NCBI GenBank assembly: GCA_023249095.1
Contig: JAHFDK010000011.1
Coordinates: 1,165 to 65,164, forward strand
Direction: 5' to 3'
DNA length: 64,000 bases
DNA from: Candidatus Rokuibacteriota bacterium
GTDB lineage: Bacteria; Methylomirabilota; Methylomirabilia; Rokubacteriales; CSP1-6
In this document: positions 1-64,000 of the stretch, piece after piece
How the letters are laid out: each line of letters opens with the position of its first letter
How positions within the stretch are numbered: the first letter of the stretch is position 1
Position numbers and translations under genes: made by a program
Notes under the pieces: generated by a model
Seen by the model: the letters and a program-made list of their open reading frames with translations, nothing else
Databases searched by the model: none
Told to the model about the DNA's origin: nothing

Positions 1-108
1 CTCGCCGGCATCCTCTATGCGCTGCTGCGCGATGGCAGCATGTTCGAGCCCCAGCGCGTTCGACATCCTGGTCCCACTGCGGCGGCGGCTGCCCTCGTGG
101 GCATGTGA
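1..108 (+). CDS. IS110-family transposase/recombinase, C-terminal 35 aa (partial, 5' end outside window)
   Basis: Frame 1 reads LAGILYALLRDGSMFEP...GM*, the typical IS110 C-terminal helix (RKLAxILyAmlRDG). It is followed by a long structured non-coding end. Confidence 0.7.
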   Translation, partial: LAGILYALLRDGSMFEPQRVRHPGPTAAAAALVGM

Positions 109-148
109 ACGAAACGACGCCGCCCTGACGATGCGGGCCCTGGTTTCT

Positions 149-334
149 CGCAGGTTCGATGGGTGGGTGAGCGCGAATGTTGCCTTGGCCGCCGTTGCAG
201 GGCCGCCGCGTAGATGGCGCCCCCACCCTTCGACTCCACTCCTGCGCCGACGAGCTCAATGGGCTCGTCCTTGATGAGCGCGAATAGAAGGCTGACAGAA
301 CCTCGCGAGATCGGCCCACTGTCACAGGCCAGCC
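149..334 (+). ncRNA. Putative IS110 bridge/seek RNA
   Basis: Nested stems 149-154/241-246 and 156-167/222-233 (11/12), hairpins 249-269 and 293-298/319-324, and an 11-nt motif TGAGCGCGAAT repeated at 168-178 and 275-285. Each motif copy runs into a sequence matching the element's right junction. Confidence 0.55.
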
Positions 335-429
335 AGGACACGGAACAGATCTCAAACCACGGAGGGAGGGAACGCGCTACGACTTGACACGGCCAGCCGC
401 TTCATAGAAGGCGACATAAACGCCCTTCT

Positions 430-603
430 GCTTATCGGGTTGACTCCGAACGGTACAGCATGTCGTAGGTCGTGGGGCCGTGGACGCCCGCGGCGAGGCC
501 AAGGAGGGTCTGGAAGGCCGCCATCGGGGTTCGCCGACGGTTGAAGCGAAAGGCGAACTCGTCGAGGTAGGCCTGGAGGTGATCGTGCCCGACGCCGTGG
601 TGG
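430..603 (-). mobile_element. IS1595-family transposase 3' remnant with probable terminal repeat
   Basis: Reads HHGVGHDHLQAYLDEFAFRFNRR...YDMLY*, the IS1595 C-terminal signature HLQxYLDEFxFRFNRR. It ends in GGAGTCAACCCGATAAGC (447-430), which resembles IS1595-type ends. Confidence 0.75.
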
Positions 604-675
604 GCCCGCGACTTCACCGCTGGCAGGCTGACGCCGAGCGTCTCGGCGATCTCGGGGTTCGACACGCCTTCGACA
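604..675 (-). pseudogene. ECF sigma factor region-4 HTH fragment
   Basis: VEGVSNPEIAETLGVSLPAVKSR matches the sigma-70 r4.2 pattern (EIAE.LG.S...VKSR). Boundaries approximate. Confidence 0.55.
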
Positions 676-803
676 GCGCCGAGCGCCTCGAGCACCTGAG
701 CGAGGCCCAGGCGGGCGCGCATGTACGGGCGCGCCTCGACGAGGCTCCAGAAGCGTCCCGCCTCCTGCTCGAAGAGCTGCGGACCGAGGGCGCGTTCGCC
801 GGC
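676..803 (-). pseudogene. Fragment of an unrelated conserved hypothetical (TPR-like) gene
   Basis: AGERALGPQLFEQEAGRFWSLVEARPYMRARLGLAQVL resembles the FW...ETRPYMRAR motif of TPR/SEC-C-type hypotheticals. Recalled similarity only. Confidence 0.4.
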
Positions 804-1111
804 GGGCACCGAGCTCTTCCGCCACCTCGTTCCATTGCTTGACCTTCGCGATCTCGCTCTGCCGCCAGGTGGTGGCGGCGCGGCCGAAGTCGTTGTGGAC
901 CCCGATCCCGATGATGGCGAGACCGAGATCGGCGGCGGTCCGACGGAGCGCCCGGAGGTAGGCGGGGCGCGTCTGCGGAAAGTGGATGTCTTGCAGCTCC
1001 GCGCCCTGGAACCCCGAGCACGGTCGCGCAGTGCTGGAGGAAGCCGGTCTGGTCCATTGTCCTCACGTCGAAGGAGCGATTGAAGCAGCCGCATATGCAC
1101 CCGAGCTTCAT
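804..1111 (-). pseudogene. Sugar phosphate isomerase/epimerase (xylose-isomerase-like TIM barrel), 5' fragment, frameshifted and truncated
   Basis: ATG at 1111 overlaps the upstream stop (ATGA). Reads MKLGCICGCFNRSF...VLG, then after removing one base at 1010-1011, VQGAELQDIHFPQTRPAYLRALRRTAADLGLAIIGIGVHNDFG...VAEELGA, then breaks at ~804. Confidence 0.7.
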
Positions 1112-2190
1112 GTCGCCAGCGGGCGCTTGATCGCGTGGAAGATCCGGTGCAGAAGCAGGACGTCCCCCCGCGCCTCCGCTGGCGTGGTCTCGGGCTCCCG
1201 GCCGCCGGCGACGCATTCGGCGAAGTGCAGGAGCTCCTCCTTGAACGCTTCCTTTATAGAGGCGGTCACCCGCTTCTCGAACGCTTTGCCGTCCTCCATC
1301 CCCTCCACGATGACCTCGGTGGGCATGTTGCGGAAGAAGGGCGAGGGGAACACGAGCCGCACGCGGTCCGCCCGGCCGAGGTACGTCACCGTCTCCTCAT
1401 AGTGGGCGAGGTCCCAGAGGTAGTGGAGGCTGAGGGTGGCGCGTACGCCGGAGGCATAGCGCAGGCACGTCACCAGGCTATCGCCTCCAGCCCACACGTC
1501 GGTGAAAAGGACCTCCGCCGGATCGCCCGATAGACCCCGAAGCAGGTTGATGTCGTGAACCAGAGTGGAGAGTAAGTTCCCGGCGAAGACGCGGCGTTCG
1601 AGAGGCGTGAAGTCGCCGATCGCCTCGCGGATCAAGCGGTCTTGCTCACCGCGCAGGAGCGCCGCCGCCTCTCCAGGGACATCCGCAAACCGCCGCAGGT
1701 CGTGGTGGCCGGTCTGGTTCGCCTCGGAAGGATGGAGCACGGTGATCTGGATCGCCCGGAGATCGGGCAGCCGGCGGATGAGAGGAGCGGCGTAGCGGAC
1801 GGCGGGATCGTAGCGCTTCATGTAGGCGACCAGACATACGGTACCCGCCCGCGCGTGGGCGGCCAGAATCTCGTCGGCTTCGCGCAGTGTGTAGCACATC
1901 GGCTTTTCGGTGAAGACGTGCTTTCCTGCCCGAAGCGCGTCGACGATCAGCTGGCCGTGGGAGTCGGCGCTGAGGACGGCGATGGCCTCGATCTCGTCTT
2001 TGAGCAGGTCACGGTAGTCGGTATAGCGCCGGCGGACGTCGTAGCGGTCGGCAACGTGCTTCAGGGTTGCCGGCGATACGTCACAGAGCGCGACCACCTC
2101 GTAGGCGTCGGCGAGCTCCCGGAGATGGGGCAGGTGCATCATCTGGGCGATCAGCCCGCAGCCGACGACACCGATCTTGATGCGCGCCAT
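1108..2190 (-). CDS. Gfo/Idh/MocA family NAD(P)-dependent oxidoreductase
   Basis: IKIGVVGCGLIA Rossmann motif, AGKHVFTEKP, YMKRYDP. AAGGAG RBS before ATG 2190. Confidence 0.92.
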   Translation of the reverse strand: MARIKIGVVGCGLIAQMMHLPHLRELADAYEVVALCDVSPATLKHVADRYDVRRRYTDYRDLLKDEIEAIAVLSADSHGQLIVDALRAGKHVFTEKPMCYTLREADEILAAHARAGTVCLVAYMKRYDPAVRYAAPLIRRLPDLRAIQITVLHPSEANQTGHHDLRRFADVPGEAAALLRGEQDRLIREAIGDFTPLERRVFAGNLLSTLVHDINLLRGLSGDPAEVLFTDVWAGGDSLVTCLRYASGVRATLSLHYLWDLAHYEETVTYLGRADRVRLVFPSPFFRNMPTEVIVEGMEDGKAFEKRVTASIKEAFKEELLHFAECVAGGREPETTPAEARGDVLLLHRIFHAIKRPLAT

Positions 2191-2264
2191 TCGCTCCTTG
2201 ATCCTTCTACAGGTGCCGCGGAGCCGTGGGCCCCGGGTCGCGCTATCGTAGACGTTACACGGTT

Positions 2265-3335
2265 TCAATCCACGACGGTGACGCCGTGACTGATGAAGCC
2301 GATCGAGACCCCGGCACCGACGGTGAGGGGCGCCGCCACCCCGCCGCTATCGACCACGAACAGTTCGCCGATGATCGAGCCGACCGTGTACTCCATGTGG
2401 CTCCCGAGGTAGGCGGCCTTGAGAATGGTTCCTATGAGGGGGGCATCCGTCCCGTCGGCCGGGCGGAGCCGCACCGCCTCGGGGCGGATGGCGACGTTGA
2501 CCTCGCCGTCGGTGGCCCCACGGTGGGGTAGGGCAAACTCGACGCCACCGAGGCGGAGGGCGGCCAGACGCTCGTCAGTGCGCTTCAACGTGCCCTTGAC
2601 GAGGTTGGCGTCGCCGATGAAGTCGGCGACGAACCGGCTGGCCGGCTCGCGGTAGAGCTCGGTCGGCGTGCCCTGCTGGGCGATCACCGCGTTGTCCATG
2701 ACGATGATCTGATCGGACACCGCCAGCGCCTCCTCCTGGTCGTGAGTGACGTAGACGACGCTCAGGCGGAGCTTTTGCTGGAGATCGCGGATCTCCTCGC
2801 GCACGCGACGGCGGAGCTTGGCGTCGAGATTCGAGAGCGGCTCGTCGAAGAGGAGGACTCTCGGCTCGAGCACCAGCGCGCGCGCCACAGCCACCCGCTG
2901 CTGCTGCCCGCCCGAGAGCTCGCTGGGAAGGCGGTCGTCGAACCCCACCAGGCCGAGCAGGGCCAGTCCCTCCCGGGCGGCCGCGACCGCCCGGTCGCGG
3001 GGCTCGCCGCCGACCCGCAGCCCATAGCAGACGTTCTCGAGCACCGTCATGTGAGGAAAGAGCGCGTACGACTGGAACACCATGCTCACGTCGCGGTCAG
3101 TGGCGGGAACGCGGGTGACATCGCTGCCCCCGATGAGGATCTGCCCGCTGGTCGTCATCTCGAGGCCGGCGATGAGCCGGAGGGTCGTCGTCTTCCCGCA
3201 GCCGGACGGCCCGAGGAGAGTGACCAGCGTTCCCGCGGCGACGGTGAAGGAAACGTCGCGGACGGCCACCACCGGGCCGTACGCCTTGGTGACCCGGCGG
3301 AACTCGACCGAGCCCGAGCGGGTCTCGAGGCTCAA
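2265..3335 (-). CDS. ABC transporter ATP-binding protein (FbpC/AfuC/PotA-like)
   Basis: GPSGCGKT, LSGGQQQR, LLFDEPLSNLD, C-terminal TOBE-like region. Start set at TTG 3335 overlapping the permease stop. Confidence 0.92.
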   Translation of the reverse strand: MSLETRSGSVEFRRVTKAYGPVVAVRDVSFTVAAGTLVTLLGPSGCGKTTTLRLIAGLEMTTSGQILIGGSDVTRVPATDRDVSMVFQSYALFPHMTVLENVCYGLRVGGEPRDRAVAAAREGLALLGLVGFDDRLPSELSGGQQQRVAVARALVLEPRVLLFDEPLSNLDAKLRRRVREEIRDLQQKLRLSVVYVTHDQEEALAVSDQIIVMDNAVIAQQGTPTELYREPASRFVADFIGDANLVKGTLKRTDERLAALRLGGVEFALPHRGATDGEVNVAIRPEAVRLRPADGTDAPLIGTILKAAYLGSHMEYTVGSIIGELFVVDSGGVAAPLTVGAGVSIGFISHGVTVVD

Positions 3336-5476
3336 GCCGGTATTCCCTCGAGGCTCACCTGGGTGGGGGCCCGCCGGCCCAGTCGACGCCGACCGACGAC
3401 GAACTGAATCAGGAGCACCACAAGGACCATGAACCCGATCAGGACCGAGCAATAGGCGATCGCCAGGCCGTAGTCACCGTTCTCCACTCGGCCGACGATG
3501 TAGGAGGTTGCCATGTCGTAGTTCGCGCTGACCAGGAAGATGACGGCGCTGATCGCGGTCATGGCCCGCACGAAGCTGAAGACCAGCGCGGCGACGATGG
3601 CCGGACGCAGCAGGGGCAGGATCACCCGACGGATGGTGGTCAGACTCCGGGCGCCGAGGGTGAGGGAAGCTTCGTCGAGGCTTCGGTCGATCTGGCTCAT
3701 GGCCGCGATTCCGGCGCGGACGCCCACCGGCATGTTACGGAAGACGAAGCAGATGACGAGGATGATCCCGGTACCGGTCAGCTCGATGGGCGGCGTGTTG
3801 AAGGCCAGGATGTAACTGATCCCGATCACGGTGCCCGGGATGGCGAAGCTCAGCATGGTGCCGAACTCGAAGGCCTCCTTGCCCCGAAACCGCTGGCGCA
3901 CGATCAGGTAGGCGGTCAGGAGCCCGACGGCGGCGGTGAGCGGGGCCGAGATGGCTGCGATCTCGATGGTCGTCCAGAGGGAGTTCCACGCCGCGCCTTT
4001 CCAGTGCAGGCCGAACTCGGTGACGTCGACCGCGAAGGCGGCCGCGTAGTGGCGGAGCGAGAAGCGATGGTCCCGTCCCCAGGTCTCCACGAACCCGCCG
4101 AACAGGATCATCACGTAGATGACCGCAGTGAAGACGGCCCACGGCAACGCCGTCGCATAGACCAGCCGCCGCACCGACGCCGGCAACGGCGGATGAAGAC
4201 CGGCGTCTCCCTTGCCGGTGACGGTGGCGTACGACCGCCGCCCCAACCAGCGCCGTTGGGCGTAGAAGGCGCCGAGCGTGAACACGAGCAGGACGATCGA
4301 GAGCACGGCGGCCCGGCCCCGGTCGTGCTGGGCCCCGACCACGGCGAAGAAGATGGAAATCGACAGCACGTGGTAATTGCCGCCGAGGACGAGCGGGTTG
4401 CCGAAGTCGGCCAGGCTCTCGATGAAGCCGAGCAGGAAGGCATTGGCGAGGCCGGGGCGCATGAGCGGGAGCGACACGGTGGTGAAGGTGCGCCACCGGT
4501 CGGCGCGCAGAGTCTGCGCCGCCTCCTCCATCGAGGGGCTGATGCCCTCGACCACCCCGATGAGGACGAGGAAGGCGATGGGCGTGAAGGCCAGCACCTG
4601 GGCGAGCCAGACGCCGGGCAGGCCGTAGATCCAGCGCGACGGCACCACCCCGAAGGCTTGCTCCATGAAGGTGGTGAACGCGCCTGCGCGGCCGAAGAGG
4701 AGGATCACGGCGAGGCCGATCACGAACGGCGGGGTGATGATTGGCAGCACGGTCAGGAGACGCAGCGCCTTCTTGGCTCGGAACCCCGTGCGGGTGACGA
4801 TCAGCGCGAAGGCGAGACCGAGCGCCGTGGTGCTCGCCCCGACGAGGACGCCGAGAATCAGTGTGTTCCACGCCACCCCGCATCCGGCCGACGAGCTCAG
4901 GCAATCGAGCCCCCACACCTCACGCGCGGAGAGCTTGGCCCAGAACTCGCTCGGCGCAAAGGCGCCGCTGCTGTCCTCGACGGCGCCGACGAGCACGCAG
5001 GAGACCGGAAAGAATACGAAGACGACGACGAGGGTGACGACGGTGCCGATCCCCCCGCTGACGAAACGGTCGCCGTTGAAGGCTCCCTTCGCGGCCATGC
5101 CCACGCAGAAGAGCATGAGGAGCGCGGCGAAGACGACGAGACCTCCGACGCCGATGCCGGGCTGGCCGCCAACCGCGAAGCCCTGAACCGCAATCCACGC
5201 CGTCCCGCCGGCGCCGACGGTGAGGAGCAGGGCGGGGCGGGCGCCGGCGCCTCTGACGCCCCGGACCGCGAGCGGGGCGAGCAGGAACACGGCCACGGGG
5301 AGAAGAGCGAGGCGCCCGTGAAGGAGGGCCTGGACGAGGGCGGGGGCGCCGGCGCGGTCGGTGGGATACCCGCTGAGCCAGCCGAAGCCGAAGATGCCGT
5401 CCTCGAGCGCGTACCACGGCAGGAGCGCGTACGCGATCCCGCCGGCGACGGCCCATCCGAGAACGGCGCGATCCAT
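3332..5476 (-). CDS. ABC transporter permease with two TM domains (AfuB/FbpB-like)
   Basis: Two EAA motifs (MEEAAQTLRA, LDEASLTLGA) and many TM helices. Confidence 0.92.
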   Translation of the reverse strand: MDRAVLGWAVAGGIAYALLPWYALEDGIFGFGWLSGYPTDRAGAPALVQALLHGRLALLPVAVFLLAPLAVRGVRGAGARPALLLTVGAGGTAWIAVQGFAVGGQPGIGVGGLVVFAALLMLFCVGMAAKGAFNGDRFVSGGIGTVVTLVVVFVFFPVSCVLVGAVEDSSGAFAPSEFWAKLSAREVWGLDCLSSSAGCGVAWNTLILGVLVGASTTALGLAFALIVTRTGFRAKKALRLLTVLPIITPPFVIGLAVILLFGRAGAFTTFMEQAFGVVPSRWIYGLPGVWLAQVLAFTPIAFLVLIGVVEGISPSMEEAAQTLRADRWRTFTTVSLPLMRPGLANAFLLGFIESLADFGNPLVLGGNYHVLSISIFFAVVGAQHDRGRAAVLSIVLLVFTLGAFYAQRRWLGRRSYATVTGKGDAGLHPPLPASVRRLVYATALPWAVFTAVIYVMILFGGFVETWGRDHRFSLRHYAAAFAVDVTEFGLHWKGAAWNSLWTTIEIAAISAPLTAAVGLLTAYLIVRQRFRGKEAFEFGTMLSFAIPGTVIGISYILAFNTPPIELTGTGIILVICFVFRNMPVGVRAGIAAMSQIDRSLDEASLTLGARSLTTIRRVILPLLRPAIVAALVFSFVRAMTAISAVIFLVSANYDMATSYIVGRVENGDYGLAIAYCSVLIGFMVLVVLLIQFVVGRRRLGRRAPTQVSLEGIPA

Positions 5477-5499
5477 GGCTCAGCTCCGCCGCGCGCGAG

Positions 5500-6546
5500 C
5501 TACTGGGGGAGCGACTTGACCTCCTTGCCCCACTTCTCGAGCAGACGTTTCCGCTCGGCGGAAGTGCCGTACTTGGCGAAGTCGTAATCGATGAGCTTGA
5601 TCTCACCGAGCTTGGGGGCCTGCGGCGGCGTCGCTGCTCCCTTGTTCGACGGCACCTGGTAGGCCTCGGCCTTGGCTCCCAGACTCTGGGCCGCCGCCGT
5701 CAGCGCCCAGTCGTAGAATCTCTTCGCCGACTCGAGGTTCCGGGCGCCCTTGATAATGCTCATCGAGCCGACCTCGTAGCCGGTGCCCTCGCAGGGGGCG
5801 ACGACCTTGATGGGTGCGCCGCGCACCGCCATGGTCACGGCGTCGTGCATGAAGACGATGCCGACCGTCGTCTCGCCCTGAGCGGCGGCCTTGATCGGTG
5901 ACGAGCCCGACTTGGTGTACTGGTTCACGTTCCGGTGGAGCTTCTTCAAGTACTCGAACGCCTCCGCTTCGCCGAGGAGCTGGACCATCGTGGCGAGCAT
6001 CGTGTACGAGGTGCCCGAGGAGTTGGGGTCGGCGACCTGTACTTCGCCCTTGAGATCCGGCCGGATCAGATCCTTCCAGCACTTCGGCTCGGGCAGCTTC
6101 TTCTTTGCGACGAGCTCGGTGTTGTAGCCGAACCCGAGGGCGCCGGCGTAGACCCCGACGGTGCGATAGTTGGAGGCCTTGGCCTGGTTTGTCGCCCACG
6201 CCTGGAGCTCGCCCAGGCGCGGGGACCGGTACTCGAGGGTGAGGCCTTCCTCCGCCGCCTGCAGGTGCGGGTCACCGGTGCCGCCCCACCACACGTCCCC
6301 TTTCGGGTTGCTCGCCTCTGCCTTGATCTGCGCGAACGTTTCGCCGGAGCTCTTGCGGGTCATCGCGACCTTGATCCCGGTGGCCTTGGTAAACTCGGCG
6401 ATCACGAGCTGGCACCACTCGATCTGCGGACTGCAGTAGAGGGTGAGATTCCCTTCGCCGCGGGCCGCCGCGGGCACCAGGACAAGGGTAGTGAGAGCGC
6501 ACGTCGCGAGGAGCATGGCCTTGGGGAAACTGGACTTCCGACGCAT
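5500..6546 (-). CDS. ABC substrate-binding protein, AfuA-like (sugar-phosphate/Fe family)
   Basis: Signal peptide, then LTLYCSPQIEWC, WWGGTGDPH, YAGALGFGYN, DPNSSGTSY, GYEVGSMSII. GGAGG RBS before ATG 6546. Confidence 0.85.
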   Translation of the reverse strand: MRRKSSFPKAMLLATCALTTLVLVPAAARGEGNLTLYCSPQIEWCQLVIAEFTKATGIKVAMTRKSSGETFAQIKAEASNPKGDVWWGGTGDPHLQAAEEGLTLEYRSPRLGELQAWATNQAKASNYRTVGVYAGALGFGYNTELVAKKKLPEPKCWKDLIRPDLKGEVQVADPNSSGTSYTMLATMVQLLGEAEAFEYLKKLHRNVNQYTKSGSSPIKAAAQGETTVGIVFMHDAVTMAVRGAPIKVVAPCEGTGYEVGSMSIIKGARNLESAKRFYDWALTAAAQSLGAKAEAYQVPSNKGAATPPQAPKLGEIKLIDYDFAKYGTSAERKRLLEKWGKEVKSLPQ

Positions 6547-6587
6547 GAGTCCTCCGTTGGCGTAGGATCGGGATCGCGCGGCAGCGA

Positions 6588-7382
6588 TCATAGAACGAAG
6601 CGCTCGAGCACGTCGCGGAAACCTTCTTCGTCGGCCGTCCCGCACACGTGGTCGGCTCGTGCGCGGACCCCTTCCGGCGCATCGGCCATTGCCACGCCCA
6701 GCCCGGCCGCCTCGATCATCTCGAGGTCGTTCCAGTTGTCGCCGACTGCGACCACCTCTCCGACTTCGACCCCGAGCGCCTCGACCATCGCGCGGAGAGC
6801 GGTGCCCTTGGAGATGCCCGGGGGCAGGAATTCCAGCTTCGTGGGTTCCGACTGCACGGCGCGCGCGGAAAGCCGCGCCTGGCGCGCCGCGCTGCTGAGC
6901 GCCTCCAGCTTCCCCGGCGCGCCGAGCACGAGGATCTTGTGCGGATCATCCGTGAGGAGCGGCTCGAAAGCGGTCACGACCTCGTAGCCGAGCCCGTCGT
7001 CCTCGGCGTAGGCCTCCGTCATCGGGTGCTGCCGCTCGACGTACACGTGGTCGTTCAAAAAGAGGTGGGGCTGGACGTCCGGGTCACGACGGATCACGGC
7101 GAGGGCCTGGCGGGTGAACTCAGCGGCGAGCCGCCTCTCGTAGAGGATGCGGCCGCCGTCGAAGTCGAAGACACGACCCCCGTTGTAGAGGATCACTGGC
7201 GTGTCGGCGCCGAGGCTCTGGACCCAGGGGGCGGCCGACCGCCACATGCGTCCGGTGGCCACGCACACACGGACGCCGCTCGCCCGGACATCGGCGATAG
7301 CCCGGCGTACGCCCGGGGTGACCCCAAAGCGTCGGGACCGCGCCGTACCGTCGAGGTCGGCGACGACCAGGCGATAGGCCAT
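6588..7382 (-). CDS. Cof-type HAD-IIB phosphatase
   Basis: DLDGT motif I, ATGR, SKG, GDNWNDLEM...GVAM. Confidence 0.93.
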   Translation of the reverse strand: MAYRLVVADLDGTARSRRFGVTPGVRRAIADVRASGVRVCVATGRMWRSAAPWVQSLGADTPVILYNGGRVFDFDGGRILYERRLAAEFTRQALAVIRRDPDVQPHLFLNDHVYVERQHPMTEAYAEDDGLGYEVVTAFEPLLTDDPHKILVLGAPGKLEALSSAARQARLSARAVQSEPTKLEFLPPGISKGTALRAMVEALGVEVGEVVAVGDNWNDLEMIEAAGLGVAMADAPEGVRARADHVCGTADEEGFRDVLERFVL

Positions 7383-7484
7383 GGCACACCACTATATTCC
7401 TCGCGATATGCCTTTCCACCCCGCAGGGGGCAAAATGGGCGACGACATGCCCTCTAGATCCGAGGATTACTAGCCGGGTTGAAG

Positions 7485-7905
7485 ATGATCGAGCACACGA
7501 CCGAAGTGCCGGTGCGGTGGAGTGACGTGGATCCGGCCGGAGTCGTCTTCTATCCGCGCTTCTTCGAGTGGTACGACCTGGGCTGCGAGTTGCTGTTCGC
7601 GTCGCTAGGGCTTCCGTGGCCCGAGGCGTTTCCCAGGTACGACATCGTTGGCGTGCCCATCGTCGAATCGGGCTCGAAGTTCGTGAGCCCGGCGCGCTAT
7701 GGCGACGTCCTGACGATCAGGTCGAAGGTGGCGTGGGTGAGAGAGAAGACGTTCCGAATGGAGCACGAGATCTCGGTGGGCTCTCGGCTCTGCTCGACGG
7801 GCTTCGAAGTCCGCGCGTGGGTCGGTCGCCCCGAAGTCGCCCGGCGAGACGCTCCACGCCCGGCCGATTCCGGAGGAAGTGGCCGGGCGGCTCCGGGGAG
7901 CGTGA
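7485..7905 (+). pseudogene. Acyl-CoA thioesterase (4-hydroxybenzoyl-CoA thioesterase/YbgC family), +1 frameshift near the 3' end
   Basis: VRWSDVDPAGVVFYPRFFEW hotdog motif. Removing one C from CCCC at 7829-7832 gives a natural ending GRPKSPGETLHARPIPEEVAGRLRGA* (TGA 7903-7905). Confidence 0.8.
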
Positions 7906-7951
7906 GGCCTGACGTTCGCCCCGACGTTCCTGGACTGTCTCCGGCGCTCTT

Positions 7952-7960
7952 TGCTAGAAT
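7952..7960 (+). promoter_or_regulatory. Extended -10 promoter element (TGcTAGAAT)
   Basis: TGnTAGAAT lies 31 nt upstream of GTG 7992, with a GGAGG RBS at 7981-7985. Confidence 0.5.
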
Positions 7961-7991
7961 CGCGCCACTCGCTTCGGGACGGAGGTCAACT

Positions 7992-9164
7992 GTGCGCACG
8001 ATCACTCGCGTTGCTCTCGTCGGACTCCTCGCGGCCCTCATCGCCGCTCCGGCGGCCGCGCAGACGGTGAAGATCGGCTTCATCACCACGCTGTCGGGGC
8101 CGCAGGGCATCATCGGGGAACACATGAAGAACTCGGTCGAGCTGGCGCTCGACCATCTCGGACGGAAGGTCGGCGGGCTCGACGTCGAGATGATCTACGG
8201 TGACGATCAGGTCAAGCCCGACGTCGGCAAGCAGCTCGCCGACGAGATGCTCAAGAAGCACAAGGTCCATTTCGTCTCGGGTGTCATCTGGTCCAACGTG
8301 ATGCTGGCGGTGGCGCCCACCGTGACGAGCGCCGGCACGTTCATGATCGGGACCAACGCCGGGCCCCACGAGCTCGCCGGCAAGATGTGCCACGAGCTGT
8401 TCTTCACCACGTCGTGGCAGAACGACCAGACGCCCGAGGCCATGGGCAAGTACATGCAGGACCAGAACATCACCGACGTGTACGCCATGGCGCCCAACTA
8501 CGCCGCCGGCAAGGACATGATCTCGGGGTTCAAGCGTTACTTCAAGAACAAGGTCGTCGCCGAGGTCTACACGCAACTCGGCCAGCAGGACTATCAGGCC
8601 GAGATCAGTCAGATCCGGGCCGCGAACCCGAAAGCGGTCTTCGTGTTTTACCCGGGCGGCATGGGCATCCAGTTCCTCAAGCAGTACGCCCAGGCGGGCC
8701 TCCGCGGCCAGATCCCGCTCTACTCCGTGTACACAGTGGACGAGATCTCGCTGCCGGCCGTGAAGGAAGCGGCGCTCGGCCAGTTCGAGACGCGCTACTG
8801 GAGCCCGGATCTCAAGAACGAGGCGAACCAGAAGTACGTCGGCGAGTTCCGGAAGAAGTATGGCAAGGCGCCGGTGTTCTACGGGGCGCAGAGCTACGAC
8901 GGCATCATGCTGATCGACGCCGCGATTCGGGCCGTGAAGGGCGACCTCACGAACAAGAAGGACATGATCGCGGCCATGCGTCGAGCCGACTACAAGTCGA
9001 CGCGGGGGCCGTACAAGTACAACGTGAACCACTTCCCGATCGAGAACTTCTACCTGCTCAAGGCCGTGCAGAACCCCGACGGCGAGTTCGCCATGCAGAT
9101 CCAGCGCACCGTCTTCGAGAACCACAAGGACGCCTACTCCGCCGAGTGCCCGATGAAGTGGTAG
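7992..9164 (+). CDS. Liv-type ABC substrate-binding protein, aromatic-acid (benzoate-like) binding subfamily
   Basis: Own RBS and signal peptide (VRTITRVALVGLLAALIAAPAAAQ), KIGFITTLSGP, TTSWQNDQTPEAMG. Confidence 0.85.
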   Translation: MRTITRVALVGLLAALIAAPAAAQTVKIGFITTLSGPQGIIGEHMKNSVELALDHLGRKVGGLDVEMIYGDDQVKPDVGKQLADEMLKKHKVHFVSGVIWSNVMLAVAPTVTSAGTFMIGTNAGPHELAGKMCHELFFTTSWQNDQTPEAMGKYMQDQNITDVYAMAPNYAAGKDMISGFKRYFKNKVVAEVYTQLGQQDYQAEISQIRAANPKAVFVFYPGGMGIQFLKQYAQAGLRGQIPLYSVYTVDEISLPAVKEAALGQFETRYWSPDLKNEANQKYVGEFRKKYGKAPVFYGAQSYDGIMLIDAAIRAVKGDLTNKKDMIAAMRRADYKSTRGPYKYNVNHFPIENFYLLKAVQNPDGEFAMQIQRTVFENHKDAYSAECPMKW

Positions 9165-9188
9165 AGGCGGCTGACGTGGCGGGGCTCG

Positions 9189-9220
9189 AGGGGCGCGGCC
9201 AGGCCGCGCCCCTTTTCTTT
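9189..9220 (+). terminator. Intrinsic terminator-like hairpin after the SBP gene
   Basis: AGGGGCGCGGCC-A-GGCCGCGCCCCT perfect inverted repeat followed by TTTCTTT. Confidence 0.75.
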
Positions 9221-9234
9221 CGACGGAGGCGCCG

Positions 9235-10167
9235 GTGACGGTAACCGTCGCCCTCGTCCTGGAGCAGACGCTCAACGGCTTGCAATACGGTGTGATGCTC
9301 TTCCTCATGGCCGCAGGGTTGACGCTCGTCTTCGGCATCATGAACTTCGTCAACCTCGCCCACGGCTCGCTCTACATGGTCGGCGCCTATCTGGCCACGG
9401 CGTTCGCGGCGTGGTCGGGGTCGTTCGTGCTCGGCGCCGCGCTGGCGCTGCCGGCCACGCTCCTGGTCGGCATCGTGGTGGAAGTGGTCGCGCTTCGGAC
9501 CCTCTACGAGCGCGATCATCTCGACCAGGTGCTGGCGACCTTCGGGCTGATCCTCTTCTTCAACGAGTTGATCGCGATCATCTGGGGACGTGCGGCGATC
9601 TACACCAGCCTTCCGCCGTTTCTGGGCGGCCACATCCGCGTGTTGCCAGGAGTTCCCTATCCCGCGTACCGGGCGGGAATCATCCTGGTGGGCGTCACGG
9701 TGGCCGTGCTCCTCTGGGTTCTGGTGACGCGCACCCGACTAGGCATGCGCATCCGGGCGGGGGCCAGCAACCGCACGATGGTCTCGGCGCTCGGTGTGAA
9801 CATCCGGCTCCTCTACACCCTGGTCTTCGGGTTGGGCGCCGCGCTGGCTGGCCTCGCCGGGGCGATGGCCGGCCCCATCTACTCCGTGCAGCCGGGCATG
9901 GGCGAGGCGATCCTCATCCAGGTCTTCGTCGTCATCGTCATCGGCGGCATCGGTTCCATCCGCGGAGCGATGGTCGGCGCCATCGTCGTGGGGATGGCGG
10001 ACACTCTCGGGCGCGCGTTCCTCAAGCCCATGCTGGCCACGGTCATCTCTCCGCCCGCCGCCGACAAGGCGGGGCCGGCTCTCGCCTCGATGTTGATCTA
10101 CCTGCTGATGGCAGCGGTGCTGTTCTTCCGTCCGGAGGGACTGTTCCCGGCGCGTGGTCGCTCCTGA
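9235..10167 (+). CDS. Branched-chain amino acid-type ABC permease (LivH-like)
   Basis: GLTLVFGIMNFVNLAHG, RTRLGMRIRA, VIVIGGIGS. Confidence 0.92.
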   Translation: MTVTVALVLEQTLNGLQYGVMLFLMAAGLTLVFGIMNFVNLAHGSLYMVGAYLATAFAAWSGSFVLGAALALPATLLVGIVVEVVALRTLYERDHLDQVLATFGLILFFNELIAIIWGRAAIYTSLPPFLGGHIRVLPGVPYPAYRAGIILVGVTVAVLLWVLVTRTRLGMRIRAGASNRTMVSALGVNIRLLYTLVFGLGAALAGLAGAMAGPIYSVQPGMGEAILIQVFVVIVIGGIGSIRGAMVGAIVVGMADTLGRAFLKPMLATVISPPAADKAGPALASMLIYLLMAAVLFFRPEGLFPARGRS

Positions 10168-11111
10168 TGGCGATCTCGCGGCGTACGATCGTGCTCGGTG
10201 TCGCGGGCCTCCTGCTGGCGCTGGTGCCGCCGATTGCGGCACTCACCAACCAGCCCTTCTACGTCGACCTGTTCCGTCGCATGATGATCTTCGCCATCGC
10301 CGCGGTGAGCCTCGATCTGATCCTGGGTTACGGAGGCATGGTGAGCTTCGGGCACGCGGCCTACCTCGGCATCGGCGCCTATGCAGTCGGGATCCCCGCC
10401 TTCCACGGCATCGACAACGGCTTCCTCCAGTGGGGCCTGGCCATCGTGGCTTCCGCGCTGACGGCGCTGGTGATCGGCGCGATCTCGCTCAGGACCAGCG
10501 GCGTCTACTTCATCATGATCACGCTCGCCTTCGCTCAGATGCTCTACTACCTGGGCATCAGCCTCGAGACTTACGGCGGTGACAACGGCATGCGGCTCGC
10601 CGCGCGCAGCAAGTTCGGCGGGCCGATCGATCTCCACCAGCCGATGGTCTTCTACTACGTCGTGCTGGCAATCCTCGTCCTGTTCCTCGTGCTCGGCGGC
10701 CGGCTGGTCGAGTCGCGCTTCGGCATGGTCATCCGGGCGGCAAAGTCCAACGAGCCGCGCGCGCGAGCGATCGGCTTCTCGCCGTTCCGGTACAAGCTCA
10801 CCGCCTTCGTCATCGCCGGGAGCGCGGGCGGTCTGGCCGGGGCGCTGCTGGCCAACCAGACGGAGTACCTGACGCCGGAGTTCATGCACTGGACCCGCTC
10901 GGGCGAGATCATGTTCATGGTGATCCTCGGCGGCATGGGGACGCTGTTCGGACCCGTGATCGGCGCGATCGTGCTCCTGCTGCTCGAGGACGTGCTGTCC
11001 GCCCTGACCGCGCACTGGCAGATCGTCCTCGGGCCCATCCTGGTTCTGGTCGTGCTGTTCGCGAAGCACGGCCTGGTTGGTCTCCTGCGCGTCACCCCGC
11101 GTGATGGCTGA
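10167..11111 (+). CDS. Branched-chain amino acid-type ABC permease (LivM-like)
   Basis: ATG overlaps the previous TGA. GYGGMVSFGHAAY, GVYFIMITLAF, MVILGGMGTLFGP. Confidence 0.92.
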   Translation: MAISRRTIVLGVAGLLLALVPPIAALTNQPFYVDLFRRMMIFAIAAVSLDLILGYGGMVSFGHAAYLGIGAYAVGIPAFHGIDNGFLQWGLAIVASALTALVIGAISLRTSGVYFIMITLAFAQMLYYLGISLETYGGDNGMRLAARSKFGGPIDLHQPMVFYYVVLAILVLFLVLGGRLVESRFGMVIRAAKSNEPRARAIGFSPFRYKLTAFVIAGSAGGLAGALLANQTEYLTPEFMHWTRSGEIMFMVILGGMGTLFGPVIGAIVLLLLEDVLSALTAHWQIVLGPILVLVVLFAKHGLVGLLRVTPRDG

Positions 11112-11859
11112 GACGCTGCTGACGGTTCGCGGTCTCAGCAAGCGCTTCGGCGGTCTGCTCGCCAGCGATCAGGTCGACCTCGACGTGGTCCGGGGCGAGA
11201 CGCACGCGATCATCGGCCCCAACGGCGCGGGCAAGACCACGCTCCTCGGGCAGCTCGCGGGCGACCTGCGTCCCGACGCGGGCGCCATCCGGTTCGCCGG
11301 CCGGGACGTCACGCGTTTCGACGCGCCTCTGCGGTCACGGCTGGGGCTGGCGCGCTCGTTCCAGATCACGAGCATCTTCCGCGACTTCTCCGCGCTCGAT
11401 AACGTGGCCCTCGCCGTGCAGGCGCACCGCGGCGGGAACTTCCGTTTCTGGCGGTCGGCCCGGGACGAGCGGGCGCTCCGCGAGCCGGCGCGCGTCGTTC
11501 TGGAGTCGGTGGGACTCGGCGCGCGCGCCGGCGTGCTCGCGGCCCATCTCGCCCACGGCGAGCAGCGGCAACTCGAGATCGCGATGGCCCTGGCGACGGA
11601 GCCACGGCTGCTCCTGCTCGACGAGCCGGTCGCGGGCATGGGACTCGATGAGTCTCAGCAGATGGTCCGCTTCCTCGGCGCCCTCAAGCGGCGGATCACG
11701 ATCGTGCTCGTCGAGCACGATATGGACGCCGTGTTCTCCCTGGCCGATCGGATCTCCGTCATGGTCTACGGCCGGATCATCGCGACCGGGACGCCCCCAG
11801 AGGTCCGGAGCAACGCGGAGGTACGGAGAGCCTATCTGGGCGAGGACGCGACGCCGTGA
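11104..11859 (+). CDS. ABC ATP-binding protein (LivG-like)
   Basis: GPNGAGKTT, LAHGEQRQLE, LLLDEP. Confidence 0.93.
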   Translation: MAETLLTVRGLSKRFGGLLASDQVDLDVVRGETHAIIGPNGAGKTTLLGQLAGDLRPDAGAIRFAGRDVTRFDAPLRSRLGLARSFQITSIFRDFSALDNVALAVQAHRGGNFRFWRSARDERALREPARVVLESVGLGARAGVLAAHLAHGEQRQLEIAMALATEPRLLLLDEPVAGMGLDESQQMVRFLGALKRRITIVLVEHDMDAVFSLADRISVMVYGRIIATGTPPEVRSNAEVRRAYLGEDATP

Positions 11860-12560
11860 TGCTGACGGTCGACTCGATCGAGACGGCGTACGGCGTGAGT
11901 CAGGTCCTGTTCGGCGTGAGCCTCGCCGTTGGGGCCGGGCAGGTCGTGACGCTGCTCGGCCGTAACGGCATGGGCAAGACCACGACCGTGCGCTCGATCA
12001 TGGGCATCGCGAGGCCGCGGGCCGGTACGATCCAGTTCGAGGGCCGCGCGATCCACGGCCTGCCCCCGTACCGTGTGGCGCAGGCCGGGCTCGGCCTGGT
12101 GCCGGAGGGACGCCAGGTGTTTCCCAATCTCACCGTGAGGGAGAACCTCGTGGCGACCGCGGCGAACCGCGCCGGGAGCGCCGACCCCTGGCGAGTCGAG
12201 CCGGTCTTCGAGCTTTTTCCCCAGCTGGCGGCTCGCGCGCGCAGCCTCGGCGGCGCGCTGTCCGGAGGTGAGCAGCAGATGCTCGCGATCGGTCGCGCGC
12301 TGATGACGAACCCGCGCCTGCTCATCCTCGACGAGGCGACCGAGGGGCTCGCGCCGCTCGTCCGCGCCGAGATCTGGCGCTGCGTGGAGCGGCTCAAGGC
12401 GGGTGGCCAGTCGCTCCTGCTCATCGACAAGGACGTGGGAGCGCTCACTCGCATCGCGGATGCGCACTACATCCTCGAGAAGGGTCAGATCGTCTGGAGC
12501 GGAACGTCCGCCGACCTGAGAGCCCGAGCGGACATCCAGCACCGGTACCTCGGCGTATGA
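11856..12560 (+). CDS. ABC ATP-binding protein (LivF-like)
   Basis: GRNGMGKTT, LSGGEQQML, LILDEATEGL. Confidence 0.93.
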   Translation: MMLTVDSIETAYGVSQVLFGVSLAVGAGQVVTLLGRNGMGKTTTVRSIMGIARPRAGTIQFEGRAIHGLPPYRVAQAGLGLVPEGRQVFPNLTVRENLVATAANRAGSADPWRVEPVFELFPQLAARARSLGGALSGGEQQMLAIGRALMTNPRLLILDEATEGLAPLVRAEIWRCVERLKAGGQSLLLIDKDVGALTRIADAHYILEKGQIVWSGTSADLRARADIQHRYLGV

Positions 12561-12573
12561 GAGACTGCACGGC

Positions 12574-13428
12574 GTGAGCTGGATCGACCGCTCGTTTCCG
12601 ACAACGGCGACGCCGAGCGACCTGGTGGGGCGGGTGCTGGGGCTCAACCCGGGGATGATGACGGGGCCGGGCACGAACACGTACCTCGTGGGTCGCCGCG
12701 ATCCGATCCTCATCGACACCGGCGCCGGCGTGGCCGAGTATCCGCCGCTGCTCGCGCGCTATCTCGCCGAGCGCGGGTGGCCCCAGCCCTCGCGCATCAT
12801 CCTCACGCATCGCCACCCGGACCACCTGGGCGGCGTCTCCCAGCTCCGGGCGCGCTTTCGCGGCATCCATGTCTCGAAGATGATCTTTCGCGACGCGTCG
12901 CTGCCGGAGTCGATCCACGATTTGCGCGACGGCCAGAAGATCGAAAGCGACGGTGGCACGCTCATCGCCGTCCACACGCCGGGCCACGCCTCCGACCATC
13001 TCTGCTTCTACCTGGTAGAGGAAAAGGCGCTGTTCACCGGAGACGTGATCCTGGCCGGATCCACGACGGTCATCCCGTCCGGCGACGGAGACCTCCTCGA
13101 CTACATGAATTCGCTCAAGCGCATTCAGGGGCTCGACGTTCGGCGGATCTATCCGGCGCATGGCCCTGTCATCGAGGACGGTCCGGGCCGGATCCAGGAG
13201 TACATCGACCACCGCCTGATGCGCGAGCGCCAGATCCTGGAATCGCTCGGTGACGGTCTCGCCACCATTCCCGCGATGGTCGAGCGGATCTACGCCGACG
13301 TGTCGAAGGCCCTCCACCCGATGGCGGCCATGTCCGTGGAGTCGCACCTGAAAAAACTCGCGCGGGAGGGGCGCGTGCTCGAGACCGTCGTGCGGGACGC
13401 GCCGTCCCGCTGGCTGCTCGTGCGCTAG
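12574..13428 (+). CDS. Metallo-beta-lactamase fold hydrolase (LACTB2-like)
   Basis: THRHPDHLGG, TPGHASDH, FTGD, YPAHG, C-terminal winged-helix-like tail. Confidence 0.9.
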   Translation: MSWIDRSFPTTATPSDLVGRVLGLNPGMMTGPGTNTYLVGRRDPILIDTGAGVAEYPPLLARYLAERGWPQPSRIILTHRHPDHLGGVSQLRARFRGIHVSKMIFRDASLPESIHDLRDGQKIESDGGTLIAVHTPGHASDHLCFYLVEEKALFTGDVILAGSTTVIPSGDGDLLDYMNSLKRIQGLDVRRIYPAHGPVIEDGPGRIQEYIDHRLMRERQILESLGDGLATIPAMVERIYADVSKALHPMAAMSVESHLKKLAREGRVLETVVRDAPSRWLLVR

Positions 13429-13588
13429 CGTCCCGTCCTCGAAGTTCTGTTAACGATCACGCTGCACCGGAGGCGACGGGCGGGTGCGGGAGGGGGCGAC
13501 GGGATCCGTTCCCGCCTCGCCCGATGCGGACGCGATGCGCCCGGATGGAGCCCAGCCGCACCCGAGCAGCGAGCGCGTGCCGCGTGGG

Positions 13589-14350
13589 CTAGCGCGCGCG
13601 GAGCGCCGGCCTCAGACGCTCGCCCGCGCGCGCCCTCTCGACCAGCGCCGCGAAGAGGTTACGCGCGGCGCGATCGTGGCCGACCAGCTCCTCCGGGTGC
13701 CACTGGACCCCGACGACGAACCGAGCGCCGTCGCCGAGCTCCACGCCCTCGACGATCGAGTCCGGCGCCCACGCCACGTCCGTGAGTTCGCGCCCGAGCC
13801 GATTGATCGCCTGGTGGTGGAAGCTGTTCACGTCGACCTCCAGCGCGCCGAGGATGCCGGCGAGCCGCGAGCCTTCCCGTACCTTCACCTGGTGTGTCGT
13901 AATGTTCCGAGCCTTGCCCTGGAGCACCGTCTGGCTGTGATCGAGCGGCGAGCCCGGCTCGCTCGGAATGTCCTGATGCAGGCTGCCGCCGAGGGCGACA
14001 TTGAGTACCTGGAGGCCGCGGCAGACCGCGAGGAGGGGAACGTGGTGCTCTATCGCCCAGCCCGTCAGCTCGATTTCGAGTCCGTCGCGGGCCGCGGAGA
14101 CCTCGGCGGTGGTCGGGTGCGGTGGCTCGCCAAAGCGTGCGGGATCCACGTCACCGCCCCCGGTCAGCAGCACCCCGTCGAGCCGCTTCAGGAGCTCGGC
14201 GCGCGCGGCGGGTCCTAACTGGGGCGGGAGCGGAACCGGTACCCCGCCGGCCTGCTGGACCGCGTTGAGGTACGCCGCGTTGATGTAGGCGCGTTCCGGA
14301 TATTTGTCGACGGTGACCGACGTCGAGACGCCGATGAGCGGAAGATTCAT
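13589..14350 (-). CDS. Gamma-glutamyl-gamma-aminobutyrate hydrolase family (PuuD-like, peptidase C26)
   Basis: LLLTGGGDVDP, AVCRGLQVLNV, VNSFHHQ, VQWHPE catalytic motifs. Confidence 0.92.
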   Translation of the reverse strand: MNLPLIGVSTSVTVDKYPERAYINAAYLNAVQQAGGVPVPLPPQLGPAARAELLKRLDGVLLTGGGDVDPARFGEPPHPTTAEVSAARDGLEIELTGWAIEHHVPLLAVCRGLQVLNVALGGSLHQDIPSEPGSPLDHSQTVLQGKARNITTHQVKVREGSRLAGILGALEVDVNSFHHQAINRLGRELTDVAWAPDSIVEGVELGDGARFVVGVQWHPEELVGHDRAARNLFAALVERARAGERLRPALRAR

Positions 14351-14411
14351 CGTTCCAAGCCTAGCACGGTGCCCCTTGGCGGGTGGCTCCCTCACGGGTA
14401 TGATGGCCGCC

Positions 14412-16190
14412 ATGAGCCTTGACTCCGCCAGCTCCCAGCAGAAGGCGCCCGCTCACACCCCGACCTCCACGGCCCAGGTCATTGGCACGCGCTGGGCGGT
14501 GGCCGCAGGCCACGCGCTCGCTTCCGAAGCCGCCGCGCGCGTTCTCGGCGCCGGCGGAAACGCGATCGATGCCGGCGTCGCCGCTGGTATCACCCTGGGT
14601 GTCGTCCACTGCGACATGGTGAGCGTCGCGGGGGTGGCGCCGATCCTCGTGCACGTCGCGCGCACCGGCGAGACCTGGCAGGTCTCCGGCGTCGGACCGT
14701 ATCCGCGCGCGACGACGGCCGCGTATTTCCGCGAGCGCCACGGCGGTCAGATCCCGCCGGGGCTGCCGCGCACGGTCGTGCCGGCGGCGCCGGATGCCTG
14801 GTGCACCGCGCTCTCGCGGTGGGGCACGATGTCGTTCGCCGAGGTTGCGACGGCCGCCACTGAACACGCCGAGCGCGGTTTTCCGATCTCGCAGTTCACC
14901 GCCTATCAGATGGCGTCGAACGCCGACAAGTACCGCCGCTGGCCGTCCTCGGCGGCGCTCTACCTGCGTGACGGTCGGGCGCTTCGCATCGGCGAGGTTC
15001 TCGTGCAGCGCGAGCTGGGCGAGACGCTCCGCCGCATGGCCCGCGCCGAAGCGAAGGCAGGCGGCAGCCGCGAGACCGGGGTGCGCGCCGCGCGGGACGA
15101 ATTCTATCGGGGCGAGACGGCCGAGCGCATCGCCGAGTTCCACCGCGCCGAGGGTGGGCCGCTCGCCGCCAGCGACCTCGCCGAGTTCAGCGTCGAGGTG
15201 GGCCCCGCCTTGCGGACCACCTTCGGCCGGTACGAGGTCGCCGCGTGCGGCTTCTGGTGTCAGGGGCCGTCGTTCCTCCAGATGCTCAACCTCCTCGACG
15301 GCGTCGACCTCAAGGCCCTCGGCCACAACTCACCGGTGTACCTGCACCGGCTCATCGAGACGATCAAGCTCGCCTTCGCCGATCGCGACGCGTACTACGG
15401 CGATCCGCACTTCGTGAAGATTCCGGACGGGCTCCTCTCGAAGGCGTACGCCGCGACGCGGCAGCGACTCATCAAGGAGCGGGCATGGCCCGACATGCCG
15501 CCCGCCGGCGATCCCGATCGGCTCGACGCGGTGAGACGCCTGGAGGCGGCGCTGCCGCTGGCGGGAGGCTCGCACCCGTCGCCCGGCGGCACGACGGCGA
15601 CGGAGACGCTCGACACGAGCTATGTCGCCGTCGTGGACGAGGCGGGCAATGGCTTCTCGGCCACACCCAGCGACCCGAATGTCGACTCGCCCGTCGTCAC
15701 CGGCGTCGGCTGCGTCGTCTCGCCTCGCGGCTCGCAGTGCTGGCTGGACCCGGAGCATCCGAGCGTTGTCGCGCCCGGCAAGCGGCCTCGACTCACACCC
15801 GCGCCGGCGATGGCGTTCACGGGTGGCCGCCTCTTCATGCCGTTCGGCACGCCAGGCGGCGACGTCCAGCAGCAGGCGATGCTCCAGGTCTTCCTGAACA
15901 CCACGGTCTTCGGAATGGACCCGCAGCCCGCCATCGAAGCACCCCGCGTCGCGTCGCGCAGTCATCCGGATTCTTTCTGGCCGCACTCGATCGCGCCCGG
16001 CAAGGTCGAGGCTGAGCGACGCATTCCGCGCGAGACGCGCGACGCGCTGGCGGCGCTCGGACACGCGGTCGCGGAGTGGTCGGAGTGGGAGTGGCGGGCC
16101 GGCGGGGTGTGTGCGGTCAAGGTCGGGCCGGACGCTACCCGGTGGGCCGGGGTCGATCCGCGTCGCGGCTGTCACGCCATCGCACGGTAG
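14412..16190 (+). CDS. Gamma-glutamyltransferase-family Ntn hydrolase (non-canonical subfamily)
   Basis: GGNAIDAGVA, LDTSYVAVVD (Thr nucleophile), PGKRPRLTP, FGTPGGD. Start uncertain (14400-14412). Confidence 0.88.
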   Translation: MSLDSASSQQKAPAHTPTSTAQVIGTRWAVAAGHALASEAAARVLGAGGNAIDAGVAAGITLGVVHCDMVSVAGVAPILVHVARTGETWQVSGVGPYPRATTAAYFRERHGGQIPPGLPRTVVPAAPDAWCTALSRWGTMSFAEVATAATEHAERGFPISQFTAYQMASNADKYRRWPSSAALYLRDGRALRIGEVLVQRELGETLRRMARAEAKAGGSRETGVRAARDEFYRGETAERIAEFHRAEGGPLAASDLAEFSVEVGPALRTTFGRYEVAACGFWCQGPSFLQMLNLLDGVDLKALGHNSPVYLHRLIETIKLAFADRDAYYGDPHFVKIPDGLLSKAYAATRQRLIKERAWPDMPPAGDPDRLDAVRRLEAALPLAGGSHPSPGGTTATETLDTSYVAVVDEAGNGFSATPSDPNVDSPVVTGVGCVVSPRGSQCWLDPEHPSVVAPGKRPRLTPAPAMAFTGGRLFMPFGTPGGDVQQQAMLQVFLNTTVFGMDPQPAIEAPRVASRSHPDSFWPHSIAPGKVEAERRIPRETRDALAALGHAVAEWSEWEWRAGGVCAVKVGPDATRWAGVDPRRGCHAIAR

Positions 16191-16232
16191 ATCCACGGGT
16201 CAGCCCCGGAGCTCCATAGCGGTCCCACAGCG

Positions 16233-17399
16233 ATGAGGAGTGTCTACTCCTCGACGGTCGTGCGTGTGACCATGTTCGCCGTGCTCGGGCTCGGCGCCGC
16301 GTCCGTCGCTGCGCAGCCCTTGCCTGCACCGGCCGTCGCGGCGTCTCCTACGGGCAAGCTCCGAGCTGAGCGCCCTGTCTATCGGGTCGGAGACCAGTGG
16401 GTTCGCACCGACGGCGTGTACGAGCTCGTGCGCATCGACCGGGACGTCTACGTCTTTGCAGCCGGCGCAGGCAAGGAATTTCACCTCACGAAGGATCTCG
16501 GCGTCACGAGAATCGTGCTCGACGGGCGGACCGAGCTCGACATCGATTCTTCGCCGAAGTTCGGCTGGCCGCTCGAGGTCGGCAAATGGGGTGTCGGCCG
16601 CGCCACCTGGCGCTCCCCACCGCCCAGGCCGTTGGTGAGCTTCACGGGCGCGGTCAATGTCTCCTGGCAAGTCGAGCTGTCCGAGGATCTCGTCACGGCG
16701 GCCGGGACCTTCCGGACGTTACGGATCACGCAGAAGATCGAGACGGTCTCGGGGTCGTTCGGCGGCAGCGGCCAGCAGTTCGGTCAGTTCTTTCTCTGGT
16801 ACGCGCCGGACGTCCAGCGGTTCGTGAAGGCCGAGGGCAATCTCAAGGGGCTCAGCTGGGAGCTCGGCGGTGCCGCGCGGTCGCCGGCCCCGCCCGTTGC
16901 CGTGGCGCCGCCGCCGGTCCAGCCACGCCCGGAGCCAACGTCTCCAGCCACGTCGCCGCCGCCCGTCGCGACACCGGCCCCCGCCGCGCCGCCGCCGCCC
17001 GCGAAAACGCCATCGGTCCCCACACCGCCGCCATCCGTCGCGGTGGCGCCCCGAAGCGACACCGAGGCGCCGAAGATCACCATCAACTATCCCCTCCCGG
17101 ACGCGAGACTAAGCGAGGAGAACATCCTGATCACGGGCCTGGTCACGGACAACGTCGAGGTCGTCCGCCTTCAGGTGCTCGTGAACGGGGTCGAGGCAAC
17201 GCCGCTGCGCGATGTCGGCGTGATGGGCCGGGGCGTCCTGGTAGGCGCGCTTGGAGCGCTCAAGCCGGGGCCGAACGTCATCGAGGTCATCGCCACCGAC
17301 AAGGCGGGGAACGTCGCTCAGGTGCTCCGAACCGTGACCCGTGTCGTTGCCGCGCCCGCACCGGGGCCGGCCCCGACGTCCGCGGTCCCGCGTCGCTAG
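16233..17399 (+). CDS. Secreted hypothetical protein: beta-rich N-domain, Pro-rich linker, C-terminal Ig-like domain
   Basis: Signal-like N-terminus, PPPP-rich linker (~16870-17060), DTEAPKITI...GPNVIEVIATDKAGN Ig-like pattern. Confidence 0.7.
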   Translation: MRSVYSSTVVRVTMFAVLGLGAASVAAQPLPAPAVAASPTGKLRAERPVYRVGDQWVRTDGVYELVRIDRDVYVFAAGAGKEFHLTKDLGVTRIVLDGRTELDIDSSPKFGWPLEVGKWGVGRATWRSPPPRPLVSFTGAVNVSWQVELSEDLVTAAGTFRTLRITQKIETVSGSFGGSGQQFGQFFLWYAPDVQRFVKAEGNLKGLSWELGGAARSPAPPVAVAPPPVQPRPEPTSPATSPPPVATPAPAAPPPPAKTPSVPTPPPSVAVAPRSDTEAPKITINYPLPDARLSEENILITGLVTDNVEVVRLQVLVNGVEATPLRDVGVMGRGVLVGALGALKPGPNVIEVIATDKAGNVAQVLRTVTRVVAAPAPGPAPTSAVPRR

Positions 17400-17409
17400 G
17401 TCGCCGCGA

Positions 17410-18687
17410 TCAGGAAGTGGCGGGCGCCGCGAGCGGCGTCGGCCGCGAGGCGACGGGCTCTTCGCGGATCGCGAGCGCCAGGCCGGCGGCGAGAAAGCCC
17501 ATGAGCGCGGCGGACACGAACGCGATCTCGTAGCCGCCGGTCCACTCGTAGATCCAACCGGCGAGCGCCGCCCCGAGCGCCGAGCCTACCTGGTGGGACA
17601 AGAAGATCCAGCCTGAGAGCTCGCCCACCGAGTATCGGCCAAAGATGTTCGCCGTCAGCGTGGTGGTGGGCGGCACGGTCGAGATGTAGTTCAGCCCGTA
17701 AACCGCGGCCCAGACGTGGAGCGAGGGCGCGTCCCAGACGTAGAGCAGGAACAGGAGCGAGAGGCCCCGGACGAAATAGTAGAATGCCAGCGGTCCCCGC
17801 CGGCCGAACCGATCGCATATCCAGCCCGAGCCAAGCGTGCCGAGCACGTTCATGGCACCCATCACGCCGAGCGCGGTCGAGGCCTGCAGCTCGCTGAAAT
17901 TGTGCTCGAGGGCGTGCGGCATAAAGTGGGTGAGCACCATGCCGTTGGCGGTGTAGCCGCAGATGAAGAACGTCGCCATCAAGAGCCAGAACTGTGGCAC
18001 CTTCAGCGCTTCCAGGATGGAGATGCGCTGAGACCTTTCGAGCGCAGCTGCCTGCGCCGCGGCGACGGCTGTGCCGGTGGCCCCGTACGGGCGGAGCCCG
18101 CGATCGGCCGGGTCGTCGCGCACGAGGAAGAGCGCCACCGGGACCACCAGCGCAAGGAGGGCCACGCCGAGCCAGAGATAGCTCATGCGCCACCCGAGCC
18201 AGAGCGTCAGCGCCATGGCGAGCGGGATCACGACGAGCTGCCCGGCCGACATGCCGCCGGCCGAGATCCCGATGGCGACGCCCCGCCGCGCCTCGAACCA
18301 CCGCGCTGCCACGGTCGCCGCCATCGGCGTGGAGACGCCGCCTGCGCCTAGCGCCATGAAAAGTCCTATGGTGACGTAAACGTGCCAGAGGCTCTGCACG
18401 AAGGCGGCGCCGACCGAGCCGGCCCCCAGCAAGAGAAGTGAGACGGTGACTATCCGCCGTGGCCCGTAGCGATCGGCAAGGCGGCCGACCAGGGGACCGG
18501 CAGCGCCCAGGAGGAGAAGCGAGATTGCCGCGGCGCCGGACAGGGCGCCCCGGCCCCAGCCGAACTCCGCCTCCATGGGCTTGATGTAGACCCCGAAGGT
18601 CGAACGGATCCCCGACCCGGCCATCATACAGAGGGTCACGGCGCCCAGCACGATCCACGCCGGGTGCACACGCCGGATCGAGCTCAC
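17410..18687 (-). CDS. MFS transporter
   Basis: Motif A GRLADRYGPR and repeat GWICDRFGRR, ~12 TM helices. Confidence 0.92.
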   Translation of the reverse strand: MSSIRRVHPAWIVLGAVTLCMMAGSGIRSTFGVYIKPMEAEFGWGRGALSGAAAISLLLLGAAGPLVGRLADRYGPRRIVTVSLLLLGAGSVGAAFVQSLWHVYVTIGLFMALGAGGVSTPMAATVAARWFEARRGVAIGISAGGMSAGQLVVIPLAMALTLWLGWRMSYLWLGVALLALVVPVALFLVRDDPADRGLRPYGATGTAVAAAQAAALERSQRISILEALKVPQFWLLMATFFICGYTANGMVLTHFMPHALEHNFSELQASTALGVMGAMNVLGTLGSGWICDRFGRRGPLAFYYFVRGLSLLFLLYVWDAPSLHVWAAVYGLNYISTVPPTTTLTANIFGRYSVGELSGWIFLSHQVGSALGAALAGWIYEWTGGYEIAFVSAALMGFLAAGLALAIREEPVASRPTPLAAPATS

Positions 18688-18738
18688 GAGTCTAGGATGC
18701 CACCTTCCCGGGTCGGAGATTCAAGGGAACACGGGAGG

Positions 18739-18779
18739 GCAGGGTTGGGCCGGGGAGGCACTCCCCGGCCCAACCCTGC
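18739..18779. terminator. Perfect 19-bp inverted repeat between clpB and the MFS gene
   Basis: GCAGGGTTGGGCCGGGGAG-GCA-CTCCCCGGCCCAACCCTGC, 12 nt after the clpB stop. No poly-U tail. Confidence 0.6.
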
Positions 18780-18791
18780 TGGCGACGTGGG

Positions 18792-21389
18792 CTAGCCGAC
18801 GACTTCGGCCGGCGCTGCGCGCTTGAACACGATCGCGTCCCCCTCGGCGTCGACCGTCACGGTATCTCCGTCGGAGAGCTCGCGCTGGAGCAGCTTCAGC
18901 GAGAGCGGGTCCTGGACCAACCGCTGGATGGTGCGCTTGAGTGGCCGGGCCCCGAACGTCGGGTCGTAGCCCTCGCGCCCGAGGAGCGCGCGGGCTCCAT
19001 CGGTGACCTCGAGCTCGATCCGCCGCGCCGCGAGACGGCGCCGGAGGTGTCCGAGCTGGATGTCCACGATTCGGGCGATCTCGTCGCGCCCCAGGGGGGC
19101 GAAGATCACCACGTCGTCGATCCGGTTGAGAAACTCCGGTCGGAGCGTATTCCGTAGCTCCTGCATGAGGAGCGGGCGGACTTTCTCGGGTCGCTCGTAC
19201 TCGCGGAAGATGTGGCTCCCCAGGTTCGAGGTCATGATGACGACCGTGTTCCGGAAGTCGACCGTGCGCCCGTGGCCATCGGTCAGACGACCGTCGTCGA
19301 GGAGCTGCAGCAGGACGTTGAACACGTCCGCGTGCGCCTTCTCGATCTCGTCGAAGAGGATGACCGAGTAGGGGCGACGACGCGCGGCTTCGGTGAGCTG
19401 CCCGCCTTCGTCATAGCCGACGTAGCCCGGCGGCGCCCCGATCAGGCGGGCCACCGTGTGCTTTTCCATGTACTCGGACATGTCGATCCGGATCATCGCG
19501 CGTTCGTCGTCGAAGAGGAACTCGGCGAGGGCGCGCGCGAGCTCGGTCTTCCCAACTCCGGTGGGCCCGAGGAAGAGGAACGAGCCGATGGGCCGATTGG
19601 GGTCGGCGAGCCCCGACCGAGCGCGCCGGACCGCATTGGCCACGGCGCGGAGGGCCTCGTCCTGGCCGACGACGCGCCGCGCGAGCCGCTCCTCCATGTT
19701 GACGAGCTTCTGGATCTCGCCCTCGAGGAGCCGGGTGACGGGGATCCCCGTCCACTTGCCCACCGTGGCGGCGATATCCTCCTCGTCGACCTCCTCACGC
19801 AGCATGCGCCCCTGTGCGTGTTGGTCGGCGAGTCGCGCGTCGAGCTCGCCGAGCTGCTTCTCGAGCGCCATCAGCGTGCCGTAGCGAAGCTCGGCGGCGC
19901 GGTTCAGATCCCCGCGGCGCTCCGCGTCGGCCATCGCGTGCCGCGTCGTCTCGATCTCCTCCTTGATCTTTCCGATCCGTGTGATGCCCTCCTTCTCGGC
20001 CTGCCACCGCGCCTTGAGGCCGTCACCCTTTTCACGGAGCTCGGCCAGCTCCGCGTCGATCTTCGCGAGCCGCTCGCGCGAGACGGCGTCCTCCTCGCGC
20101 GCGAGGGAGACACGCTCGATCTGAAGCTGCATGACGCGGCGCTCGATCTCGTCGATTTCCTGCGGCATCGAGTCGATCTGCATTCGGATGCGCGCGGCGG
20201 CCTCGTCGATGAGGTCGATCGCCTTGTCGGGCAGAAAGCGGTCGCCGATGTAGCGATGGGAGAGCACGGCCGCCGCGACGAGCGCGGTGTCCTTGATCTT
20301 CACCTTGTGGTGGACCTCGTACTTGTCCTTCAGGCCGCGCAGGATCGCGATGGTGTCCTCCACCGAGGGCTCACGGACCATGACCGGCTGGAACCGGCGT
20401 TCGAGCGCGGCGTCCTTCTCGATGTGCTTGCGGTACTCGTCGAGCGTTGTCGCCCCGACGCAGCGCAGCTCGCCCCGCGCCAGCGCGGGCTTGAGCATGT
20501 TGGCCGCGTCGACAGCCCCTTCGGCCGCGCCCGCGCCCACGAGGGTGTGGAGCTCGTCGATGAAGCAGATGATGGCGCCCGCGGCCTCGGTGATCTCCTT
20601 CAAGACGGCCTTCAAACGGTCCTCGAACTCGCCACGATACTTCGACCCTGCCACCAGAGCGCCGATGTCGAGCGCGACGAGCTGCTTGCCCTTCAGCCCT
20701 TCGGGCACGTCGCCGGCGACGATCCGCTGGGCGAGCCCCTCGACGATCGCCGTCTTGCCGACACCGGGCTCACCGATGAGGACCGGGTTGTTCTTGGTGC
20801 GGCGCGAGAGCACCTGGATCACGCGCCGGATCTCCTCGTCGCGGCCGATGACCGGGTCGAGCTTGCCCCGGCGCGCGAGGTCCGTGAGGTCGCGGGAATA
20901 GCGGAGGAGCGCCTGGTACTTCTCCTCCGGGTTCGGATCGGTCACGCGCTGTGTCCCGCGAATTTCCACGAGGGCCTTGTAGATCGCCTCGGCGCTGACA
21001 CCGTTGGCCGTCAGCACGCGGCCCGTGGCCCCATCGCGCTCCTGCGCGAGCGCCAGCAGAAGGTGCTCGGTCGAGACGTATTCGTCCTTGAGCCGCTCGG
21101 CCTCGGCCTGGGCCCGATCGAGCGCCTGCCGCGTCCGCTCCCCCAGGTAGTGCCCGCTCGCGCCCTTGACCGTCGCCAGCTTGCCGAGCGCGGCCTGGAG
21201 CTCGCGCTGGATCGCTTCGGGGCGCGCCCCGAGCTTCGCCAGAACAGGCCCGACGACGCCTTCACGCTGCTCGAGAAGGGCGACGAGCAGATGCTCGGGC
21301 TCGATCGCCTGATGGTCGTGCTGGTCGGCCATCGACTGCGCCGCCTGCAACGCCTCCTGCGCCTTCACGGTGAATTTGTCCAGTCTCAT
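18792..21389 (-). CDS. clpB: ATP-dependent chaperone ClpB
   Basis: 865 aa, two AAA modules ([16 protein letters not shown]), coiled-coil M domain, [11 protein letters not shown]. Confidence 0.97.
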
Positions 21390-21482
21390 GTTCTAATTCT
21401 TCCCTTTTTCAAGCTCGCCTCGACGGCGGAGCCATAGTCGTTCTGCTCGCTCGCGTCTGCGTCCTGCTCGACTCCCCGTGGG

Positions 21483-22514
21483 CTACCCCAGGTACGCCCG
21501 GGGGTTATCTCGGCGGAGCGCCGCGAGCTTCTCGTACAGCTCGCGTTCCGCGGGCGCCACATCGCTCGGCATGACGATCTTCACCGCCACCAGCTGATCG
21601 CCCGCGCCGGTGCCCTTGAGACGCGGCATCCCGTAGCCCGGAAGTCTGAATGTGCGTCCGCTCGACGTCGCGGGCGGTACCTTCATCGACACCTTGCCGC
21701 GCAGGGTCGGCACCTCGAGCGTGGTCCCCAGCGCGGCCTCGGGCGCAGTGATCGGCAGGGTCAGATGCACGTCGTCGCCCTTGCGCTCGAGGAACGGGTG
21801 TGACGCCACCGTGACACTCAGGTAGAGGTCGCCGCGCGCTCCCGCCGTGCCGGCGCCCTCGCCGGAGACGCGCACGCGCTGCCCACTCTTCACGCCCGCC
21901 GGTATCTTCACATCGACCTGACGGCGCGCCCGCTGCCAGCCTCCGCCGCCGCACGCGGCGCACGGCTTTCCCTTGACGTGGCCGGAGCCTTGACAGGTTC
22001 CGCAAGGTTCCTCGAGGTCCAGGGCGAATGTCTTCCGCGCGCCGTGGAAGGCCTCGTCGAGCGAGATTTCGACGTTCGCCTGTACATCCCCACCGCGGGA
22101 GCTTTGGTCCCGATCGAAGAGATCTTCGATTCGCATCCCCCCGCCCCGTGGCCCACGTCGCGCCTGCGCCCCCAGGTCGCCGAAGATGGTGCGAAAGAAC
22201 TCAGAAAAGTCCCCGGTGGTTCCGAGGTCATCGCCGTATTCCACTCTGAACCCGCTGCCACGGCCCCCGGGCGGGGACTGGGAATATCCCTTCCAGTCGG
22301 GTCCGAGCGAATCGTAGCGGCGGCGCTTCTCGGGGTCGGAGAGGACCTCGTACGCTTCGCTGATCTCCTTGAAGCGTTCGGTGGCGTCCTTGGTCTTTGC
22401 GACGTCGGGGTGATGCTTTCGCGCGAGTCGTCGATACGCGGACTTGATCGTCTTGTCGTCGGCCTTCCGGTCGACTCCGAGAATCCGATAGTAGTCTTTG
22501 AAATCGACCGCCAT
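21483..22514 (-). CDS. DnaJ-family (CbpA/DnaJ2-like) co-chaperone
   Basis: J domain with HPD, G/F region, only two CxxCxGxG repeats, DnaJ C-terminal domain. Confidence 0.92.
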   Translation of the reverse strand: MAVDFKDYYRILGVDRKADDKTIKSAYRRLARKHHPDVAKTKDATERFKEISEAYEVLSDPEKRRRYDSLGPDWKGYSQSPPGGRGSGFRVEYGDDLGTTGDFSEFFRTIFGDLGAQARRGPRGGGMRIEDLFDRDQSSRGGDVQANVEISLDEAFHGARKTFALDLEEPCGTCQGSGHVKGKPCAACGGGGWQRARRQVDVKIPAGVKSGQRVRVSGEGAGTAGARGDLYLSVTVASHPFLERKGDDVHLTLPITAPEAALGTTLEVPTLRGKVSMKVPPATSSGRTFRLPGYGMPRLKGTGAGDQLVAVKIVMPSDVAPAERELYEKLAALRRDNPRAYLG

Positions 22515-22534
22515 TTTCGACTTATCCTACAAGA

Positions 22535-22543
22535 AGTATAGCA
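22535..22543 (-). promoter_or_regulatory. Extended -10 promoter (TGcTATACT) for the dnaJ-like/clpB genes
   Basis: On the minus strand, 20 nt upstream of ATG 22514, inside an AT-rich intergenic region. Confidence 0.55.
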
Positions 22544-22648
22544 GACGATTTGAGTCTTTCGCGCTAACGTCTAAATCCATACTAACCGACGATTTATTCC
22601 ATGAAAAATCTCAAATTAGAGAGCCTTTTGAGGTACTTCTCGGGCGCT

Positions 22649-24130
22649 TTATCCTCGACCAACACGGAAGGCGACGTAGAGGGACATCGGTCCGCGCTGA
22701 AGCAGGACCGTGAGCGGATCGCCTTCCTTGACGTCACGGGTCAGGCGCTCGAAATCCACCATCGTCCGCACCGTCTGGCTGTTGAGCTGCTTGATCACGT
22801 CGCCGCGCTGGACGCCAGCTTCCGCCGCCGCGCTCCCATCCTCGACGCGGACCACGACGACACCGTCGGTAGACCGGAGGTTGAGTTGCCGCGCGATTTC
22901 GGGTGTTACGGGGCGGACCTCGAGCCCGAGCATCGAGCGAGCGCGGCCGCCCGGCCGCGGCTGCTGGGCCTGGCGCTCGTCGGGGGCTTGGCCAACCTTG
23001 ACCTCGACGGTCTTCTCGCTCTGCTCACGCCAGACCTTGACCTTCGCCGTGCGGTCGGGGGAGGCGAGGCCGACGGCGCGCTGCAGGTCGCCCGGACCTT
23101 CCATCGGGCGTCCCTCGAACTCGAGCAGGATATCGCCAGGCTTGAGACCGCCCTTTGCGGCTGGGCTGTCCGGCACTACTTCGTTGATGAGCACACCCTT
23201 CGGGTCCTTGGCGCCGAACGAGCGAGCCAGCTCGGGGGTAAGCGGCTGGATCGAAATGCCGAGCCACCCACGCGTCACGCGGCCCTTGTCGCGGAGCTCC
23301 GCGTAGATCTTCCGCGCCATGTTCGAGGGGATCGCAAAGCCGATGCCTGAGCCGCCGGCGACGATCGCGGTATTGATCCCGATCACCTCGCCCTGCATGT
23401 TCACCAGCGGCCCCCCGGAGTTGCCCGGATTGATCGCGGCGTCGGTCTGAAGGAAGTCGTCGAACGGGCCCTGGTCGAGCTGCCGCGCCTTGGCGCTGAT
23501 GATGCCGGCCGTGACCGTAGCCTGCAGGCCGAACGGGGAGCCGACGGCGAGCACCCAGTCCCCCACTTGGATCCGGTCGGAGTCACCCAGGCGCGCGTAC
23601 TTGAAGGTGCCTTTCCCGTCGTCGAGCTTGAGGACGGCGAGGTCGGTCTTCTTGTCCACCCCGATGATCTTGGCCTTGTGCTTTCCGCCGTCGAGCGTCA
23701 CCACTTCGATCTCCGTGGCCTTCTCGACCACGTGGGCATTCGTGAGCGCGATCCCGGTGGGATCCACGATGACGCCCGAACCGAGGCTCCGCTGCGGGAT
23801 GCGTTCGGGTACCTCGCCGAAGAAGCGCCGGAAGAACTCCTCCCCGAAGTACTCCTCGAACGGCGTGCGGCCCTGGAGGCCAGCCCCTCGCGAGAAGGTG
23901 TTGATGTTGATCACGGCCGGCTTGATCGCGTCCGCGACCGCGGCGAACGTCCCACCCGGAGGCGGCATCTGCACCGGGAGGATCGGCAGCGGGCTGACAG
24001 GCGCCTGCGCCAGCATCGGCGGGCGCCGGAGCTCCGCGCGGGGCGCCGTGAACGCCCCGAGCGCGACGCCCGCCACCAGGGCGAGTACCAGTGCTCCGAG
24101 AAAAGTCCTTCGCTTGAGCTGCATCGTCAT
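22649..24130 (-). CDS. degP: Do/DegP (HtrA) serine protease with two PDZ domains
   Basis: [20 protein letters not shown] catalytic triad motifs, two PDZ domains, N-terminal signal/TM. Confidence 0.93.
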
Positions 24131-26031
24131 CGCATCTCCTCCATCATGCTTTCGCCGGCCAGCGCCCTGCGGAGTCGCTCCCCCTCGAGCGTCTCCGTCC
24201 GCTTCAGCGCTTGGGCTGCGGAAATCAGGACGGCCTTCTTCGTCGTCAGCATCCCACGGACCCGGTCGTGGGTGCGCTCGAGGATCGCCCGCACTTCCTC
24301 GTCGATCGTCCGAGCGGTCGCCTCGCTGTATTCGCGTTCGCCGCCGATTCCGGCGCCTTTGAGGAAGAGCGACGTGCGCTCGCCGTAGGTCGCGAGCCCC
24401 ACCCGCTCCGACATCCCGTACTTCGTCACCATGAGGCGCGCCACCTCGGTCGCGCGCTCGAGGTCGTTGTGTGCGCCGGTCGAGACCTCGCCGTAGACGA
24501 GCTCCTCGGCGACGCGTCCGCCGAGCAGGACCGCGATTCGATCCTCCAGCTCGCTCCGGGTCATCAGGAAGCGCTCCTCCGTCGGCAGCTGGTAGGTCAT
24601 TCCGAGCGCGGCGATGCCGCGCGGGATGATCGTCACCTTGTGAACGGGGTCGGCGTGGGCGACCGAGGTGGCCACCAGCGCGTGACCCATCTCGTGATGG
24701 GCGACGATATCGCGCTCCTTTTCGGAGAGGACTCGACTCTTCTTTTCGAGTCCCGCGACGACTCGATCGATCGCTTCTTCGAAGTCGGACATCTCGACCG
24801 CGTTCTTCTCCTTGCGCGCCGCGAGCAGCGCCGCCTCGTTGACGATGTTGGCGAGATCGGCGCCCGCGAAACCCGGCGTGCGCGCTGCAATGATGCCGAG
24901 GTCGACGCCCTGCGCCAGGACCACGGCGCGGGCGTGCAGTCTCAGGATTGCCTCGCGGCCCCGGAGATCGGGCTTGTCGACGACGACCTGCCGGTCGAAG
25001 CGGCCCGGGCGCAGGAGCGCCTGGTCGAGCACCTCGGGGCGGTTCGTCGCGGCCATGATGATCACGCCCTTCGAGGAGTCGAAGCCGTCCATCTCAGCCA
25101 GCAGCTGGTTGAGGGTCTGCTCGCGCTCGTCGTGGCCCCCGATGAACCCGGTGCTGCCCGCACGCGACTTGCCGATCGCGTCCAGCTCGTCGATGAAGAT
25201 GATGCACGGGGCCTTGTCCTTGGCCTGTTCGAACAAGTCGCGGACGCGCGCGGCACCAACGCCGACGAACATCTCGACGAACTCGGAGCCGGACAGGGTG
25301 AAGAAGGGCACGTCCGCCTCGCCCGCGACGGCCCGCGCCAGCAGGGTCTTGCCCGTGCCCGGAGGACCCACCACCAGCACGCCCTTGGGAATACGGCCGC
25401 CGAGCCGCTGGTACTTTCTCGGATTTTTGAGGAAGTCGACGATCTCGACGAGCTCGGCCTTCGCCTCGTCGACGCCGGCGACGTCGCCGAACGTCGTTTT
25501 GAGCTCCTTGCGATCGAAGATCTTGTGTTTGGAGCGGCCGAACGAGAGTGCCTGTGTGGGCCCGCCCCCGACCCGCCGCATCAGGACCATCCAGATGGCG
25601 ATCATGACCCCGAGCGGGATGATCCAGCCGAAGAAGAGGTCGCGAACGAAGGTCGACTCGATCTTCCCGGTGAATTCGACCTTGTGCCGCTCGAGCTCGG
25701 CGATGAGCGGCGCCTCCTCCACGCCGGGGATTCGGGTCACCGTGAACACACGTACTTCGGCGGCGTCGGACGTGAGCCACTGGCGGAGGCGGTCACCCGC
25801 CCCGCTCGGCCCGGTGGGGAGCGCATCGGGCTTCGCGATACCCCGGATTTCCCGCTCGGTCAGCGCCACCTTCTCGACCTTGTCGGCGCGCACGAGGTCG
25901 AGGAACCTGGACATCGGGATCTCGACCGTGCGGGGGGCCTGAAGCCAGGACTGCAGTAGCAGCAGGACCATCGCTGCGACCAGCACGTAGGCCAGCGAGA
26001 ACTGGATGCGCTGGTTGAGCCGCGGCTTCAT
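24127..26031 (-). CDS. ftsH: ATP-dependent zinc metalloprotease FtsH
   Basis: Two TM helices, [23 protein letters not shown] zinc motif. Confidence 0.96.
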
Positions 26032-26048
26032 CGATGCCCCCTTCCGTC

Positions 26049-26125
26049 ATGCTAGCGTCGGCGCGATGGTGTGTCAAACGTGCAGCCTCTTTTCGCTTGA
26101 CACATCAAGCCCTTTGGCCTAAAAG
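26049..26125. promoter_or_regulatory. Back-to-back sigma70-type promoters
   Basis: Minus strand: TTGACA (26077-26072), 17 nt, TAGCAT (26054-26049). Plus strand: TTGACA (26097-26102), 17 nt, TAAAAG (26120-26125, weaker). Confidence 0.65.
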
Positions 26126-26190
26126 TTGGCGCTGACCGCTCCTGTGAAACTGAGAACAAGCTCATCTCTCGCGAGGGTCGGCCAACACCG

Positions 26191-28092
26191 TTGCGAGTTT
26201 CTGGTCTGGGGGTCGAGGTGAGGGAGTGCCATGCGGTTCGCCGGGGCGCCTGGGCGGCTCTGGCGGTGGTGGCGCTCCTTATGATGCTGCCGACGCTTCC
26301 GGCCCTGGCCCAGGACGCGGCCCGGGAGCCCGCGTACCGGGCCTTTCCCCTGATCGGCTCACGGCTCGCCGTGTGGGCGGTCGCCCAGCTCCACCTGAAC
26401 TTCGCGGCGTTCATCCTCGGCGTACCGATCTTCGCCGTGATCATCGAGATCATCGGCTGGCGGACGGGTGACGCCCGGTACGACTGGCTCTCGCACGAGT
26501 TCGTCAAGCTCACCTTCGCGGCGTTCTCGACCACGGCGCTGCTGGGCGCCTTCCTCCTGTTCCTCTTCGTCGGCTACTATCCGAAGTTTTGGACGTATAT
26601 GACCTCGATCTTTTTCCCCACCTACTGGATCTACGCGCTCCTCTTCTTCGCGGAGACCTTCACGGTCTACGTCTGGTACTACGGGTGGGACTGGCTCAGC
26701 GGCCCCCGGAAGGGGATCCACGTCGCCCTCGGCGTCCTCAGCAATCTCTTCGGTACCGCAATACTGTTGGTGGCGAACTCGTGGGTCACCTTCATGATAT
26801 CGCCCGCGGGGATCGACGAGTCGGGCGCCCTGAAGGGATCGGTGTGGGCGGCGATCAACAACTTCACATGGATGCCGATCAACATCCACCGGCTGATCGC
26901 CAACATCGTGTTCGGCGGCACGATCGCGGCGGCCTACGCGGCGTTCCGCTTCCTTGGCGCCAAGACCGACGAGGAGCGCGCCCGCTACGACTGGATGGGC
27001 TACATCGGCAACTTCGTGGCGCTGTCCGCCTTCATCGTCCTGCCGTTCGCGGGCTATTACCTCGGCCGTGAGATCTACGCGTTCAACCAGACCATGGGCA
27101 TCACAATGATGGGCGGCTTCATGTCGTGGCTCTGGATCATCCAGGCGATCCTGATCGGGGTGCTCTTCATCGGCTCGAACTACTACCTCTGGCTCGGCAT
27201 GGAGCGTATCCCCGGCTCGGAGCGGTACCGGCGCTACGTCCCGATGATGATCGGCATCCTCGCCCTCGGCTTCATGGTCTGGGCGACGCCGCGCTCCATG
27301 GTCATCACGCTCGACGAGGCGCGGGCCATGGGCGGCACGCATCATCCGGTGCTCGGCTTCCTGGGTGTCATGTCGGCGAAGAACACCGCGGTGAACATGA
27401 TGATTCTCACCACGTTCGTCTCGTTCGTCCTCTATCGGCGCGCGAACCGGATCTCGATCAAACCGTGGGTCGGGATCGGGATGGTGGTCCAGTGGGCTGC
27501 CCTCGGACTCGCCGCGGCGGTCGTCGTCTTCTACGGCGTGTACGGGTACTTCGTCGAATCGCTGGTGAGAATAGGCTTCTCCGTGTATCAGGTGCTGGCC
27601 GTTCTCGCATCGATCGTCATCGTCATGGCGATCGATATCCCGATGTTCAGGGGCGCCCGCTCCACCGGGACAATTCGCTGGGGGACGATCGCCCCGCGCT
27701 CTCAGTACGTGCTCATCCTCCTGGCGGTGACGTTCACCTGGCTGATGGGTCTGATGGGCTTCGCCCGCTCGGGAATCCGCCAGCACTGGCACGTCTACGG
27801 CGTCATGCGGGATAACTCGGTCGACGCGGTGACGCCCGCGATCGGGTACGCGGCCAACATGATCACCACGGTCACGATCGTGTTCTTCGCCCTGGTGATG
27901 TTCATGTTCTGGCTCGGTGGTCTCAGCGAGAAGGGCAAGGCCGGAGAGTCGGGCCACGCCTCCACGCCGGTCTTTGCGGGCGGGAGCGACGCGGACCCGA
28001 CGGAGTCGGGACGAGGGCGGAGCCGCGCGGGAGGAAGCGAGGCCTCGTCCGCGGGGGAGTCGAGAGGGGGGCGGAGCCCCCTTCTCCCATAG
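26191..28092 (+). CDS. Cytochrome bd-like oxidase subunit I homologue (CydA-like, atypical)
   Basis: AQLHLNFAAFILG and NIHRL His motifs, HEFVKL, many TM helices, C-terminal RSGIRQHWH in place of EYGRQPW. Start uncertain. Confidence 0.8.
   Translation: MRVSGLGVEVRECHAVRRGAWAALAVVALLMMLPTLPALAQDAAREPAYRAFPLIGSRLAVWAVAQLHLNFAAFILGVPIFAVIIEIIGWRTGDARYDWLSHEFVKLTFAAFSTTALLGAFLLFLFVGYYPKFWTYMTSIFFPTYWIYALLFFAETFTVYVWYYGWDWLSGPRKGIHVALGVLSNLFGTAILLVANSWVTFMISPAGIDESGALKGSVWAAINNFTWMPINIHRLIANIVFGGTIAAAYAAFRFLGAKTDEERARYDWMGYIGNFVALSAFIVLPFAGYYLGREIYAFNQTMGITMMGGFMSWLWIIQAILIGVLFIGSNYYLWLGMERIPGSERYRRYVPMMIGILALGFMVWATPRSMVITLDEARAMGGTHHPVLGFLGVMSAKNTAVNMMILTTFVSFVLYRRANRISIKPWVGIGMVVQWAALGLAAAVVVFYGVYGYFVESLVRIGFSVYQVLAVLASIVIVMAIDIPMFRGARSTGTIRWGTIAPRSQYVLILLAVTFTWLMGLMGFARSGIRQHWHVYGVMRDNSVDAVTPAIGYAANMITTVTIVFFALVMFMFWLGGLSEKGKAGESGHASTPVFAGGSDADPTESGRGRSRAGGSEASSAGESRGGRSPLLP
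28052..28087 (+). repeat. REP-like hairpin repeat, copy 1
   Basis: CGGGGGAGTCGAGAGGGGGGCGGAGCCCCCTTCTCC with a 10-bp stem (28062-28071/28077-28086). Matches the copy at 49952 apart from that copy's insertion. Confidence 0.7.
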
Positions 28093-28093
28093 C

Positions 28094-28891
28094 GTGCGTC
28101 CCCCCGTCGGCGTCAAGGTCGGTGCGTTCGCGCTCGCCGTGATGGGCACCTACACGTACTACGCCAACTCGATTCCCCAGATACAGTCGAAGCCGCCGGC
28201 CGAGCTGTCGCTCGAGGGCGGAAACGTCACACCGGCCCAGCTCGTGAAGGCCGGCGAGGAGATCTTCAAGACGAAGGGAACGTGCGAGATCTGCCACCGG
28301 ATCGGCCAGAAGGGCACCCGTGCGCCCGACCTCGCCGGGGTCGGGGGTCGAGCCGGCAAGGTCAAGGCCGGCCTGAGCGGCAAGCAGTACATCATCGAGT
28401 CGCTGCTCCAGCCGGGCGCCTACCTCGTCGAGGGCTACCCGAACATCATGCCCCAGGCCGACAAGCCGCCGATCGCGCTGAACCGCTCCGAGGTCTGGGC
28501 GCTCACGGCGTTCCTCGAGTCCCTCGGCGGCGCCGTCGACGTCACGCTGGACGACATTCCGAAGACGGCGGGCGCCCCCGCGGGCGGCGGGGCGGTGGCC
28601 GAGCTGAAGCTGCCGGGCGACCCGAAGGCCGGCGAGGTGATCTTCACCGGCAAGGGCGCTTGTATCGCCTGCCACAAGGCGGGGAAGATCGGTGCCTCAC
28701 CGGTCGGCCCGGATCTCTCGCAGATCGCGAAGATCCAGACGCCGGACTACGTGATGCGGAAGATCCTGGATCCGGCCGGCGCGGGCACGGTGGCGGGCTT
28801 TCCCAAGGGTGTGATGCCCCCGATGTTCGGCCAGACGCTGACGGCGAAGGAGTTCGTCGATCTCGTGGCCTTCTTGATGACGCTGAAGTGA
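28094..28891 (+). CDS. Membrane-anchored diheme cytochrome c
   Basis: N-terminal TM, CEICH and CIACH, distal Met candidates (NIMP, GVMP). GTG 28094 lies 1 nt after the previous stop. Confidence 0.88.
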   Translation: MRPPVGVKVGAFALAVMGTYTYYANSIPQIQSKPPAELSLEGGNVTPAQLVKAGEEIFKTKGTCEICHRIGQKGTRAPDLAGVGGRAGKVKAGLSGKQYIIESLLQPGAYLVEGYPNIMPQADKPPIALNRSEVWALTAFLESLGGAVDVTLDDIPKTAGAPAGGGAVAELKLPGDPKAGEVIFTGKGACIACHKAGKIGASPVGPDLSQIAKIQTPDYVMRKILDPAGAGTVAGFPKGVMPPMFGQTLTAKEFVDLVAFLMTLK

Positions 28892-28895
28892 GCCG

Positions 28896-29648
28896 ATGAG
28901 CTTCTTGCGGTCGCGCTTCGTCCAGGCCGTCCTCGTGCTGGTCATCGCCTTCGTCGTCCTCCGGTTCGGTATCCAGCCGCCGGCGCCGTGGAGCGTCCTG
29001 ACCCTCTACATGTCGATCGTGCTCCTCGCGGTGCTCGTGTTCGTGTCCTCGGACTCCGATTCGTGGCGCGAGTTCGTGCGGCCGATCCGCGCGACGCTGA
29101 TCAGTCCCGACAAGCGCCGCGCACGGCTCGGGCTTCTGATCGCCCTGCCGCTCCTTTTCGGTTACTACGCCTACACGCAGGCCGCCGCCAAGCCGCAGGC
29201 GCCGCCGGAGTTGCGCGCTGTCCACCCCGCTCCGCCGGCGTCCATGCCGTTCCGCGGCAAGGAGATCCAGATCACGGGGCTGGACAACCCGCTCCGGAAG
29301 GACCAGGCGACCTTCAAGAAGCACGTCGCGGCCGGCGCGGAGATCTACATTCGCAACTGCCTGTACTGCCACGGCGACAACCTCGACGGAAAGGGCCACT
29401 TCGCGTACGGCTTCAACCCGCCGCCCGCGAACTTCCAGGACCCCGGAACGATCGCCATGCTGCAGGAGGCGTACCTCTTCTGGCGCATCGCGAAGGGCGG
29501 GCCCGGGCTTCCGAAAGAGTCGACACCCTGGAACTCGGTCATGCCCGCCTGGGAGGATCGACTGACCGAGGGCCAGATCTGGCAGGTCATCGTGTATCTC
29601 TACGACGCGACGGGGCAGCAGCCGCGGCGATGGGAGGAATCGCATTGA
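28896..29648 (+). CDS. Membrane-bound monoheme cytochrome c
   Basis: Three N-terminal TM segments, CLYCH, SVMPAW. Confidence 0.88.
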   Translation: MSFLRSRFVQAVLVLVIAFVVLRFGIQPPAPWSVLTLYMSIVLLAVLVFVSSDSDSWREFVRPIRATLISPDKRRARLGLLIALPLLFGYYAYTQAAAKPQAPPELRAVHPAPPASMPFRGKEIQITGLDNPLRKDQATFKKHVAAGAEIYIRNCLYCHGDNLDGKGHFAYGFNPPPANFQDPGTIAMLQEAYLFWRIAKGGPGLPKESTPWNSVMPAWEDRLTEGQIWQVIVYLYDATGQQPRRWEESH

Positions 29649-31102
29649 TCCCCTCGCTCACCGTCCTCGCGGCGGCTGGACTCATCGCGCTTTCTCTCAG
29701 CGCGGCACCGTCGCCGGTCGCGGCGCAGGCGGGGGACGCGGCGGCGGGGGAGGCCGTGTACGAGAGGAAGTGCGCGGGCTGTCACGGTGACAAGGGGGAT
29801 GGCAAGGGGCCGGCCGCCGAGCTGCTCGCCCCGAAGCCCCGCGACTTCACCGCGGGCCTCTACAAGGTTCGGACGACGGCGAACAAGGTCCCGACGGACC
29901 AGGATATCTTCCGGATCATCACGGACGGCATGCCCGGAACGTCCATGCCGGCGTGGGCGGTGCTCCCGGAAAAGGACCGGTGGAACCTCGTCGCGTATAT
30001 CAAGGCGTTTGCAGCGGAGAAGTTCAAGGAGGGCCCGAAGAAGCTGGAGCTGCCGAAAGACGTCGCTTCGTCGCCGGAGTCGATCAAGCGCGGCAAAGAG
30101 ATGTTCGAGGCGATCGAGTGCCACAAGTGTCATGGCACCGAGGGACGGGCCGACGGCCCCTCGCGCGCCGAGCTGAAGGACGAGTGGAGCAACCCGATCG
30201 CGCCCGCGAACCTCGCCAAGCCGTGGACCTTCCGCGGGGGCGCGGGCCGGACCGAGATCGCCACCCGGCTCGCCAACGGCGTCCTCGGCACCCCGATGCC
30301 CGCCTTTCTTGACAGTGTCGAGAAGCCCGAGGACATCTGGCACCTGACGAACTTCATTCTTTCGCTCGGCGCCGCGTCGCCGCGCTATGCCACGCTCGTC
30401 ACGGTCACCGCGGTGTCCGACGCGATCCCCGACGACCCGAACGCCGACTACTGGACGAAGGTCGCGCCGGGCAACATCCCGCTGATGGGGCAGGTGATCG
30501 TCGACCCGCGGAACTTCAATCCGGCGATCGATCTCGTGTCGATCCGCGCCGTCTACAACGACAGGGAGATCGCCTTTCACTTGACGTGGGACGACCCGAC
30601 CCAGTCCGCCGACGATCCGGCGAAGAAGCTCTACGCCGACGCGATCTCGCTCCAATTTCCTCCGCAAATCACCTCCGGTCCCGAGCGGCCGTACTTCCTG
30701 ATGGGCGACGGCTCGGACGCCGTCTACCTCCTGCGCTGGGAGAACGGCAAGGGCGTGAGCGAGGCGACGGCGAACGGCCCGACGAAGATCGCCCCCCTCG
30801 CGGGCGCCGAGGCGACGGGCAAGGCCGTGTACACCAACGGCCAGTATCGCGTCGTGATCAAGCGCCCGCTGGGGTCCAAGGACGCGGCGAGCCCGGCATT
30901 CAGTCCCGCGGTCTTCACGCCGGTCGCGTTCCAGGCCTGGGACGGCGGCGCCGGGGAGGCCGGCACGAAGATGTCGTTGACCTCATGGTACTATTTGCGG
31001 CTGGAGGAGCCGCAGTCGAACCGACGTTTCGTCATTCCTCCGGTCGTCGCAATCCTCACACTGGCGGTGATGCTGCTCGTGGTGCGAGTTGCGAACAGGT
31101 GA
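29645..31102 (+). CDS. Diheme cytochrome c fused to an ethylbenzene-dehydrogenase gamma-like (EB_dh/DOMON) heme domain, C-terminal TM anchor
   Basis: TTG start overlaps the previous TGA. CAGCH, CHKCH, KPRDFT, then HLTWDDPT, DAISLQFP, PYFLMGDG, AFQAWDG...KMSLTSW. Confidence 0.85.
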   Translation: MIPSLTVLAAAGLIALSLSAAPSPVAAQAGDAAAGEAVYERKCAGCHGDKGDGKGPAAELLAPKPRDFTAGLYKVRTTANKVPTDQDIFRIITDGMPGTSMPAWAVLPEKDRWNLVAYIKAFAAEKFKEGPKKLELPKDVASSPESIKRGKEMFEAIECHKCHGTEGRADGPSRAELKDEWSNPIAPANLAKPWTFRGGAGRTEIATRLANGVLGTPMPAFLDSVEKPEDIWHLTNFILSLGAASPRYATLVTVTAVSDAIPDDPNADYWTKVAPGNIPLMGQVIVDPRNFNPAIDLVSIRAVYNDREIAFHLTWDDPTQSADDPAKKLYADAISLQFPPQITSGPERPYFLMGDGSDAVYLLRWENGKGVSEATANGPTKIAPLAGAEATGKAVYTNGQYRVVIKRPLGSKDAASPAFSPAVFTPVAFQAWDGGAGEAGTKMSLTSWYYLRLEEPQSNRRFVIPPVVAILTLAVMLLVVRVANR

Positions 31103-31133
31103 GCACAACTCGAATTCAGGAGGAACCAGGGCA

Positions 31134-31832
31134 ATGCGTAAGGTAATCGGAGCGCTTCTGGCGATCGCGCTCGTCGTGGGCGTCGCCGCCGTCGCCCACC
31201 GCCCGGGGCCGGCCGGGGCGCAGGGAGGCGGGACCATCGAGGCCGCGGTGACGTACGCCGGCGCGGCGGTGGTCGAGAAGCTCAAGGTGAACAAGGACAC
31301 GGAGAAGTGCGGGACCGAGGCGCTGATCGAGAAGGTCGTGGTGGGCACCAACAAGGGGCTGGCGAACGCCGTCGTCTCCGTCCCGGGCGCCAAGGGCGCG
31401 CCGAAGGCGGTGAAGGCGACCGTCGACCAGCACGGCTGCAAGTTCGTCCCCCGCGTGGTCGCGATGACGCCGGGCGAGGTCGAGCTCAAGAACTCCGACG
31501 ACATCCTGCACAACATCCATACGTACTCGACGGCGAATCCGTCCATCAACAAGGCGCAGCCGAAGTTCAAGAAGGTGATGACCGAGAAGTTCGAGAAGCC
31601 CGAGATCATCAAGCTCACCTGCGACGTGCACAGCTGGATGCTCGGGTGGGTCGCCGTCATGCCGAACCCGTTCTTCGGCGTCACCGACGCGAATGGCGTG
31701 ACCAAGATCGAGAACGTGCCGCCCGGCAAGTACAACGTCGAGGTGTGGCACGAGACGCTCGGCAAGCAGACGAAAGAGGTCGAGATCAAGGCCGGGCAGA
31801 CGGCGAAAGTCGCGATCGAGATGAAAAAGTAA
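31134..31832 (+). CDS. Secreted carboxypeptidase-regulatory-like/cupredoxin-like protein 1
   Basis: Signal peptide, LHNIH, CDVHSWM, NVPPGKYNVEVWHE. Confidence 0.75.
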   Translation: MRKVIGALLAIALVVGVAAVAHRPGPAGAQGGGTIEAAVTYAGAAVVEKLKVNKDTEKCGTEALIEKVVVGTNKGLANAVVSVPGAKGAPKAVKATVDQHGCKFVPRVVAMTPGEVELKNSDDILHNIHTYSTANPSINKAQPKFKKVMTEKFEKPEIIKLTCDVHSWMLGWVAVMPNPFFGVTDANGVTKIENVPPGKYNVEVWHETLGKQTKEVEIKAGQTAKVAIEMKK

Positions 31833-31853
31833 GAGCCAGGAGGGTCGGCGCGC

Positions 31854-32606
31854 ATGCTTGACTGGTGGCTGCCGGAAAACGTTTCGACTTACGGCCAGGA
31901 GATCGACTGGCTCTTCCACCTCATCTACTACATCACCGGCGCGACCTTCATCCTGGTCTTTGTCACGATGCTGGTATTCCTCGTGATGTACCGGGATCGC
32001 CCCGGCCGGCGGGCTCGCTACACCCATGGCAACACAACGCTCGAGATCGTCTGGACGGTGGTGCCGGCGCTGATCCTGGTCATCCTCACGATCCTCAGCG
32101 TCCCCGCGTGGTCGAAGATCAAGATGACCATGCCGGAGACGGACTTCGTCGTGCAGGTGACGGCCAAGCAGTTCAACTGGCAGGTGACCTACCCGGGCCC
32201 CGACGGCCAGTTCGGTACGGCCGACGACAAGACGCTCTTGGACGAGATGCACGTCCCGGTCAACAAGGTCGTCCGGGTCATCCTGAAATCCCAGGACGTC
32301 ATTCACAGCTTCTTCGTCCCCCAGTTCCGGATGAAGCAGGACGCGGTCCCCGGCCGTGAGATCCGGCAATGGTTCGAGGTGGTCAAGCCCGGCAGATACG
32401 AGTGGCCGTGCGCGGAGCTGTGCGGCTTCGGACACTCGGGAATGCGGGGGTGGATCTATGTCCACACCCCCGACGAGTACGGGAAGTGGGCGGCGCAAAA
32501 CCTGACGGCGGAGGCTGCGCCGGCCGCCGCCGAGCCGAAGCCGGAGGGCACGAAGGCCGAGACGACCAAGGCCGAGCCTAAGAAAGAGGGGAAAGCCAAG
32601 AAATGA
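31854..32606 (+). CDS. ctaC: Cytochrome c oxidase subunit II
   Basis: Two TM helices, DVIHSF and CAELCGFGHSGM CuA ligands. No fused cytochrome c. Confidence 0.96.
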   Translation: MLDWWLPENVSTYGQEIDWLFHLIYYITGATFILVFVTMLVFLVMYRDRPGRRARYTHGNTTLEIVWTVVPALILVILTILSVPAWSKIKMTMPETDFVVQVTAKQFNWQVTYPGPDGQFGTADDKTLLDEMHVPVNKVVRVILKSQDVIHSFFVPQFRMKQDAVPGREIRQWFEVVKPGRYEWPCAELCGFGHSGMRGWIYVHTPDEYGKWAAQNLTAEAAPAAAEPKPEGTKAETTKAEPKKEGKAKK

Positions 32607-34357
32607 GCGCCACCAGCGCGACCGCGCACGCGCACGTCGAGCACGGCGGCCACCACGAGCTCGGCTTCGTGCGGACCTACATCTTCTCCACGGACCACAA
32701 GATGATCGCCCGGCAGTTCCTGTTCCTGGGGCTCTTCATGATGATCCTCGGCGGGCTGCTCGCGCTCGTCGTCCGCTGGCAGCTCGCCTGGCCCGAGACG
32801 GCCGTGCCCGGCCTCGGCGGCATCCTCACGGAGACGGGCGGCATCCTGGAGCCCAGCACCTACAACATGGCGTTCACGATGCACGCCACGATCATGATCT
32901 TCTTCGTGATCATGCCGATCCTCGCGGGCTGCTTCGGGAATTTCTGCATCCCGCTGATGATCGGGGCGCGCGACATGGCGTTTCCGTTTCTGAACATGCT
33001 TTCATTCTGGGTGACGGGCAGCGCGGGCCTCATCATGCTCTCCGGCTTCTTCGTGGAGGGCGGCCACGCCGCCGCCGGCTGGACCTCCTACGCCCCGCTC
33101 TCGGCGGTTCCGGCGTACACGGGCGTGAACTGGGGCCAGAACATCTGGTGCATCAGCCTGTTCATCATGGGCGTCGGCTCGATGATGGGATCGATCAACT
33201 ACATCACGACGATCATCAACATGCGGGCGCCGGGCATGCAGCTCTTTCGGATGCCGCTCGTGGTGTGGTCGCTCTTCATCACGGCGATCCTGCTCCTCCT
33301 GGCCCTGCCGGTGCTCACGTCGGGCGTCGCCATGCTGCTGTTCGACCGCACGCTCGGCACGAGCTGGTTCAGGCCCTCGGGTGGCGGCGAGCCGCTCCTG
33401 TGGCAGCACCTCTTCTGGTACTTCGGCCACCCGGAGGTGTACATCCTGATCCTCCCGGCGATGGGCATCGCCTCCGAGATCCTGCCGGTCTTCTGCCGCA
33501 AGCCGATCTTCGGCTACCACGCGATGGCGTTCTCGATGATCGCGATCGCGTTCCTGTCCTGGATCGTCTACGGCCACCACATGTTCGTCAGCGGCATGAG
33601 CCCGGCCCTCGGAATGGCCTTCACGGTCACGACGATGGTCATCGCGGTGCCCTCGGCCATCAAGACGTTCAACTGGCTGGGCACCCTGTGGGGCGCCCGG
33701 ATCCAGTTCACCGTCCCGATGCTGAATGCGCTCGCGTTCGTCTCGATGTTCGTCATCGGCGGGCTCTCGGGGATCTTCATGGCCTCGACCCCGGTGGACA
33801 TCTACATCCAGGACACGTACTTCATCGTGGCGCACATCCACTACGTCGTCTTCGGCGGCTCGATCTTCGGCGCGTTCGCCGCGATCTACTACTGGTTCCC
33901 GAAGATGTTCGGCCGGATGACGAACACGGTCCTCGGCCACCTGCACTTCTGGCCGACGTTCGTGTTCTTCAACCTGACCTTCTTCCCGATGCACATCATC
34001 GGGGTCGGCGGCCAGATGCGCCGTATCTACAACCCGATGCAGTACGAGTTCCTCCAGCACCAGCAGCCCTGGAACGTGTTCATCACCGTGAGCGCGCTCG
34101 CGCTCGGCATCTCCCAGATCCCGTTCGTCGTCAACTTCTTCTGGTCGCTGTTCGCCGGCACGAGGGCGCCGCTGAACCCATGGAACGCCACCACGCTCGA
34201 GTGGACGGCGCCATCACCGCCCCCGCACCTGAACTGGGGCCCGACGCTGCCGACGGTGTATCGAGGCCCCTACGAGTACAGCTCGCCGGAGTCGAAGGAA
34301 GACTTCTTGCCGCAATCCACGCCCCCGGTGGGGGCCGCCGGAGCGCGGCGGCACTGA
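32603..34357 (+). CDS. ctaD: Cytochrome c oxidase subunit I, type A1
   Basis: TMHAT, WYFGHPEVY (A1 Glu), GHHMF, AHIHYV, D-channel ARDMAFP, K-channel SAIKTF. Confidence 0.97.
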   Translation: MSATSATAHAHVEHGGHHELGFVRTYIFSTDHKMIARQFLFLGLFMMILGGLLALVVRWQLAWPETAVPGLGGILTETGGILEPSTYNMAFTMHATIMIFFVIMPILAGCFGNFCIPLMIGARDMAFPFLNMLSFWVTGSAGLIMLSGFFVEGGHAAAGWTSYAPLSAVPAYTGVNWGQNIWCISLFIMGVGSMMGSINYITTIINMRAPGMQLFRMPLVVWSLFITAILLLLALPVLTSGVAMLLFDRTLGTSWFRPSGGGEPLLWQHLFWYFGHPEVYILILPAMGIASEILPVFCRKPIFGYHAMAFSMIAIAFLSWIVYGHHMFVSGMSPALGMAFTVTTMVIAVPSAIKTFNWLGTLWGARIQFTVPMLNALAFVSMFVIGGLSGIFMASTPVDIYIQDTYFIVAHIHYVVFGGSIFGAFAAIYYWFPKMFGRMTNTVLGHLHFWPTFVFFNLTFFPMHIIGVGGQMRRIYNPMQYEFLQHQQPWNVFITVSALALGISQIPFVVNFFWSLFAGTRAPLNPWNATTLEWTAPSPPPHLNWGPTLPTVYRGPYEYSSPESKEDFLPQSTPPVGAAGARRH

Positions 34358-34374
34358 TCGAGACGGGGAGATCG

Positions 34375-35415
34375 GTGGCGTACCGTCTGGCGCTCGCGAC
34401 CCTGGCCGCGACGGGCGTGCTCATCCTTCTCGGGGGGCTGGTCACGAACACGGGCGCGGCCCTCGCGGTGCCCGACTGGCCGAGCACGTTCGGCTACAAC
34501 ATGGTCCTCTTCCCCTGGTCGCGCATGGTGGGCGGCATCTTCTACGAGCACAGCCACCGGCTGATGGGCGCGCTCGTCGGCCTGCTGACCCTGGCGCTGA
34601 CCGCGCTACTGTGGCGCGAGGGCCGACTGCGCCGGCTCGGCCTCGTTGCGGTGGCCGTCGTCCTCGCCCAGGGCGTGCTCGGCGGGCTACGTGTCGTGCT
34701 TCTGGAGAACACGCTGGCCATCGTCCACGGCAGCCTGGCCCAGGCCTTCTTCGCCCTGCTCGCGGCGATCGCTCTGCTGACGGCTCCGCGCGGGCGCGTG
34801 GCCGGGGCCCGGGTCGAGCCAGCGTTGAAAGGCTTGACCGTGCTCGCAGCTGCGCTCGTGTATGCGCAGATCGTGTTCGGCGCGCTCCTGACTCACGCCG
34901 GACGCATCGACCTTCACCTGGCGGGTGCCGTCCTCGTGTTCGCCATCGTGCCGATTGTCACGGCGCCGCTGCGCCGGACCGGAGACGCGGTAGCGGCGCC
35001 GGTCTCGCGGCTGTTGCTCGTTCTGCTCGGCGCCCAGCTTCTCCTCGGCGTCGGCAGCTTTCTGGCGAGGTTCTCACCGTTCTGGATCCCCGGTGAGCAG
35101 CTCGCCGGGGTCGCCCTGCCAGTAGCGCATCGATTGGTCGGCAGCCTCATCCTGGCCGCCATCGTGATTCTGTCAGTCCGGGTCCATACTGTAAACGCCG
35201 AGCCGGAACGGGTTGATCAGGCGCCACGGAGCCACGCCGCATCTGTCTCGGGCCACCCGCGGTCCGACGCGGCCTCACGGACCCCGCTCCAACAAACCCA
35301 CGCCGCATCGGTCTCAGGCCACCCTCGATCCGAGCCGGCCGACGAACGGAGCCACGCCGCATCGGTCTCAGGCCACCCTCGATCCGAGCCGGCCTCACGG
35401 ACCCCGCTACAATGA
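34375..35415 (+). CDS. ctaA: Heme A synthase (CtaA/COX15 family) with a repetitive His-containing C-terminal tail
   Basis: AVPDWP, EHSHRL, VHGSLAQ, HLAG, AHRL. GTG 34375 follows GGGGAG. Confidence 0.85.
   Translation: MAYRLALATLAATGVLILLGGLVTNTGAALAVPDWPSTFGYNMVLFPWSRMVGGIFYEHSHRLMGALVGLLTLALTALLWREGRLRRLGLVAVAVVLAQGVLGGLRVVLLENTLAIVHGSLAQAFFALLAAIALLTAPRGRVAGARVEPALKGLTVLAAALVYAQIVFGALLTHAGRIDLHLAGAVLVFAIVPIVTAPLRRTGDAVAAPVSRLLLVLLGAQLLLGVGSFLARFSPFWIPGEQLAGVALPVAHRLVGSLILAAIVILSVRVHTVNAEPERVDQAPRSHAASVSGHPRSDAASRTPLQQTHAASVSGHPRSEPADERSHAASVSGHPRSEPASRTPLQ
35226..35412 (+). repeat. Three-copy in-frame direct repeat at the ctaA 3' end
   Basis: ~43-bp core CCACGCCGCATCGGTCTCAGGCCACCCTCGATCCGAGCCGGCC at 35232, 35298 and 35352 (periods 66 and 54 nt), encoding HAASVSGHPRS x3. 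Confidence 0.92.
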
Positions 35416-36338
35416 CCCCGCCCACGCTCGACACGGCCCGGGTCCCGCCCCAGGCGATCGTCGTCGCGCTCGCACGCGACCGCCGTCGCGTTGTCGTCGA
35501 CCTGGTCGCCCTCACGAAACCGCGCGTCGTCCTCATGATCCTGGTGACGACGGTCGTCGGATACTATGTCGGGCTGACCGGCGCGCCAGACTACGTCAGG
35601 CTCGTACACCTGCTGCTCGGCACGATGCTGGCCGCCGGCGGGACACTCGCGCTGAACCAGTACTGGGAACGGGACGTGGACGCCCGAATGGAGCGCACGC
35701 GCGTGCGCCCGCTGCCGGACGGGCGGCTCGCGCCCCTCGAGGCGCTCCTTTTCGGCAGCGCGGTCACCGTGGCCGGACTCTGTTACCTCGGCACATTTGT
35801 GGGTCCGCTTGCGCTGCTCGTGACCGCGGCGACGACTGTGCTCTATCTCTTCGCCTACACGCCGCTCAAGCTCCGGACGCCGTTCTGCACGATCATCGGG
35901 GCGGTGCCCGGCGCGTTGCCGCCCGTGACGGGCTGGGTGGCGTCGCGGGAGGACTTCGGGATCGGTGCCTGGGTGTTGTTCGGCATCCTGTTCCTCTGGC
36001 AGTTGCCCCACACGCTTGCCATCGCGCGCCTCTACCGCGACGACTACGCCCGGGCGGGCGTACGGCTCCTGCCCGTTGTCGACGCCGAGGGAACCAGCAC
36101 CGAGCGGCAGATCGTCACCGGCTCCCTGGCGTTGCTCGCCGTGAGCTTGTTGCCAACGCTGATCGGCCTGGCCGGTCCGGTCTACTTCGTGGGCGCTTTC
36201 CTGCTTGGCACGGCCTTCGTCGCCCTCGGTACGCGCCAGGCACTGACGCCGTCGGCCGGCGCGGCCCGGCGTGTGCTGTTCGCGTCGCTGTTGTACCTGC
36301 CGGTCCTTCTCGCCCTGCTGGCCTTCGACAAGGTATGA
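35412..36338 (+). CDS. ctaB: Protoheme IX farnesyltransferase (heme O synthase)
   Basis: LTKPRV, NQYWERDVDARMERTRVRPLP, YTPLK, LWQLPH. Confidence 0.96.
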   Translation: MTPPTLDTARVPPQAIVVALARDRRRVVVDLVALTKPRVVLMILVTTVVGYYVGLTGAPDYVRLVHLLLGTMLAAGGTLALNQYWERDVDARMERTRVRPLPDGRLAPLEALLFGSAVTVAGLCYLGTFVGPLALLVTAATTVLYLFAYTPLKLRTPFCTIIGAVPGALPPVTGWVASREDFGIGAWVLFGILFLWQLPHTLAIARLYRDDYARAGVRLLPVVDAEGTSTERQIVTGSLALLAVSLLPTLIGLAGPVYFVGAFLLGTAFVALGTRQALTPSAGAARRVLFASLLYLPVLLALLAFDKV

Positions 36339-36433
36339 CGAGCGACGCGCGGAACCGGCAGACGCTGCGGGTGCTCCTGACGATCATCGGGGCGCTGGTC
36401 GTCTCGGCGTTCCTCATCGGGATCCGCTGGTGA
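36335..36433 (+). CDS. 32-aa single-TM small protein
   Basis: MTSDARNRQTLRVLLTIIGALVVSAFLIGIRW*, coupled by ATGA and GTGA overlaps on both sides. Confidence 0.7.
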   Translation: MTSDARNRQTLRVLLTIIGALVVSAFLIGIRW

Positions 36434-37098
36434 CAACCCTCACCGAGCGCCCGCCGATCGCCCGGCGGACCAACGGGCACCGCCTGCCGCCGCCGCCGCC
36501 GACGGGAGGTGGCGACGGTCCAGAGCGCGAGCCGGGGCCGCGACGTCCGCTGCTGGACAACGTCGGGCTCGCGATGCTCTTCCTCATCTGCGGCGAGATC
36601 ATGTTCTTCGGGGGCCTCGTCTCGGCTTTTCTGATCTTGAGAATGACGTCGGCCCTGTGGCCACCGCCGCTCCAGCCGCGCCTGCCCATCGGCGTGACCG
36701 GCGTCAACACGCTGGTGCTGCTCGCCTCCAGCGTCGCGATGGTGGCGGCGAGCCGGGCGCTCGAGCGTGACGACATGCGAGGGCTCGTGCGACGGCTCCT
36801 GGTCGCCGCGGGACTTGGCGTGGCGTTCCTGGCCGTGCAGGGCTACGAGTGGGTCCGCCTCGTCAGCTTCGGGCTCACCGTCTCGTCTGGCGCGTACGGC
36901 GGAGCTTTCTACACGCTCATCGGGGCGCACGCGGCCCACGTCGTCGCGGCGGTCATCTGGGTCGCCGCCATGGTTCTGCTCGCCGCCCGCGGCCGGTTCG
37001 CCGACGGCCGGACGGGACCGCTGCGGGCGTGCGCAATCTATTGGCACTTCGTCGTGGCGCTGTGGCCGATCCTCTACGTGGCGGTGTACCTGGTATGA
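36430..37098 (+). CDS. Cytochrome c oxidase subunit III family protein (first copy)
   Basis: FLICGEIMFFGG, NTLVLLASS, FYTLIGAH, YWHFV. Confidence 0.9.
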   Translation: MTTLTERPPIARRTNGHRLPPPPPTGGGDGPEREPGPRRPLLDNVGLAMLFLICGEIMFFGGLVSAFLILRMTSALWPPPLQPRLPIGVTGVNTLVLLASSVAMVAASRALERDDMRGLVRRLLVAAGLGVAFLAVQGYEWVRLVSFGLTVSSGAYGGAFYTLIGAHAAHVVAAVIWVAAMVLLAARGRFADGRTGPLRACAIYWHFVVALWPILYVAVYLV

Positions 37099-37361
37099 AG
37101 TCCTGGGGATTCGCCGCGCTGGCCTTGATCCTGACGCCGCGTTTCGCCCTGGCGTGCGCGTCGTGCATGGCGTCGCCGTTCGGCGACCGCACCTACACCT
37201 GGCCGTACCTCGGCCTCATCCTGCTGCCGTTCATCCTGATCGCCGCAGTCGTCGGTATCCTCGCGTACCTCGCCGGCTATCGCCCGCGGACCGTAGCGCG
37301 ACGGCTCGCGGCCCGCTTCGCCGTCAAAGACGCCCCTGAGATCATCAAGGAGACGACATGA
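37095..37361 (+). CDS. Small exported/membrane protein with a CxxC motif
   Basis: MKSWGFAALALILTPRFALACASCM..., one TM, overlapping start and stop codons. Confidence 0.7.
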   Translation: MKSWGFAALALILTPRFALACASCMASPFGDRTYTWPYLGLILLPFILIAAVVGILAYLAGYRPRTVARRLAARFAVKDAPEIIKETT

Positions 37362-37975
37362 GTCAGGTAGCCTCAATGCATGGGGCGGTGGAACCGGCCG
37401 AGTCGCCGCTCACCCCCGAAAGCTGGGGGAAGCTCGGCATGTGGATCTTCCTGGCGGGCGACGCCGTCGGCTTCGGCACGCTCCTCGCCGGCTACGGCGC
37501 GATGCGGGCTACCAGCGCCGACTGGCCCTCGCCATACGAAGTCCTCGGCATCAACCTGACGGCCGCGATGACCTTTCTGCTCATCTGCTCGAGCGTGACG
37601 ATGGTGAAGGCGCTGGAGTGGCTGGGGAAGGGGGACAAGACCAGAGCGAACAGGTTCCTCTTCTTCACCGCGCTCGGTGGCGCGATCTTCGTCAGCCTGC
37701 AGGCATACGAGTGGACGCACCTGATCCACCGGGGGCTCCACATCAACGGCAACCCGTGGGGCGCCTCGCTCTTCGGCACGTCCTTCTTCCTCGTGACGGG
37801 CTTTCACGGCCTGCACGTGACCGGCGGCGTCATCTACCTGCTCTCGATCATGAGGGTCGTCGCCCGGCGCCCCTCGCCCGCGGCGAGCTACAACGCCGTC
37901 GAGATCACCGGGCTCTACTGGCACTTCGTCGACCTCGTCTGGATCATGGTGTTCACCTTCATGTACCTCCTGTAG
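37358..37975 (+). CDS. ctaE: Cytochrome c oxidase subunit III family protein (second copy)
   Basis: GKLGMWIFLAGD, TFLLICSSVTM, TGFHGLHV, LYWHFVDLVW. Confidence 0.92.
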   Translation: MSQVASMHGAVEPAESPLTPESWGKLGMWIFLAGDAVGFGTLLAGYGAMRATSADWPSPYEVLGINLTAAMTFLLICSSVTMVKALEWLGKGDKTRANRFLFFTALGGAIFVSLQAYEWTHLIHRGLHINGNPWGASLFGTSFFLVTGFHGLHVTGGVIYLLSIMRVVARRPSPAASYNAVEITGLYWHFVDLVWIMVFTFMYLL

Positions 37976-37987
37976 GGGGTCGAAGCG

Positions 37988-38317
37988 ATGGCGACCGCAG
38001 AGCACAAGCATCCGAACTACATGGCGATCTTCTGGTACCTGGCGATCCTTACCGTGATCGAGATTGCGGTGATTTACATGCCGCTGGCGAAATTCACGAT
38101 CGGCGTGCTGTTGTGCGCGCTCGCCCTGGGCAAGGCGGTGCTGGTCGCGATGTACTTCATGCACCTCCGGTTCGAGACGCGCACCCTGGGCATGGTCGCC
38201 ATCACTCCCCTCGTGATCGCCACGCTGCTGGTCTTCGTGCTGCTGCCCGACGGGTTCGCGGTCATGAAACGGACGACCGGCGCCAAGGCGGCCGCGACCG
38301 AGCCCGCGAAGCGCTGA
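37988..38317 (+). CDS. Cytochrome c oxidase subunit IV family protein
   Basis: YMAIFWYLAILTVIE, KAVLVAMYFMHL. Confidence 0.88.
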   Translation: MATAEHKHPNYMAIFWYLAILTVIEIAVIYMPLAKFTIGVLLCALALGKAVLVAMYFMHLRFETRTLGMVAITPLVIATLLVFVLLPDGFAVMKRTTGAKAAATEPAKR

Positions 38318-38348
38318 GTGGTCCGCCTTGAGGCCGGCGGCGTGAGCG

Positions 38349-38717
38349 ATGGAGTCGCAACGACTGGCCGACCGGATCGCGAAATCCCTGGGCCGGGCGG
38401 TACGCCTCCGTTGTCCCCGTTGCGGGACGACGGCGCTCTTCCGGGGCTGGTTCTCGATGGCCGAGGCGTGCGCCCTCTGCGGCCTCCGGTTCGAGCGAGC
38501 GCAGGGCTACTTCGTCGGGGCGATCTACATCAACTACGCGGTGACCGCGATCCTCGCGATCGGCGGCTTCTTCCTCCTCTGGGGCCTGACGGCCCTCTCC
38601 ACGGCGGCGCAACTCGCGCTGCTGGTGCCGGTCGTGATCCTGTTCCCGCTGTGGTTCTTCCGGTACAGCCGGAGTTTCTGGCTCGCCCTCGAGTGGCTGA
38701 TCAACCCCGAACCCTGA
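38349..38717 (+). CDS. DUF983-like membrane protein with two CxxC motifs
   Basis: RCPRCG...LFRGW...CALCGLRFER.GYFVGAIY. Confidence 0.75.
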   Translation: MESQRLADRIAKSLGRAVRLRCPRCGTTALFRGWFSMAEACALCGLRFERAQGYFVGAIYINYAVTAILAIGGFFLLWGLTALSTAAQLALLVPVVILFPLWFFRYSRSFWLALEWLINPEP

Positions 38718-38728
38718 GGCGCCCGCGC

Positions 38729-39472
38729 GTGACCGCGGGCGTGTTTCTCTCCGTGCTCGTGCTTGTCGCACCGGCCGGCGCCTACGAGGCGGTCGCGGTG
38801 AAGGACGGCGGCACCCTCACGGGGATCGTCCGGTTCGCCGGGACCCCGCCGACCCTGAGTCCGATTCCCGTGAACAAGAACCGAGATGTCTGTGGTGACC
38901 AGAAGGCATCCGAGGCCCTTGTGGTCGGCCCGGACCGGGGGGTGCGAGACACCGTGGTGATGATCGAAGGCGTCACCCGCGGCAAGAAGGGCACGGGCGA
39001 CGTCATCGTCGACAATCGGCACTGCGTCTTCGTCGGTCACGTGACGGCTGTGGTACCCGGCGACCGGGTGCGCGTCCGCAACTCGGACCCGATTCTCCAC
39101 AACACGCATGGGTTCCTCGGCCAGCCGACCGTCTTCAACCTGGCATTACCGAACAAGGACCAGATGATCGACATCACGAAGCGTCTCCAGAAGCCTGGCG
39201 TGGTGCGCGTGCTGTGCGACGCACACCCGCACATGTTCGCGTGGATGATCGTCCACGACAGCCCGTACGTGACGGTGACTGACGCGTCGGGCGCCTTCCG
39301 CATCGGCGACGTCCCGCCGGGCACCTACAAGGTCACGATGTGGCACGCCGGCTTCCGGCCCAAGGGCGCCGACAAGGACGGCCGGCCCGTCTACGACGAG
39401 CCGCGGACCATGACGAAAGAGCTGACGATCGCGCCGAAAGCGACGGCGACGGTCGAGTACGAGTTGCGCTGA
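38729..39472 (+). CDS. Secreted carboxypeptidase-regulatory-like/cupredoxin-like protein 2
   Basis: Paralogue of 31134-31832: LHNTH, CDAHPHM, DVPPGTYKVTMWH. Confidence 0.75.
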   Translation: MTAGVFLSVLVLVAPAGAYEAVAVKDGGTLTGIVRFAGTPPTLSPIPVNKNRDVCGDQKASEALVVGPDRGVRDTVVMIEGVTRGKKGTGDVIVDNRHCVFVGHVTAVVPGDRVRVRNSDPILHNTHGFLGQPTVFNLALPNKDQMIDITKRLQKPGVVRVLCDAHPHMFAWMIVHDSPYVTVTDASGAFRIGDVPPGTYKVTMWHAGFRPKGADKDGRPVYDEPRTMTKELTIAPKATATVEYELR

Positions 39473-39497
39473 GGCGGTTGAGATAGAGGGGGATTCC

Positions 39498-41405
39498 ATG
39501 TTCAAGCACATCTGCGTTCCGGTGGACAACTCGGATCATTCGAACCGCGCGATCGACCTGGCGGTCGAGTTGGGCCGGACGTGCGGCACGAAGCTCACGG
39601 GCATCCACGTCTACGCCGCGCGCCTCCACGACTACCGGTTCAAGCAGATGGAGTACACGCTCCCCGAGGAGTACAAGGACGAGAACGAGCTCGAGCGCCA
39701 GCGGAAGATCCACGACTCGCTGATCGCGATGGGGCTGCAGCTCATCTCCGAGTCGTACCTCGATGTGATGGCGCGCAAGGCGGTGGAGGCCGGGCTCGCC
39801 TTCGAGCCCAAGATGATCGACGGCAAGCATTACAAAGTCCTCGTCGAGGACTGCCTCGCCGCCGACTACGACCTCGTGGTCATGGGCGCCCTCGGCATGG
39901 GCGCGGTGAAGGACAGCCAGCTCGGCTCCGTCACCGAGCGGTTCGTCCGCCGCGTGACACGCGACACGCTGATCGTGCGCAACACCGACCCGTTGCTAGA
40001 TAAGCAGGGCGCGATCGTCGTCTGCCTCGACGGCTCGCCACAGTCCTTCAACGGCCTCAAGCTCGGCATCGAGCTCGCGACGGCCCTCCGCCGGCCGCTC
40101 CAGGCCATCGCCGTCTACGACCCGTACCTTCACTACGCGATGTTCAACGGCATCGTCGGCGTGTTGACTGAAAAAGCATCCAAAATCTTTCGATTCAAGG
40201 AACAAGAGCAACTGCACGAGGAGATCATCGATACCGGGTTGGCCAAGATCTACCAGTCGCATCTGGAGATCGGCCGCAAGCTCGCCGCCGAGGCGGGGGT
40301 CGAGCTCGCCATCACGCTCCTCGACGGCAAGTGCTTCGAGAAGATCCTGACGTTCGTTCGCAAGGAGCAGCCGTGGCTCCTCATCCTGGGGCGGGTCGGC
40401 GTACACTCGGAGGAGAACGAGGTCGACCTCGGCTCTAACACCGAGAACATTCTGCGGCTGGCCCCGTGCAACGTGCTGCTCACGGGCGGCAAGTTCTATC
40501 CGCCGCTCGACGTCAAGGCCGAGGAGATCATCTCCTGGACGGAGGAAGCGGAGGCGCGGATGGAGCGGGTGCCGCCCCAGGTGAAGGGCGTCGCGCGCAC
40601 GGCGCTCCTGCGCTATGCGATCGAGCAAGGCCATACCGTCGTCACCAACAAGGTCATCGACGAGGCGATGGCCATCTTCATGCCGACGCGCATGGCCGAG
40701 CGGATGCAGATCCTCGCCGAGGACGTCGCGATCGCGCAGCTCCGTGCTGAGACGCAACCGGCCACGGCGATTTGCTCCGTCTGCGGCTACACGGTCAAGG
40801 GGCCCAACCCCGTCGTCGCGTGCCCGGTGTGCAAGGCCACCGCCGACAAGTTCCAGGTCATCTCGAAGGAGGCGATCGAGGCGATCGCCACCCAGGAGGG
40901 CGGGATCGAGGCGGAGGAGTCGCTGCCCGGCGTCCAGGTGAAATGGTCCGCCGAGGCGCGCGACGCGCTACGCGAGGTGACCGACGCCTACCTCCGACGC
41001 CGCGCCAAGGCGCGAGTGGAGAAGTACGCGCGCTCGCGGAAGATCCCTGTCATCACCTGCCAGCTCGCCCTGCCGATGATCGAGGAGACCGTCGGGCGGG
41101 AGAAGCTCGGGGCGGGCTGGGACACCCTGCTCGCGAGGACGAAGTTCGAACCGGCCGATCTCCCCGGTGCCTCGACGAGGGGTGACAGCGCCGGCTTCGG
41201 GTGGACCGAGGAGGCGACGGCGCGGCTCAACCGCGTTCCCGCCGGATTCATGCGCGACATGACGCGCGAGGAAGTAGAGCGTGTGGCGGCCGCCAAGGGT
41301 GTGACCACCATCGATCTCGCGGTGTGCGAAGAGGGCATCGGGCACGCGCGCGAGACCATGAACGAAGTGATCGCTGGGTACGTCTCGAACAAGAAACCGC
41401 GATAA
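39498..41405 (+). CDS. Universal stress protein (two USP domains) fused to a rubredoxin-like motif and three PCP_red-like helical domains
   Basis: HICVPVDNS, DLVVMGALG...LGSVTERFV; second USP IVVCLDGS, LGSNTENIL; CSVCG..CPVC; three W(T/S)xEA..RL..VP repeats. Confidence 0.85.
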   Translation: MFKHICVPVDNSDHSNRAIDLAVELGRTCGTKLTGIHVYAARLHDYRFKQMEYTLPEEYKDENELERQRKIHDSLIAMGLQLISESYLDVMARKAVEAGLAFEPKMIDGKHYKVLVEDCLAADYDLVVMGALGMGAVKDSQLGSVTERFVRRVTRDTLIVRNTDPLLDKQGAIVVCLDGSPQSFNGLKLGIELATALRRPLQAIAVYDPYLHYAMFNGIVGVLTEKASKIFRFKEQEQLHEEIIDTGLAKIYQSHLEIGRKLAAEAGVELAITLLDGKCFEKILTFVRKEQPWLLILGRVGVHSEENEVDLGSNTENILRLAPCNVLLTGGKFYPPLDVKAEEIISWTEEAEARMERVPPQVKGVARTALLRYAIEQGHTVVTNKVIDEAMAIFMPTRMAERMQILAEDVAIAQLRAETQPATAICSVCGYTVKGPNPVVACPVCKATADKFQVISKEAIEAIATQEGGIEAEESLPGVQVKWSAEARDALREVTDAYLRRRAKARVEKYARSRKIPVITCQLALPMIEETVGREKLGAGWDTLLARTKFEPADLPGASTRGDSAGFGWTEEATARLNRVPAGFMRDMTREEVERVAAAKGVTTIDLAVCEEGIGHARETMNEVIAGYVSNKKPR

Positions 41406-41552
41406 GCAGGGGCGAGGGGTGGGGATGGGGGTGCCTCCCGGGATCCGACTGCTGACTTCTGGGTCCGGCTAACTCTCGTGCTTCGCGCGCGTGCGACCCT
41501 GACTACACGGATCCCGGGAGGCACCCCCATCCCCATCCCCTCGCCCCTGCTT
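41404..41552. repeat. 44/45-bp inverted repeat around a 60-nt spacer (MITE-like or long RNA hairpin)
   Basis: Arms 41404-41447 and 41508-41552 are reverse complements apart from a single 1-nt bulge. Confidence 0.9.
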
Positions 41553-41554
41553 CC

Positions 41555-43021
41555 ATGGATCCCGACCGGCATGCCCGCGCCTCCATCCTGGGGTCTCTCG
41601 TCGTGACGGACTCGCCCTCCGGTCACGAGGCGGCTCCGGCGTCCGCGGGGTCGACGGCGGCGCCGCCGTATACCGCGTACAGCGTGTCGTGGAACCTGAC
41701 GCAGCGGTGCAATCTCGAGTGCTCCCACTGTTACATGTCGGCGTTCGCGGGCGCCGACACGCGAGGCGAGCTGTCCACCGACGAGTGCCGGCGCGTGATG
41801 GACGAGATAGCCCTCGTCAACCCGAACGTCTTCCTGATCCTGACCGGCGGTGAGCCGCTGCTCCGCAAGGATATCTGGGACATCGCCGCCTACGCTTCCG
41901 AGAAGCGGTTCACGACGGTGCTCGGCACGAACGGCGTGCTCCTGCGCGAGCGCGAAGCGAAGCTCATGCGGACGCACGGCGTCCTCGGTGCTTCGATCAG
42001 CCTCGACTCCACCGACCACGCCCGGCACGACGCGTTCCGCCGCCTGCCGGGCGCCTGGGAGGCCGCGGTGCGGGCCACCCGTGTGCTGTCTGACGCCGGC
42101 CTCGATTTCTCTCTCCACATGTCGGTGACCGACTGGAACGTGGGCGAGGTTCCCGCGATGATCGACTTGGCGAAGGAGCTCGGCGCGAAGGTGCTGAACT
42201 TCTTCTTCCTCGTGCGGACCGGTCGTGGGACGAACCTGACGGACGTCGATCCCGCGACCTACGAGCGTATCCTGACCTACCTCGCCCAGGTCCAGGGTGT
42301 CGGCGGCGGTCCTCCTTCCTTCGTGAAGGCGCTATTCGGAATGGGCGAGCGGCGCGGCCCTCAGACGTTCGAAGACCCGTGGTCCACCCCGGTGGGCCGC
42401 GCCGACGGGCTGCTCATTCGCGCGAAGTGCGCCCCGCACTTCCGGCGCATCCTCTACGGGATGAATCCGTCCTCTCCGCTCCTCCGGAACTACGCTCACG
42501 GCTCGTGCCCGGCCGGCAAGTACTACTGTCGCATCACTCCCGAGGGCGACGTCACGCCGTGCCCCTACATGCCGGTCGCGGCGGGCAGCCTGCGCGAGCG
42601 ATCCTTCGCCGACGTGTGGCGGACCGCGCCGGTGTTCGCCGACCTGCGCGACCCGAAGCTCGGCGGGCGCTGCGGCGCTTGCGAGTTCGCGAGAATCTGC
42701 GGCGGGTGCCGGTGCCGTGCCTACGCGACGTACGGCGACTACCTCGCGGAAGATCCCGCGTGCGCCTACCAGCCGGGCGCGCACGGCGGCCAGCTCATCG
42801 ACGTGCCGGCGTCGCTGACGTTCGGGCTTCCGGTCGACTACGAGCTCGCCTGGGACGAGGAGGCGCGCGCGCGGCTTCAGGCGATCCCTTCGTTCGCGCG
42901 CGGCATGGTGATCAAGGCCGTCGAGGCCTACGCGCGGGGTCGGGGCGAGACGACCATTACGAAAGAACTCCTCGCCGACGTCCGCTCGAAGTGGGGCTCC
43001 CGCTTCCGGCCCCGATCCTGA
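41555..43021 (+). CDS. Radical SAM/SPASM enzyme (NirJ/AhbC/AhbD-like) with a C-terminal PCP_red-like domain
   Basis: WNLTQRCNLECSHC, LTGGEP, SPASM CPAG...PCPY...CGACEFARICGGCRCRAY. Start may be GTG 41603. Confidence 0.88.
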   Translation: MDPDRHARASILGSLVVTDSPSGHEAAPASAGSTAAPPYTAYSVSWNLTQRCNLECSHCYMSAFAGADTRGELSTDECRRVMDEIALVNPNVFLILTGGEPLLRKDIWDIAAYASEKRFTTVLGTNGVLLREREAKLMRTHGVLGASISLDSTDHARHDAFRRLPGAWEAAVRATRVLSDAGLDFSLHMSVTDWNVGEVPAMIDLAKELGAKVLNFFFLVRTGRGTNLTDVDPATYERILTYLAQVQGVGGGPPSFVKALFGMGERRGPQTFEDPWSTPVGRADGLLIRAKCAPHFRRILYGMNPSSPLLRNYAHGSCPAGKYYCRITPEGDVTPCPYMPVAAGSLRERSFADVWRTAPVFADLRDPKLGGRCGACEFARICGGCRCRAYATYGDYLAEDPACAYQPGAHGGQLIDVPASLTFGLPVDYELAWDEEARARLQAIPSFARGMVIKAVEAYARGRGETTITKELLADVRSKWGSRFRPRS

Positions 43022-43446
43022 TGGATCCTTTTCGGCTGGCCGCGCACGCATACCGGATCTACGGAGTGATCTATTGGATCGGTGGCTTCTATCTCGCGAT
43101 GCATGGGGTCGGCATCCGCGGCGGACGCATGATGCAGTCGGGCCTGGTGTGGATCGTCCTGGGTTTCGCCTTCCTGGTGGTGATCCCGTATCTCCTCGCG
43201 CAGCGCCGAACGTGGTTCGAGCGCTGGATTCTCTCCCGCCGCGACTTCGCGCGGATTCTCACCGCGTTCATGGCTTTGCGGGCCTGGCACGTTTTGAGGG
43301 TCGCGCTTCGCCCAGAGACCGCCAGCGTGTCCACACCCTGGGGCGGCGAGATGACCTTCCGGGCCGGCGGAATCGTGTTCCTGGTCGTCACCGTGGCCGC
43401 GCTTGTCCTGGTAGGTCGGGCGGCCTGGACGAAGGAAGCTGCGTGA
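43021..43446 (+). CDS. Hypothetical membrane protein (about 4 TM)
   Basis: ATG overlaps the radical SAM stop. Hydrophobic helices and normal codon usage. Confidence 0.75.
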   Translation: MDPFRLAAHAYRIYGVIYWIGGFYLAMHGVGIRGGRMMQSGLVWIVLGFAFLVVIPYLLAQRRTWFERWILSRRDFARILTAFMALRAWHVLRVALRPETASVSTPWGGEMTFRAGGIVFLVVTVAALVLVGRAAWTKEAA

Positions 43447-44303
43447 AACGCTACAAGGACATTGCGGGCGACGGCGGCTCGAACATCGCGGGTCAGGTCG
43501 AGGCTCAGCAGGGCAGGCTCCGACAGCGGCTTGCGTCGGTGCGGACGATTGTCGCCGTCGTTTCCGGCAAGGGCGGCGTCGGGAAGTCGGCCCTTACCGC
43601 GAACCTCGCGTGCTGCTTCGCGCTCGACGGCTGGAAGGTCGGTGTCCTCGACGCGGATCTCAACGGCCCGACGCAGGCCAAGCTTCTGGGCGTGCGCGGC
43701 CGGCGACTCGTCATGGCCGACGGGGGCGTCGAGCCGCCGCGGACCGAGCTGGGTGTGAAGGTGATGTCGATGGACCTGCTCCTGGCCGGCGATGCCGCGG
43801 CGCTCACCTGGGACGCGACGGTCAAGGACGAGGCGCACACCTGGCAGGGGGCCATGGAGGCCAACGCGATCCGCGAGTTCCTGGCGGATACGAACTGGGG
43901 CCCGCTGGACGCGCTCCTCCTCGACTTACCGCCCGGCACCGACCGCCTCGCGACGATCGCGTCGCTGGCGCCGACGCTCGCCGGGATCGTCGTGGTGACG
44001 ATCCCGTCCGAAGTGTCGCACCTCGTCGTGCGGAGAGCGATCACCGCGGCCTCTCACACGAAGGCGCCGGTGCTTGGGCTCGTCGAGAACATGGCCGGCC
44101 TGTTTCCCGGGCCGGACGCCTCCCGGTTCGCTGCCGACGCCGGGATCCCCTTTCTCGGAAGCGTGCCGTTCGACTCGGCGCTCTCCATCGCCGCCGATCG
44201 GGGCGAGGCGTTCGTGGCCAAGGCGCCGTGGCGCGAGTCGGTCCGGGCCCTCAAGCGGATCGCCGACGGGATTCGCGCCGCACTGCCGCCCCGCCGGGCG
44301 TGA
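43443..44303 (+). CDS. Mrp/NBP35 (ApbC-like) P-loop ATPase lacking the C-terminal CxxC
   Basis: SGKGGVGKS, DADLNGP, DLPPGTD, then ENMAGLFPG with no CPxC. Confidence 0.88.
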   Translation: MKRYKDIAGDGGSNIAGQVEAQQGRLRQRLASVRTIVAVVSGKGGVGKSALTANLACCFALDGWKVGVLDADLNGPTQAKLLGVRGRRLVMADGGVEPPRTELGVKVMSMDLLLAGDAAALTWDATVKDEAHTWQGAMEANAIREFLADTNWGPLDALLLDLPPGTDRLATIASLAPTLAGIVVVTIPSEVSHLVVRRAITAASHTKAPVLGLVENMAGLFPGPDASRFAADAGIPFLGSVPFDSALSIAADRGEAFVAKAPWRESVRALKRIADGIRAALPPRRA

Positions 44304-44325
44304 GCGCCCGCCGGGGTCTCCTACC

Positions 44326-45033
44326 TCAGGGGCAGGTAGCCCGGGGATCCGGCGTGTAGCCGGCGACCTTGTACGTCAACACGAAATCATCGGCCCAGGC
44401 CTTGGGCTTCACGTTGCCGAGCTTCGTCTCCCCGTCCCAGGCCAGCACGTGCGCACCGTCCGCGAGTTGCGTGATGCCGACGCGACCCCGAAGATAGTCC
44501 GCGACCAGCGGCTTTGGCATGAAGGCCGCGGCCGTTTCCAGCACCGGGGGCTGGCCGCCCGTTGGCTCGGCCTTCAACCAGCTCACGATCACGGTGAATC
44601 CCTCGAGAGCGGGCTCCTTGAGCAGGTCGCTGGTGGCCATGGAGCGCAGCAAGTGGGGTACGTAGCGCGAGAACATCGCGGACACCCGCTCCTGGACGGA
44701 CAAGCGCGTGAACTCGGGCGCCGGCTGCTGATCGACGATCGCGTTCAGCGAGAGATACCGGATATCGCCGTCGATGTGCTTGGGCTTGTAGAAGCCGATG
44801 CCTTCATTCTTGACGTCCAGCCACGGCATGCAGTGATAGACCTTCGCGTTGAGGTCGCGGAGAGGTCCCTGGAACTTTTGCCCGAGCGCGCGGCCCTTAT
44901 CGGAGGTGTACCGATCGATCTGGAGGACCCGGTCGGACGGAGGATCTGCCGCCAGTGCGCTGTTGGTGCCCAGGGCGAGGGTCGCGGCCGCGGTCAGTCC
45001 AAGAATCGCCCGGGCGAGCATCAAGGTTGTCAT
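44326..45033 (-). CDS. Secreted hypothetical protein
   Basis: Signal peptide (..LALGTNSALA) and good codon usage. No family recognised. Confidence 0.7.
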   Translation of the reverse strand: MTTLMLARAILGLTAAATLALGTNSALAADPPSDRVLQIDRYTSDKGRALGQKFQGPLRDLNAKVYHCMPWLDVKNEGIGFYKPKHIDGDIRYLSLNAIVDQQPAPEFTRLSVQERVSAMFSRYVPHLLRSMATSDLLKEPALEGFTVIVSWLKAEPTGGQPPVLETAAAFMPKPLVADYLRGRVGITQLADGAHVLAWDGETKLGNVKPKAWADDFVLTYKVAGYTPDPRATCP

Positions 45034-45181
45034 ACGTGACACTTAGGGCATGCGCCGTGCCAGCCGGCCAGAACCGCTAAGTCTGCGGATCATCGTCAAT
45101 CCTTTGACGGCGAGAGGCAGACCCGTCGGCCAAACTGCCCCCCGAATCGTCAGGCGGGTGCCTGCGTGACCGAGAGGCTTC

Positions 45182-45439
45182 CTAGCGCTCGAGGATCTGC
45201 TCTTGGGCCACCGTGACCGGTCGACCGAACCAGTTCTGGTTTTTCGCCATGGTGATGTCGTTCCGCGTCACTGACGCCGACGAGCCCCCACTGTTCTTCA
45301 TGGAGAAGTCGTAGTGCTCCTTGGACGCGAAGTGGCTCGTGTTCGACCGCCATGTGTTCCACTCTTCGCTGGATGCGCAGCCGCCGACGAGAAGAAGTGA
45401 GGTTCCGATCAGGAGCGATCGCCAGTGCTTCCCGCGCAT
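45182..45439 (-). CDS. Small lipoprotein, hypothetical
   Basis: MRGKHWRSLLIGTSLLLVGG-C lipobox, GAGGA RBS. Confidence 0.7.
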   Translation of the reverse strand: MRGKHWRSLLIGTSLLLVGGCASSEEWNTWRSNTSHFASKEHYDFSMKNSGGSSASVTRNDITMAKNQNWFGRPVTVAQEQILER

Positions 45440-45597
45440 ATACCGGTCCTCCTCAGGAAGTCGAAGCTGGCACATCGTACCGTCGCGAGGGAGGCTGGTC
45501 AATTGGCCGTTCGTGCTAGACTCCCCATTACAACGTCGAGGAGAGTGCAGATGCTCCACGAGATCGTGACGCGGGACCGGCTCCCGATCGAGGCTGA

Positions 45598-46485
45598 ATG
45601 GACGCCCTGAAGATCCACGCGCGCCCGGAGGGCCTCCGCCGGCCGATCTTGATCATGGCGTTCGGCGGCTGGAACGACGCGGCCGAATCGGCGACGACGG
45701 CGGTGCGGTACCTGGGCACGTCGTTCCGGGCAGAAAAATTCGCCGAGATCGACCCGGAGGAGTTCTATCACTTCGGCCTCTCCCGCCCGTACGTCCGCTT
45801 CAAGCAAGGCTCGGAGACGGAGCGCGAGATCACCTGGCCGGCGACCGAGTTCTCGATCACCCAGGCGTCGGCGCTCGCGCGCGACGTCATCGTGGGCGTG
45901 GCGGTCGAGCCGCATCTGCGGTGGAAGACCTACTGCAGCTTGGTTCTCGACCTCGCGCGGCGCTGCGAGGTGGCATTGGTGTTGACGTTGGGCGCGCTAC
46001 TCGCCGAGGTGCCGCACACCCGACCAGTCCGCCTCTCCGGCAGCGCCTCCGACCCGGAGCTCGCGGTCCGCCTCGGGGTCCGCCCGACGAAGTACGAAGG
46101 CCCCACCGGGATCGTCGGCGTTCTCAACACGATCTGCCGTGAGCAGGGGTTCGCCACGGCGAGCCTCTGGGCCAATGTCCCGCACTACATCTCGGGCATC
46201 GAAAACCCCAAGGCGACGCTGGCGCTGGTCCAACGCGTGGCCCCGCTGCTGGGCACCACGGTCGAAGTCGGAGACCTCGAGGAGGCGGTGAAGCAATTCG
46301 ATGTCAATCTGAAGGAGATCGTCGCGCAGAATGCGAAGATCGCCAACTACATCAAGAAGCTCGAGTCGCGTGATGCCGCCGAAGAGCCCCCGCCGGCCGG
46401 GCGGGGCGGACCGAGCGACCTCCCGCCGGCCGCCGAGCTCGTCGCCGAGTTCGAGCAGTTCCTCCGCCAGCAGCGTCCGGAGTGA
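45598..46485 (+). CDS. PAC2 (proteasome assembly chaperone-like) family protein
   Basis: AFGGWNDAAESAT, IDPEEFY, EPHLRW, PHTRP, YEGPTGIVG, LWANVPHY. Confidence 0.9.
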   Translation: MDALKIHARPEGLRRPILIMAFGGWNDAAESATTAVRYLGTSFRAEKFAEIDPEEFYHFGLSRPYVRFKQGSETEREITWPATEFSITQASALARDVIVGVAVEPHLRWKTYCSLVLDLARRCEVALVLTLGALLAEVPHTRPVRLSGSASDPELAVRLGVRPTKYEGPTGIVGVLNTICREQGFATASLWANVPHYISGIENPKATLALVQRVAPLLGTTVEVGDLEEAVKQFDVNLKEIVAQNAKIANYIKKLESRDAAEEPPPAGRGGPSDLPPAAELVAEFEQFLRQQRPE

Positions 46486-47357
46486 CCTGGGGCCGAATAG
46501 GCGTCGTCGCCGCTCTCGGCCTGCTATTCGTTTCGGGCACTTCAGGCGCGGCCGAGAAGACCAGCATCTCCTGGCATCCGTCGAAGCCACGGCCCGGTGA
46601 CGTCGCCTGGCTTCACGTGCAGAATGTCGTCGAGATCGCGACGGTCGAAGGCTCGGTGGACGGCCGGCCCCTCACGTTCTTCCCTTACGCGGGCGGTCAC
46701 GCCGCGCTCCTGGGCATCGATCTGGAGGTGAAGCCGGGTGCCCATGCGTGGCGGGTAGGGGTCGTCGAGCAGGGCCGCGAGCCGCGGAGCGCGCAGGGAA
46801 AGCTTTTGGTCGCGCGGCGTAATTTCCCTCTGGAGCGCCTCACCCTGCCGCAGACGATGGTCGATCTCGACTCCGAGACCGAGCGGCGGGCGGTGGCCGA
46901 GGGCAAGCGGCTCGCGATACTCTATCGGACGATTACCCCGGAGCGGCTCTGGCGCGGGAAGTTCACGAAGCCCGTGGGGACGCCGGCAGCCGGCACCGGA
47001 TTCGGCGCGCGTCGGATCATCAATGGCCAAGCCCGCTCGCCCCACGGCGGGATCGACTATTCGGTGCCTCGGGGGACACCGGTGGTCGCGGCCAATACCG
47101 GCAGGGTTGCCCTCGTCGCCGAGTTCTTCTTCCCCGGTCGGCTGGTGGTCCTCGACCACGGTCTCGGCCTCTACACACTCTATTTCCACCTCGACACGGC
47201 CTCGGTCGCCGAGGGGGAGCGCCTGGAGCGCGGCCAGACGCTCGGGAGCGTGGGGGCCACCGGCCGAGCCACGGGCCCGCACCTGCATTTCGGGGCCCAG
47301 GTCGGCGCGGCCAGGGTCGACCCGGCAACCCTCCTGGGCCTTTCGCTTCTCGACTAG
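46482..47357 (+). CDS. M23 family metallopeptidase
   Basis: HGGID, YFHL, GRATGPHLHF. Confidence 0.92.
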   Translation: MTWGRIGVVAALGLLFVSGTSGAAEKTSISWHPSKPRPGDVAWLHVQNVVEIATVEGSVDGRPLTFFPYAGGHAALLGIDLEVKPGAHAWRVGVVEQGREPRSAQGKLLVARRNFPLERLTLPQTMVDLDSETERRAVAEGKRLAILYRTITPERLWRGKFTKPVGTPAAGTGFGARRIINGQARSPHGGIDYSVPRGTPVVAANTGRVALVAEFFFPGRLVVLDHGLGLYTLYFHLDTASVAEGERLERGQTLGSVGATGRATGPHLHFGAQVGAARVDPATLLGLSLLD

Positions 47358-47596
47358 CGCCGACGCCGCGCCTTAGCCTTCTTCCTGCTCTTGCTCCGGG
47401 CCTTGGCCTTGACCTTCCGCTTTGGCTTGGCCATGGCTTTCTTCCTGGCCTTCGGCTTGGCTTTGGGCCTCGCCGCCCGCGGCGCCTTCGGCGCGGGCCT
47501 GGGAGGCCCGGGTGCGGGGACCGGTGGTGCCGCCGGAGCTGGGGTCGGTGTCCAGGGCTCGGGTTCACCGAACATGCGTTCCATCGTCTCCTCCAT
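47354..47596 (-). CDS. Small Pro-rich, Lys/Arg/Ala-rich basic protein
   Basis: Fills the intergenic gap and has an extremely basic C-terminal half. The likely start is ATG 47584 after GGAGGAG. Confidence 0.55.
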   Translation of the reverse strand: MEETMERMFGEPEPWTPTPAPAAPPVPAPGPPRPAPKAPRAARPKAKPKARKKAMAKPKRKVKAKARSKSRKKAKARRRR

Positions 47597-47661
47597 GTCA
47601 GGACAGTTGGTTCACGCCTGCCCTACCCTGCCGTCGAGCCCTTGCGAGCGCAAGAGGGAAA

Positions 47662-48678
47662 TTAGACCGCGATACGCGCGCGCAGGCGCGCGGCGTGGGC
47701 GGCGAGCGCGCGATTGGACCATACCGTGAGAGTCGATCGCGCAAGCAGCGCGCGCACCGCGCCGCGCGGGATCTTGATCGGCGCCGTCACGATGAGCGGA
47801 TTCGGGTGTGCGGCGAGGTCGGCGAGGGTCGCGAGTCCGATCAGGAGCGGCCAGGCGCACGCCAGACGCATCCGCCACTCTCGGCGTGGGATCGCGAGCG
47901 TGTAGTCCCACGCGACGTTGTAGTGCTCGAGCGCCAGGCCGAGCAGGCGGCGGTAGAGCGGGAGCGCGCGAGCGGCGCCGGTGGGCTCGAGCAGGTCGCG
48001 GGGCCCGAGACCCAGAGCCGCCAGCTCGCGCGCCGGCAGGTAGCATCGGCCGTGGGCAAGATCGCCGGGCACGTCGCGCAGGACGTTGGTGAGCTGTAGC
48101 GCCTTGCCGAAGCTCACGCCCTGCTCGCTCATCTCGCGCAGCGCCCAGTCGCTGAGGCGCCGCCGATGCGCCACGTGCAGCACCGTCCAGAACGGCCCGA
48201 CGCAGCCGGCCACCAGGTACGTGTAGTGATCCAGCTCCTCGAGGTTTTCGATGGCCGCGAGGCTCTTCGAGTCCTCGCCCGGGAAGCGCGTGAGGTCGAA
48301 GATCATTCCCGACGTCAGCGTTGCCAGCACTGCGCGCACCTCGTGCCGGTCGGCCGGCGCCAGCGCCTCGACGCGGTCCAGTGCCTCGCCCACGCGCTCG
48401 AGCAACACGCGCTCGGCGGGCGCGTGCTGAGGCGCGCACGCCCGCGCCAGCGCCCCGACGTCGACCGCCTCGCCGGCGCACGCCCGCCGCAGGGTCTCGA
48501 GATGGCCGAGACGCTCCTCGCGCTTGATGAGCCGCGTGTCCGCGACGGTGTCCGCCGCGCGCGCGAGCAGGTATGCAAGGCCGATTGGCTCGCGGAGGGG
48601 ACGGGGAAGGACCGCGAGCGAGAGGTAGAAGCTCCGGCTGACCTGCCGCAGGAGGTCGCCCAGCAGGTCGCCGCCCAT
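47662..48678 (-). CDS. Phytoene/squalene synthase family protein
   Basis: VSRSFYLS, YLLARAADTVAD, YTYLVAGCVG, GKALQLTNVLRD. Confidence 0.9.
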   Translation of the reverse strand: MGGDLLGDLLRQVSRSFYLSLAVLPRPLREPIGLAYLLARAADTVADTRLIKREERLGHLETLRRACAGEAVDVGALARACAPQHAPAERVLLERVGEALDRVEALAPADRHEVRAVLATLTSGMIFDLTRFPGEDSKSLAAIENLEELDHYTYLVAGCVGPFWTVLHVAHRRRLSDWALREMSEQGVSFGKALQLTNVLRDVPGDLAHGRCYLPARELAALGLGPRDLLEPTGAARALPLYRRLLGLALEHYNVAWDYTLAIPRREWRMRLACAWPLLIGLATLADLAAHPNPLIVTAPIKIPRGAVRALLARSTLTVWSNRALAAHAARLRARIAV

Positions 48679-48679
48679 G

Positions 48680-48976
48680 CTACTCGTAGTCGAACGGTCG
48701 CTTCGGCGGGGCGGGGTCGTCCTTGGCCTTCTTCAGACCCTCCTGGAACTTGCGGTCGAGGAGCTTGCCCTTCTCGCCTTCGGCCCGGAGCTGCTCCTTG
48801 AAGCGCTCCTCGCGCTCGGCGGACTTCGTGCGGAGCTTGTCGAAGGCGGCGCCGAGATCTTCGACCGACCGCGTGGGGGGCGGCGCTTCGTGCGAGATGA
48901 CGGCCTGAAGCTCCGCGTCCAGCGTGAGCTTGGCCCTGCAGCACGGGCACTCGACCGTGAATGATGGTCTAGCCAT
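48680..48976 (-). CDS. Small conserved hypothetical protein with CPCC motif and coiled coil
   Basis: MARPSFTVECPCC...KLLDRKFQEGLKKAKDDP..KRPFDYE. Confidence 0.7.
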   Translation of the reverse strand: MARPSFTVECPCCRAKLTLDAELQAVISHEAPPPTRSVEDLGAAFDKLRTKSAEREERFKEQLRAEGEKGKLLDRKFQEGLKKAKDDPAPPKRPFDYE

Positions 48977-49023
48977 GTGCGCCACGCTAGCAGCGCGCCC
49001 GAAGGGCGTCAAGCCGTGCGACA

Positions 49024-49947
49024 ATGCCGCGGATGGGCGAAATCGCCAACGAGTTTTCCTGGTCGCGCAGTCGTGACCACACCTTTCAGGACTGTCGGCG
49101 CCGCTACTTCTACCATTACTACGGCTCGTGGGGCGGGTGGGACGCCGGAGCCCCCGAGGACATCCGGCGGCTCTACATCCTCAAGCAGCTCGCGTCCAGG
49201 CAGCAGTGGGCGGGACGAGTCGTCCACGACGCCATCGAGATGGTCTTCCACGCCTTCGCCGGAGGTCGAGACCTCCCGGTCGAGCCGTTCATCGCCGACG
49301 TCGTCGAGCGGATGCGCGGCGAGTGGCGCTCCTCGAAAGCCGGACGCTACCGCGAGAGTCCAAAGACGGTGGCGCTCTTCGAGCACGAATACTCGATCGA
49401 GCTGAAGCCCGAGGTATGGCAGGCACTCTCCCGCAACGTCGCGGTCTGCCTGCGCAACTTTTTTCGCCTCCCGCTCCTGGCGACGATTCGCAGGAGTGCA
49501 CCCGAGCACTGGTCGATCGAGCACTGGTCCAAGGTCTTCGACTTCGAGGGCACATCGGTGTGGATGGCGCCCGACTTCGGGTTCTGGACGGACGACGGCC
49601 AGCTCGCGCTCGTGGACTGGAAGACGGGGGGCGCGACGCCGGACGGCGCCGCGTTCCAGCTCGGCTGCTACGCGCTCTACGCCGCCGAGGTGCTCGGCGT
49701 GCCCCCCGCAAAGGTCGACCTCTTCGAGGCGAACCTGCGCGAGCCGGAGGTGACGCAGCTCCACTGGAGCGACGAGCGGCTCGCGGCCATCAAGGAGCAG
49801 CTCCGCCTTTCGATCCGCTCGATGAAGGCGTACCTCGTGGATCCCGCCGCCAATGTCGGGGCGATTGCGGACTTCGAGAAGACCGAGGACCTGAGGATCT
49901 GCAAGTGGTGTAACTTCCGCGTCGTGTGCCGCCCGGAGCTCACGTGA
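49024..49947 (+). CDS. PD-(D/E)XK nuclease (RecB/AddB/Cas4-like) with probable Fe-S staple
   Basis: N-terminal CRRRY, APDF...VDWKTG, QLGCY, C-terminal CKWCNFRVVC. Confidence 0.88.
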   Translation: MPRMGEIANEFSWSRSRDHTFQDCRRRYFYHYYGSWGGWDAGAPEDIRRLYILKQLASRQQWAGRVVHDAIEMVFHAFAGGRDLPVEPFIADVVERMRGEWRSSKAGRYRESPKTVALFEHEYSIELKPEVWQALSRNVAVCLRNFFRLPLLATIRRSAPEHWSIEHWSKVFDFEGTSVWMAPDFGFWTDDGQLALVDWKTGGATPDGAAFQLGCYALYAAEVLGVPPAKVDLFEANLREPEVTQLHWSDERLAAIKEQLRLSIRSMKAYLVDPAANVGAIADFEKTEDLRICKWCNFRVVCRPELT

Positions 49948-49951
49948 GGGC

Positions 49952-50013
49952 CGGGGGAGTCGAGAGGGGGGCGGAGCCTGCACGCGTGCCGCGCAGGCGG
50001 AGCCCCCTTCTCC
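49952..50013 (+). repeat. REP-like hairpin repeat, copy 2, with a 26-nt insertion
   Basis: Identical to 28052-28078, then an insertion at 49979-50004 that duplicates GGCGGAGCC, then CCCTTCTCC. Confidence 0.7.
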
Positions 50014-50032
50014 AAACAGACAGGAGAGCGTC

Positions 50033-50824
50033 GTGAGAGAGAACACGGTGAAGAAGATCTGGGCGCGGGGCGAGGCGGTCGTCAACGGGTGGCTGTCGAT
50101 TCCGAGCTCGTTTGCCGCCGAGGTCATGGCCCACCAGGGGTTCGACTCGCTCACCGTCGACATGCAGCACGGTGTCGTGGATTACCAGACCGCGGTGACG
50201 ATGCTCCAGGCCGTCTCCACGACGCCGGTCATCCCGCTGGCCCGCGTGCCGTGGAACGATCCGGCGCTCCTCATGAAGATCCTCGACGCGGGCGTCTACG
50301 GCGTCATCTGCCCGATGATCAACACGCGGGCCCAGGCCGAGGCGCTCGTGGGCGCTTGCAAGTACGCCCCGCGGGGTTACCGGAGCTGGGGCCCCGTGCG
50401 CGCGTCGATCTACGCGGGCACCGACTACGGCGACCACGCCAACGAGGACCTGATCGTGATGCCCATGATCGAGACTGCCGAGGCGGTGAAGAACATCGAC
50501 GAGATCCTGCGCGTGCCCGGCATCGACGCGGTCTACGTCGGCCCGTCGGATCTCTCGCTCACGCTCGGCTGCAAACCGCGCCTGGACCAGACCGACCCAC
50601 CGGTGGTGGAGGCGCAGCAGACAATCGTCGAGGCGTGCAAGCGGCACGGGGTCGCCGCGGGGATCCACAACGCGACCGCCGCCTACGCGCAGAAGATGAT
50701 CGCGGCGGGCTACCAATTCGTCACGCTCGCGAGCGACAGCCGGTTCATGGCGGCCAAAGCGGCCGAAGAGGTCGCGGTGATCCGGAAGACCGGCGTGAAG
50801 ACCGGCACGCTGCCCGCGTACTGA
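50033..50824 (+). CDS. HpcH/HpaI aldolase family protein
   Basis: VDMQHG, ARVPWND, LDAGVYGVICPM, MIET, VGPSDL. Confidence 0.92.
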   Translation: MRENTVKKIWARGEAVVNGWLSIPSSFAAEVMAHQGFDSLTVDMQHGVVDYQTAVTMLQAVSTTPVIPLARVPWNDPALLMKILDAGVYGVICPMINTRAQAEALVGACKYAPRGYRSWGPVRASIYAGTDYGDHANEDLIVMPMIETAEAVKNIDEILRVPGIDAVYVGPSDLSLTLGCKPRLDQTDPPVVEAQQTIVEACKRHGVAAGIHNATAAYAQKMIAAGYQFVTLASDSRFMAAKAAEEVAVIRKTGVKTGTLPAY

Positions 50825-51238
50825 ATGGGCCTCGACGAGGCTCAGATCCAGGGGTTCCTGGCGACCAAGGACGTCGTCGTGCTGGCGACCGTTCAGGCCG
50901 ACGGCGCGCCTCTCGCGATGCCGATGTGGTTCCTGCACGACCCCGCGGCGCTGACCATGATCAGTGTCGACGCCACTCAGAAGGTCCAGAACCTGCGCCG
51001 TGACCCGCGCGTGTGCGTGGTCGCCGAGGCCGTGGGCGGTGGCGGCGACGTGTGCGGGGTGACGGTACAGGGGCGCGCCGAGTTCTTGTCGGACACATCG
51101 CAGCGGCGCGCGCTCGTCGAGCGCTTCCACGAGAAGTACCGGCGCCTCGAGCGGCTCTGGAACGGCAAGACCATGCCGGCGAGCCGTGTCATGTTCCAGA
51201 TCGTCCCCTCGCGTGTGCGGAGCTGGGGGCTCGGATGA
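50825..51238 (+). CDS. Pyridoxamine 5'-phosphate oxidase-like (PPOX/F420-type split barrel) protein
   Basis: LATVQADGAP..PMWF, KVQNLRRDPRV. Confidence 0.85.
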   Translation: MGLDEAQIQGFLATKDVVVLATVQADGAPLAMPMWFLHDPAALTMISVDATQKVQNLRRDPRVCVVAEAVGGGGDVCGVTVQGRAEFLSDTSQRRALVERFHEKYRRLERLWNGKTMPASRVMFQIVPSRVRSWGLG

Positions 51239-51252
51239 ACATCCGCTAGCGC

Positions 51253-51888
51253 GTGGCCGATCTCGACGCGGGCCGATTCGACGACGGGCTGAAGGCGCGG
51301 GTTCAGGAGAACCTCGCCGGATTCGAGCGGAAGCCGATCGCCCCTGACGGGCGCCGCCCGGCCGCGGTGGCGGTGGTGCTGCTCGCCGACGACGAAGGAC
51401 GCGCGTGCTTTCTCCTGACCCGGCGTACGGCGACGCTGCGCGTTCACGCCCGCCAGTGGGCGCTGCCCGGCGGCCGCATCGACGTGGGCGAGAGCGCCGA
51501 GGGCGCGGCGCTGCGCGAGCTCCGCGAGGAAGTCGGCCTCGTGCTCGACGCCGGGTCGGTGCTGGGGATCCTCGACGACTACGGCACGCGGTCCGGATTC
51601 ATCATCACGCCCGTCGTCGTGTGGGCGGGGGAGAAGGTCGAGCTGGCGCCGAATCCGGCCGAGGTGGCCCACGTGTACCAGGTGCCGCTCGCCGAGCTCG
51701 ACAAGCCCGACGTCCCGCGCCTGATCACCATTCCCGAGAGCGACCGGCCGGTGATCCAAGTCCCGCTGCTGTCATCCCTCATCCACGCGCCGACCGCCGC
51801 CGTGCTCTACCAGATCCGCGAGGTCGTCGTCCACGGCCGGCCCACACGCGTGGCCCATTTCGAGCAGCCGACCTGGGCCTGGAAGTGA
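51253..51888 (+). CDS. Nudix hydrolase, CoA pyrophosphatase-like
   Basis: PAAVAV, QWALPGGRID...AALRELREEVG Nudix box, NPAEV. Confidence 0.9.
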   Translation: MADLDAGRFDDGLKARVQENLAGFERKPIAPDGRRPAAVAVVLLADDEGRACFLLTRRTATLRVHARQWALPGGRIDVGESAEGAALRELREEVGLVLDAGSVLGILDDYGTRSGFIITPVVVWAGEKVELAPNPAEVAHVYQVPLAELDKPDVPRLITIPESDRPVIQVPLLSSLIHAPTAAVLYQIREVVVHGRPTRVAHFEQPTWAWK

Positions 51889-52048
51889 CCGGCCGTCTCG
51901 GGATACCCTCGGCTCACGCGGGGACGGCTGACGCCGCGGGTCGGGTCAGACCGGGCGTGCGGAGCCGGGTCGTGCCTCTCTCAGGCCACTCTCGGATGAG
52001 GCGGCCTCGCGGCACCCGCTACAACGAACGCGGTAGCCAGGAGGCCCC

Positions 52049-52993
52049 ATGGGCACGCTCGATCGGCCGCGAGGAGACGGCGTGACGGAGACCAAGTTCA
52101 CGATCATCGACGGCGGGCGAGTGGCTGAGGTCGGCGAGCGAGAAGGCGTCGAGCTCGCGAAGCGAGCGGAGGCCATGGGGCGTCCGGTAGCGGTCGCCCG
52201 CGACGAGGGGGTCGCCTACCTGGGCACGAGCGCCCGCGAGCGGGCGAAGGTGCTCGCCTCGCTCGAAGCGCCGGACTTTACGCTCCCTGACCTCGACGGA
52301 CGGGTGCACACGCTCTCCCGGCACCGCGGTACGAAGGTGCTCCTGGTCGCCTATGGCTCGTGGTGAGGGTGCCGCCTCGACCTGCCGGTCTGGCAGGCGG
52401 TGTACGAGGAGCTGCGAGGGTACGGCTTCACCGTCATCACGGTGGCGCTCGACCGGAGCGCCGAGGACGCGCGTCCCTGGATCGAGGCGGCGAAGCCCGC
52501 GCACCCGTCACTGATCGACACCGCGCACATGCTCGCCGACCTCTACAACATCGTGAACGTGCCGACGATCCTCTGGATCGACGAGCGCGGGCGGATCGTC
52601 CGACCGAACGACGTCGCGTTCGGCACCGACATCTTCAAGTACATCACCGGGCTCGAGGCGGCCAGGCATCTCGCGGCGCTCCGTGCATGGGTGCGCGGCG
52701 AGGCGACGGCGCTGCCGGAGGCGCGCGCCCGTGCGCTCCAGTCGTTGCCGACGGACGGGGACCAGCAGGCGCGCGCCGAGTTCGGCCTGGGCGAATGGCT
52801 CTACACCAGGGGACGGACGGAGGCGGCCGGACGCCATTTCGTGAGAGCCGGCGAGTTAGCGCCCCACGACTTCACGATCCGACGCGGGACGATGCCGATG
52901 CGCGGGATCGATCCGATGGGGCCGAAGTTCCGCGAGATGCTCGGGGCGTGGGTCCAGGCAGGGAACCCTTACTATCGACCGTTACCGGAGTGA
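52049..52993 (+). CDS. Selenocysteine-containing redoxin (ResA/TlpA/AhpC-like, WUGC motif)
   Basis: ORFs 52049-52366 and 52400-52993 are in the same frame. Read-through of TGA 52364-52366 gives APDFTLPDLDG...LVAYGSW-U-GCRLDLPVWQ, a continuous thioredoxin fold. Confidence 0.85.
52367..52402 (+). promoter_or_regulatory. Bacterial SECIS element
   Basis: Hairpin CCTGCC-GGTCT-GGCAGG at 52381-52397, starting 15 nt after the UGA, with a lower stem TGCCG/CGGTG. The apical GGUCU resembles the E. coli fdhF SECIS. Confidence 0.75.
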
Positions 52994-52996
52994 CCA

Positions 52997-53989
52997 ATGG
53001 GAATGCTCAGCGGAAAGACAGCACTGGTGACAGGCGCCGGACGTGGCATCGGCCGCGGGATCGCGATCGCGCTCGCCGTGGCGGGCGCCAAGGTGGTCGT
53101 CAATGACCTGGGCGCCTCGCTCAGCGGGGAAGGCGTCGAGGCGACTCCCGCCCAGTCGGTCGTCAACGAGATCGTCAAGGCGGGCGGCACCGCGCAGCCC
53201 AACTACGGCTCGGTGGCGGACATCGCCCAGGCCGCCGCGATGGTCCAGCAGGCCATCGACGCGTGGGGCCGGATCGACATCGTGGTGCACGTCGCCGGCA
53301 TCTTGCGCGACCGGATGATCTTCAACATGACCGAGGCCGAATGGGACGCGGTGCTCGCCGTGCACCTCGATGGCATGTTCAACGTGGTGCGCGCCGCCTC
53401 CGGCTCGATGCGCGAACAGAAAGGAGGCCGCATCATCAGCATGTCGTCGGTGTCCGCCCTCGGCGCGCCCGGGCAGCCCAACTACGCGGCGGCGAAGGCC
53501 GGCATCATCGGCCTCACGTGGTCTACCGCGAACGCGATGGCGAAGTACGGCGTGACGGTGAACGCGATCATGCCGAGCGGCGCCACGCGCATGATCGACT
53601 CTACCCCACGCGGACGGCAGGTCTTCGAGTCGACCGGTAAGTGGCCGAGCGAGCTGGCCGCGGGAACCGACCGCGACCCCGACAACGTCGCGCCCATCGT
53701 CGTCTACCTGGCGAGCGACGCCGCCGCGAACGTGAACGGCCAGGTCTTCCACGCCCGGGGCTACGGCTACACGCTGCTCGCCCAGCCGCACGCCGTGCGG
53801 CACATCAGGGCCGATCGTCGCTGGGATCCCGAGGAGCTCGTGAAGATCTTCCCCGAGACGCTCGGCGCCAACCTCAAGCAGCCGCCGAGCATCGAATTCG
53901 GTCAGAAGCTCGACGAGCGCCCCGCGGACGAGTGGCGGGACCTCGGTGCGGGTCGGCGCTTCTGGAAGTCCCGCTACGAGGAGCCGTGA
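52997..53989 (+). CDS. Short-chain dehydrogenase/reductase
   Basis: TGAGRGIG, VVNDLG, GILRD, NYAAAK. Confidence 0.93.
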   Translation: MGMLSGKTALVTGAGRGIGRGIAIALAVAGAKVVVNDLGASLSGEGVEATPAQSVVNEIVKAGGTAQPNYGSVADIAQAAAMVQQAIDAWGRIDIVVHVAGILRDRMIFNMTEAEWDAVLAVHLDGMFNVVRAASGSMREQKGGRIISMSSVSALGAPGQPNYAAAKAGIIGLTWSTANAMAKYGVTVNAIMPSGATRMIDSTPRGRQVFESTGKWPSELAAGTDRDPDNVAPIVVYLASDAAANVNGQVFHARGYGYTLLAQPHAVRHIRADRRWDPEELVKIFPETLGANLKQPPSIEFGQKLDERPADEWRDLGAGRRFWKSRYEEP

Positions 53990-54468
53990 AGACCGTCCTC
54001 ATGGTGTGCCACGCCAACACCGCCCGGAGCGTGATGGCCCACGTGCTCCTGGAGCGGATGTTGGCGGGGCGCGGTGTCGACGGCGCCATCCGCGTCAGAT
54101 CGGGAGGGATCGCCAACTACGCGCGGGACGGCATGCTCGCCTCGCTCGACGCGCGCCTGGCGTTGCGCGAGGAGGGCATCCATCTGGCCGAGGAGGACTT
54201 TGCCTCGACCGACCTGAAGCGCCACCGCCACCTCCTCGCCGAGGCGGACCTGATCCTGACGATGACCGCGCTCCAGAAGCAGATGCTCGGCGCGTTCGCC
54301 GAGGCTCACGATCGGTCCGTGTTCACGCTCCGGGAATTCGCCGGCGAGGCGGGCGACATCGACGATCCCGCCACTCAGGGCGAGGACGTCTTCCGGGCGT
54401 GCCGCGACGAGATCAAGCGTTGCCTGGAAAAGTCGGTGGGCCGGCTACTGATGATATTGTCGGGCTGA
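53986..54468 (+). CDS. Low-molecular-weight protein tyrosine phosphatase/ArsC-like protein
   Basis: VCHANTARS P-loop, ADLILTM, DIDDP. GTG overlaps the SDR stop. Confidence 0.85.
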   Translation: MKTVLMVCHANTARSVMAHVLLERMLAGRGVDGAIRVRSGGIANYARDGMLASLDARLALREEGIHLAEEDFASTDLKRHRHLLAEADLILTMTALQKQMLGAFAEAHDRSVFTLREFAGEAGDIDDPATQGEDVFRACRDEIKRCLEKSVGRLLMILSG

Positions 54469-54524
54469 ACGCGGAGGGGACTGGATGACTTTGCCGTACC
54501 GCACCGGCGGCCCATGAGAGACGC

Positions 54525-57431
54525 ATGACGCCTGGCGGTCGCCTTTTCCGGAAGTATGTGATCGTCTTTGCGGGTCTCGTGAGCGGGGCCCTCCTCATGT
54601 CCGGGCTCACCGAGATCTACTTCTCCTACCGGGAAAACCGGGAAGCACTCGTCGCCCTCCAGCGCGAGAAGGCGCTCAGCGTGGCGTCACGAATCGAAGG
54701 GTTCATCAAGGAAATCGAGCGGCAGATCGGCTGGACGACCCAGCCGCAGCTCGGCGCTGCGTCCGCCGCCATGTACCAGCGCCGCGTCGACTACCTGCGC
54801 CTCCTGCGCCAAGCCCTGATGATTACCGAGATCAGCCATCTCGACGGAGAGGGGCGAGAGCAGCTGCGCGTCTCGCGTCTCGCGATGGACGTCGCCGGCA
54901 GCCAGACCGATTTCTCGCGCGAGCCGGAGTTTGTCGAGGCCAAGGCCGGGAAGGTCTACCACGGGCCGGTGTACTTCCGGAAGGAGTCCGAGCCCTACAT
55001 GACGATCGCGATGGCCGGGAGCGGCCAGGGTGCCGGCGTCACTGTGGCCCAGGTGAACCTGAAATTCATCTGGGACGTCGTCTCCCAGATCAAGATCGGC
55101 AAGGCCGGCCACGCCTTCGTCCTCGATGGCCAGGGCGTCCTCATCGCGCACCCGGACATCAGCCTCGTGCTCCAGAAGACGACCTTCGCCGGGCTCGACC
55201 AGGTCAAAGCCGCCCTGGCCGGCGGGCGGCTGGCCCCGGGCGAGCCGCGGGAGCAGGTCACGATCGCGCGCGATCTCAAGGGCCGGAGCGTGATGACCGC
55301 GTACGCCACGATCGCGCCGTTGCGGTGGTCGGTCTTCGTCGAGCAGCCGCTGGGGGAGGCGTTCGAGACGCTCTATGCCTCGATCCAGCGCACGATCGGT
55401 CTCCTCGCTCTGGGCGTGTTGCTGGCGGTCGCCGCCAGTCTCCTCCTGGCACGGCGGATGGTCACGCCCATCCAGGCGCTCCAGGCCGGTGCCGCCCGGA
55501 TCGGCGCGGGCGAGCTAGACCAGCGGATCGACGTCCGAACGGGCGACGAGGTGGAGGCGCTGGCCGACCAGTTCAACAGCATGGCCGCCCAGCTCAAGGA
55601 GTCATACGCGGGGCTCGAGCGCAAGGTCGAGGCGCGGACGCGCGAGCTGACGGAATCGCTCGAGCAGCAGACGGCGACCGCCGAGATCCTGCGCGTCATC
55701 TCGAGCTCGCCGACGGACCTGCAGCCGGTGATGGACGCGGTGGCGGAGAATGCCGCGCGGGTGTGCGGAGCGAACGATGCGAGCATCTTGCGCATCGAGG
55801 GCGACGTGCTGCGGAGGGTCGCCCGGTTCGGATCGCTCCCGACGCTTGTGCCAGACGTGATCCCTGTCAGCCGGGATTTCCCGAGCGCGCGGTCCTTCAT
55901 CGAGCGCCGGACGATCCACATCGCCGACATCATGCCCTTGCTCGAGACGGAGTACCCCGCGGTCAAGAGTGCCGCGACCGCGGGCTGGCCTCGCACCCAC
56001 CTGGCCACGCCCCTGATGCGCGAGGGAATGCCGATCGGTGTCATTCTGATTCGACGGGCGGCGGTGCAGCCGTTCACGGACAAGCAGATCGAGCTCCTCA
56101 AGACCTTCGCCGATCAGGCCGTGATCGCGATCGAGAACGTCCGGCTGTTCCAGGAATTGCAAACGCGGACGCGCGAGCTGGCCCGGTCGGTCGACGAGCT
56201 ACGGGCGCTCGGCGAGGTCGGCCGCGCCGTCAGCTCCACGCTGGACGTCGAGACCGTGCTCAACACGATCGTGTCCCGGGCGAGCCAGCTCGCGGGGGCT
56301 GACGGATGCACGATCTACGAGTACGACCGTGATGCCGAGGAGTTCCGCTTGCGGGCGGCCCACAACGCCGACGCGGGCTTCGTCGCGGCGATTCGCGCGG
56401 TGCCGCTCCGGAAGGGCGAGGGAGTCATGGGCCGCGCGGTGCAGATGCGCGAGCCGATTCAGATCCCGGACATCGCGGTGCCCGGAGCCTATCAGAGCCG
56501 TCTGCGCGATGTGCTGATCGGGGCCGGCTATCGCGCGCTTCTCTCCGTGCCGCTCGTGCGCGAAGACGAGATCATCGGGAGTCTCTCGCTGACTCGAAAA
56601 CTGCCCGGCGAGTTCCCGACCGAAGTGGTCGAGTTGCTCAGAACGTTCGCCACCCAGTCCGCGCTGGCTCTCCAGAACGCGCACCTCTTTCAGGAGATCG
56701 AGGAGAAGAGCCGCCAGCTCGAGGTCGCCAACCGCCACAAGTCCGAGTTCCTCGCCAGCATGTCGCACGAGCTCCGCACACCGCTCAACGCGGTCATCGG
56801 GTTCTCCGAGGTCCTGCTCGAGCGGATGTTCGGCGAGATCAATGACAAGCAAGACGAGTATCTGCAAGACATCCTGAGCTCCGGCCGCCATCTACTGTCG
56901 CTGATCAACGACATCCTCGACCTCGCGAAGATCGAGGCCGGTCGCATGGAGCTGGAGGTGGTCGACTTCCACCTCCCTCAGGCCATCGACAACGCGATCA
57001 CGCTGGTGCGCGAGCGCGCCGCGCGGCGGGCGATCACGCTCGCGATCGAGATCGACCCTCGGCTCGGCGAGATCAAGGGCGACGAGCGCAAGGTCAAGCA
57101 GGTGCTGCTGAATCTCCTGTCCAACGCGATCAAATTCACGCCCGAAGGGGGCCATGTGGGAGTTCAGGCCGGGCTTTCCGATGACTTCGCCGAGGTTGCG
57201 GTGACGGACACGGGCGTCGGGATCGCGCCCGAAGATCACGAGGCGGTCTTCGAGGAATTCCGCCAGGTCGGGACCGACTACGCCAAGAAGCACGAGGGCA
57301 CGGGCCTTGGGCTGACGCTCTCGCGACGGTTCGTCGAGCTCCACGGTGGCAAGATCTGGGTCAAGAGCCAGCTGGGCCAGGGAGCGACGTTCACCTTCAC
57401 ATTACCGGTGAAGCCATGGCAAACGAGCTGA
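54525..57431 (+). CDS. Sensor histidine kinase (TM-Cache-TM-HAMP-GAF-GAF-HisKA-HATPase)
   Basis: MSHELRTPLN, NLLSNAIKF, DTGVGI, GTGLGL. Two GAF repeats (QQTATAEIL.., FATQSALA). Confidence 0.95.
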   Translation: MTPGGRLFRKYVIVFAGLVSGALLMSGLTEIYFSYRENREALVALQREKALSVASRIEGFIKEIERQIGWTTQPQLGAASAAMYQRRVDYLRLLRQALMITEISHLDGEGREQLRVSRLAMDVAGSQTDFSREPEFVEAKAGKVYHGPVYFRKESEPYMTIAMAGSGQGAGVTVAQVNLKFIWDVVSQIKIGKAGHAFVLDGQGVLIAHPDISLVLQKTTFAGLDQVKAALAGGRLAPGEPREQVTIARDLKGRSVMTAYATIAPLRWSVFVEQPLGEAFETLYASIQRTIGLLALGVLLAVAASLLLARRMVTPIQALQAGAARIGAGELDQRIDVRTGDEVEALADQFNSMAAQLKESYAGLERKVEARTRELTESLEQQTATAEILRVISSSPTDLQPVMDAVAENAARVCGANDASILRIEGDVLRRVARFGSLPTLVPDVIPVSRDFPSARSFIERRTIHIADIMPLLETEYPAVKSAATAGWPRTHLATPLMREGMPIGVILIRRAAVQPFTDKQIELLKTFADQAVIAIENVRLFQELQTRTRELARSVDELRALGEVGRAVSSTLDVETVLNTIVSRASQLAGADGCTIYEYDRDAEEFRLRAAHNADAGFVAAIRAVPLRKGEGVMGRAVQMREPIQIPDIAVPGAYQSRLRDVLIGAGYRALLSVPLVREDEIIGSLSLTRKLPGEFPTEVVELLRTFATQSALALQNAHLFQEIEEKSRQLEVANRHKSEFLASMSHELRTPLNAVIGFSEVLLERMFGEINDKQDEYLQDILSSGRHLLSLINDILDLAKIEAGRMELEVVDFHLPQAIDNAITLVRERAARRAITLAIEIDPRLGEIKGDERKVKQVLLNLLSNAIKFTPEGGHVGVQAGLSDDFAEVAVTDTGVGIAPEDHEAVFEEFRQVGTDYAKKHEGTGLGLTLSRRFVELHGGKIWVKSQLGQGATFTFTLPVKPWQTS

Positions 57432-57799
57432 TCCTGATCGTCGAGGACAACGAGAAGAACCTCAAGCTGGTGCGAGACGTGCTCCAGTACAAGGGTTACC
57501 AGACGATCGAGGCGGGCACCGGCGAGGACGGCGTGCGGCTCGCACGGGAGCGCGGCCCCGCGCTCATCCTCATGGACATCCAGCTTCCCGGAATCGACGG
57601 CATCACTGCGCTCGGCCAGCTCCGCGCCGATCCGGCGACGCGCGCGATTCCGGTGATCGCGGTGACCGCGTCGGCCATGACCCAGGACCGCAAGAAGATC
57701 ATGGCCGCGGGCTTCGACGGCTACCAGACCAAGCCGATCAAGGTGCGGGAATTCATGGACGCGGTACGCGAGACGCTCGACCGCCGGGCCACAGGGTAG
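57416..57799 (+). CDS. Single-domain response regulator (DivK-like)
   Basis: IVEDN, LMDIQLPG, TASA, KP. Confidence 0.93.
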   Translation: MANELILIVEDNEKNLKLVRDVLQYKGYQTIEAGTGEDGVRLARERGPALILMDIQLPGIDGITALGQLRADPATRAIPVIAVTASAMTQDRKKIMAAGFDGYQTKPIKVREFMDAVRETLDRRATG

Positions 57800-57808
57800 C
57801 GCGTACCC

Positions 57809-58900
57809 ATGCCCGAGAAGATCCTCGTGGTCGACGACATGCCCGTCAACGTGAAGCTGCTCGCCGACCTCCTGACGGTGAAGGGGTACACGGTCGTCAC
57901 GGCCGCGAACGGTGCCGAGGCGCTCACGAAGGTCGACAAGGAGCAGCCCGGGCTCGTGCTGCTCGACGTCATGATGCCCGGGATGAGCGGCTACGACGCG
58001 TGCCGGAAGATCCGCGAGAACCCGGCGACGGCGATGCTCCCGATCATCATGGTGACGGCGCTCGACCCCGCGCAGGAGCGCGTGAAGGGCATCGAGGCCG
58101 GCGCCGACGACTTCCTGACCAAGCCCATCAACCAACCCGAGTTGCTGGCGCGCGTGAAGTCGCTGCTGCGGATCAAGCTGCTTCACGACGAGCTCGCCGA
58201 GTGGAACCGGACTCTCGAGCAGCGAGTGGAGCAGCAGCTCGCCCAGCTGAACCGGCTCGAGCGGCTCAAGCGCTTCTTCTCGCCCCAGCTCGCCGAGCTG
58301 ATCGTCAGCGGGGACACCGACGATCCGCTGAAGAGCCACCGGCGCGAGGTCACCGTGGTCTTCCTCGACCTGCGCGGCTTCACGGCCTTCGCCGAGACGT
58401 CCGAGCCGGAGGAGGTCATGGGCGTGCTGCGCGAGTACCACGCCGCGATGGGGCGGCTCATCCTGGAGCACGAGGGGACCCTCGAGCGCTTTACCGGCGA
58501 CGGGATGATGATCTTCTTCAACGACCCCGTACCGGTGCCCGACGCGCCGGAGCGTGCCGTCCGGATGGCGGTGGCGATGCGCGATCGGGTGGACGAGCTC
58601 CTCGTGAAGTGGCGCCGGCGCGGCTACGATCTCGACTTCGGGATCGGCATCGCCCAGGGGTACGCGACCATCGGCGCGATCGGCTTCGAGGGCCGCATGG
58701 ACTACGGTGCCATCGGTACCGTGACCAACCTGGCCGCGCGGCTCTGCGGCGAGGCCGGGCCGCGCCAGATCCTCATTGCGCAGCGCGTGCTCGGGGCGGT
58801 CGAGGCGCTGCTCGAGGTGGAGGAGCTGGGCGGCCTCACGCTGAAAGGCTTCTCGAAGCCCGTGGCCGCCTTCAACGTCCTCCAGCTGAAGGGATCCTGA
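57809..58900 (+). CDS. Response regulator fused to a class III nucleotidyl (adenylate/guanylate) cyclase
   Basis: REC domain (VVDD, LLDVMMP, TKP); FLDLRGFT, FTGDG, NLAARL. Confidence 0.92.
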   Translation: MPEKILVVDDMPVNVKLLADLLTVKGYTVVTAANGAEALTKVDKEQPGLVLLDVMMPGMSGYDACRKIRENPATAMLPIIMVTALDPAQERVKGIEAGADDFLTKPINQPELLARVKSLLRIKLLHDELAEWNRTLEQRVEQQLAQLNRLERLKRFFSPQLAELIVSGDTDDPLKSHRREVTVVFLDLRGFTAFAETSEPEEVMGVLREYHAAMGRLILEHEGTLERFTGDGMMIFFNDPVPVPDAPERAVRMAVAMRDRVDELLVKWRRRGYDLDFGIGIAQGYATIGAIGFEGRMDYGAIGTVTNLAARLCGEAGPRQILIAQRVLGAVEALLEVEELGGLTLKGFSKPVAAFNVLQLKGS

Positions 58901-58902
58901 GC

Positions 58903-59871
<969 letters not shown>

Positions 59872-59883
59872 CGCCCTAGTCGA

Positions 59884-60867
59884 TCACCTGGTCGTGGGGT
59901 CCGACAGCCAGCAACGGCTCGTCTGAGCGTCCGCGACGCGGAACTCGGGCGGCGCCTCCGAGCGGCAGCGGTCCATGACCTTGGGGCAGCGCGGGTGGAA
60001 CGCGCAGCCCGGAGGAGGCGCCGCCGGGTCCGGTGGCTGGCCGTCGATGGCGGTAAGCCGCTTCCGGTTGTCGCCGACCCGGGGGATGGACTCGAGAAGC
60101 GCCTGCGTGTAGGGGTGCGCCGGCGCGTTGTAGATCTGCCTAACCGGGCCGGCCTCGACCAGGCGGCCCGCGTACATCACCGCCACCTGGTCGCACATCT
60201 TGGCGACGATGCCGAGGTTGTGGGTGATGAAGATCAGCGCCAGGTTGTGATCGCGCTGGAGATCGCGAAGGAGCTTCAGGTACTGCGCCTGGATCGTGAG
60301 GTCGAGGCTCGTCGTGGGCTCATCGGCGATGAGGATCCGCGGCTCGCACGAGATCGCAATCGCCCCGACGATGCGCTGACGCATCCCACCGGAGAGCTGG
60401 TGGGGATACTCGCGCACGCGCGTTTCGGGCGCCGCGATGCGGACGGACTTCAAGAGCTCCGTCGCCCGATTCCACGCGCTGCCGCGGGACGCGCCCTCGT
60501 GGACGCGAATCGGCTCCGCCACCTGATCGCCGACGGTAAAGAGCGGGTTCAGCGACATCATCGGGTCCTGGAGGATCATCGCGATGCGCTTGCCGCGGAT
60601 CCGCCGTATCTCGCCGTCGGACTTCTTCATCAGATCGGCGCCCTCGAAGAAGATCTCGCCCGACACGATGCGGGCCGCGGGCGGGAGCAATCGCAGCAGC
60701 GTGAGCGCCAGCGTCGTCTTCCCCGAGCCCGACTCGCCGACGATCCCGAGCGTCCCGCCCACGTCGAGCACCAGCGAGACGTCGTCCACCGCCCGCGTCA
60801 CGCGCGTGCCGCGGGCGCTCACGTAGTGAGTGGAGAGATGCCTGACGTCGAGGAGCGGGCCGCTCAC
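59884..60867 (-). CDS. Oligopeptide/dipeptide ABC ATPase (DppD/OppD-like)
   Basis: GTG 60867 overlaps the permease stop. [24 protein letters not shown]. Confidence 0.93.
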
Positions 60868-61766
60868 AGCTGGCGGAGCTGTGGATCGAACTTCACCCGG
60901 AGCCAGTCCCCCAGGAGGTTCGCGGAGAGGACCATCAGCATGATGCAGGAGCCCGGCAGCACCGTCAGCCACCAGTATCCGGCCATCATGCCCTTCTTGC
61001 CGTCGGCCAGCATCAACCCCCACGCCGGCATGGGCGGCGGCACGCCGACTCCCAGGAACGAGAGCGTCGCCTCGGCGATGATCGCCTGGCCGAGCTGCAG
61101 GGTGGCCAGCACGATCGCGGAGTTGACCACGTTGGGCAGGATGTGGCGGCGCATGATCGTCCCCTTCGAGCAGCCCGCGACGACGGCCAGGCGCACGAAG
61201 TCCCGCTCCCTGACGGACAGCACTTCCGCCCGAACGACGCGCGCGTAGCGCGTCCAGTAGACGGCGGCCAGGATGATGATGATGTTGGACACGCTGGGCC
61301 CCAAGATGGCGGCCAGGAAGATCGCGAAGGTGACCCCGGGCAGGGCCAGCCAGGCGTCGGTGATGCGCATGATGACCTGATCCACCCAGCGGCCGAGATA
61401 GCCGGACATGATGCCGAGGAGGGTGCCGATGAACCCGGCCACGATCACGACGGTGAGGCCCACGATCACGGAGATCCGGGCGCCGAAGATGAGCCGCGAG
61501 AGCACGTCGCGCCCGAGGTGATCGGTCCCGAGGAGGTGGTCGATGGTGCCGTTCGCCTGCCACGCCGGCGGCCGGAAGCGGTCGCCCAGCACTCCGACCT
61601 CGGGATTGTGCGGGGCGAGCACATTCGCAAAGAGCGCCACCAGCATCACGGTCATGAGGATCGCGATCGGGATGAGCGGGAATCCTTCGGTGCGGAAGGC
61701 GGCCAGACGCCGGGGAAGGGTTAGGATCGCGGACGCGGACCGGCTGCTCGCTGCGCTACCGTTCAT
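60864..61766 (-). CDS. Oligopeptide/dipeptide ABC permease (DppC-like)
   Basis: LGTDHLGRD, YTRYARVVR..EFVRLA, EATLSFLGVG. Confidence 0.93.
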   Translation of the reverse strand: MNGSAASSRSASAILTLPRRLAAFRTEGFPLIPIAILMTVMLVALFANVLAPHNPEVGVLGDRFRPPAWQANGTIDHLLGTDHLGRDVLSRLIFGARISVIVGLTVVIVAGFIGTLLGIMSGYLGRWVDQVIMRITDAWLALPGVTFAIFLAAILGPSVSNIIIILAAVYWTRYARVVRAEVLSVRERDFVRLAVVAGCSKGTIMRRHILPNVVNSAIVLATLQLGQAIIAEATLSFLGVGVPPPMPAWGLMLADGKKGMMAGYWWLTVLPGSCIMLMVLSANLLGDWLRVKFDPQLRQL

Positions 61767-61774
61767 ATTCTCTC

Positions 61775-62695
61775 CTAGCCTTCATATCTGATCCTCGGGT
61801 CGATGACGGCGTACAGGATGTCCACGAGGAGATTGACGACGACGATCATCACGCCGCCGAGCAGAACCGTCGCCTGCACGACCGGGAAATCGCGGAAGGC
61901 GATGCCCTCGTAGAGCAGGCGGCCGACGCCCGGCCAGGCGAAGACGGTCTCTACGACGACCGCAACGTTGACCATGATCACGAGGTTGATCCCGGCCAGC
62001 GTGAGCACCGGGATCAGCGCGTTCTTGAAGGCGTGCTTGGAAATGACGAGCGCCTCCGGCAACCCCTTGAGCCGCGCGAGCTTCACGTACTCGGAGCCGA
62101 GCACGTCGAGCATCGACGAGCGCGTGAGCCGCATGTGGACGGCGGCGAAGAGCCACCCGAGCGAGATGGCGGGCATCACCAGGTGGAACACCGTCCCGGA
62201 TCCGGACGAAGGGAGCCAGCCGAGGTAAACCGAGAAGAAGAGGATCATGAGCAGCCCGACCCAGAATGACGGCATCGAGAGCCCGAGCAGCGCGAAGATC
62301 TTCCCCCCGCTGTCCCACCATTGGTTGACCCGCACCGCGGCGATGATCCCGGTCGGAATGCCGACGAGGAGCGAGAACGCCATCGCCGCCGAGGCCAGCA
62401 GCAGCGAAGCCGGCAGCCGTGAGAGATAGAGCTCGAAGACGTCCGTGCGGTAGTAGAACGATTGGCCGAAGTCCCCGCGGAGGAGATGCGTGAGGAAGCT
62501 CACGTACTGGGTCCAGAGGGGCCGGTCGAGGCCGAACTGCTGTCGAATCGCGTCGAGGTCCGCCGCGCTAGCGCCGGGCTCCGCGAGGAGCACGGCGGGA
62601 TCTCCCGTGATCCGCATCAAGAGGAAGATCGTTATCGAGAGGAGCAAGAGCGAGATGAGCGCCAACCCGAGCCGCTTGACGATGTACTTCTTCAT
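61775..62695 (-). CDS. Oligopeptide/dipeptide ABC permease (DppB-like)
   Basis: GLDRP..QY, GDFGQS, TRSSMLDVLGSEYVKLARLKG, KHAFKNA. Confidence 0.93.
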   Translation of the reverse strand: MKKYIVKRLGLALISLLLLSITIFLLMRITGDPAVLLAEPGASAADLDAIRQQFGLDRPLWTQYVSFLTHLLRGDFGQSFYYRTDVFELYLSRLPASLLLASAAMAFSLLVGIPTGIIAAVRVNQWWDSGGKIFALLGLSMPSFWVGLLMILFFSVYLGWLPSSGSGTVFHLVMPAISLGWLFAAVHMRLTRSSMLDVLGSEYVKLARLKGLPEALVISKHAFKNALIPVLTLAGINLVIMVNVAVVVETVFAWPGVGRLLYEGIAFRDFPVVQATVLLGGVMIVVVNLLVDILYAVIDPRIRYEG

Positions 62696-62801
62696 AGCAT
62701 CCTGTCCCTCACGGCCTGATCCTCAATAGAGTCTACCCGCATCACCGGCTGCGGACCCGACTACGGAGCGGAAGAGGTACGACCGCCCGAAAAGTGAAGG
62801 G

Positions 62802-62829
62802 ATTATGCCCGATTTTGTTTCGGTGTCAA
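62802..62829 (-). promoter_or_regulatory. Sigma70-type promoter for the dpp operon
   Basis: Minus strand: TTGACA (62829-62824), 16 nt, CATAAT (62807-62802). Confidence 0.55.
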
Positions 62830-62906
62830 TGGCCTGGCGCGTCAACGTCTTGGCGCGTCAACCCGGTTTGGACGCCGGCGGCCCGCCTGAGGGGATATCC
62901 GGTCGC

Positions 62907-63630
62907 ATGGCGATGGGTTACGGCCTGGTGCGGACCCTGGCTCGATGGGTGCTAGGCCTCTTCTACCGGCGCATCGATCTCGTCGGCCTCGAGAACATTC
63001 CGGAATCCGGGCCGCTGATCGTGGCGGCCAACCACCAGAACGCGCTGGTCGACCCGATGCTCCTGCTGGGGCTGCTCCCGCGCCGGGTTGGTGCTGGTTG
63101 CCAAGGCGCCACTGTTCCGCCACCCGCTCATCGGCCCCTTGCTGCGCCTGGTGGGCGCGTTGCCTGTCCACCGCCGGCAGGAGGGGGGTGTCGACCCCGC
63201 GGAAACCGGGCGATGTTTTCCGCCGCGATCGTCCATCTCGGGGCCGGGCCAAGCGGTGCTGATCTTTCCGGAGGGTGTGCCGGTTGGTCTCGTCTTCCAC
63301 GAGCCCGGAACGTTCCGTCCGGGGCGTGCGTTACTCTCGACCGGTAGCGTGGTCGCCACCGCCGATTGCATCGCCCTCCACGCGATCGTCCCGTCTCCTG
63401 CGTGTCGTCGAGTCCATTTCCCGCGATGAGGCCCCGTGGGACGCCGCGGGCCGGCGGCGCGCACCGCATGGATGCAGGGTGCCATGCGGGCGTATCGCGA
63501 CCTTCGTGAACGCGAGCCCTGGCGCGTCGGGCACTTTCGCGCTGAGGTCGAGCGGTACCGCGCTGCGGGAACGGGTCCGGTCGACTCCTACCGCCCGCGC
63601 CCGTCGTGCCGTCGCTCCGTGATCAGCTAG
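62907..63630 (+). pseudogene. Degraded lysophospholipid/glycerol acyltransferase (PlsC-like) gene
   Basis: NHQNALVDP (HX4D), AKAPLF, LIFPEG and VPVGL motifs are spread over different frames, with shifts near 63087, 63203 and 63248 and internal deletions. Confidence 0.8.
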
Positions 63631-64000
63631 AACATGTCCCGAAGCTCGGGGATGACCCAGAGCGGCTTCCGTCCGGCCGCCACCCTCTGGACGTTGTCGA
63701 ACGCGTTGCGGAACGCCTTCGCCCAGTTCTCCCACGTCGGCCCCGCCGTGTGCGGGGTGATCGTAATGTTCTCGAGGGCGAAGAGTGGGTGGTTCGCCGC
63801 CGGCGGCTCCTCGACCATGACGTCGAGGCCGGCCGCGGCGATCTGGCCCGAGGCCAGCGCGACCTGCAGGGCCGCTTCGTCGACGACGGGCCCCCGGCAG
63901 GTGTTGATCAGGATCGCGCTCCGCTTCATCGTCGCGAACTCGCGAGCGCCCATCATGCCGCGCGTCGCGCCGGTGAGCGGCACGTGCAGGGTGACGACGT
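63627..64000 (-). CDS. D-isomer-specific 2-hydroxyacid dehydrogenase, C-terminal part (5' end outside window)
   Basis: VVTLHVPLT, INTCRGPVVDE, AGLDVMVEEP, TPHTAG. Confidence 0.92.
   Translation of the reverse strand, partial: VVTLHVPLTGATRGMMGAREFATMKRSAILINTCRGPVVDEAALQVALASGQIAAAGLDVMVEEPPAANHPLFALENITITPHTAGPTWENWAKAFRNAFDNVQRVAAGRKPLWVIPELRDMF

What the first reader, a model, noticed from the sequence alone, without database searches (positions are those of the whole stretch)
109..417. IS110 3' non-coding tail looks like a bridge RNA, with two guide-like segments matching the element's own junction
Seen: after the transposase stop there are ~300 nt with nested stems (149-154/241-246, 156-167/222-233, 249-269, 293-298/319-324) and the motif TGAGCGCGAAT twice (168, 275). 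The second copy runs into ATAGAAGGC (284-292), identical to 404-412 at the element end. The first runs into ATGTTGCCTT (177-186), the reverse complement of 408-417 at 9/10 with one G.U pair. GGCCAGCC occurs at both 327-334 and 391-398, and TTGACA sits at 384-389. Known: IS110/IS1111 recombinases use a non-coding RNA with separate target- and donor-binding loops, and circle junctions form a promoter. Inference: this is a two-loop bridge RNA with a family-specific motif, and its guides can be read directly from the sequence.
Basis: partly seen in the sequence, partly recalled or inferred. Interest (0 to 1): 0.75.

Follow-up and report, generated by a model that had tools for sequence, protein, structure and literature searches.

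The report
Bridge RNA of an IS1111-type element
The 300 bases after the truncated transposase gene encode the guide ("bridge" or "seek") RNA of an IS1111-group IS110-family insertion sequence; its guide segments can be read off and track the insertion sites in more than 100 relatives, so this is a correct call of an already known kind of system.

Summary
Window 1-108 is the last 35 codons of an IS110-family recombinase gene. About 160 relatives were found; full-length ones carry DEDD_Tnp_IS110 plus Transposase_20.

Window ~146-310 is a structured RNA conserved in 70 of 78 relatives' tails. The repeated GAGCGCG is a conserved stem-and-linker module placed just 5' of a guide.

- 177-186 is the right-target guide. 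It is complementary to 408-417.
- 284-292 is the left-donor guide. It has the same sense as 404-412.

Guides track the flanks across relatives (0 of 5000 permutations reach the observed match). In 22 of 25 distinct metagenomic insertion sites with the same guide, the flank matches at 9 or 10 of 10 positions.

- 391-405 is the sub-terminal inverted repeat.
- TTGACA sits at a fixed distance from it in 55 of 60 relatives.
- The crossover is at AG 409-410.

A long-range helix, 147-155/300-309, is conserved instead.

This architecture is published (Durrant 2024, Siddiquee 2024), so the finding is a new member of a known kind.

The parts
1..108 (+). 3' end of the recombinase gene: last 35 codons plus TGA. 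The gene is cut by the window start.
   Evidence: Translation. It is 83% identical to residues 317-352 of the L033 recombinase. Full-length relatives carry DEDD_Tnp_IS110 and Transposase_20 and match NF033542 at 264.8 bits against a cut-off of 140.
146..310 (+). Structured core of the bridge RNA. It is closed by the long-range helix P0, 147-155 with 300-309 (C304 bulged).
   Evidence: The minimum-energy fold of 145-311 reproduces the model (z = -2.62). P0 is 74% paired across 65 sequences, and 7 of its 9 pairs show compensatory changes.
156..233 (+). Target-binding hairpin. The outer stem is 156-167/222-233. It is extended by G171-C174 pairing with G217-C220, with A170 bulged. The inner hairpin is 187-204.
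   Evidence: GCGC:GCGC is 100% paired, with the compensatory change GAGCACG to GGTGCC in 7 sequences. The inner stem GGC/GCC changes to GAC/GTC in 7 sequences.
169..175 (+). Motif copy 1 (GAGCGCG): the stem-and-linker module immediately 5' of the right-target guide.
   Evidence: Invariant or nearly invariant in alignment A1. Present in 70 of 78 tails.
177..186 (+). Right-target guide AUGUUGCCUU. Positions 177-183 pair with right-target 417-411 (U181 opposite G413 is a wobble), C184 and U185 pair with core G410 and A409, and U186 pairs with A408, the last donor base (handshake-like).
   Evidence: Family-wide mean match is 8.10 of 11 against 5.26 +/- 0.21 permuted (0 of 5000). In 22 of 25 distinct metagenome sites with the same guide the match is at least 9 of 10.
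205..216 (+). Left-target guide GCCGCGUAGAUG (plus G217). It has the same sense as left flank, core AG, then the first bases of the left end (ATGG).
   Evidence: It matches the left junctions of relatives at 8.24 of 11 against 5.67 +/- 0.22 permuted (0 of 5000). The window's own left junction lies outside the window.
234..243 (+). Candidate right-donor guide, complementary to the start of the left end. It is discontinuous.
   Evidence: Weak signal: 6.18 against 5.72 +/- 0.11 permuted (0 of 5000). Not testable for this copy.
244..281 (+). Inner stem-loop of the donor-binding multiloop. G244-C247 pairs with G278-C281 (invariant), enclosing hairpin 249-269.
   Evidence: Hairpin 249-269 has compensatory changes in 7 of 8 pairs. 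The 244-247/278-281 pairing is 99.6% paired but invariant, so it is predicted only.
276..282 (+). Motif copy 2 (GAGCGCG), immediately 5' of the left-donor guide.
284..292 (+). Left-donor guide AUAGAAG. It has the same sense as 404-410 (right-end terminus ATAGA plus core AG). G291 and C292 equal the first two target bases, 411-412 (handshake-like).
   Evidence: Family-wide mean match is 7.57 of 10 against 6.12 +/- 0.20 permuted (0 of 5000). The G/C change ATAGAAG to ATACAAG tracks the right-end terminus.
384..389 (+). TTGACA, an outward-facing -35-like hexamer.
   Evidence: TTG[AC]C lies 21-22 nt before the end of TTCA in 55 of 60 relatives. The -10 would be completed only by the left end in a circle (inferred). 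No complete promoter is found in the integrated form.
391..405 (+). Right sub-terminal inverted repeat GGCCAGCCGCTTCAT.
   Evidence: In relatives the left end carries the inverted copy ATGAAGCGGCTGGCC.
406..410 (+). Terminal extension AGA (406-408) and the crossover dinucleotide AG (409-410). This is the right boundary of the element.
   Evidence: An uninterrupted target next to occupied sites places a crossover of at most 2 nt at offsets 4-5 after TTCA (L063/L065; Gemmatimonadota subgroup). Homology to L033 stops at 407, where another element is inserted. By analogy for the window.
411..430 (+). Right half of the target site (GCGACATAAACGCCCTTCTG).
   Evidence: Similar flanks at independent insertions: L038, L039, L043-L045, L057, L146, L151, L156.

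Best explanation
Window 1-410 is the right end of an IS1111-group, IS110-family insertion sequence, and its 3' non-coding region encodes the element's bridge RNA (seekRNA).

The RNA spans about 146-310 on the + strand and is probably read through from the recombinase gene. Helix P0 closes it. Inside lie a target-binding hairpin with an internal loop and a donor-binding multiloop. Each guide follows a conserved helix end, and the repeated GAGCGCG is two of those modules.

Pairing scheme:
- In the target loop, 177-186 pairs with the top strand of right target plus core.
- In the target loop, 205-216 pairs with the bottom strand of left target plus core, and runs on into the first bases of the left end.
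- In the donor loop, 284-292 pairs with the bottom strand of the right-end terminus plus core, and runs on into the target.
- About 234-243 pairs with the top strand of the left-end start.

The recombinase then exchanges strands at an A(A/G) core, here AG 409-410. This joins the circularised element to the target without a duplication.

In a circle, TTGACA at 384-389 would sit 17 nt before GAAG|AT, a -10-like hexamer completed by the left end.

Shown here: conservation, stem covariation, and guide-to-flank tracking. Inferred from IS621, ISEc11 and ISPa11: RNA expression, protein binding, the chemistry, and the junction promoter.
For: Relatives:
- Five relatives came from a two-motif scan.
- The protein scan found 160 relatives and kept the best 80 loci.
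- A further 42 metagenome stretches came from a scan with the guide sequence.
- Recombinase family membership is shown.
- 70 of 78 tails carry two GAGCGCG copies.

Structure:
- On a MAFFT alignment not fitted to any structure, 78.1% of cells are paired against at most 45.6% when partners are slid. There are 185 double-change cells against 84 +/- 7 in shuffles (0 of 500).
- The fold of 145-311 gives the same model.

Guides:
- Very different guides match their own flanks, for example L046, L062, L063, L076 and L106.
- 22 of 25 distinct sites with the window's guide match at 9 or 10 of 10 positions.

Literature:
- IS1111 elements carry the bridge RNA in the right end, often with donor guides in a multiloop (PMC11208160).
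- In IS1111 seekRNAs the top-strand match lies 5' of the bottom-strand match, and the two overlap in the target (PMC11187229).
- Guide strand rules and handshake bases for IS621 are in PMC11208158.
Against: - Only 35 codons of the gene and no left end lie in the window. The left-target and right-donor guides therefore cannot be checked for this copy, nor whether the copy is intact.
- No RNA data are available. There is no Rfam match, and no promoter or terminator in 1-700.
- The 244-247/278-281 pairing is invariant, so it has no covariation support.
- The right-donor guide signal is small.
- The permutation tests do not correct for relatedness of the elements.
- In the Gemmatimonadota subgroup the donor core (AG) and target core (AA) differ, which a strict shared 2-nt core does not predict.
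- A few relatives sit at flanks that do not match their guide: L033, L041, L048, L058.
Confidence: 0.9

Rival explanations
1. Only the first hairpin (156-233, 78 nt) is the functional RNA: a short seekRNA that selects the target. The donor ends would then be recognised by the protein through the inverted repeats. On this reading the second GAGCGCG region and its match to the right-end terminus are not a working donor loop.
For: The predominant RNAs co-purified with IS1111-type transposases were 82-96 nt and carried the two target matches (PMC11187229). Donor-side signals here are weaker. The 244-247/278-281 pairing has no covariation.
Against: Region 234-310 is as conserved as the first hairpin. 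Helix P0 and hairpin 249-269 both show compensatory changes. The left-donor guide changes together with the right-end terminus (ATAGAAG/ATACAAG, AGAAAG, AGAGAG). Its two 3' bases follow the target in several elements, for example L033 with TC. Long seekRNAs and donor loops are described for the family.
Confidence: 0.07
2. The region is only the DNA end of the transposon. The internal copies of junction sequence would be protein-binding or recombination sites acting as DNA, and no RNA is involved.
For: No expression data and no promoter or terminator match. L071 shows recombination at the DNA that encodes the donor guide.
Against: Stems keep pairing through compensatory changes, including G-U pairs. 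One guide is antisense and the other sense to the junction, and wobble positions are tolerated (U181 opposite G413). This fits RNA-DNA pairing and not repeated protein sites. The recombinase family is experimentally RNA-guided.
Confidence: 0.02

Closest known systems
Bridge RNAs and seekRNAs of IS1111-group elements: ISPa11, ISAzs32, ISCARN28 (Durrant et al. 2024, PMC11208160) and ISEc11, ISKpn4, ISPst6, ISPa11 (Siddiquee et al. 2024, PMC11187229)
   Same: - The RNA is encoded 3' of the recombinase gene, in a long right end.
- The element has sub-terminal inverted repeats.
- The top-strand-complementary target guide lies 5' of the bottom-strand one, and the two overlap at the crossover.
- The donor guides sit in a multiloop.
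- The target lies at the edge of a dispersed repeat.
   Different: - No close cultured or named relative was found. The best plasmid hit is 39% identical.
- Relatives at 33-39% identity lack the paired GAGCGCG modules, so this is a separate RNA subfamily of soil and groundwater lineages (Rokubacteria/Methylomirabilota, Gemmatimonadota, Acidobacteriota, Myxococcota).
- Nothing here was tested experimentally.
IS621 bridge RNA (IS110 group; PMC11208160, PMC11208158)
   Same: - Two binding modules each have two guides that read opposite strands on either side of a short core.
- Extra handshake bases match the partner DNA.
- A conserved helix end with a bulged A and a G linker precedes the guides. 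This is an analogy drawn from the paper's text.
- The right-donor guide is discontinuous.
- A promoter may be rebuilt at the circle junction.
   Different: - The RNA lies at the other end of the element, and the guide order within each loop is reversed.
- The donor module is a multiloop that carries the target hairpin as a branch.
- The core is A(A/G), not CT.
- The inverted repeat is 15 bp, not 2-3 bp.
- The sense-strand guides run 2-4 nt past the core into the partner DNA.
ISPpu9 and its Ssr9 small RNA in Pseudomonas putida (PMC12288879)
   Same: An IS110-family element inserted in dispersed repeats, with an RNA gene downstream of the transposase gene.
   Different: Known to me only from the abstract listed. 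No sequence comparison was made.

Membership tests
IS110 family, IS1111 group insertion sequence | DEDD (RuvC-like) recombinase with the Transposase_20 C-terminal domain | tested here: inconclusive
   The window holds only the last 35 residues, which give no Pfam hit on their own. They are 83% identical to the C-terminus of L033. The full L033 protein passes PF01548, PF02371 and NF033542.
IS110 family, IS1111 group insertion sequence | Sub-terminal inverted repeats of 7-17 bp with short terminal extensions | tested here: inconclusive
   The right copy, GGCCAGCCGCTTCAT (391-405), and a 3-5-nt extension are present. The left copy lies outside the window. It is present as ATGAAGCGGCTGGCC in relatives.
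IS110 family, IS1111 group insertion sequence | The long non-coding region lies downstream of the recombinase gene | tested here: met
   There are 302 nt between the stop codon (108) and the element end (410). Left ends in relatives are about 100 nt.
Bridge RNA / seekRNA | Conserved secondary structure with loops flanked by stems | tested here: met
   Covariation is seen in P0, the outer stem, the GCGC stem, the inner hairpin and hairpin 249-269.
Bridge RNA / seekRNA | Two target guides complementary to opposite strands of the insertion site, covarying with it | tested here: met
   For the right-target guide. For the left-target guide (relatives only).
Bridge RNA / seekRNA | Donor guides complementary to the element's ends | tested here: met
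   The left-donor guide is clear. The right-donor guide is weak and discontinuous.
Bridge RNA / seekRNA | The RNA is made, binds the recombinase and is required for, and reprograms, recombination | not testable with these tools
   No expression or biochemical data. Rfam 15 gives no match.

The most novel reading that the evidence does not exclude
This clade may exchange strands differently from IS621.

In the Gemmatimonadota subgroup the donor core is AG and the uninterrupted targets have AA. Every occupied site seen has AG at the left junction and AA at the right junction. That would mean only the first core base must be shared, and that the crossover falls inside the dinucleotide.

In addition, the sense-strand guides extend 2-4 nt into the partner DNA, which would be a handshake on the other strand.

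Separately, an IS110-group element appears to be programmed against the right junction of this IS1111-type clade (L032, L041).
Probability: 0.25. Interest if true: 0.55.

Novelty: new member of a known kind. Interest (0 to 1): 0.35.

Why it matters
Bridge RNAs are being developed as programmable recombination tools, and most work rests on IS621.

This clade offers well over a hundred natural variants in which all four guides, the core, the inverted repeat and the cognate flanks can be read from sequence. The set includes 25 distinct sites for a single guide. That makes it a usable natural data set for the pairing rules of the less-studied IS1111 architecture: mismatch and wobble tolerance, handshake length, and the core requirement.

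For annotating this genome, the result says that 1-410 is the end of a mobile element and that 411 onward is its target. It does not change what is known about how such elements work.

Tried and rejected
Searches that gave nothing or little:
- Rfam, at gathering and at E up to 10: no relevant match.
- Fold of the whole 109-417: not better than shuffles.
- An exact 21-mer in the species-representative genomes: none.
- blastn against plasmids: none.
- The 35-residue fragment was too short for the search for related loci and the search for homologous proteins. tblastn with it gave only E >= 0.5 hits to IS110 genes.
- The two-motif scan returned 32 loci, of which 27 were tandem repeats that contain the 11-mer by chance and 5 were true relatives.
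- A neighbouring gene led only to a 6.8-kb contig that stops about 200 nt short of the element. The full copy and its left junction were therefore not recovered.
- No uninterrupted copy of the window-type target was found in the held loci.

Ideas rejected:
- The target is the end of the IS1595-like remnant next to the element. No such gene lies beside any other insertion.
- The short 16-codon frame in the right flank is a gene. It is part of a conserved ~125-nt repeat.

No covariance model was built, because the direct tests were sufficient.

Full report
**Observation.**

- TGAGCGCGAAT is at 168 and 275.
- ATAGAAGGC is at 284 and 404.
- 177-186 is the reverse complement of 408-417 at 9 of 10 positions, with one G-U pair.
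- The four complementary segment pairs are present, as are GGCCAGCC at 327 and 391 and TTGACA at 384.

Frame 1 of 1-108 reads LAGILYALLRDGSMFEPQRVRHPGPTAAAAALVGM*. The gene is cut by the window start.

Taken alone, the window gives little statistical support.
- The motif with one mismatch is not enriched.
- The 309-nt tail folds no better than shuffles.
- Rfam has nothing.

**Relatives.**

Exact and blastn searches with the window's DNA failed, and the 35 residues were too short for the protein tools.

A scan of species-representative genomes for the motif twice, 85-115 nt apart, gave 32 loci. Most were tandem repeats. Five were true homologues, each with a 347-352-aa ORF directly upstream.
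- That protein carries DEDD_Tnp_IS110 and Transposase_20.
- It matches NCBIfam's 'IS110 family RNA-guided transposase' at 264.8 bits against a cut-off of 140.

Used as a query, it found 160 relatives, of which the best 80 loci were kept, at 53-100% identity. They are mostly in Rokubacteria/Methylomirabilota, Gemmatimonadota, Acidobacteriota and Myxococcota MAGs.

The window's 1-407 is 89.5% identical to the element in a Rokubacteria MAG (L033), and the 35 residues are 83% identical to its C-terminus. No other IS110-type gene lies in the window.

**The motif and the structure.**

In 70 of 78 tails, GAGCGCG occurs twice, 95-118 nt apart.

I aligned 65 distinct tails with MAFFT (alignment A1). 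RNAalifold paired the GCGC of motif 1 with an invariant GGCGCC. That pairing has a compensatory change (GAGCACG with GGTGCC) in seven sequences. A three-pair inner hairpin changes from GGC/GCC to GAC/GTC in seven.

Reading the alignment, I added a long-range helix, 147-155 with 300-309, which closes the whole RNA.

The resulting model was tested on this alignment, which was not fitted to any structure. Its helices, in window coordinates:
- P0
- 156-167/222-233
- 171-174/217-220
- 187-190/201-204
- 244-247/278-281
- 249-256/262-269

Results of the test:
- 78.1% of cells are paired, against at most 45.6% when partners are slid.
- There are 185 double-change cells, against 84 +/- 7 in shuffles (0 of 500).

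Folding 145-311 alone returns the same architecture, with z = -2.62.

- 156-167/222-233 is supported.
- 249-269 is supported.
- 149-154/241-246 is 63.5% paired with almost no compensation, and it competes with P0.
- 293-298/319-324 is 40.9% paired, which is the level of the slid controls.

The pairing of motif 2 with 244-247 is invariant and therefore only predicted.

**Guides.**

The bases after motif 1 differ widely among relatives, and in each they are the reverse complement of the DNA just beyond the right end. Examples:

| Locus | Guide | Flank |
|---|---|---|
| L046 | caatcgttcc | aggaacgatt |
| L062 | tgaaaggggc | gcccctttca |
| L063 | taagcagttt | aaaactgctt |

The 3' side of the same loop (window 205-216) has the same sense as the left junction. 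Examples: L063 CAACCAATTGG, L088 GAAGCAAATGG, L057 CGCATAGATGG.

The bases after motif 2 have the same sense as the right-end terminus and change with it: ATAGAAG, ATACAAG, ACAGAAAG, ACAGAGAG.

With one representative per distinct guide, permuting flanks among elements never reached the observed match:

| Guide | Observed | Permuted | Permutations reaching observed |
|---|---|---|---|
| Right-target | 8.10 of 11 | 5.26 +/- 0.21 | 0 of 5000 |
| Left-target | 8.24 of 11 | 5.67 +/- 0.22 | 0 of 5000 |
| Left-donor | 7.57 of 10 | 6.12 +/- 0.20 | 0 of 5000 |
| Candidate right-donor, before 244 | 6.18 | 5.72 +/- 0.11 | 0 of 5000 |

The right-donor effect is small and its pairing is discontinuous. These tests do not remove the effect of shared descent.

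An independent check does not depend on that. A metagenome scan for the window's exact guide found 42 elements. Among 25 distinct insertion sites, 22 read AAGGCAACAT at 9 or 10 of 10 positions in the same register.

**Ends and crossover.**

The right end carries GGCCAGCCGCTTCAT (391-405). Relatives carry the inverted copy near the left end.

Uninterrupted targets were found beside occupied ones.
- The target of L063, TACTCAACCAAACTGCTTG, is intact in L065. Compared with both junctions, it allows a shared core of at most two bases, AA. The core sits 4-5 nt after TTCA on the right and directly before the 6-nt extension on the left.
- At the same positions the window clade has AG on both sides, which places the core at 409-410.
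- The Gemmatimonadota subgroup has four intact targets, GCGCNTAAGCTGCGG. There the donor core is AG and the target core AA, and all occupied sites have AG on the left and AA on the right. I cannot explain this with a strictly shared dinucleotide.

- Segment 177-186 covers right target 417-411, core 410-409 and A408.
- Segment 284-292 covers right-end terminus 404-408, core 409-410 and target 411-412.

They coincide on one stretch because the right junction is left-donor, core, right-target.

**Other details.**

- TTG[AC]C lies at a fixed 21-22 nt from the end of TTCA in 55 of 60 relatives.
- With a 17-nt spacer, the -10 position would read GAAGGC in the integrated copy. It would read GAAGAT across a circle junction. 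A junction promoter is therefore plausible but not shown.
- The consensus scan finds no promoter or terminator in 1-700.
- The GGCCAGCC at 327 is not conserved.

**Comparison with what is known.**

- Durrant et al. predicted bridge RNAs in the right end of 93% of IS1111-group elements. They noted that the donor-binding bases often sit in a multiloop.
- Siddiquee et al. showed seekRNAs from the 3' region of four IS1111-type elements. In these the top-strand match lies 5' of the bottom-strand match, and the two overlap in the target.
- The IS621 structures define which strand each guide reads, the handshake bases, a discontinuous right-donor guide, and conserved bulged A and linker G residues before the guides.

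The window's RNA fits all of this. The GAGCGCG module, with A170 and A277 bulged and G175 and G282 after the stem, resembles those conserved residues. That resemblance is an analogy, not a test.

**Verdict.**

The finding is real and correctly interpreted. It is a previously undescribed subfamily of a known system.

Limits:
- The gene and the left end of this copy are outside the window.
- Nothing shows that the RNA is made.
- The right-donor guide and the exact crossover are inferred.

Noticed in passing
L032, + coordinates about 801-2466 (the same contig as L033); also L041: A second element of the IS110 group lies exactly between ...GCTTCATAG and AAGTCAACATGAACG, which is the cognate right target of the IS1111-type element. 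It has a ~260-nt 5' non-coding region and a DEDD_Tnp_IS110 plus Transposase_20 ORF that is frameshifted near its end. AG flanks it on both sides, and its 5' region contains TTTCATAGCGT, its own left junction. L041 has the same insertion start at the same position. It looks like an IS110-type element aimed at this clade's right junction.
   Followed up: partly
Right flanks of L034, L120, L121, L124, L129, L130, L139, L141, L143, L145 and others: Many insertions lie about 9 nt inside the left edge of a conserved ~125-nt dispersed repeat (AGGCAACATGAACG.CCTCCGG...GTGACATAA..TGCCAGACTC.GAC...CCAGGAGCCG...CACAGC). The repeat contains a 16-codon pseudo-ORF, MNALRRRWPRPW.PS. Beyond the repeat the flanks differ.
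   Followed up: partly
window 432-1100, - strand: Directly beside the target half-site lies a mosaic pseudogene. It consists of the last ~25 residues of an IS1595/ISXO2-type transposase (below the curated cut-offs) joined to a piece resembling sigma-70 region 4. No other insertion of the clade has such a neighbour.
   Followed up: yes
L074, L079, L082, L084, L085, L089, L093, L099, L109 against intact sites L082:533, L085:3304, L089:142 and 714: In this Gemmatimonadota subgroup the intact target has AA at the crossover while the donor guide and the left junction have AG. All occupied sites show AG on the left and AA on the right. L089 has one A fewer at its right junction.
   Followed up: partly
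L071, right junction: The right end ...TTCACAGAAG is followed by AAGGATGACAACCATCTCGC, a copy of the element's own donor-guide region. This suggests recombination with the DNA that encodes the guide.
   Followed up: no
L053, about 2367-2385: Recombinase homology stops at residue 295 and is joined to ..CCTGCG AGTCGACATGAACG, a target-like right flank. This appears to be an internal deletion that reaches the junction.
   Followed up: no
L114, L115, L116 (Sphingomonas, Bradyrhizobium and Dinoroseobacter plasmids): IS110-family genes 33-39% identical to the clade's recombinase have long 3' non-coding regions with a TTGAC near the end, but no pair of GAGCGCG motifs. They presumably carry a different bridge-RNA subfamily.
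   Followed up: partly

Follow-up and report, generated by a model that had tools for sequence, protein, structure and literature searches.

A four-gene module built around a CydA-like protein has been catalogued before as OR-N2 (Murali et al.), and elsewhere has been named the Nitrospira bd-like_2 'putative terminal oxidase' and the Manganitrophus TO_1. None of the OR-N-type proteins has been characterised biochemically in the literature, and that bd-like_2 reduces O2 has been deduced from genomes and transcriptomes. As Nitrospira genomes are reported to lack a canonical haem-copper oxidase, a bd-like protein is their presumed O2 reductase. The loss of the Q-loop in the bd-like family was noted by Lucker et al. 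(2013), and the idea of an 'alternative complex III' for this family was also published in 2013. Here we describe a locus from a soil Candidatus Rokubacteria (Methylomirabilota) that provides a new context for this known, enigmatic enzyme, namely an aa3 oxidase lying inside an OR-N2 gene set.

Organization of the gene cluster

The cluster occupies positions 26191-44303 of the window, i.e. the 64-kb stretch of DNA that was analysed, and consists of 20 ORFs (g01 to g20) on the + strand, which fill the whole block and show high GC3 and coding-like GC1/GC2. After correction of start codons (most likely GTG 28094 for g02 and GTG 34375 for g08), the intergenic distances ranged from -19 to +31 bp, with the single exception of the 149-bp g17/g18 spacing (41405-41554), which contains a long hairpin. 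Re-analysis of ORFs and spacing thus confirmed the claim of an earlier reading, made from the sequence alone, that 20 co-oriented genes are separated by small gaps or overlaps bar one, and its domain calls proved essentially right when domains were assigned with Pfam and NCBIfam. Signatures of cydB, Rieske, cytochrome b, Sco, and Cox11 were found neither in the cluster nor in the ~30 larger flanking ORFs scanned with Pfam, in agreement with the absence of cydB, Rieske/cytochrome b, and Sco genes reported by the same reading. The features are as follows:

24127-26031, opposite strand: ftsH, bounding the block on the 5' side
26191-28092, + strand: g01, CydA-like membrane protein of the OR-N2 subfamily (cytochrome bd superfamily; PF01654, 57 bits)
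28094-28891, + strand: g02, membrane-anchored dihaem cytochrome c (two CxxCH; two PF00034/PF13442; GTG start)
28896-29648, + strand: g03, monohaem cytochrome c, transmembrane helices at the N-terminus (one CxxCH; Pfam)
29630-31102, + strand: g04, dihaem cytochrome c with EbdC/NxrC-like haem b domain and C-terminal transmembrane anchor (two CxxCH; PF09459 EB_dh)
31134-31832, + strand: g05, exported/anchored amicyanin-like type 1 copper protein with C-terminal CarboxypepD_reg (Ig-like) domain (family profile)
31854-32606, + strand: g06, CtaC, subunit II of the oxidase, CuA site present, cytochrome c fusion absent (PF00116, PF02790; CAELCGFGHSGM motif)
32603-34357, + strand: g07, CtaD, A1-type haem-copper oxidase subunit I (PF00115, 507 bits; GHPEV motif)
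34375-35415, + strand: g08, CtaA, haem A synthase (PF02628)
35412-36338, + strand: g09, CtaB, haem O synthase (PF01040, 177 bits)
36335-36433, + strand: g10, 32-residue single-transmembrane peptide, ORF kept in many related loci (no Pfam family match)
36430-37098, + strand: g11, subunit III-like protein, copy 1 (PF00510)
37095-37361, + strand: g12, 88-residue exported/membrane protein with CxxC motif, position conserved in relatives (no Pfam or NCBIfam match)
37358-37975, + strand: g13, subunit III-like protein, copy 2 (PF00510)
37988-38317, + strand: g14, prokaryotic oxidase subunit IV (PF03626, COX4_pro)
38349-38717, + strand: g15, DUF983 membrane protein with two N-terminal CxxC pairs seen in the translation (PF06170)
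38729-39472, + strand: g16, paralogue of g05, amicyanin-like cupredoxin with CarboxypepD_reg (family profile)
39498-41405, + strand: g17, cytoplasmic fusion of two USP domains, a rubredoxin-like zinc ribbon, and three PCP_red domains (Pfam)
41404-41552, no strand: palindromic element, stem ~44 bp, loop ~60 nt (folding -122 kcal/mol, z = -12)
41555-43021, + strand: g18, radical SAM/SPASM enzyme, AhbD/NirJ2 (tetrapyrrole-modifying) group, C-terminal PCP_red (PF04055, PF13186, PF08369)
43021-43446, + strand: g19, small membrane protein, retained behind g18 in both Rokubacteria and NC10 loci (no Pfam or NCBIfam match)
43443-44303, + strand: g20, Mrp/ApbC/NUBPL-type Fe-S cluster carrier ATPase (PF10609, 200 bits)
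44326-45042, opposite strand: hypothetical gene, bounding the block on the 3' side

Three evolutionary modules make up this composite respiratory island of Candidatus Rokubacteria: an OR-N2 'cytochrome bd-like oxidase' complex (g01-g04), an A1 aa3 cytochrome c oxidase of the canonical, proton-pumping kind together with haem A synthesis genes (g06-g15), and a set of companions comprising the amicyanin-like blue copper proteins g05 and g16 together with g17, g18, g19, and g20. The island is no evidence that a novel type of complex III exists.

The bd-like module

The g01 protein has an N-terminal signal/anchor helix, 13 transmembrane helices, and a low-complexity C-terminal tail, and lacks a Q-loop; in its AF2 model (pLDDT 84, 14 long helices), three transmembrane helices stand where the Q-loop would be, and the ten best Foldseek matches of this model in the PDB are all CydA. 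The protein is 49% identical to Nitrospira bd-like_2 and bears the published OR-N2 signature, in which H19/H126/H186, E107, and W441 are kept while E99 and E445 are replaced by Tyr and Ser, respectively, making the active site unlike that of proven bd oxidases. In g01 numbering the signature residues are H68, Y148, E155, H177, H233, H385, M394, K397, S527, W533, and H534, among which the high-spin haem ligand H68 and the channel residues E155 and H177 are nearly invariant. Nothing in the sequence points to quinol oxidation, and the canonical quinol site is absent.

Three membrane-anchored periplasmic cytochromes are encoded by g02-g04, with five c haems in total (five CxxCH motifs, 2 + 1 + 2) and one EbdC/NxrC-type haem b domain in g04, which resembles 'alt-NxrC' and scores 106 bits against TIGR03477 (DMSO_red_II_gam), under the cut-off of that model. 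Homologues of g01 and g02 are fused in two loci (L245, L246), and those of g03 and g04 are fused in frame in two NC10 loci (L075, L076); such fusions would speak for a physical association of the subunits. The operon content agrees with the published descriptions of OR-N2, TO_1, and bd-like_2, and the module, first proposed as unrecognised, already has several names.

The aa3 oxidase and the companion genes

CtaD (g07) carries GHPEV, a type A1 marker, and scores 442 bits against subunit I of the Paracoccus denitrificans aa3 oxidase. The CxxC pairs of g15 are zinc-ribbon-like by inspection, and the 3' tail of g08 is made of a 54-bp tandem repeat (35232-35408).

Pfam found only the C-terminal CarboxypepD_reg domain in g05 and g16, which are 34% identical to each other, and no cupredoxin domain. 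The description of both as cupredoxin-like, while not borne out by Pfam, is supported by the family profile, which matches amicyanin (E = 0.0016) with the His/Cys/His/Met ligands aligned; in g05 these residues, H126, C163, H166, and M169, are conserved, and many g05 orthologues are annotated as 'plastocyanin' by JGI.

At the operon end, accessory genes resembling maturases are present as first proposed. The g18 enzyme, with its CxxxCxxC motif visible in the translation, scores 301 bits against TIGR04545 and 298 bits against TIGR04055, both under the 500-bit cut-offs that serve as AhbD and NirJ2 equivalog thresholds, and shares with g17 the PCP_red domain, which is unusual in g18. The g20 protein reaches 193 bits with the MrpORP model, under its cut-off.

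Conservation of gene order

The linkage of the bd-like module to the aa3 genes spans dozens of species-level Rokubacteria genomes. CtaD follows g01-g05 in 43 of the 47 related loci long enough to tell, and upstream of g17 we found CtaD in 46/49 and g04 in 45/49 such loci, so the arrangement is not due to chance. The full arrangement was seen in 43/47 and 46/49 informative Methylomirabilota loci, nearly all of them Rokubacteria-type. The first proposal that the bd-like/cytochrome c genes are tightly linked to an A1 oxidase was correct. The cytochrome genes g02-g04 accompany the module still more widely, being present in all 61 Methylomirabilota loci with enough downstream sequence and in 63 of 67 Nitrospira loci.

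In Nitrospira, g01-g04 lie after a Rieske/cytochrome b complex, and none of the haem-copper oxidase genes occurs within +/-10 kb of the module. Methylomirabilis/NC10-type loci show g17-g20 followed by g01-g04, again without a haem-copper oxidase in the vicinity; what precedes the module in NC10 CSP1-5 is an XoxF-like PQQ dehydrogenase together with a solute-binding protein and a pair of small cytochromes c. Elsewhere, a cupredoxin-like (g05/g16-like) gene precedes g01-g04 without a haem-copper oxidase (L247), a g17 homologue (42% identity, full length) directly follows a bd-like/cytochrome c fusion (L246), and the g16-g20 unit occurs without any haem-copper oxidase (L224, L225, L230). The companions g05/g16 and g17-g20 thus adjoin the bd-like module in other lineages where a haem-copper oxidase is missing, and the end-of-operon genes travel with the bd-like module (NC10, L246) and not with the oxidase. 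The sequence-only reading had named the unlinking of the two halves in relatives as grounds for rejecting its own model, and they are indeed unlinked in NC10-type loci, Nitrospira, and L247. Gene order in other lineages suggests that the bd-like gene set is the older one and that the oxidase genes ended up between its two cupredoxin paralogues.

Functional interpretation

The best reading of the cluster, to which we give about an even chance, is that cytochrome c or cupredoxins feed a bd-like oxidase branch, whose genes share their location with those of the aa3 oxidase. The periplasmic carriers, i.e. the anchored c-type cytochromes and the cupredoxins, would be reduced by upstream dehydrogenases or by a quinol oxidase encoded elsewhere and would supply two parallel terminal branches. 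In one, electrons would enter the aa3 oxidase via CuA; in the other, they would pass from the c haems and haem b of the bd-like complex to its b558-type haem (H233, M394) and on to the high-spin haem site (H68, with E155, H177, H385, and H534 nearby), where O2 would be reduced, as proposed for Nitrospira bd-like_2. Family membership and synteny make it most likely that the bd-like branch depends on g17-g20 for maturation or supply of its tetrapyrrole and Fe-S cofactors. The settings in NC10 CSP1-5 (PQQ dehydrogenase, cytochromes c) and Nitrospira (Rieske/cytochrome b) are an oxidase-like context and favour two branches. Nevertheless, it is unusual to find two terminal oxidases encoded in a single, densely packed cluster that may be co-transcribed, and the layout would be more natural if g01-g04 fed the aa3 oxidase. 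As CtaC has no fused cytochrome c, the anchored cytochromes and g05, encoded just upstream, could serve it as dedicated donors. The two-branch reading also requires a bc1 complex or ACIII in Rokubacteria for organotrophic use of aa3, and the E99 and E445 replacements may count against O2 reduction.

ACIII-caa3 gene clusters are an established arrangement, and the present layout parallels them. It is possible, albeit unlikely, that g01-g04 act as a quinol:cytochrome c/cupredoxin oxidoreductase with a non-canonical quinol site and hence as a complex III of a third kind; electrons would run through the five c haems, haem b, and g05 into CuA of the aa3 oxidase, with which the module might form a supercomplex. 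The order module, cupredoxin, CtaC/CtaD, conserved across Rokubacteria with gaps of <=31 bp, the CtaC subunit without its own cytochrome c domain, and the lack of a Rieske/cytochrome b gene in the 64-kb window and in ~160 Rokubacteria/NC10 loci all agree with such a role, which the sequence-only reading had offered as new although it was raised in print for the bd-like family in 2013. However, the canonical Q-loop and its quinol-binding residues are absent, with three transmembrane helices in their place, and the nearly invariant H68, E155, and H177 would be needless in a module for electron transfer only. Moreover, the Nitrospira orthologue adjoins a genuine Rieske/cytochrome b complex in genomes reported to lack a canonical haem-copper oxidase, the module is unlinked to a haem-copper oxidase in Methylomirabilis/NC10-type loci, and Candidatus Methylomirabilis oxyfera (NC10) possesses cytochrome b and Rieske proteins.

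The EB_dh/DMSO_red_II gamma domain of g04 raises another, rather improbable explanation, namely that an NXR-like periplasmic enzyme of the type II DMSO-reductase family, or a periplasmic dehydrogenase of another kind, docks at the membrane on this module and hands over its electrons there; it would bind to the EbdC/NxrC-like haem b domain of g04, and the electrons would flow to oxidases or, by reverse electron transport, uphill into the quinone pool. Proposals of this kind have been published for alt_NxrC and bd-like clusters in Nitrospira, Nitrospina, and anammox bacteria, and nitrite oxidoreductases have been reported in Rokubacteria single-cell genomes; besides, the PQQ dehydrogenase adjoins the module in NC10 CSP1-5 and a gene for a molybdopterin-binding protein lies downstream of it in L075. 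Yet no NxrAB-like or other molybdoenzyme gene is present in the cluster or the 64-kb window, there is no sign of a quinone site, and the conserved haem-ligand and channel residues of an oxidase-type site would be left unexplained.

Least probable is an absence of direct coupling, such that a respiratory gene island accreted from two separate oxidase systems and a set for haem/Fe-S maturation is held together by co-regulation only and g18 is a general O2-independent coprohaem decarboxylase (AhbD): although each of the three modules is found separately in other lineages, the best g18 matches are AhbD and NirJ2, and dispersed palindromic elements at intercistronic junctions suggest tolerated breakpoints, the very tight spacing and strict gene order hold down to ~75% (g17) and ~70% (g01) identity, g17-like and g05/g16-like genes recur specifically beside bd-like genes in unrelated arrangements, and the unusual PCP_red domain of g18 is common to g17.

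The palindrome in the g17/g18 gap, which has no Rfam match, is a member of a dispersed Rokubacteria REP/MITE-like family. Similar hairpins occur at the g17/g18 junction in at least 26 loci, and further copies lie at the g03/g04 junction of one related locus (L002) and in two unrelated loci (L257, L287).

Organization of the respiratory gene cluster

The respiratory gene cluster at 26191-44303 is real and conserved, and it represents a new arrangement of an OR-N2 bd-like module (g01-g04), an A1-type aa3 oxidase (g06-g15), and a set of companion genes (g05 and g16-g20); neither the companion set nor the aa3-collinear context of the bd-like module was found described in the searchable literature. 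Within a window of 67% G+C, the region is filled by 20 plus-strand ORFs with coding-type codon-position bias, bounded by ftsH (24127-26031, minus strand, divergent) and by a hypothetical gene (44326-45042, minus strand, convergent). Intergenic spacing ranges from -19 to +31 bp throughout, with the single exception of the g17-g18 junction (149 bp), and start codons were corrected to GTG 28094 for g02 and GTG 34375 for g08. The 20 co-oriented, tightly spaced genes described in the sequence-only reading were recovered, and its domain calls for the cluster are for the most part borne out by Pfam and NCBIfam.

Genes of the respiratory cluster, numbered in order, with strand and assignment
g01, plus strand: Cyt_bd_oxida_I (Pfam/NCBIfam; PF01654, 57 bits)
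g02, plus strand: dihaem cytochrome c
g03, plus strand: monohaem cytochrome c
g04, plus strand: dihaem cytochrome c with EB_dh domain (DMSO reductase type II gamma-like) and C-terminal anchor
g05, plus strand: C-terminal CarboxypepD_reg domain as the only Pfam match
g06, plus strand: COX2 (CtaC)
g07, plus strand: COX1 (CtaD), PF00115, 507 bits
g08, plus strand: CtaA
g09, plus strand: CtaB
g10, plus strand: transmembrane peptide of 32 residues
g11, plus strand: COX3
g12, plus strand: CxxC protein of 88 residues
g13, plus strand: COX3
g14, plus strand: COX4_pro
g15, plus strand: DUF983
g16, plus strand: paralogue of g05
g17, plus strand: two USP domains, rubredoxin-like domain, three PCP_red domains
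g18, plus strand: radical SAM, SPASM, and PCP_red domains
g19, plus strand: membrane protein matching no family
g20, plus strand: Mrp/NUBPL

The cluster contains exactly five CxxCH motifs, distributed 2 + 1 + 2 over g02, g03, and g04. Signatures of cydB, Rieske, cytochrome b, Sco, and Cox11 were found neither in the cluster nor in the approximately 30 larger flanking ORFs scanned, in agreement with the first four having been called missing from the sequence alone. The flanking genes encode transporters, proteostasis proteins, and housekeeping enzymes. Divergent from the respiratory genes lies a minus-strand proteostasis cluster (18792-26031) encoding ClpB, a DnaJ-like protein, an HtrA/DegP-like protease, and FtsH, and the 159 bp shared by the two clusters (26032-26190) are the only obvious site for a promoter of the respiratory genes. 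A promoter/terminator scan gave counts not above those of shuffled sequence.

The subunits and haem A synthesis genes of an A1-type haem-copper oxidase are represented by COX1, COX2, two copies of COX3, COX4_pro, CtaA, and CtaB. CtaC carries the CuA motif CAELCGFGHSGM, while CtaD, which scores 442 bits against subunit I of the Paracoccus aa3 oxidase, contains GHPEV with the helix VI glutamate that marks type A1. The C-terminal tail of CtaC (32480-32606) is of low complexity, rich in Ala/Pro/Lys/Glu, and absent or variable in relatives. At its 3' end, ctaA is made up of a 54-bp tandem repeat (35232-35408; 2.9 copies, 74% matches) that encodes a His/Pro/Ser-rich tail (HAASVSGHPRS...) reaching the start of ctaB.

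The bd-like module is a known OR-N2 complex

The AF2 model of g01 (pLDDT 84, pTM 0.82) has the CydA fold with 14 long helices, and its ten best Foldseek matches in the PDB are all CydA chains (probability 1.0). Helices 260-298, 312-339, and 347-364 of the model stand between the helices that carry H233 and M394, where they replace the Q-loop. Among 34 diverse family members, H68, H177, H233, Y148, E155, M394, S527, and W533 are kept in 26-33, and N398 in 21; H385, K397, and H534 are nearly invariant as well. Murali, Gennis and Hemp (2021) described OR-N members of the cytochrome bd superfamily that lack the quinol site, with 14 helices in the N1 and N2 subfamilies. In their OR-N2 signature (Supplementary Table 6), H19, H126, H186, E107, and W441 are kept, E99 is replaced by Tyr and E445 by Ser, and M430/N434 occur at the M393 region. 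This residue signature was found in g01 together with CydA homology and some 14 helices without a Q-loop, and the surrounding genes have the corresponding operon content: an EbdC homologue and several c-type cytochromes are present, whereas cydB is not.

The Nitrospira counterpart, bd-like_2, goes under the name "putative terminal oxidase" and is accompanied in published accounts by alt_NxrC_1 and two cytochromes c (Lucker, 2010; Mundinger, 2019). The TO_1 complex of Manganitrophus has the same composition as g01-g04. Since signature, fold, and operon content all match the published OR-N2/bd-like_2/TO_1, g01-g04 correspond to a known, named complex, and the earlier description of the module as unrecognised does not hold. 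Both the Nitrospira and the Rokubacteria proteins are CydA-only with 14 helices, no Q-loop, and the same signature. In 63 of 67 Nitrospira loci, the nearest Nitrospira homologue of g01 (P0126, 49% identical) precedes genes homologous to g02, g03, and g04 (35%, 40%, and 25% identical), and the same four-gene order is kept in all 61 Methylomirabilota loci that extend far enough downstream.

Compared with the canonical CydAB structures of E. coli, Geobacillus, and Mycobacterium, g01 shares the fold of subunit I and the equivalents of H19, H186, M393, H126, and E107, but it has five extra helices, no Q-loop, Tyr (Y148) at the E99 position and Ser at the E445 position of cytochrome bd, and c-type cytochromes as partners; neither the cluster nor the scanned flanks yielded a CydB-like gene. 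Three other assignments of g01 were rejected: a canonical CydA with its CydB elsewhere, as the Q-loop and E99 are missing; an OR-C protein, as g01 has no CxxCH motif; and an OR-N1 protein, as it carries Glu rather than Gly at the E107 position and adjoins no pet genes. Most public entries for g01 orthologues are named "cytochrome bd ubiquinol oxidase subunit I", which is probably a systematic misannotation given that both the Q-loop and CydB are missing. The C-terminal tail of g01 (27960-28092) is of low complexity, rich in Gly/Ser/Arg, modelled with pLDDT <50, and absent or variable in relatives.

Gene fusions occur in several related loci (L-numbers). In two NC10 genomes (L075:12611-14848 and L076:12545-14728), g03 and g04 are joined within a single reading frame, and g01 and g02 share one ORF in two distant lineages (L245:117-2786, with 41% G+C, and L246:671-3025). 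These fusions argue that the subunits of the module form one complex.

Cupredoxins and accessory genes

The ligand set His...Cys-x2-His-x2-Met is invariant or nearly so in 29 sequences of the g05/g16 family, and a profile built from these sequences matches amicyanin over its full length (E = 0.0016), the His/Cys/His/Met copper ligands coinciding. On the basis of this alignment, the designation "cupredoxin-like" made from the sequence alone is justified, and g05 and g16 can be regarded as putative amicyanin-like type 1 copper proteins. The fold itself was not confirmed by AF2, where the g05 model, built on a shallow alignment, reached a pLDDT of 38. A single-sequence PDB search with g05 returned only spurious repeat-protein matches, and a profile-profile comparison with a Pfam-positive cupredoxin of L225, a CSP1-6-type Rokubacteria locus, gave a weak match (probability 19%).

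The best family matches of g18 are the haem b synthase AhbD (301 bits) and NirJ2 (298 bits). Since both scores fall below the 500-bit equivalog cut-offs, g18 is a relative rather than a demonstrated orthologue of AhbD/NirJ2. It shares with them the radical SAM core, with CNLECSHC as its CxxxCxxC motif, and the SPASM auxiliary-cluster domain, but differs in an unusual additional PCP_red domain at the C-terminus and in its position inside an oxidase cluster. The PCP_red domain is common to g18 (one copy) and g17 (three copies), while g20 is an Mrp/ApbC Fe-S carrier. From family membership and synteny, we infer that g17-g20 may serve in tetrapyrrole/Fe-S maturation or supply for the bd-like branch. 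No report linking PCP_red, AhbD-like enzymes, and bd-like oxidases was found in the searchable literature.

Distribution and gene order across lineages

The closest relatives of g01 (85-96% identity) all belong to Candidatus Rokubacteria/Rokuibacteriota (Methylomirabilota); Rokubacteria are widespread in soil metagenomes. A pattern scan identified close g01 relatives in 566 GTDB species-representative genomes, and a profile-free search with g01 yielded 1,107 clusters at 50% identity with E <= 0.001, 235 of which had E <= 1e-30.

In Rokubacteria, the entire order of g01-g05, the oxidase genes, and g16-g20 is conserved. CtaD was found downstream of g01 in 43 of the 47 loci with at least 7 kb of downstream sequence (two of the 43, from long-read assemblies, with split hits), and upstream of g17 in 46 of the 49 loci with at least 8 kb upstream, where g04 was found in 45; g18 and g20 follow g17 in 58 of 59 loci. 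Only in Rokubacteria-type loci do the oxidase genes g06-g15 lie between the two cupredoxin paralogues; among these, one locus carries the label Tectomicrobia and a close relative that of Binatia, possibly as a result of binning. One Rokubacteria locus (L041:1-9669) contains, besides the downstream oxidase, a second divergent haem-copper oxidase on the opposite strand (CtaD 45% identical); just upstream of its g01 lie diverged paralogues (36-48% identical) of g20, g17, and g18.

Other lineages carry different combinations of these genes. The Methylomirabilis/NC10-type loci L054, L075, L076, and L078 place g17-g18-(g19)-g20 ahead of g01-g02-g03/g04 and have no haem-copper oxidase in the vicinity. 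In NC10 CSP1-5 (L076:575-4431), the genes directly upstream of g17-g20 encode a PQQ-dependent dehydrogenase resembling XoxF/MxaF, a solute-binding protein, and a pair of small cytochromes c, and another small cytochrome c follows the g17-g20/g01-g04 set, which suggests a chain from alcohol dehydrogenase via cytochrome c to the bd-like oxidase in NC10. At L246, where g01 is 53% identical, a g17 homologue of full length (42% identical) comes directly after the bd-like/cytochrome c fusion. In L247, the g01-g04 orthologues stand directly behind a g05/g16-like gene and are followed by further cytochromes c, again with no haem-copper oxidase. The CSP1-6-type Rokubacteria loci L224, L225, and L230 (about 3900-9990) contain the g16-g20 unit, likewise without a haem-copper oxidase, preceded by genes for a cupredoxin, a tetrahaem cytochrome c, and a two-component pair of histidine kinase and sigma-54-dependent response regulator, an arrangement that hints at sigma-54 control of the companion module in these bacteria. 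The distant homologues P0150, P0162, and P0145 have short or uninformative contexts.

Whereas most of the Rokubacteria loci examined are collinear with an A1 aa3 oxidase, the Nitrospira module adjoins Rieske and cytochrome b genes. Most Nitrospira loci (L082-L164) encode a second bd-like protein, a cytochrome c, Rieske, cytochrome b, and a conserved hypothetical protein of 334 residues directly upstream of the g01-g04 orthologues. The cupredoxin, USP-PCP_red, radical SAM, and Mrp genes of Rokubacteria are additions relative to Nitrospira: within 10 kb, no homologue of g17, g19, or g20 and none of g05-g08 or g10-g16 was found there, and g18 gave only weak generic radical SAM matches.

The proposed linkage of the bd-like module to the aa3 oxidase is thus conserved in Rokubacteria, but the module stands without a nearby haem-copper oxidase in NC10, Nitrospira, and L247. 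Taken across lineages, these gene orders associate the companions (the cupredoxins and g17-g20) with the bd-like module and not with aa3, and suggest that the aa3 oxidase genes entered a bd-like gene set of greater age. The comparative pattern also nominates g17-g20 and the g05/g16 cupredoxins as candidate accessory genes of bd-like oxidases.

Possible roles of the bd-like module

A role as terminal oxidase is presumed for the OR-N bd-like proteins in Nitrospira, Nitrospina-type, and manganese-oxidising bacteria, and a bd-like protein is taken as the O2 reductase of Nitrospira because, as published, Nitrospira genomes contain no canonical haem-copper oxidase. By homology to Nitrospira bd-like_2, the best-supported reading of g01-g04 is a putative terminal reductase fed by cytochrome c or cupredoxin. 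It is favoured by the near-invariance of H68, E155, and H177 together with the loss of the quinol loop, and by the genes upstream of the module, which encode a bc complex in Nitrospira and a PQQ dehydrogenase with cytochromes c in NC10. Electrons would run through the five haems c and the haem b of EbdC type, reaching a b558-type haem (H233, M394) and from there a high-spin haem site at H68. Such a bd-like branch would run parallel to the aa3 oxidase and probably be co-regulated with it.

A minority reading takes g01-g04 as a new complex III, that is, a quinol:cytochrome c oxidoreductase feeding aa3. The idea was put forward in the sequence-only reading and has its analogue in ACIII-caa3 clusters, though it is not a new one, having already been raised by Lucker et al. 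(2013). The gene order does resemble that of the ACIII and caa3/aa3 clusters and supercomplex of Flavobacterium johnsoniae and Rhodothermus marinus, in that a multihaem c "wire" (here g02-g04) and a polytopic membrane subunit are encoded directly upstream of an A-type oxidase, and CtaC is without a cytochrome c domain. Also in its favour, tblastn searches with Nitrospira Rieske and cytochrome b against the window and L001-L244 left the window and all of the roughly 160 loci from Rokubacteria or NC10 (+/-10 kb around the cluster) without a match; 73 Rieske and 71 cytochrome b matches were obtained in the Nitrospira loci. Candidatus Methylomirabilis oxyfera (NC10) has cytochrome b and Rieske proteins, and for Rokubacteria no statement on complex III was found in the searchable literature. 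Unlike ACIII clusters, the Rokubacteria cluster has no ActB (Fe-S) and no ActC/ActF (NrfD-like) gene; Pfam domains of bc1/b6f and ACIII were not found in it, and the similarity of g01 to ActC does not rise above noise (Foldseek E = 0.027, TM-score 0.23). A complex III would moreover require a novel quinol site, as the canonical bd quinol site is absent from g01 and no other is identifiable there, and would have to explain why the module is independent of a haem-copper oxidase in other lineages.

A third reading sees the module as a docking or entry station for an NXR-like periplasmic enzyme via its NxrC-like domain. The NXR gene clusters that Lucker et al. (2013) described for Nitrospina, Kuenenia, and Nitrospira share with the Rokubacteria cluster a bd-like protein, cytochromes c with one and with two haems, a haem b protein resembling NxrC (alt-NxrC in the NXR clusters), a pair of cupredoxin-like proteins, and CxxC zinc-ribbon-like proteins, for which the NXR clusters have a zinc-finger protein, and Rokubacteria are reported to encode NXR. 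Nevertheless, NxrA, NxrB, and a TorD-like gene are missing from the Rokubacteria cluster, which has a haem-copper oxidase at its centre instead, and no NXR gene lies in the 64-kb window. We consider it rather unlikely that in Rokubacteria the bd-like/five-c-haem/haem-b module, rather than being a second oxidase, forms the half of a bd-like-aa3 hybrid supercomplex through which electrons enter, acting as a quinol- or periplasmic-donor:cupredoxin/cytochrome c oxidoreductase in place of bc1 or ACIII and receiving its cofactors from a dedicated AhbD-like radical SAM/PCP_red/Mrp system.

If the ordinary terminal-reductase reading holds, the practical outcome is a useful annotation correction for g01 orthologues. 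The contexts of the bd-like module, namely Rieske/cytochrome b in Nitrospira, PQQ dehydrogenase in NC10, and aa3 in Rokubacteria, provide a fresh comparative setting for a question on bd-like proteins that has stood for 15 years (since 2010).

A dispersed palindromic element at the g17-g18 junction

The repeat noticed at 41404 in the sequence-only reading is present, and could be identified more precisely as a hairpin of a dispersed palindromic family. It spans 41404-41552; the stem measures about 44 bp, the loop about 60 nt, and folding gives -122 kcal/mol (z = -12). Hairpins of 30-47 bp occur at the same junction in at least 26 related Rokubacteria loci, and in an alignment of 14 of them compensatory changes are seen in 31 of 39 pairs, with the loop-edge motifs GGRATCCGACTGC and CTGACTACRCGGAT conserved. 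Members of the family are about 150 nt long, and their GC-rich stem of 35-48 bp closes a loop of about 60 nt. Rfam returned no match anywhere in the window, hairpin included.

Copies were also found between g03 and g04 in AR23 (L002:13455-13600) and at unrelated loci of two other Rokubacteria MAGs (L257:2210-2390 and L287:3495-3680), which argues against an operon-specific riboswitch. A scan of the collection for the hairpin core used a loose pattern, so that the listed matches are mostly due to chance, with at least two genuine copies among them. The element appears to belong to a dispersed REP/MITE-like family that lands at intercistronic junctions, and the copy at g17-g18 may act as a putative mRNA 3'-end stabiliser or partial terminator.

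What the first reader, a model, noticed from the sequence alone, without database searches (positions are those of the whole stretch)
26191..28092. CydA homologue with a remodelled active-site signature
Seen: His motifs at 26392 (QLHLNF) and 26887 (NIHRL), extra His clusters (GGTHHP, RQHWH), and no recognisable KLAAxE Q-loop motif. Manual alignment of MGFARSGIRQHW to E. coli WFVAEYGRQPW puts Ser at the Glu445 heme-ligand position and His at Pro450. Known: His19, His186, Met393 and Glu445 ligate the three hemes of CydA. Inference: a different cofactor set (possibly lacking one high-spin heme or binding Cu), so not a standard bd oxidase.
Basis: partly seen in the sequence, partly recalled or inferred. 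Interest (0 to 1): 0.7.

Follow-up and report, generated by a model that had tools for sequence, protein, structure and literature searches.

The report
Cytochrome bd-like (OR-N2) haem subunit
This gene encodes a 14-helix relative of the cytochrome bd oxidase subunit CydA that has lost the quinol-binding loop and one haem ligand; it belongs to the already described but never purified "OR-N2 / bd-like oxidase" family, and here it sits in one operon with three c-type cytochromes and an aa3 oxidase.

Summary
ORF 26191-28092 (+) is a real, environmentally transcribed 633-aa CydA homologue (Pfam PF01654; AlphaFold pLDDT 81; the ten best Foldseek hits are all CydA chains). His68 and His233 match E. 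coli His19 and His186. There is no Q-loop. Ser527 sits where Glu445 should be, within a conserved R-S-x-x-R-x-x-W-H motif.

It is not new. The residue pattern, the 14 helices and the operon (several cytochromes c plus an EbdC/NxrC-like subunit) match the OR-N2 subfamily of Murali, Gennis and Hemp (2021), the "bd-like oxidases" known from Nitrospira, Nitrospina and anammox since 2010-2013. That paper already lists Ser/Ala at Glu445 for OR-N2 and OR-N in Methylomirabilota (Rokubacteria), the source phylum here.

Of the "extra" histidines, only His385 and His534 are family-conserved (22/26 each).

The core four-gene module was present in 66/66 related loci. In Rokubacteria (18/19) and Gemmatimonadota (27/27) it is followed directly by coxBA.

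Function is inferred, not shown. The likeliest role is a cytochrome-c-linked haem b subunit reducing O2. The main rival is a quinone/cytochrome c electron-transfer module feeding aa3. Copper binding and haem count cannot be tested in silico.

The parts
26191..28092 (+). CydA-like 'bd-like oxidase' subunit, OR-N2 type. It is 633 aa, with an N-terminal signal or anchor helix plus 13 TM helices and a disordered Gly/Ser/Arg-rich cytoplasmic tail (aa 585-633). The start codon is uncertain: TTG at 26191, while many relatives start about 30 aa later.
   Evidence: ORF. Pfam PF01654 at 57 bits. AlphaFold pLDDT 81.4, pTM 0.81, 14 helices. The Foldseek top 10 are all CydA chains, TMt 0.50-0.57. There are 6444 homologues, the closest being Rokubacteria at 85-96% identity. 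Metatranscriptome contigs cover it.
26392..26394 (+). His68 codon, the equivalent of E. coli CydA His19 (axial ligand of the active-site haem), at the periplasmic start of TM1.
   Evidence: hhalign and HMMER alignments. Kept in 24/26 relatives.
26632..26655 (+). Tyr148 to Glu155 on TM3. Tyr148 replaces Glu99 and Glu155 equals Glu107 of the proton channel, with the one-residue deletion typical of non-qOR1 families.
   Evidence: hhalign. Tyr in 23/26 and Glu in 20/26 relatives. Matches OR-N2 Y183/E190 in the published table.
26719..26721 (+). His177 codon, the likely equivalent of the proton-channel residue His126.
   Evidence: Kept in 25/26 relatives. The spacing to His233 (56) is identical to OR-N2 H213-H269. 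hhalign places it 4 residues off, so the equivalence is by conservation and spacing.
26887..26889 (+). His233 codon (in the W-x3-N-x-H-R motif), the equivalent of His186, a ligand of the low-spin haem b558.
   Evidence: Kept in 24/26 relatives.
27085..27123 (+). Met-rich periplasmic segment NQTMGITMMGGFM (aa 299-311). It lies where the N-terminal, quinol-binding part of the Q-loop (KLAAIEAEW) lies in E. coli.
   Evidence: hhalign register. Met307 in 21/26, Met302 in 16/26 and Met306 in 13/26 relatives. It is followed by two extra TM helices (aa 312-364) in the AlphaFold model.
27331..27372 (+). Periplasmic loop GGTHHPVLGFLGVM (aa 381-394). It contains the conserved His385-Pro386 and Met394, the candidate second ligand of the low-spin haem (Met393 equivalent) at the start of TM9.
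   Evidence: His385 in 22/26 and Met394 in 18/26 relatives; His384 in only 5/26. The spacing His233-Met394-Asn398 is identical to OR-N2 H269-M430-N434. Pairwise sequence support is absent.
27766..27792 (+). R526-S527-G-I-R530-Q-H532-W533-H534 at the periplasmic end of TM12. Ser527 takes the Glu445 position. Arg530 and Trp533 correspond to Arg448 and Trp451. His534 is a family-conserved extra His.
   Evidence: Profile alignments to three PDB chains. Ser in 22/26, Arg530 in 23/26, Trp533 in 23/26, His534 in 22/26 and His532 in 8/26 relatives. The published OR-N2 positions S563/W569 have the same spacing from the His186 equivalent.
28094..28891 (+). Membrane-anchored dihaem cytochrome c (CEICH, CIACH), a homologue of Kuenenia Kustd1711 from the anammox nxr gene cluster.
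   Evidence: Pfam Cytochrom_C. The GTG start lies 2 nt after the bd-like stop codon. PDB 7ZS0/7ZS1/7ZS2 match at E about 1e-36, and these entries are Kustd1711 with haems near +350 mV (PMC11791136).
28896..29648 (+). Membrane-anchored monohaem cytochrome c (CLYCH).
   Evidence: Pfam Cytochrome_CBB3 and Cytochrom_C. Motif.
29630..31102 (+). Secreted dihaem cytochrome c (CAGCH, CHKCH) fused to an EbdC/NxrC-like haem b domain and a C-terminal TM anchor (the 'alternative NxrC' type).
   Evidence: Pfam EB_dh, E 8.5e-21. TIGR03477, E 1.9e-30. PDB 6h5l_B at E 2e-47 and Kuenenia NxrC 7b04_C at E 5e-8.
31134..31832 (+). Secreted 232-aa protein with a C-terminal CarboxypepD_reg-like domain and an invariant H126-N ... 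C163-x2-H166-x2-M169 motif. It is a putative blue-copper (cupredoxin-like) electron carrier, and the fold is unconfirmed.
   Evidence: Pfam. The motif is present in 46/46 syntenic homologues, and the ligand columns are invariant in a 20-sequence alignment reaching down to 30% identity. The single-sequence AlphaFold model failed.
31854..34357 (+). coxB (31854-32606, CuA motif CAELCGFGHSGM) and coxA (32603-34357): an A-family aa3-type cytochrome c oxidase. ctaA, ctaB and two coxC genes follow, up to about 37975.
   Evidence: NCBIfam CoxB at 173.8 bits and CtaD_CoxA at 630.7 bits. Pfam COX15, UbiA and COX3. Sequence read.

Best explanation
**Shown.** The gene encodes an OR-N2-type member of the cytochrome bd (CydA) superfamily, the 'bd-like oxidase' of the Nitrospira, Nitrospina and anammox literature.
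- It keeps the CydA core: His68 = His19, Glu155 = Glu107, His177 = His126 and His233 = His186.
- A Met393 candidate (Met394) is present.
- The Q-loop is replaced by a Met-rich periplasmic segment plus two extra helices.
- Glu99 is replaced by Tyr148 and Glu445 by Ser527.
- It is the first gene of a tightly packed operon that appears to be co-transcribed. The operon also encodes a Kustd1711-like dihaem cytochrome c, a monohaem cytochrome c and a dihaem-c/NxrC-like haem b subunit. In this lineage a putative blue-copper protein and an aa3 cytochrome c oxidase follow.

**Inferred.**
- The four proteins form one membrane complex. The c-type haems (about +350 mV in the characterised Kuenenia homologue), not quinol, exchange electrons with a low-spin haem b held by His233/Met394 on the periplasmic side.
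- Electrons then pass to a high-spin haem on His68.
- That haem is supplied with cytoplasmic protons through the retained Glu155/His177 pathway, and it most likely reduces O2. This makes the complex a cytochrome c-dependent bd-type oxygen reductase, as proposed for OR-N.
- The Glu445 haem pocket is probably retained, because Arg530 and Trp533 are conserved, but with a different or absent axial ligand (His534 is the candidate).

I put the identity at about 0.9. The O2-reducing role is about an even bet.
For: **Identity**
- Pfam PF01654, a profile against PDB CydA chains, hhalign at 95.9%, an AlphaFold model with 14 helices, and a Foldseek top 10 made up only of CydA chains.
- The OR-N2 signature is met, and the spacing from the His186 equivalent onward is exact: H233-M394-N398-S527-W533 against the reference H269-M430-N434-S563-W569.

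**Complex formation**
- The four-gene core is present in 66/66 related loci with enough flank, across at least five phyla.
- Gene junctions are a 1-nt gap, a 4-nt gap and a 19-nt overlap.
- Three of the 25 aligned representatives carry a cytochrome c domain fused to the C-terminus.
- Metatranscriptome contigs span the junctions.

**O2 reduction**
- The His19 ligand and the Glu107/His126 proton-channel residues are conserved. Murali et al. associate the proton-channel glutamates (E99/E107) with most 'a'-type subfamilies and their absence with 'b'-type ones.
- A few cultivated Nitrospirales genomes encode no oxygen reductase other than OR-N (PMC12342949).
- The orientation puts every candidate ligand on the periplasmic side.
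Against: - No OR-N enzyme has been purified or solved. Papers from 2024-2025 say so explicitly, no OR-N structure is in the PDB, and no later study turned up.
- Homologous modules occur in strictly anaerobic anammox bacteria (PMC3578206), where O2 reduction is unlikely.
- Here the module lies directly upstream of a complete aa3 oxidase in 18/19 Rokubacteria and 27/27 Gemmatimonadota loci. That is odd for a second terminal oxidase.
- Glu99 and Glu445, both important in E. coli, are replaced.
- The residue-level mapping of the C-terminal third is not statistically supported by sequence alone.
- I had no model coordinates, so no distances between candidate ligands could be measured.
Confidence: 0.5

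Rival explanations
1. **Electron-transfer module, not an oxidase.** In this reading the bd-like subunit with its three cytochromes links the quinone pool to periplasmic c-type haems and copper carriers.
- In Rokubacteria and Gemmatimonadota it would run forward, acting like a complex III or alternative complex III that feeds the co-encoded aa3 oxidase.
- In nitrite oxidisers and anammox bacteria it would run in reverse, from the nitrite oxidoreductase (NXR) to quinone.
- The retained cytoplasmic proton path would then serve quinone or quinol chemistry.
For: - The operon fusion with coxBA-ctaAB-coxC occurs in two phyla: 18/19 and 27/27 loci.
- This resembles the known pairing of ACIII operons with a downstream oxygen reductase (PMC12342949).
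- A putative blue-copper carrier is encoded between the module and coxB.
- CoxB has a CuA site but no fused cytochrome c, so it needs a donor.
- The module is present in anaerobic anammox bacteria, and a quinone-linked reverse-electron-transport role has been proposed in print (PMC3578206; PMC6606698).
Against: - All residues that bind quinol in canonical CydA are absent, and no new quinone site can be pointed to.
- The module also occurs without cox genes: 0/6 Acidobacteriota loci and 0/5 other loci have coxBA downstream.
- I could not check whether the host genomes lack bc1 or ACIII.
Confidence: 0.3
2. **Haem-copper hybrid.** The extra conserved periplasmic residues would bind a copper ion next to the His68 haem, or in place of the Glu445 haem. 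The candidates are His385, His534 and the Met-rich stretches Met302/306/307 and Met519/522. This would give a bd-fold enzyme with a haem-Cu active site, which is the first reader's Cu idea and the 2010 proposal for Nitrospira NIDE0901.
For: - His385 and His534 are each conserved in 22/26 relatives, and conserved Met clusters also lie on the periplasmic side.
- The Cu-site proposal is cited in PMC6606698.
Against: - Only two conserved His residues are free of a presumed haem role, whereas CuB sites use three.
- No known Cu-site motif was matched.
- Both His residues are equally well explained as haem ligands or as contacts with the docking cytochrome.
- Nothing here measures metal content.
Confidence: 0.1
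3. **Ordinary quinol-oxidising cytochrome bd subunit I**, as most database entries name it ('cytochrome bd ubiquinol oxidase subunit I').
For: Source annotations of close homologues, and the Pfam family name.
Against: - There is no Q-loop, Glu445 or Glu99, and no cydB neighbour.
- The protein has 13-14 helices rather than 9.
- PDB sequence similarity is confined to the first ~250 residues, i.e. the first five to six helices.
- No NCBIfam model matches.
Confidence: 0.03

Closest known systems
OR-N2 subfamily of the cytochrome bd superfamily (Murali, Gennis & Hemp 2021, bioRxiv 10.1101/2021.01.16.426971), also called NIDE0901-like 'bd-like oxidases' of Nitrospira
   Same: - 14 TM helices and no Q-loop.
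- His19, His126 and His186 kept.
- Tyr at Glu99, Glu107 kept, Met/Asn at the Met393 position, Ser at Glu445 and Trp six residues later.
- Spacing identical to the reference from the His186 equivalent onward.
- Operon with several cytochromes c and an EbdC-like subunit.
- A Nitrospira/Manganitrophaceae protein aligns over aa 53-576 at 37% identity, E 3e-106.
   Different: - The host is a Rokubacteria/Methylomirabilota bacterium.
- No OR-N1 paralogue is nearby.
- No nxrAB is in the window.
- The operon runs straight into an aa3 oxidase cluster. I did not find this arrangement described in the papers I could read.
The conserved 'bd-like_3 / two membrane cytochromes c / alt_NxrC_2' cluster of Nitrospira moscoviensis, with its counterparts in Nitrospina gracilis and the Kuenenia nxr gene cluster (PMC6606698, PMC3578206)
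   Same: - The same four kinds of subunit.
- The dihaem c is a homologue of Kustd1711 (E 1e-36).
- The fourth subunit carries two haem c motifs, an NxrC-like domain (7b04_C, E 5e-8) and a TM anchor.
- A blue-copper-type protein is encoded alongside.
   Different: Those clusters sit with the nitrite oxidoreductase genes and are discussed as an NXR anchor or a reverse-electron-flow device. Here the partner is an aa3 oxidase and no molybdoenzyme is in view.
Canonical CydA of E. coli cytochrome bd-I (PDB 6RKO/6RX4) and Geobacillus bd (5DOQ)
   Same: - The fold (Foldseek probability 1.0, TMt 0.50-0.57).
- TM1-5 sequence homology with the His19, Glu37 (here Glu86), Glu107 and His186 equivalents.
- The R-x-x-W motif after the penultimate helix.
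   Different: - No K252/E257 Q-loop.
- Glu99 to Tyr and Glu445 to Ser.
- Four additional helices plus an N-terminal signal or anchor helix.
- No CydB or CydX.
- The partners are c-type cytochromes.
Alternative complex III with a downstream oxygen reductase (functional analogy only, for the rival explanation)
   Same: Both are multi-haem-c membrane modules encoded directly upstream of an oxygen reductase (for ACIII: PMC12342949). Weak sequence hits of the cytochrome c subunits to ACIII cytochrome subunits were seen (6f0k_E, 6btm_A).
   Different: There is no NrfD-like or Fe-S subunit. The membrane core here is a CydA fold that binds haem b.

Membership tests
Cytochrome bd superfamily (CydA, Pfam PF01654) | Score above the Pfam gathering threshold | tested here: met
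   57.1 bits against a 26.2 cut-off, aa 57-575.
Cytochrome bd superfamily (CydA, Pfam PF01654) | Conserved N-terminal helices carrying the His19 ligand (the core architecture of Murali et al.) | tested here: met
   His68 aligns to His19 and is kept in 24/26 relatives.
Cytochrome bd superfamily (CydA, Pfam PF01654) | CydA fold | tested here: met
   AlphaFold pLDDT 81, pTM 0.81. The Foldseek top 10 are all CydA chains, probability 1.0.
Canonical quinol-oxidising cytochrome bd (qOR1-4a) | Periplasmic Q-loop with the quinol-binding Lys252/Glu257 (KLAAxE) | tested here: not met
   No KLAA string. The region is a 13-residue Met-rich loop plus two TM helices.
Canonical quinol-oxidising cytochrome bd (qOR1-4a) | Glu445 haem ligand and Glu99 | tested here: not met
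   Ser527 (22/26 Ser) and Tyr148 (23/26 Tyr) occupy these positions. The Ser527 mapping rests on weak alignments plus motif spacing.
Canonical quinol-oxidising cytochrome bd (qOR1-4a) | His186/Met393 ligation of low-spin haem b558 | tested here: inconclusive
   His233 = His186 is firm. Met394 is the positional candidate (18/26) but without significant sequence alignment. His385 is an alternative.
Canonical quinol-oxidising cytochrome bd (qOR1-4a) | Adjacent cydB (subunit II) gene; nine TM helices | tested here: not met
   The downstream genes are cytochromes c. No second CydA-like gene is in the window. The model has 14 helices.
OR-N2 subfamily | Published residue signature (H19, Y at E99, E107, H126, H186, M/N at M393, S/A at E445, W six residues after the E445-position residue — the published table's 'W441' column) and 14 TM helices | tested here: met
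   H68, Y148, E155, H177, H233, M394/N398, S527 and W533. The spacing from H233 onward is identical to the reference TKS59798.1. 14 helices.
OR-N2 subfamily | Operon with multiple cytochromes c and an EbdC (type II DMSO reductase gamma) homologue | tested here: met
   Conserved in 66/66 related loci. Definition.
OR-N2 subfamily | Placement in the OR-N2 clade with the authors' tree or HMM classifier | not tested
The only indirect evidence is 37% identity, full length, to a Nitrospira/Manganitrophaceae bd-like protein.
OR-C family | CxxCH haem c motif(s) within the CydA-like subunit; about 8 TM helices | tested here: not met
   No CxxCH and a single Cys. 14 helices. Some relatives do carry a C-terminal cytochrome c fusion.
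Haem-copper-type active site (CuB-like) | Three conserved His positioned next to the high-spin haem, and bound Cu | not testable with these tools
   Only His385 and His534 are conserved and unassigned. No model coordinates and no metal analysis were available.

The most novel reading that the evidence does not exclude
In Rokubacteria and Gemmatimonadota the OR-N2 cytochrome b/c module may not be a second oxidase. It could be a dedicated electron-input device hard-wired to the aa3 oxidase encoded in the same operon. That would be a third, CydA-fold-based kind of quinol (or periplasmic donor):cytochrome c oxidoreductase alongside bc1 and ACIII, possibly forming a supercomplex through the blue-copper-like protein. 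The same module would run in reverse in nitrite oxidisers and anammox bacteria.
Probability: 0.2. Interest if true: 0.8.

Novelty: new member of a known kind. Interest (0 to 1): 0.35.

Why it matters
OR-N enzymes are thought to be the main or only terminal oxidases of Nitrospira and Nitrospina, which are key nitrifiers. Yet none has been purified, and their haem and metal content, electron donor and even their reaction remain unknown.

This window adds no new family. It does show that the same four-subunit module is widespread in abundant soil and sediment phyla: at least 587 species-level genomes in one scan. In two of those phyla it is fixed in an operon with an aa3 oxidase.

That context gives a concrete, testable alternative to the 'terminal oxidase' label. 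It also offers non-nitrifier sources for biochemical and structural work.

The practical point for annotation is that 'cytochrome bd ubiquinol oxidase subunit I' is the wrong name for these genes.

Tried and rejected
- **NCBIfam:** no model matched the protein.
- **phmmer against PDB with the single sequence:** only weak N-terminal hits, so a profile was needed.
- **The search for related loci with the 26-sequence alignment:** failed for lack of a conserved stretch. It was repeated with a closer 10-sequence alignment.
- **Pairwise local alignment of the loop-TM9 and TM12-13 segments to E. coli CydA:** at noise level, with 250/300 and 135/300 shuffles reaching the score. I therefore do not claim sequence-level proof for Met394 = Met393 or Ser527 = Glu445.
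- **Model coordinates:** not exposed, so no ligand-to-ligand distances or haem-pocket geometry could be computed.
- **Cupredoxin fold of the 31134-31832 protein:**
  - Pfam found no cupredoxin, even at E up to 10.
  - PDB sequence hits were spurious repeat proteins.
  - The single-sequence model was useless, pLDDT 39.
  - Only the invariant H...C-x2-H-x2-M motif stands.
- **Literature:**
  - The 2010 Nitrospira genome paper (tried as PMC2922143) is not held, so the original Cu-site argument is cited second-hand.
  - The Kuenenia NXR structure paper does not mention the bd-like protein.
  - Searches for Rokubacteria or Gemmatimonadota bd-like oxidases, and for any OR-N biochemistry after 2022, found nothing relevant.
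- **Rejected readings:**
  - OR-C membership, because there is no CxxCH.
  - A CydAA' pair in this operon, because there is no paralogue.
  - Linkage to NXR in this window, because no molybdoenzyme was found among the ORFs scanned.
  - A spurious high-GC ORF, given the homologues, the fold and the transcripts.
Full report
**1. What is at the coordinates**

ORF 26191..28092 on the + strand encodes 633 aa.
His68 (QLHLNF) is at 26392 and His233 (NIHRL) at 26887. GGTHHP begins at aa 381 and RQHWH at aa 530. No KLAA or GRQPW string is present, and the protein has one Cys and no CxxCH.
- It matches Pfam Cyt_bd_oxida_I at 57.1 bits (cut-off 26.2) over aa 57-575. No NCBIfam model matches.
- As a single sequence it finds only the first ~230 residues of two CydA chains in the PDB, at E 3e-4 and 0.011.
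- The gene is real. It has 6444 homologues at E <= 1e-5, the closest being 85-96% identical proteins of Candidatus Rokubacteria/Rokuibacteriota MAGs.
- There are 1107 representatives at the 50%-cluster level.
- The AlphaFold model is confident: pLDDT 81.4, pTM 0.81.
- Metatranscriptome assemblies from sediment and soil contain contigs that are 90-99% identical.

**2. Anatomy**

The model has 14 helices: an N-terminal signal or anchor helix (aa 13-39, followed by A-L-A/Q-D) and 13 transmembrane helices. The last 49 residues are disordered.

The ten best Foldseek hits in the PDB are all CydA subunits from E. coli bd-I and bd-II, mycobacteria, Geobacillus and Corynebacterium (probability 1.0, TMt 0.50-0.57). 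CydB chains come next, and nothing resembling an OR-N structure appears.

A profile of 26 diverse relatives hits CydA chains at E 1.5e-16 to 8e-6. hhalign against E. coli CydA gives 95.9% probability. These alignments place:
- His68 on His19;
- Glu86 on Glu37;
- Tyr148 on Glu99, with a one-residue deletion before Glu155 = Glu107;
- His233 on His186.

After helix 6, E. coli has the Q-loop (KLAAIEAEW...). This protein has instead a 13-residue Met-rich loop (NQTMGITMMGGFM) and two additional helices.

Counting from the periplasmic N-terminus, as in CydA, puts the following on the periplasmic side: His68, His233, the Met-rich loop, the GGTHHP loop, Met394, Ser527 and the RQHWH loop. His177 and Glu155 lie toward the cytoplasm. 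Loop K+R density is 8 in 45 residues inside against 7 in 106 outside.

**3. Which residues are conserved in the family**

The counts below are from 26 sequences with 28-57% identity to the window protein in the MAFFT alignment.

| Residue | Conserved in |
|---|---|
| His68 | 24 |
| Glu86 | 24 |
| Tyr148 | 23 |
| Glu155 | 20 |
| His177 | 25 |
| Trp227 | 25 |
| Asn231 | 24 |
| His233 | 24 |
| Arg234 | 25 |
| Met307 | 21 |
| Thr366 | 24 |
| Pro367 | 25 |
| Glu376 | 24 |
| His385 | 22 |
| Pro386 | 22 |
| Met394 | 18 |
| Arg526 | 24 |
| Ser527 | 22 |
| Arg530 | 23 |
| Trp533 | 23 |
| His534 | 22 |

His384 (5/26) and His532 (8/26) are not conserved.

The position equivalent to Glu445 is Ser in 22 sequences, His in 2 and Glu in 1.

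Those second-domain alignments are not significant by themselves, and a shuffle test on the pairwise alignment is at noise level. The equivalence therefore rests on three things:
- the shared topology (the end of the penultimate helix);
- the identical x3/x6 spacing of the R and W;
- the literature.

**4. It is the published OR-N2 subfamily**

Murali, Gennis and Hemp (bioRxiv 10.1101/2021.01.16.426971) split the bd superfamily into qOR, OR-C and OR-N. [quoted passage not shown]

Their Supplementary Table 6 gives these positions for OR-N2: H99, Y183 (for E99), E190 (E107), H213 (H126), H269 (H186), N434/M430 (M393), S563 (S/A, for E445) and W569. The window protein has H68, Y148, E155, H177, H233, M394/N398, S527 and W533. 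The intervals from the His186 equivalent onward are identical (161, 165, 294, 300).

OR-N1 differs: it has Gly at E107 and a different spacing. OR-C requires CxxCH in the subunit, which is absent here.

Their phylum table already records OR-N in Methylomirabilota, Gemmatimonadota, Acidobacteriota and Myxococcota.

Earlier genome papers describe the same proteins as 'bd-like oxidases': 14 helices, the haem b ligands kept, membrane helices replacing the Q-loop and all quinol-binding residues missing (PMC3578206). One Nitrospira copy was proposed to carry a Cu site (PMC6606698).

A cluster containing Nitrospira sp. and Manganitrophaceae proteins aligns with the window protein over aa 53-576 (37% identity, E 3e-106).

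**5. Surroundings**

The genes are tightly packed on the + strand.
- A dihaem cytochrome c starts 2 nt after the bd-like stop codon (28094-28891).
- A monohaem cytochrome c with N-terminal helices follows (28896-29648).
- Next is a secreted dihaem cytochrome c fused to an EB_dh/NxrC-like haem b domain with a C-terminal anchor (29630-31102).

The first cytochrome is a homologue of Kuenenia Kustd1711 (PDB 7ZS0, E 1.4e-36). Kustd1711 is the dihaem protein of the anammox nxr gene cluster, with haems near +350 mV (PMC11791136). The third cytochrome matches PDB 6h5l_B (E 2e-47) and Kuenenia NxrC 7b04_C (E 5e-8).

This is the same set as the 'bd-like_3 / two membrane-bound cytochromes c / alt_NxrC_2' cluster. 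That cluster is among the 40 most highly transcribed genes in Nitrospira moscoviensis and is conserved in Nitrospina and anammox bacteria.

Downstream come:
- a 232-aa secreted protein (31134-31832);
- coxB with a CuA motif, and coxA;
- ctaA, ctaB and two coxC genes.

No molybdoenzyme and no second CydA-like or CydB gene was found in the window.

**6. Conservation of the context**

A scan of one genome per species found at least 587 genomes with a close relative. The best 80 loci come from Rokubacteria/Methylomirabilota, Gemmatimonadota, Acidobacteriota, Myxococcota, Thermodesulfobacteriota, Rhodothermaceae and Spirochaetaceae MAGs.

The three cytochrome genes follow the bd-like gene in 66/66 loci with enough downstream sequence.

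| Group | Loci with coxB-coxA following |
|---|---|
| Rokubacteria | 18/19 |
| Gemmatimonadota | 27/27 |
| Acidobacteriota | 0/6 |
| Other phyla | 0/5 |

Three of the 25 aligned representatives carry the cytochrome c as a C-terminal fusion. This is either a genuine fusion or a merged gene call.

Metatranscriptome contigs span four junctions: cytochrome/cytochrome, cytochrome/NxrC-like, NxrC-like/232-aa protein, and 232-aa protein/coxB/coxA. This is consistent with one transcript. However, contigs cannot exclude DNA carry-over and come from close relatives rather than this exact genome.

**7. How it most likely works**

*Shown:* a CydA-fold haem protein without a quinol site, genetically locked to three c-type cytochrome subunits.

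*Inferred:*
- The four proteins form a membrane complex.
- High-potential c haems hand electrons to a low-spin haem b on His233, with Met394 or possibly His385 as the second ligand.
- Electrons pass on to a high-spin haem on His68.
- That haem receives cytoplasmic protons through the retained Glu155/His177 path.
- Retention of the proton path and the His19 ligand fits a proton-consuming reduction at that haem. The published view is O2 reduction with cytochrome c as donor. A few cultivated Nitrospirales genomes encode no other oxygen reductase.
- Because Arg530 and Trp533 are conserved around Ser527, I think the third haem pocket is more likely kept, with His534 or water as ligand, than lost. 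This is a guess.

*Main rival:* the complex is an electron-transfer module between quinone and cytochrome c or copper carriers. Three points favour it:
- the fixed fusion to an aa3 operon in two phyla;
- the carrier-like 232-aa protein;
- the presence of the module in anaerobic anammox bacteria.

Against it, no quinone site is visible.

The Cu hypothesis has only two free conserved His residues to work with. None of these ideas can be settled without protein chemistry. Recent papers confirm that the family is still uncharacterised.

**8. Verdict**

The feature is, however, a member of a described subfamily in a phylum where that family was already recorded.

What may be new is modest. The universal four-gene core extends well outside nitrifiers, and the core is fused to an aa3 operon in Rokubacteria and Gemmatimonadota. 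Interest is therefore moderate to low for the finding as stated. It would be higher only if the module turns out to be an electron-input device for aa3.

Noticed in passing
window 31134-31832 (+); paralogue at 38318-39472 (+): A secreted 232-aa protein lies between the NxrC-like cytochrome and coxB. Pfam sees only a C-terminal CarboxypepD_reg-like domain. However, H126-N127 ... C163-x2-H166-x2-M169 is invariant in a 20-sequence alignment, and the C-x2-H-x2-M string is present in 46/46 syntenic homologues down to 30% identity. From memory, this resembles an amicyanin-type blue-copper loop. It may be the electron carrier between the module and CuA. A 32%-identical paralogue follows the cox cluster.
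   Followed up: partly
window 26191-37975 and loci L002-L081: The bd-like/cytochrome module is fused to a complete aa3 oxidase cluster (coxB, coxA, ctaA, ctaB, two coxC genes) in 18/19 Rokubacteria and 27/27 Gemmatimonadota loci. It is not fused in Acidobacteriota (0/6) or other phyla (0/5). I did not find this arrangement described in the papers I could read.
   Followed up: yes
window 35232-35408: A 54-bp tandem repeat (2.9 copies, 74% matches) sits at the 3' end of the ctaA reading frame. It encodes repeated HAASVSGHPRS-like peptides just before ctaB (35412).
   Followed up: no
window 39498-44303 (+): Three unusual genes follow the cox cluster directly. The first combines universal stress protein, rubredoxin-like and three PCP_red domains (39498-41405). 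The second is a radical SAM/SPASM protein with a PCP_red domain (41555-43021). The third is an Mrp/NUBPL-type Fe-S carrier ATPase (43074-44303). They might be a cofactor-maturation set, but their function was not examined.
   Followed up: no
L082 8001-9914 (Nitrospira sp./Manganitrophaceae contig): The Nitrospirota relative P0271 (637 aa, 37% identity) keeps the full residue signature. It stands alone, downstream of a NuoF-like gene (Complex1_51K/NADH_4Fe-4S), with no cytochrome c or NxrC-like neighbours. The family is therefore not always part of the four-gene module.
   Followed up: partly
window 27945-28092 (aa 585-633 of the bd-like protein): This is a Gly/Ser/Arg-rich, disordered C-terminal tail (pLDDT below 50) that varies in length among close relatives. 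Transcript and metagenome contigs break or diverge here. Long alternative ORFs overlap it on both strands, which is typical of 67% GC DNA.
   Followed up: partly
window 18792-26031 (-): A protein-quality-control block (clpB, dnaJ-like, htrA/degP-like, ftsH) is transcribed divergently from the bd-like operon. The ftsH adjacency is conserved in the closest Rokubacteria loci (80-98% identity) but not beyond.
   Followed up: partly
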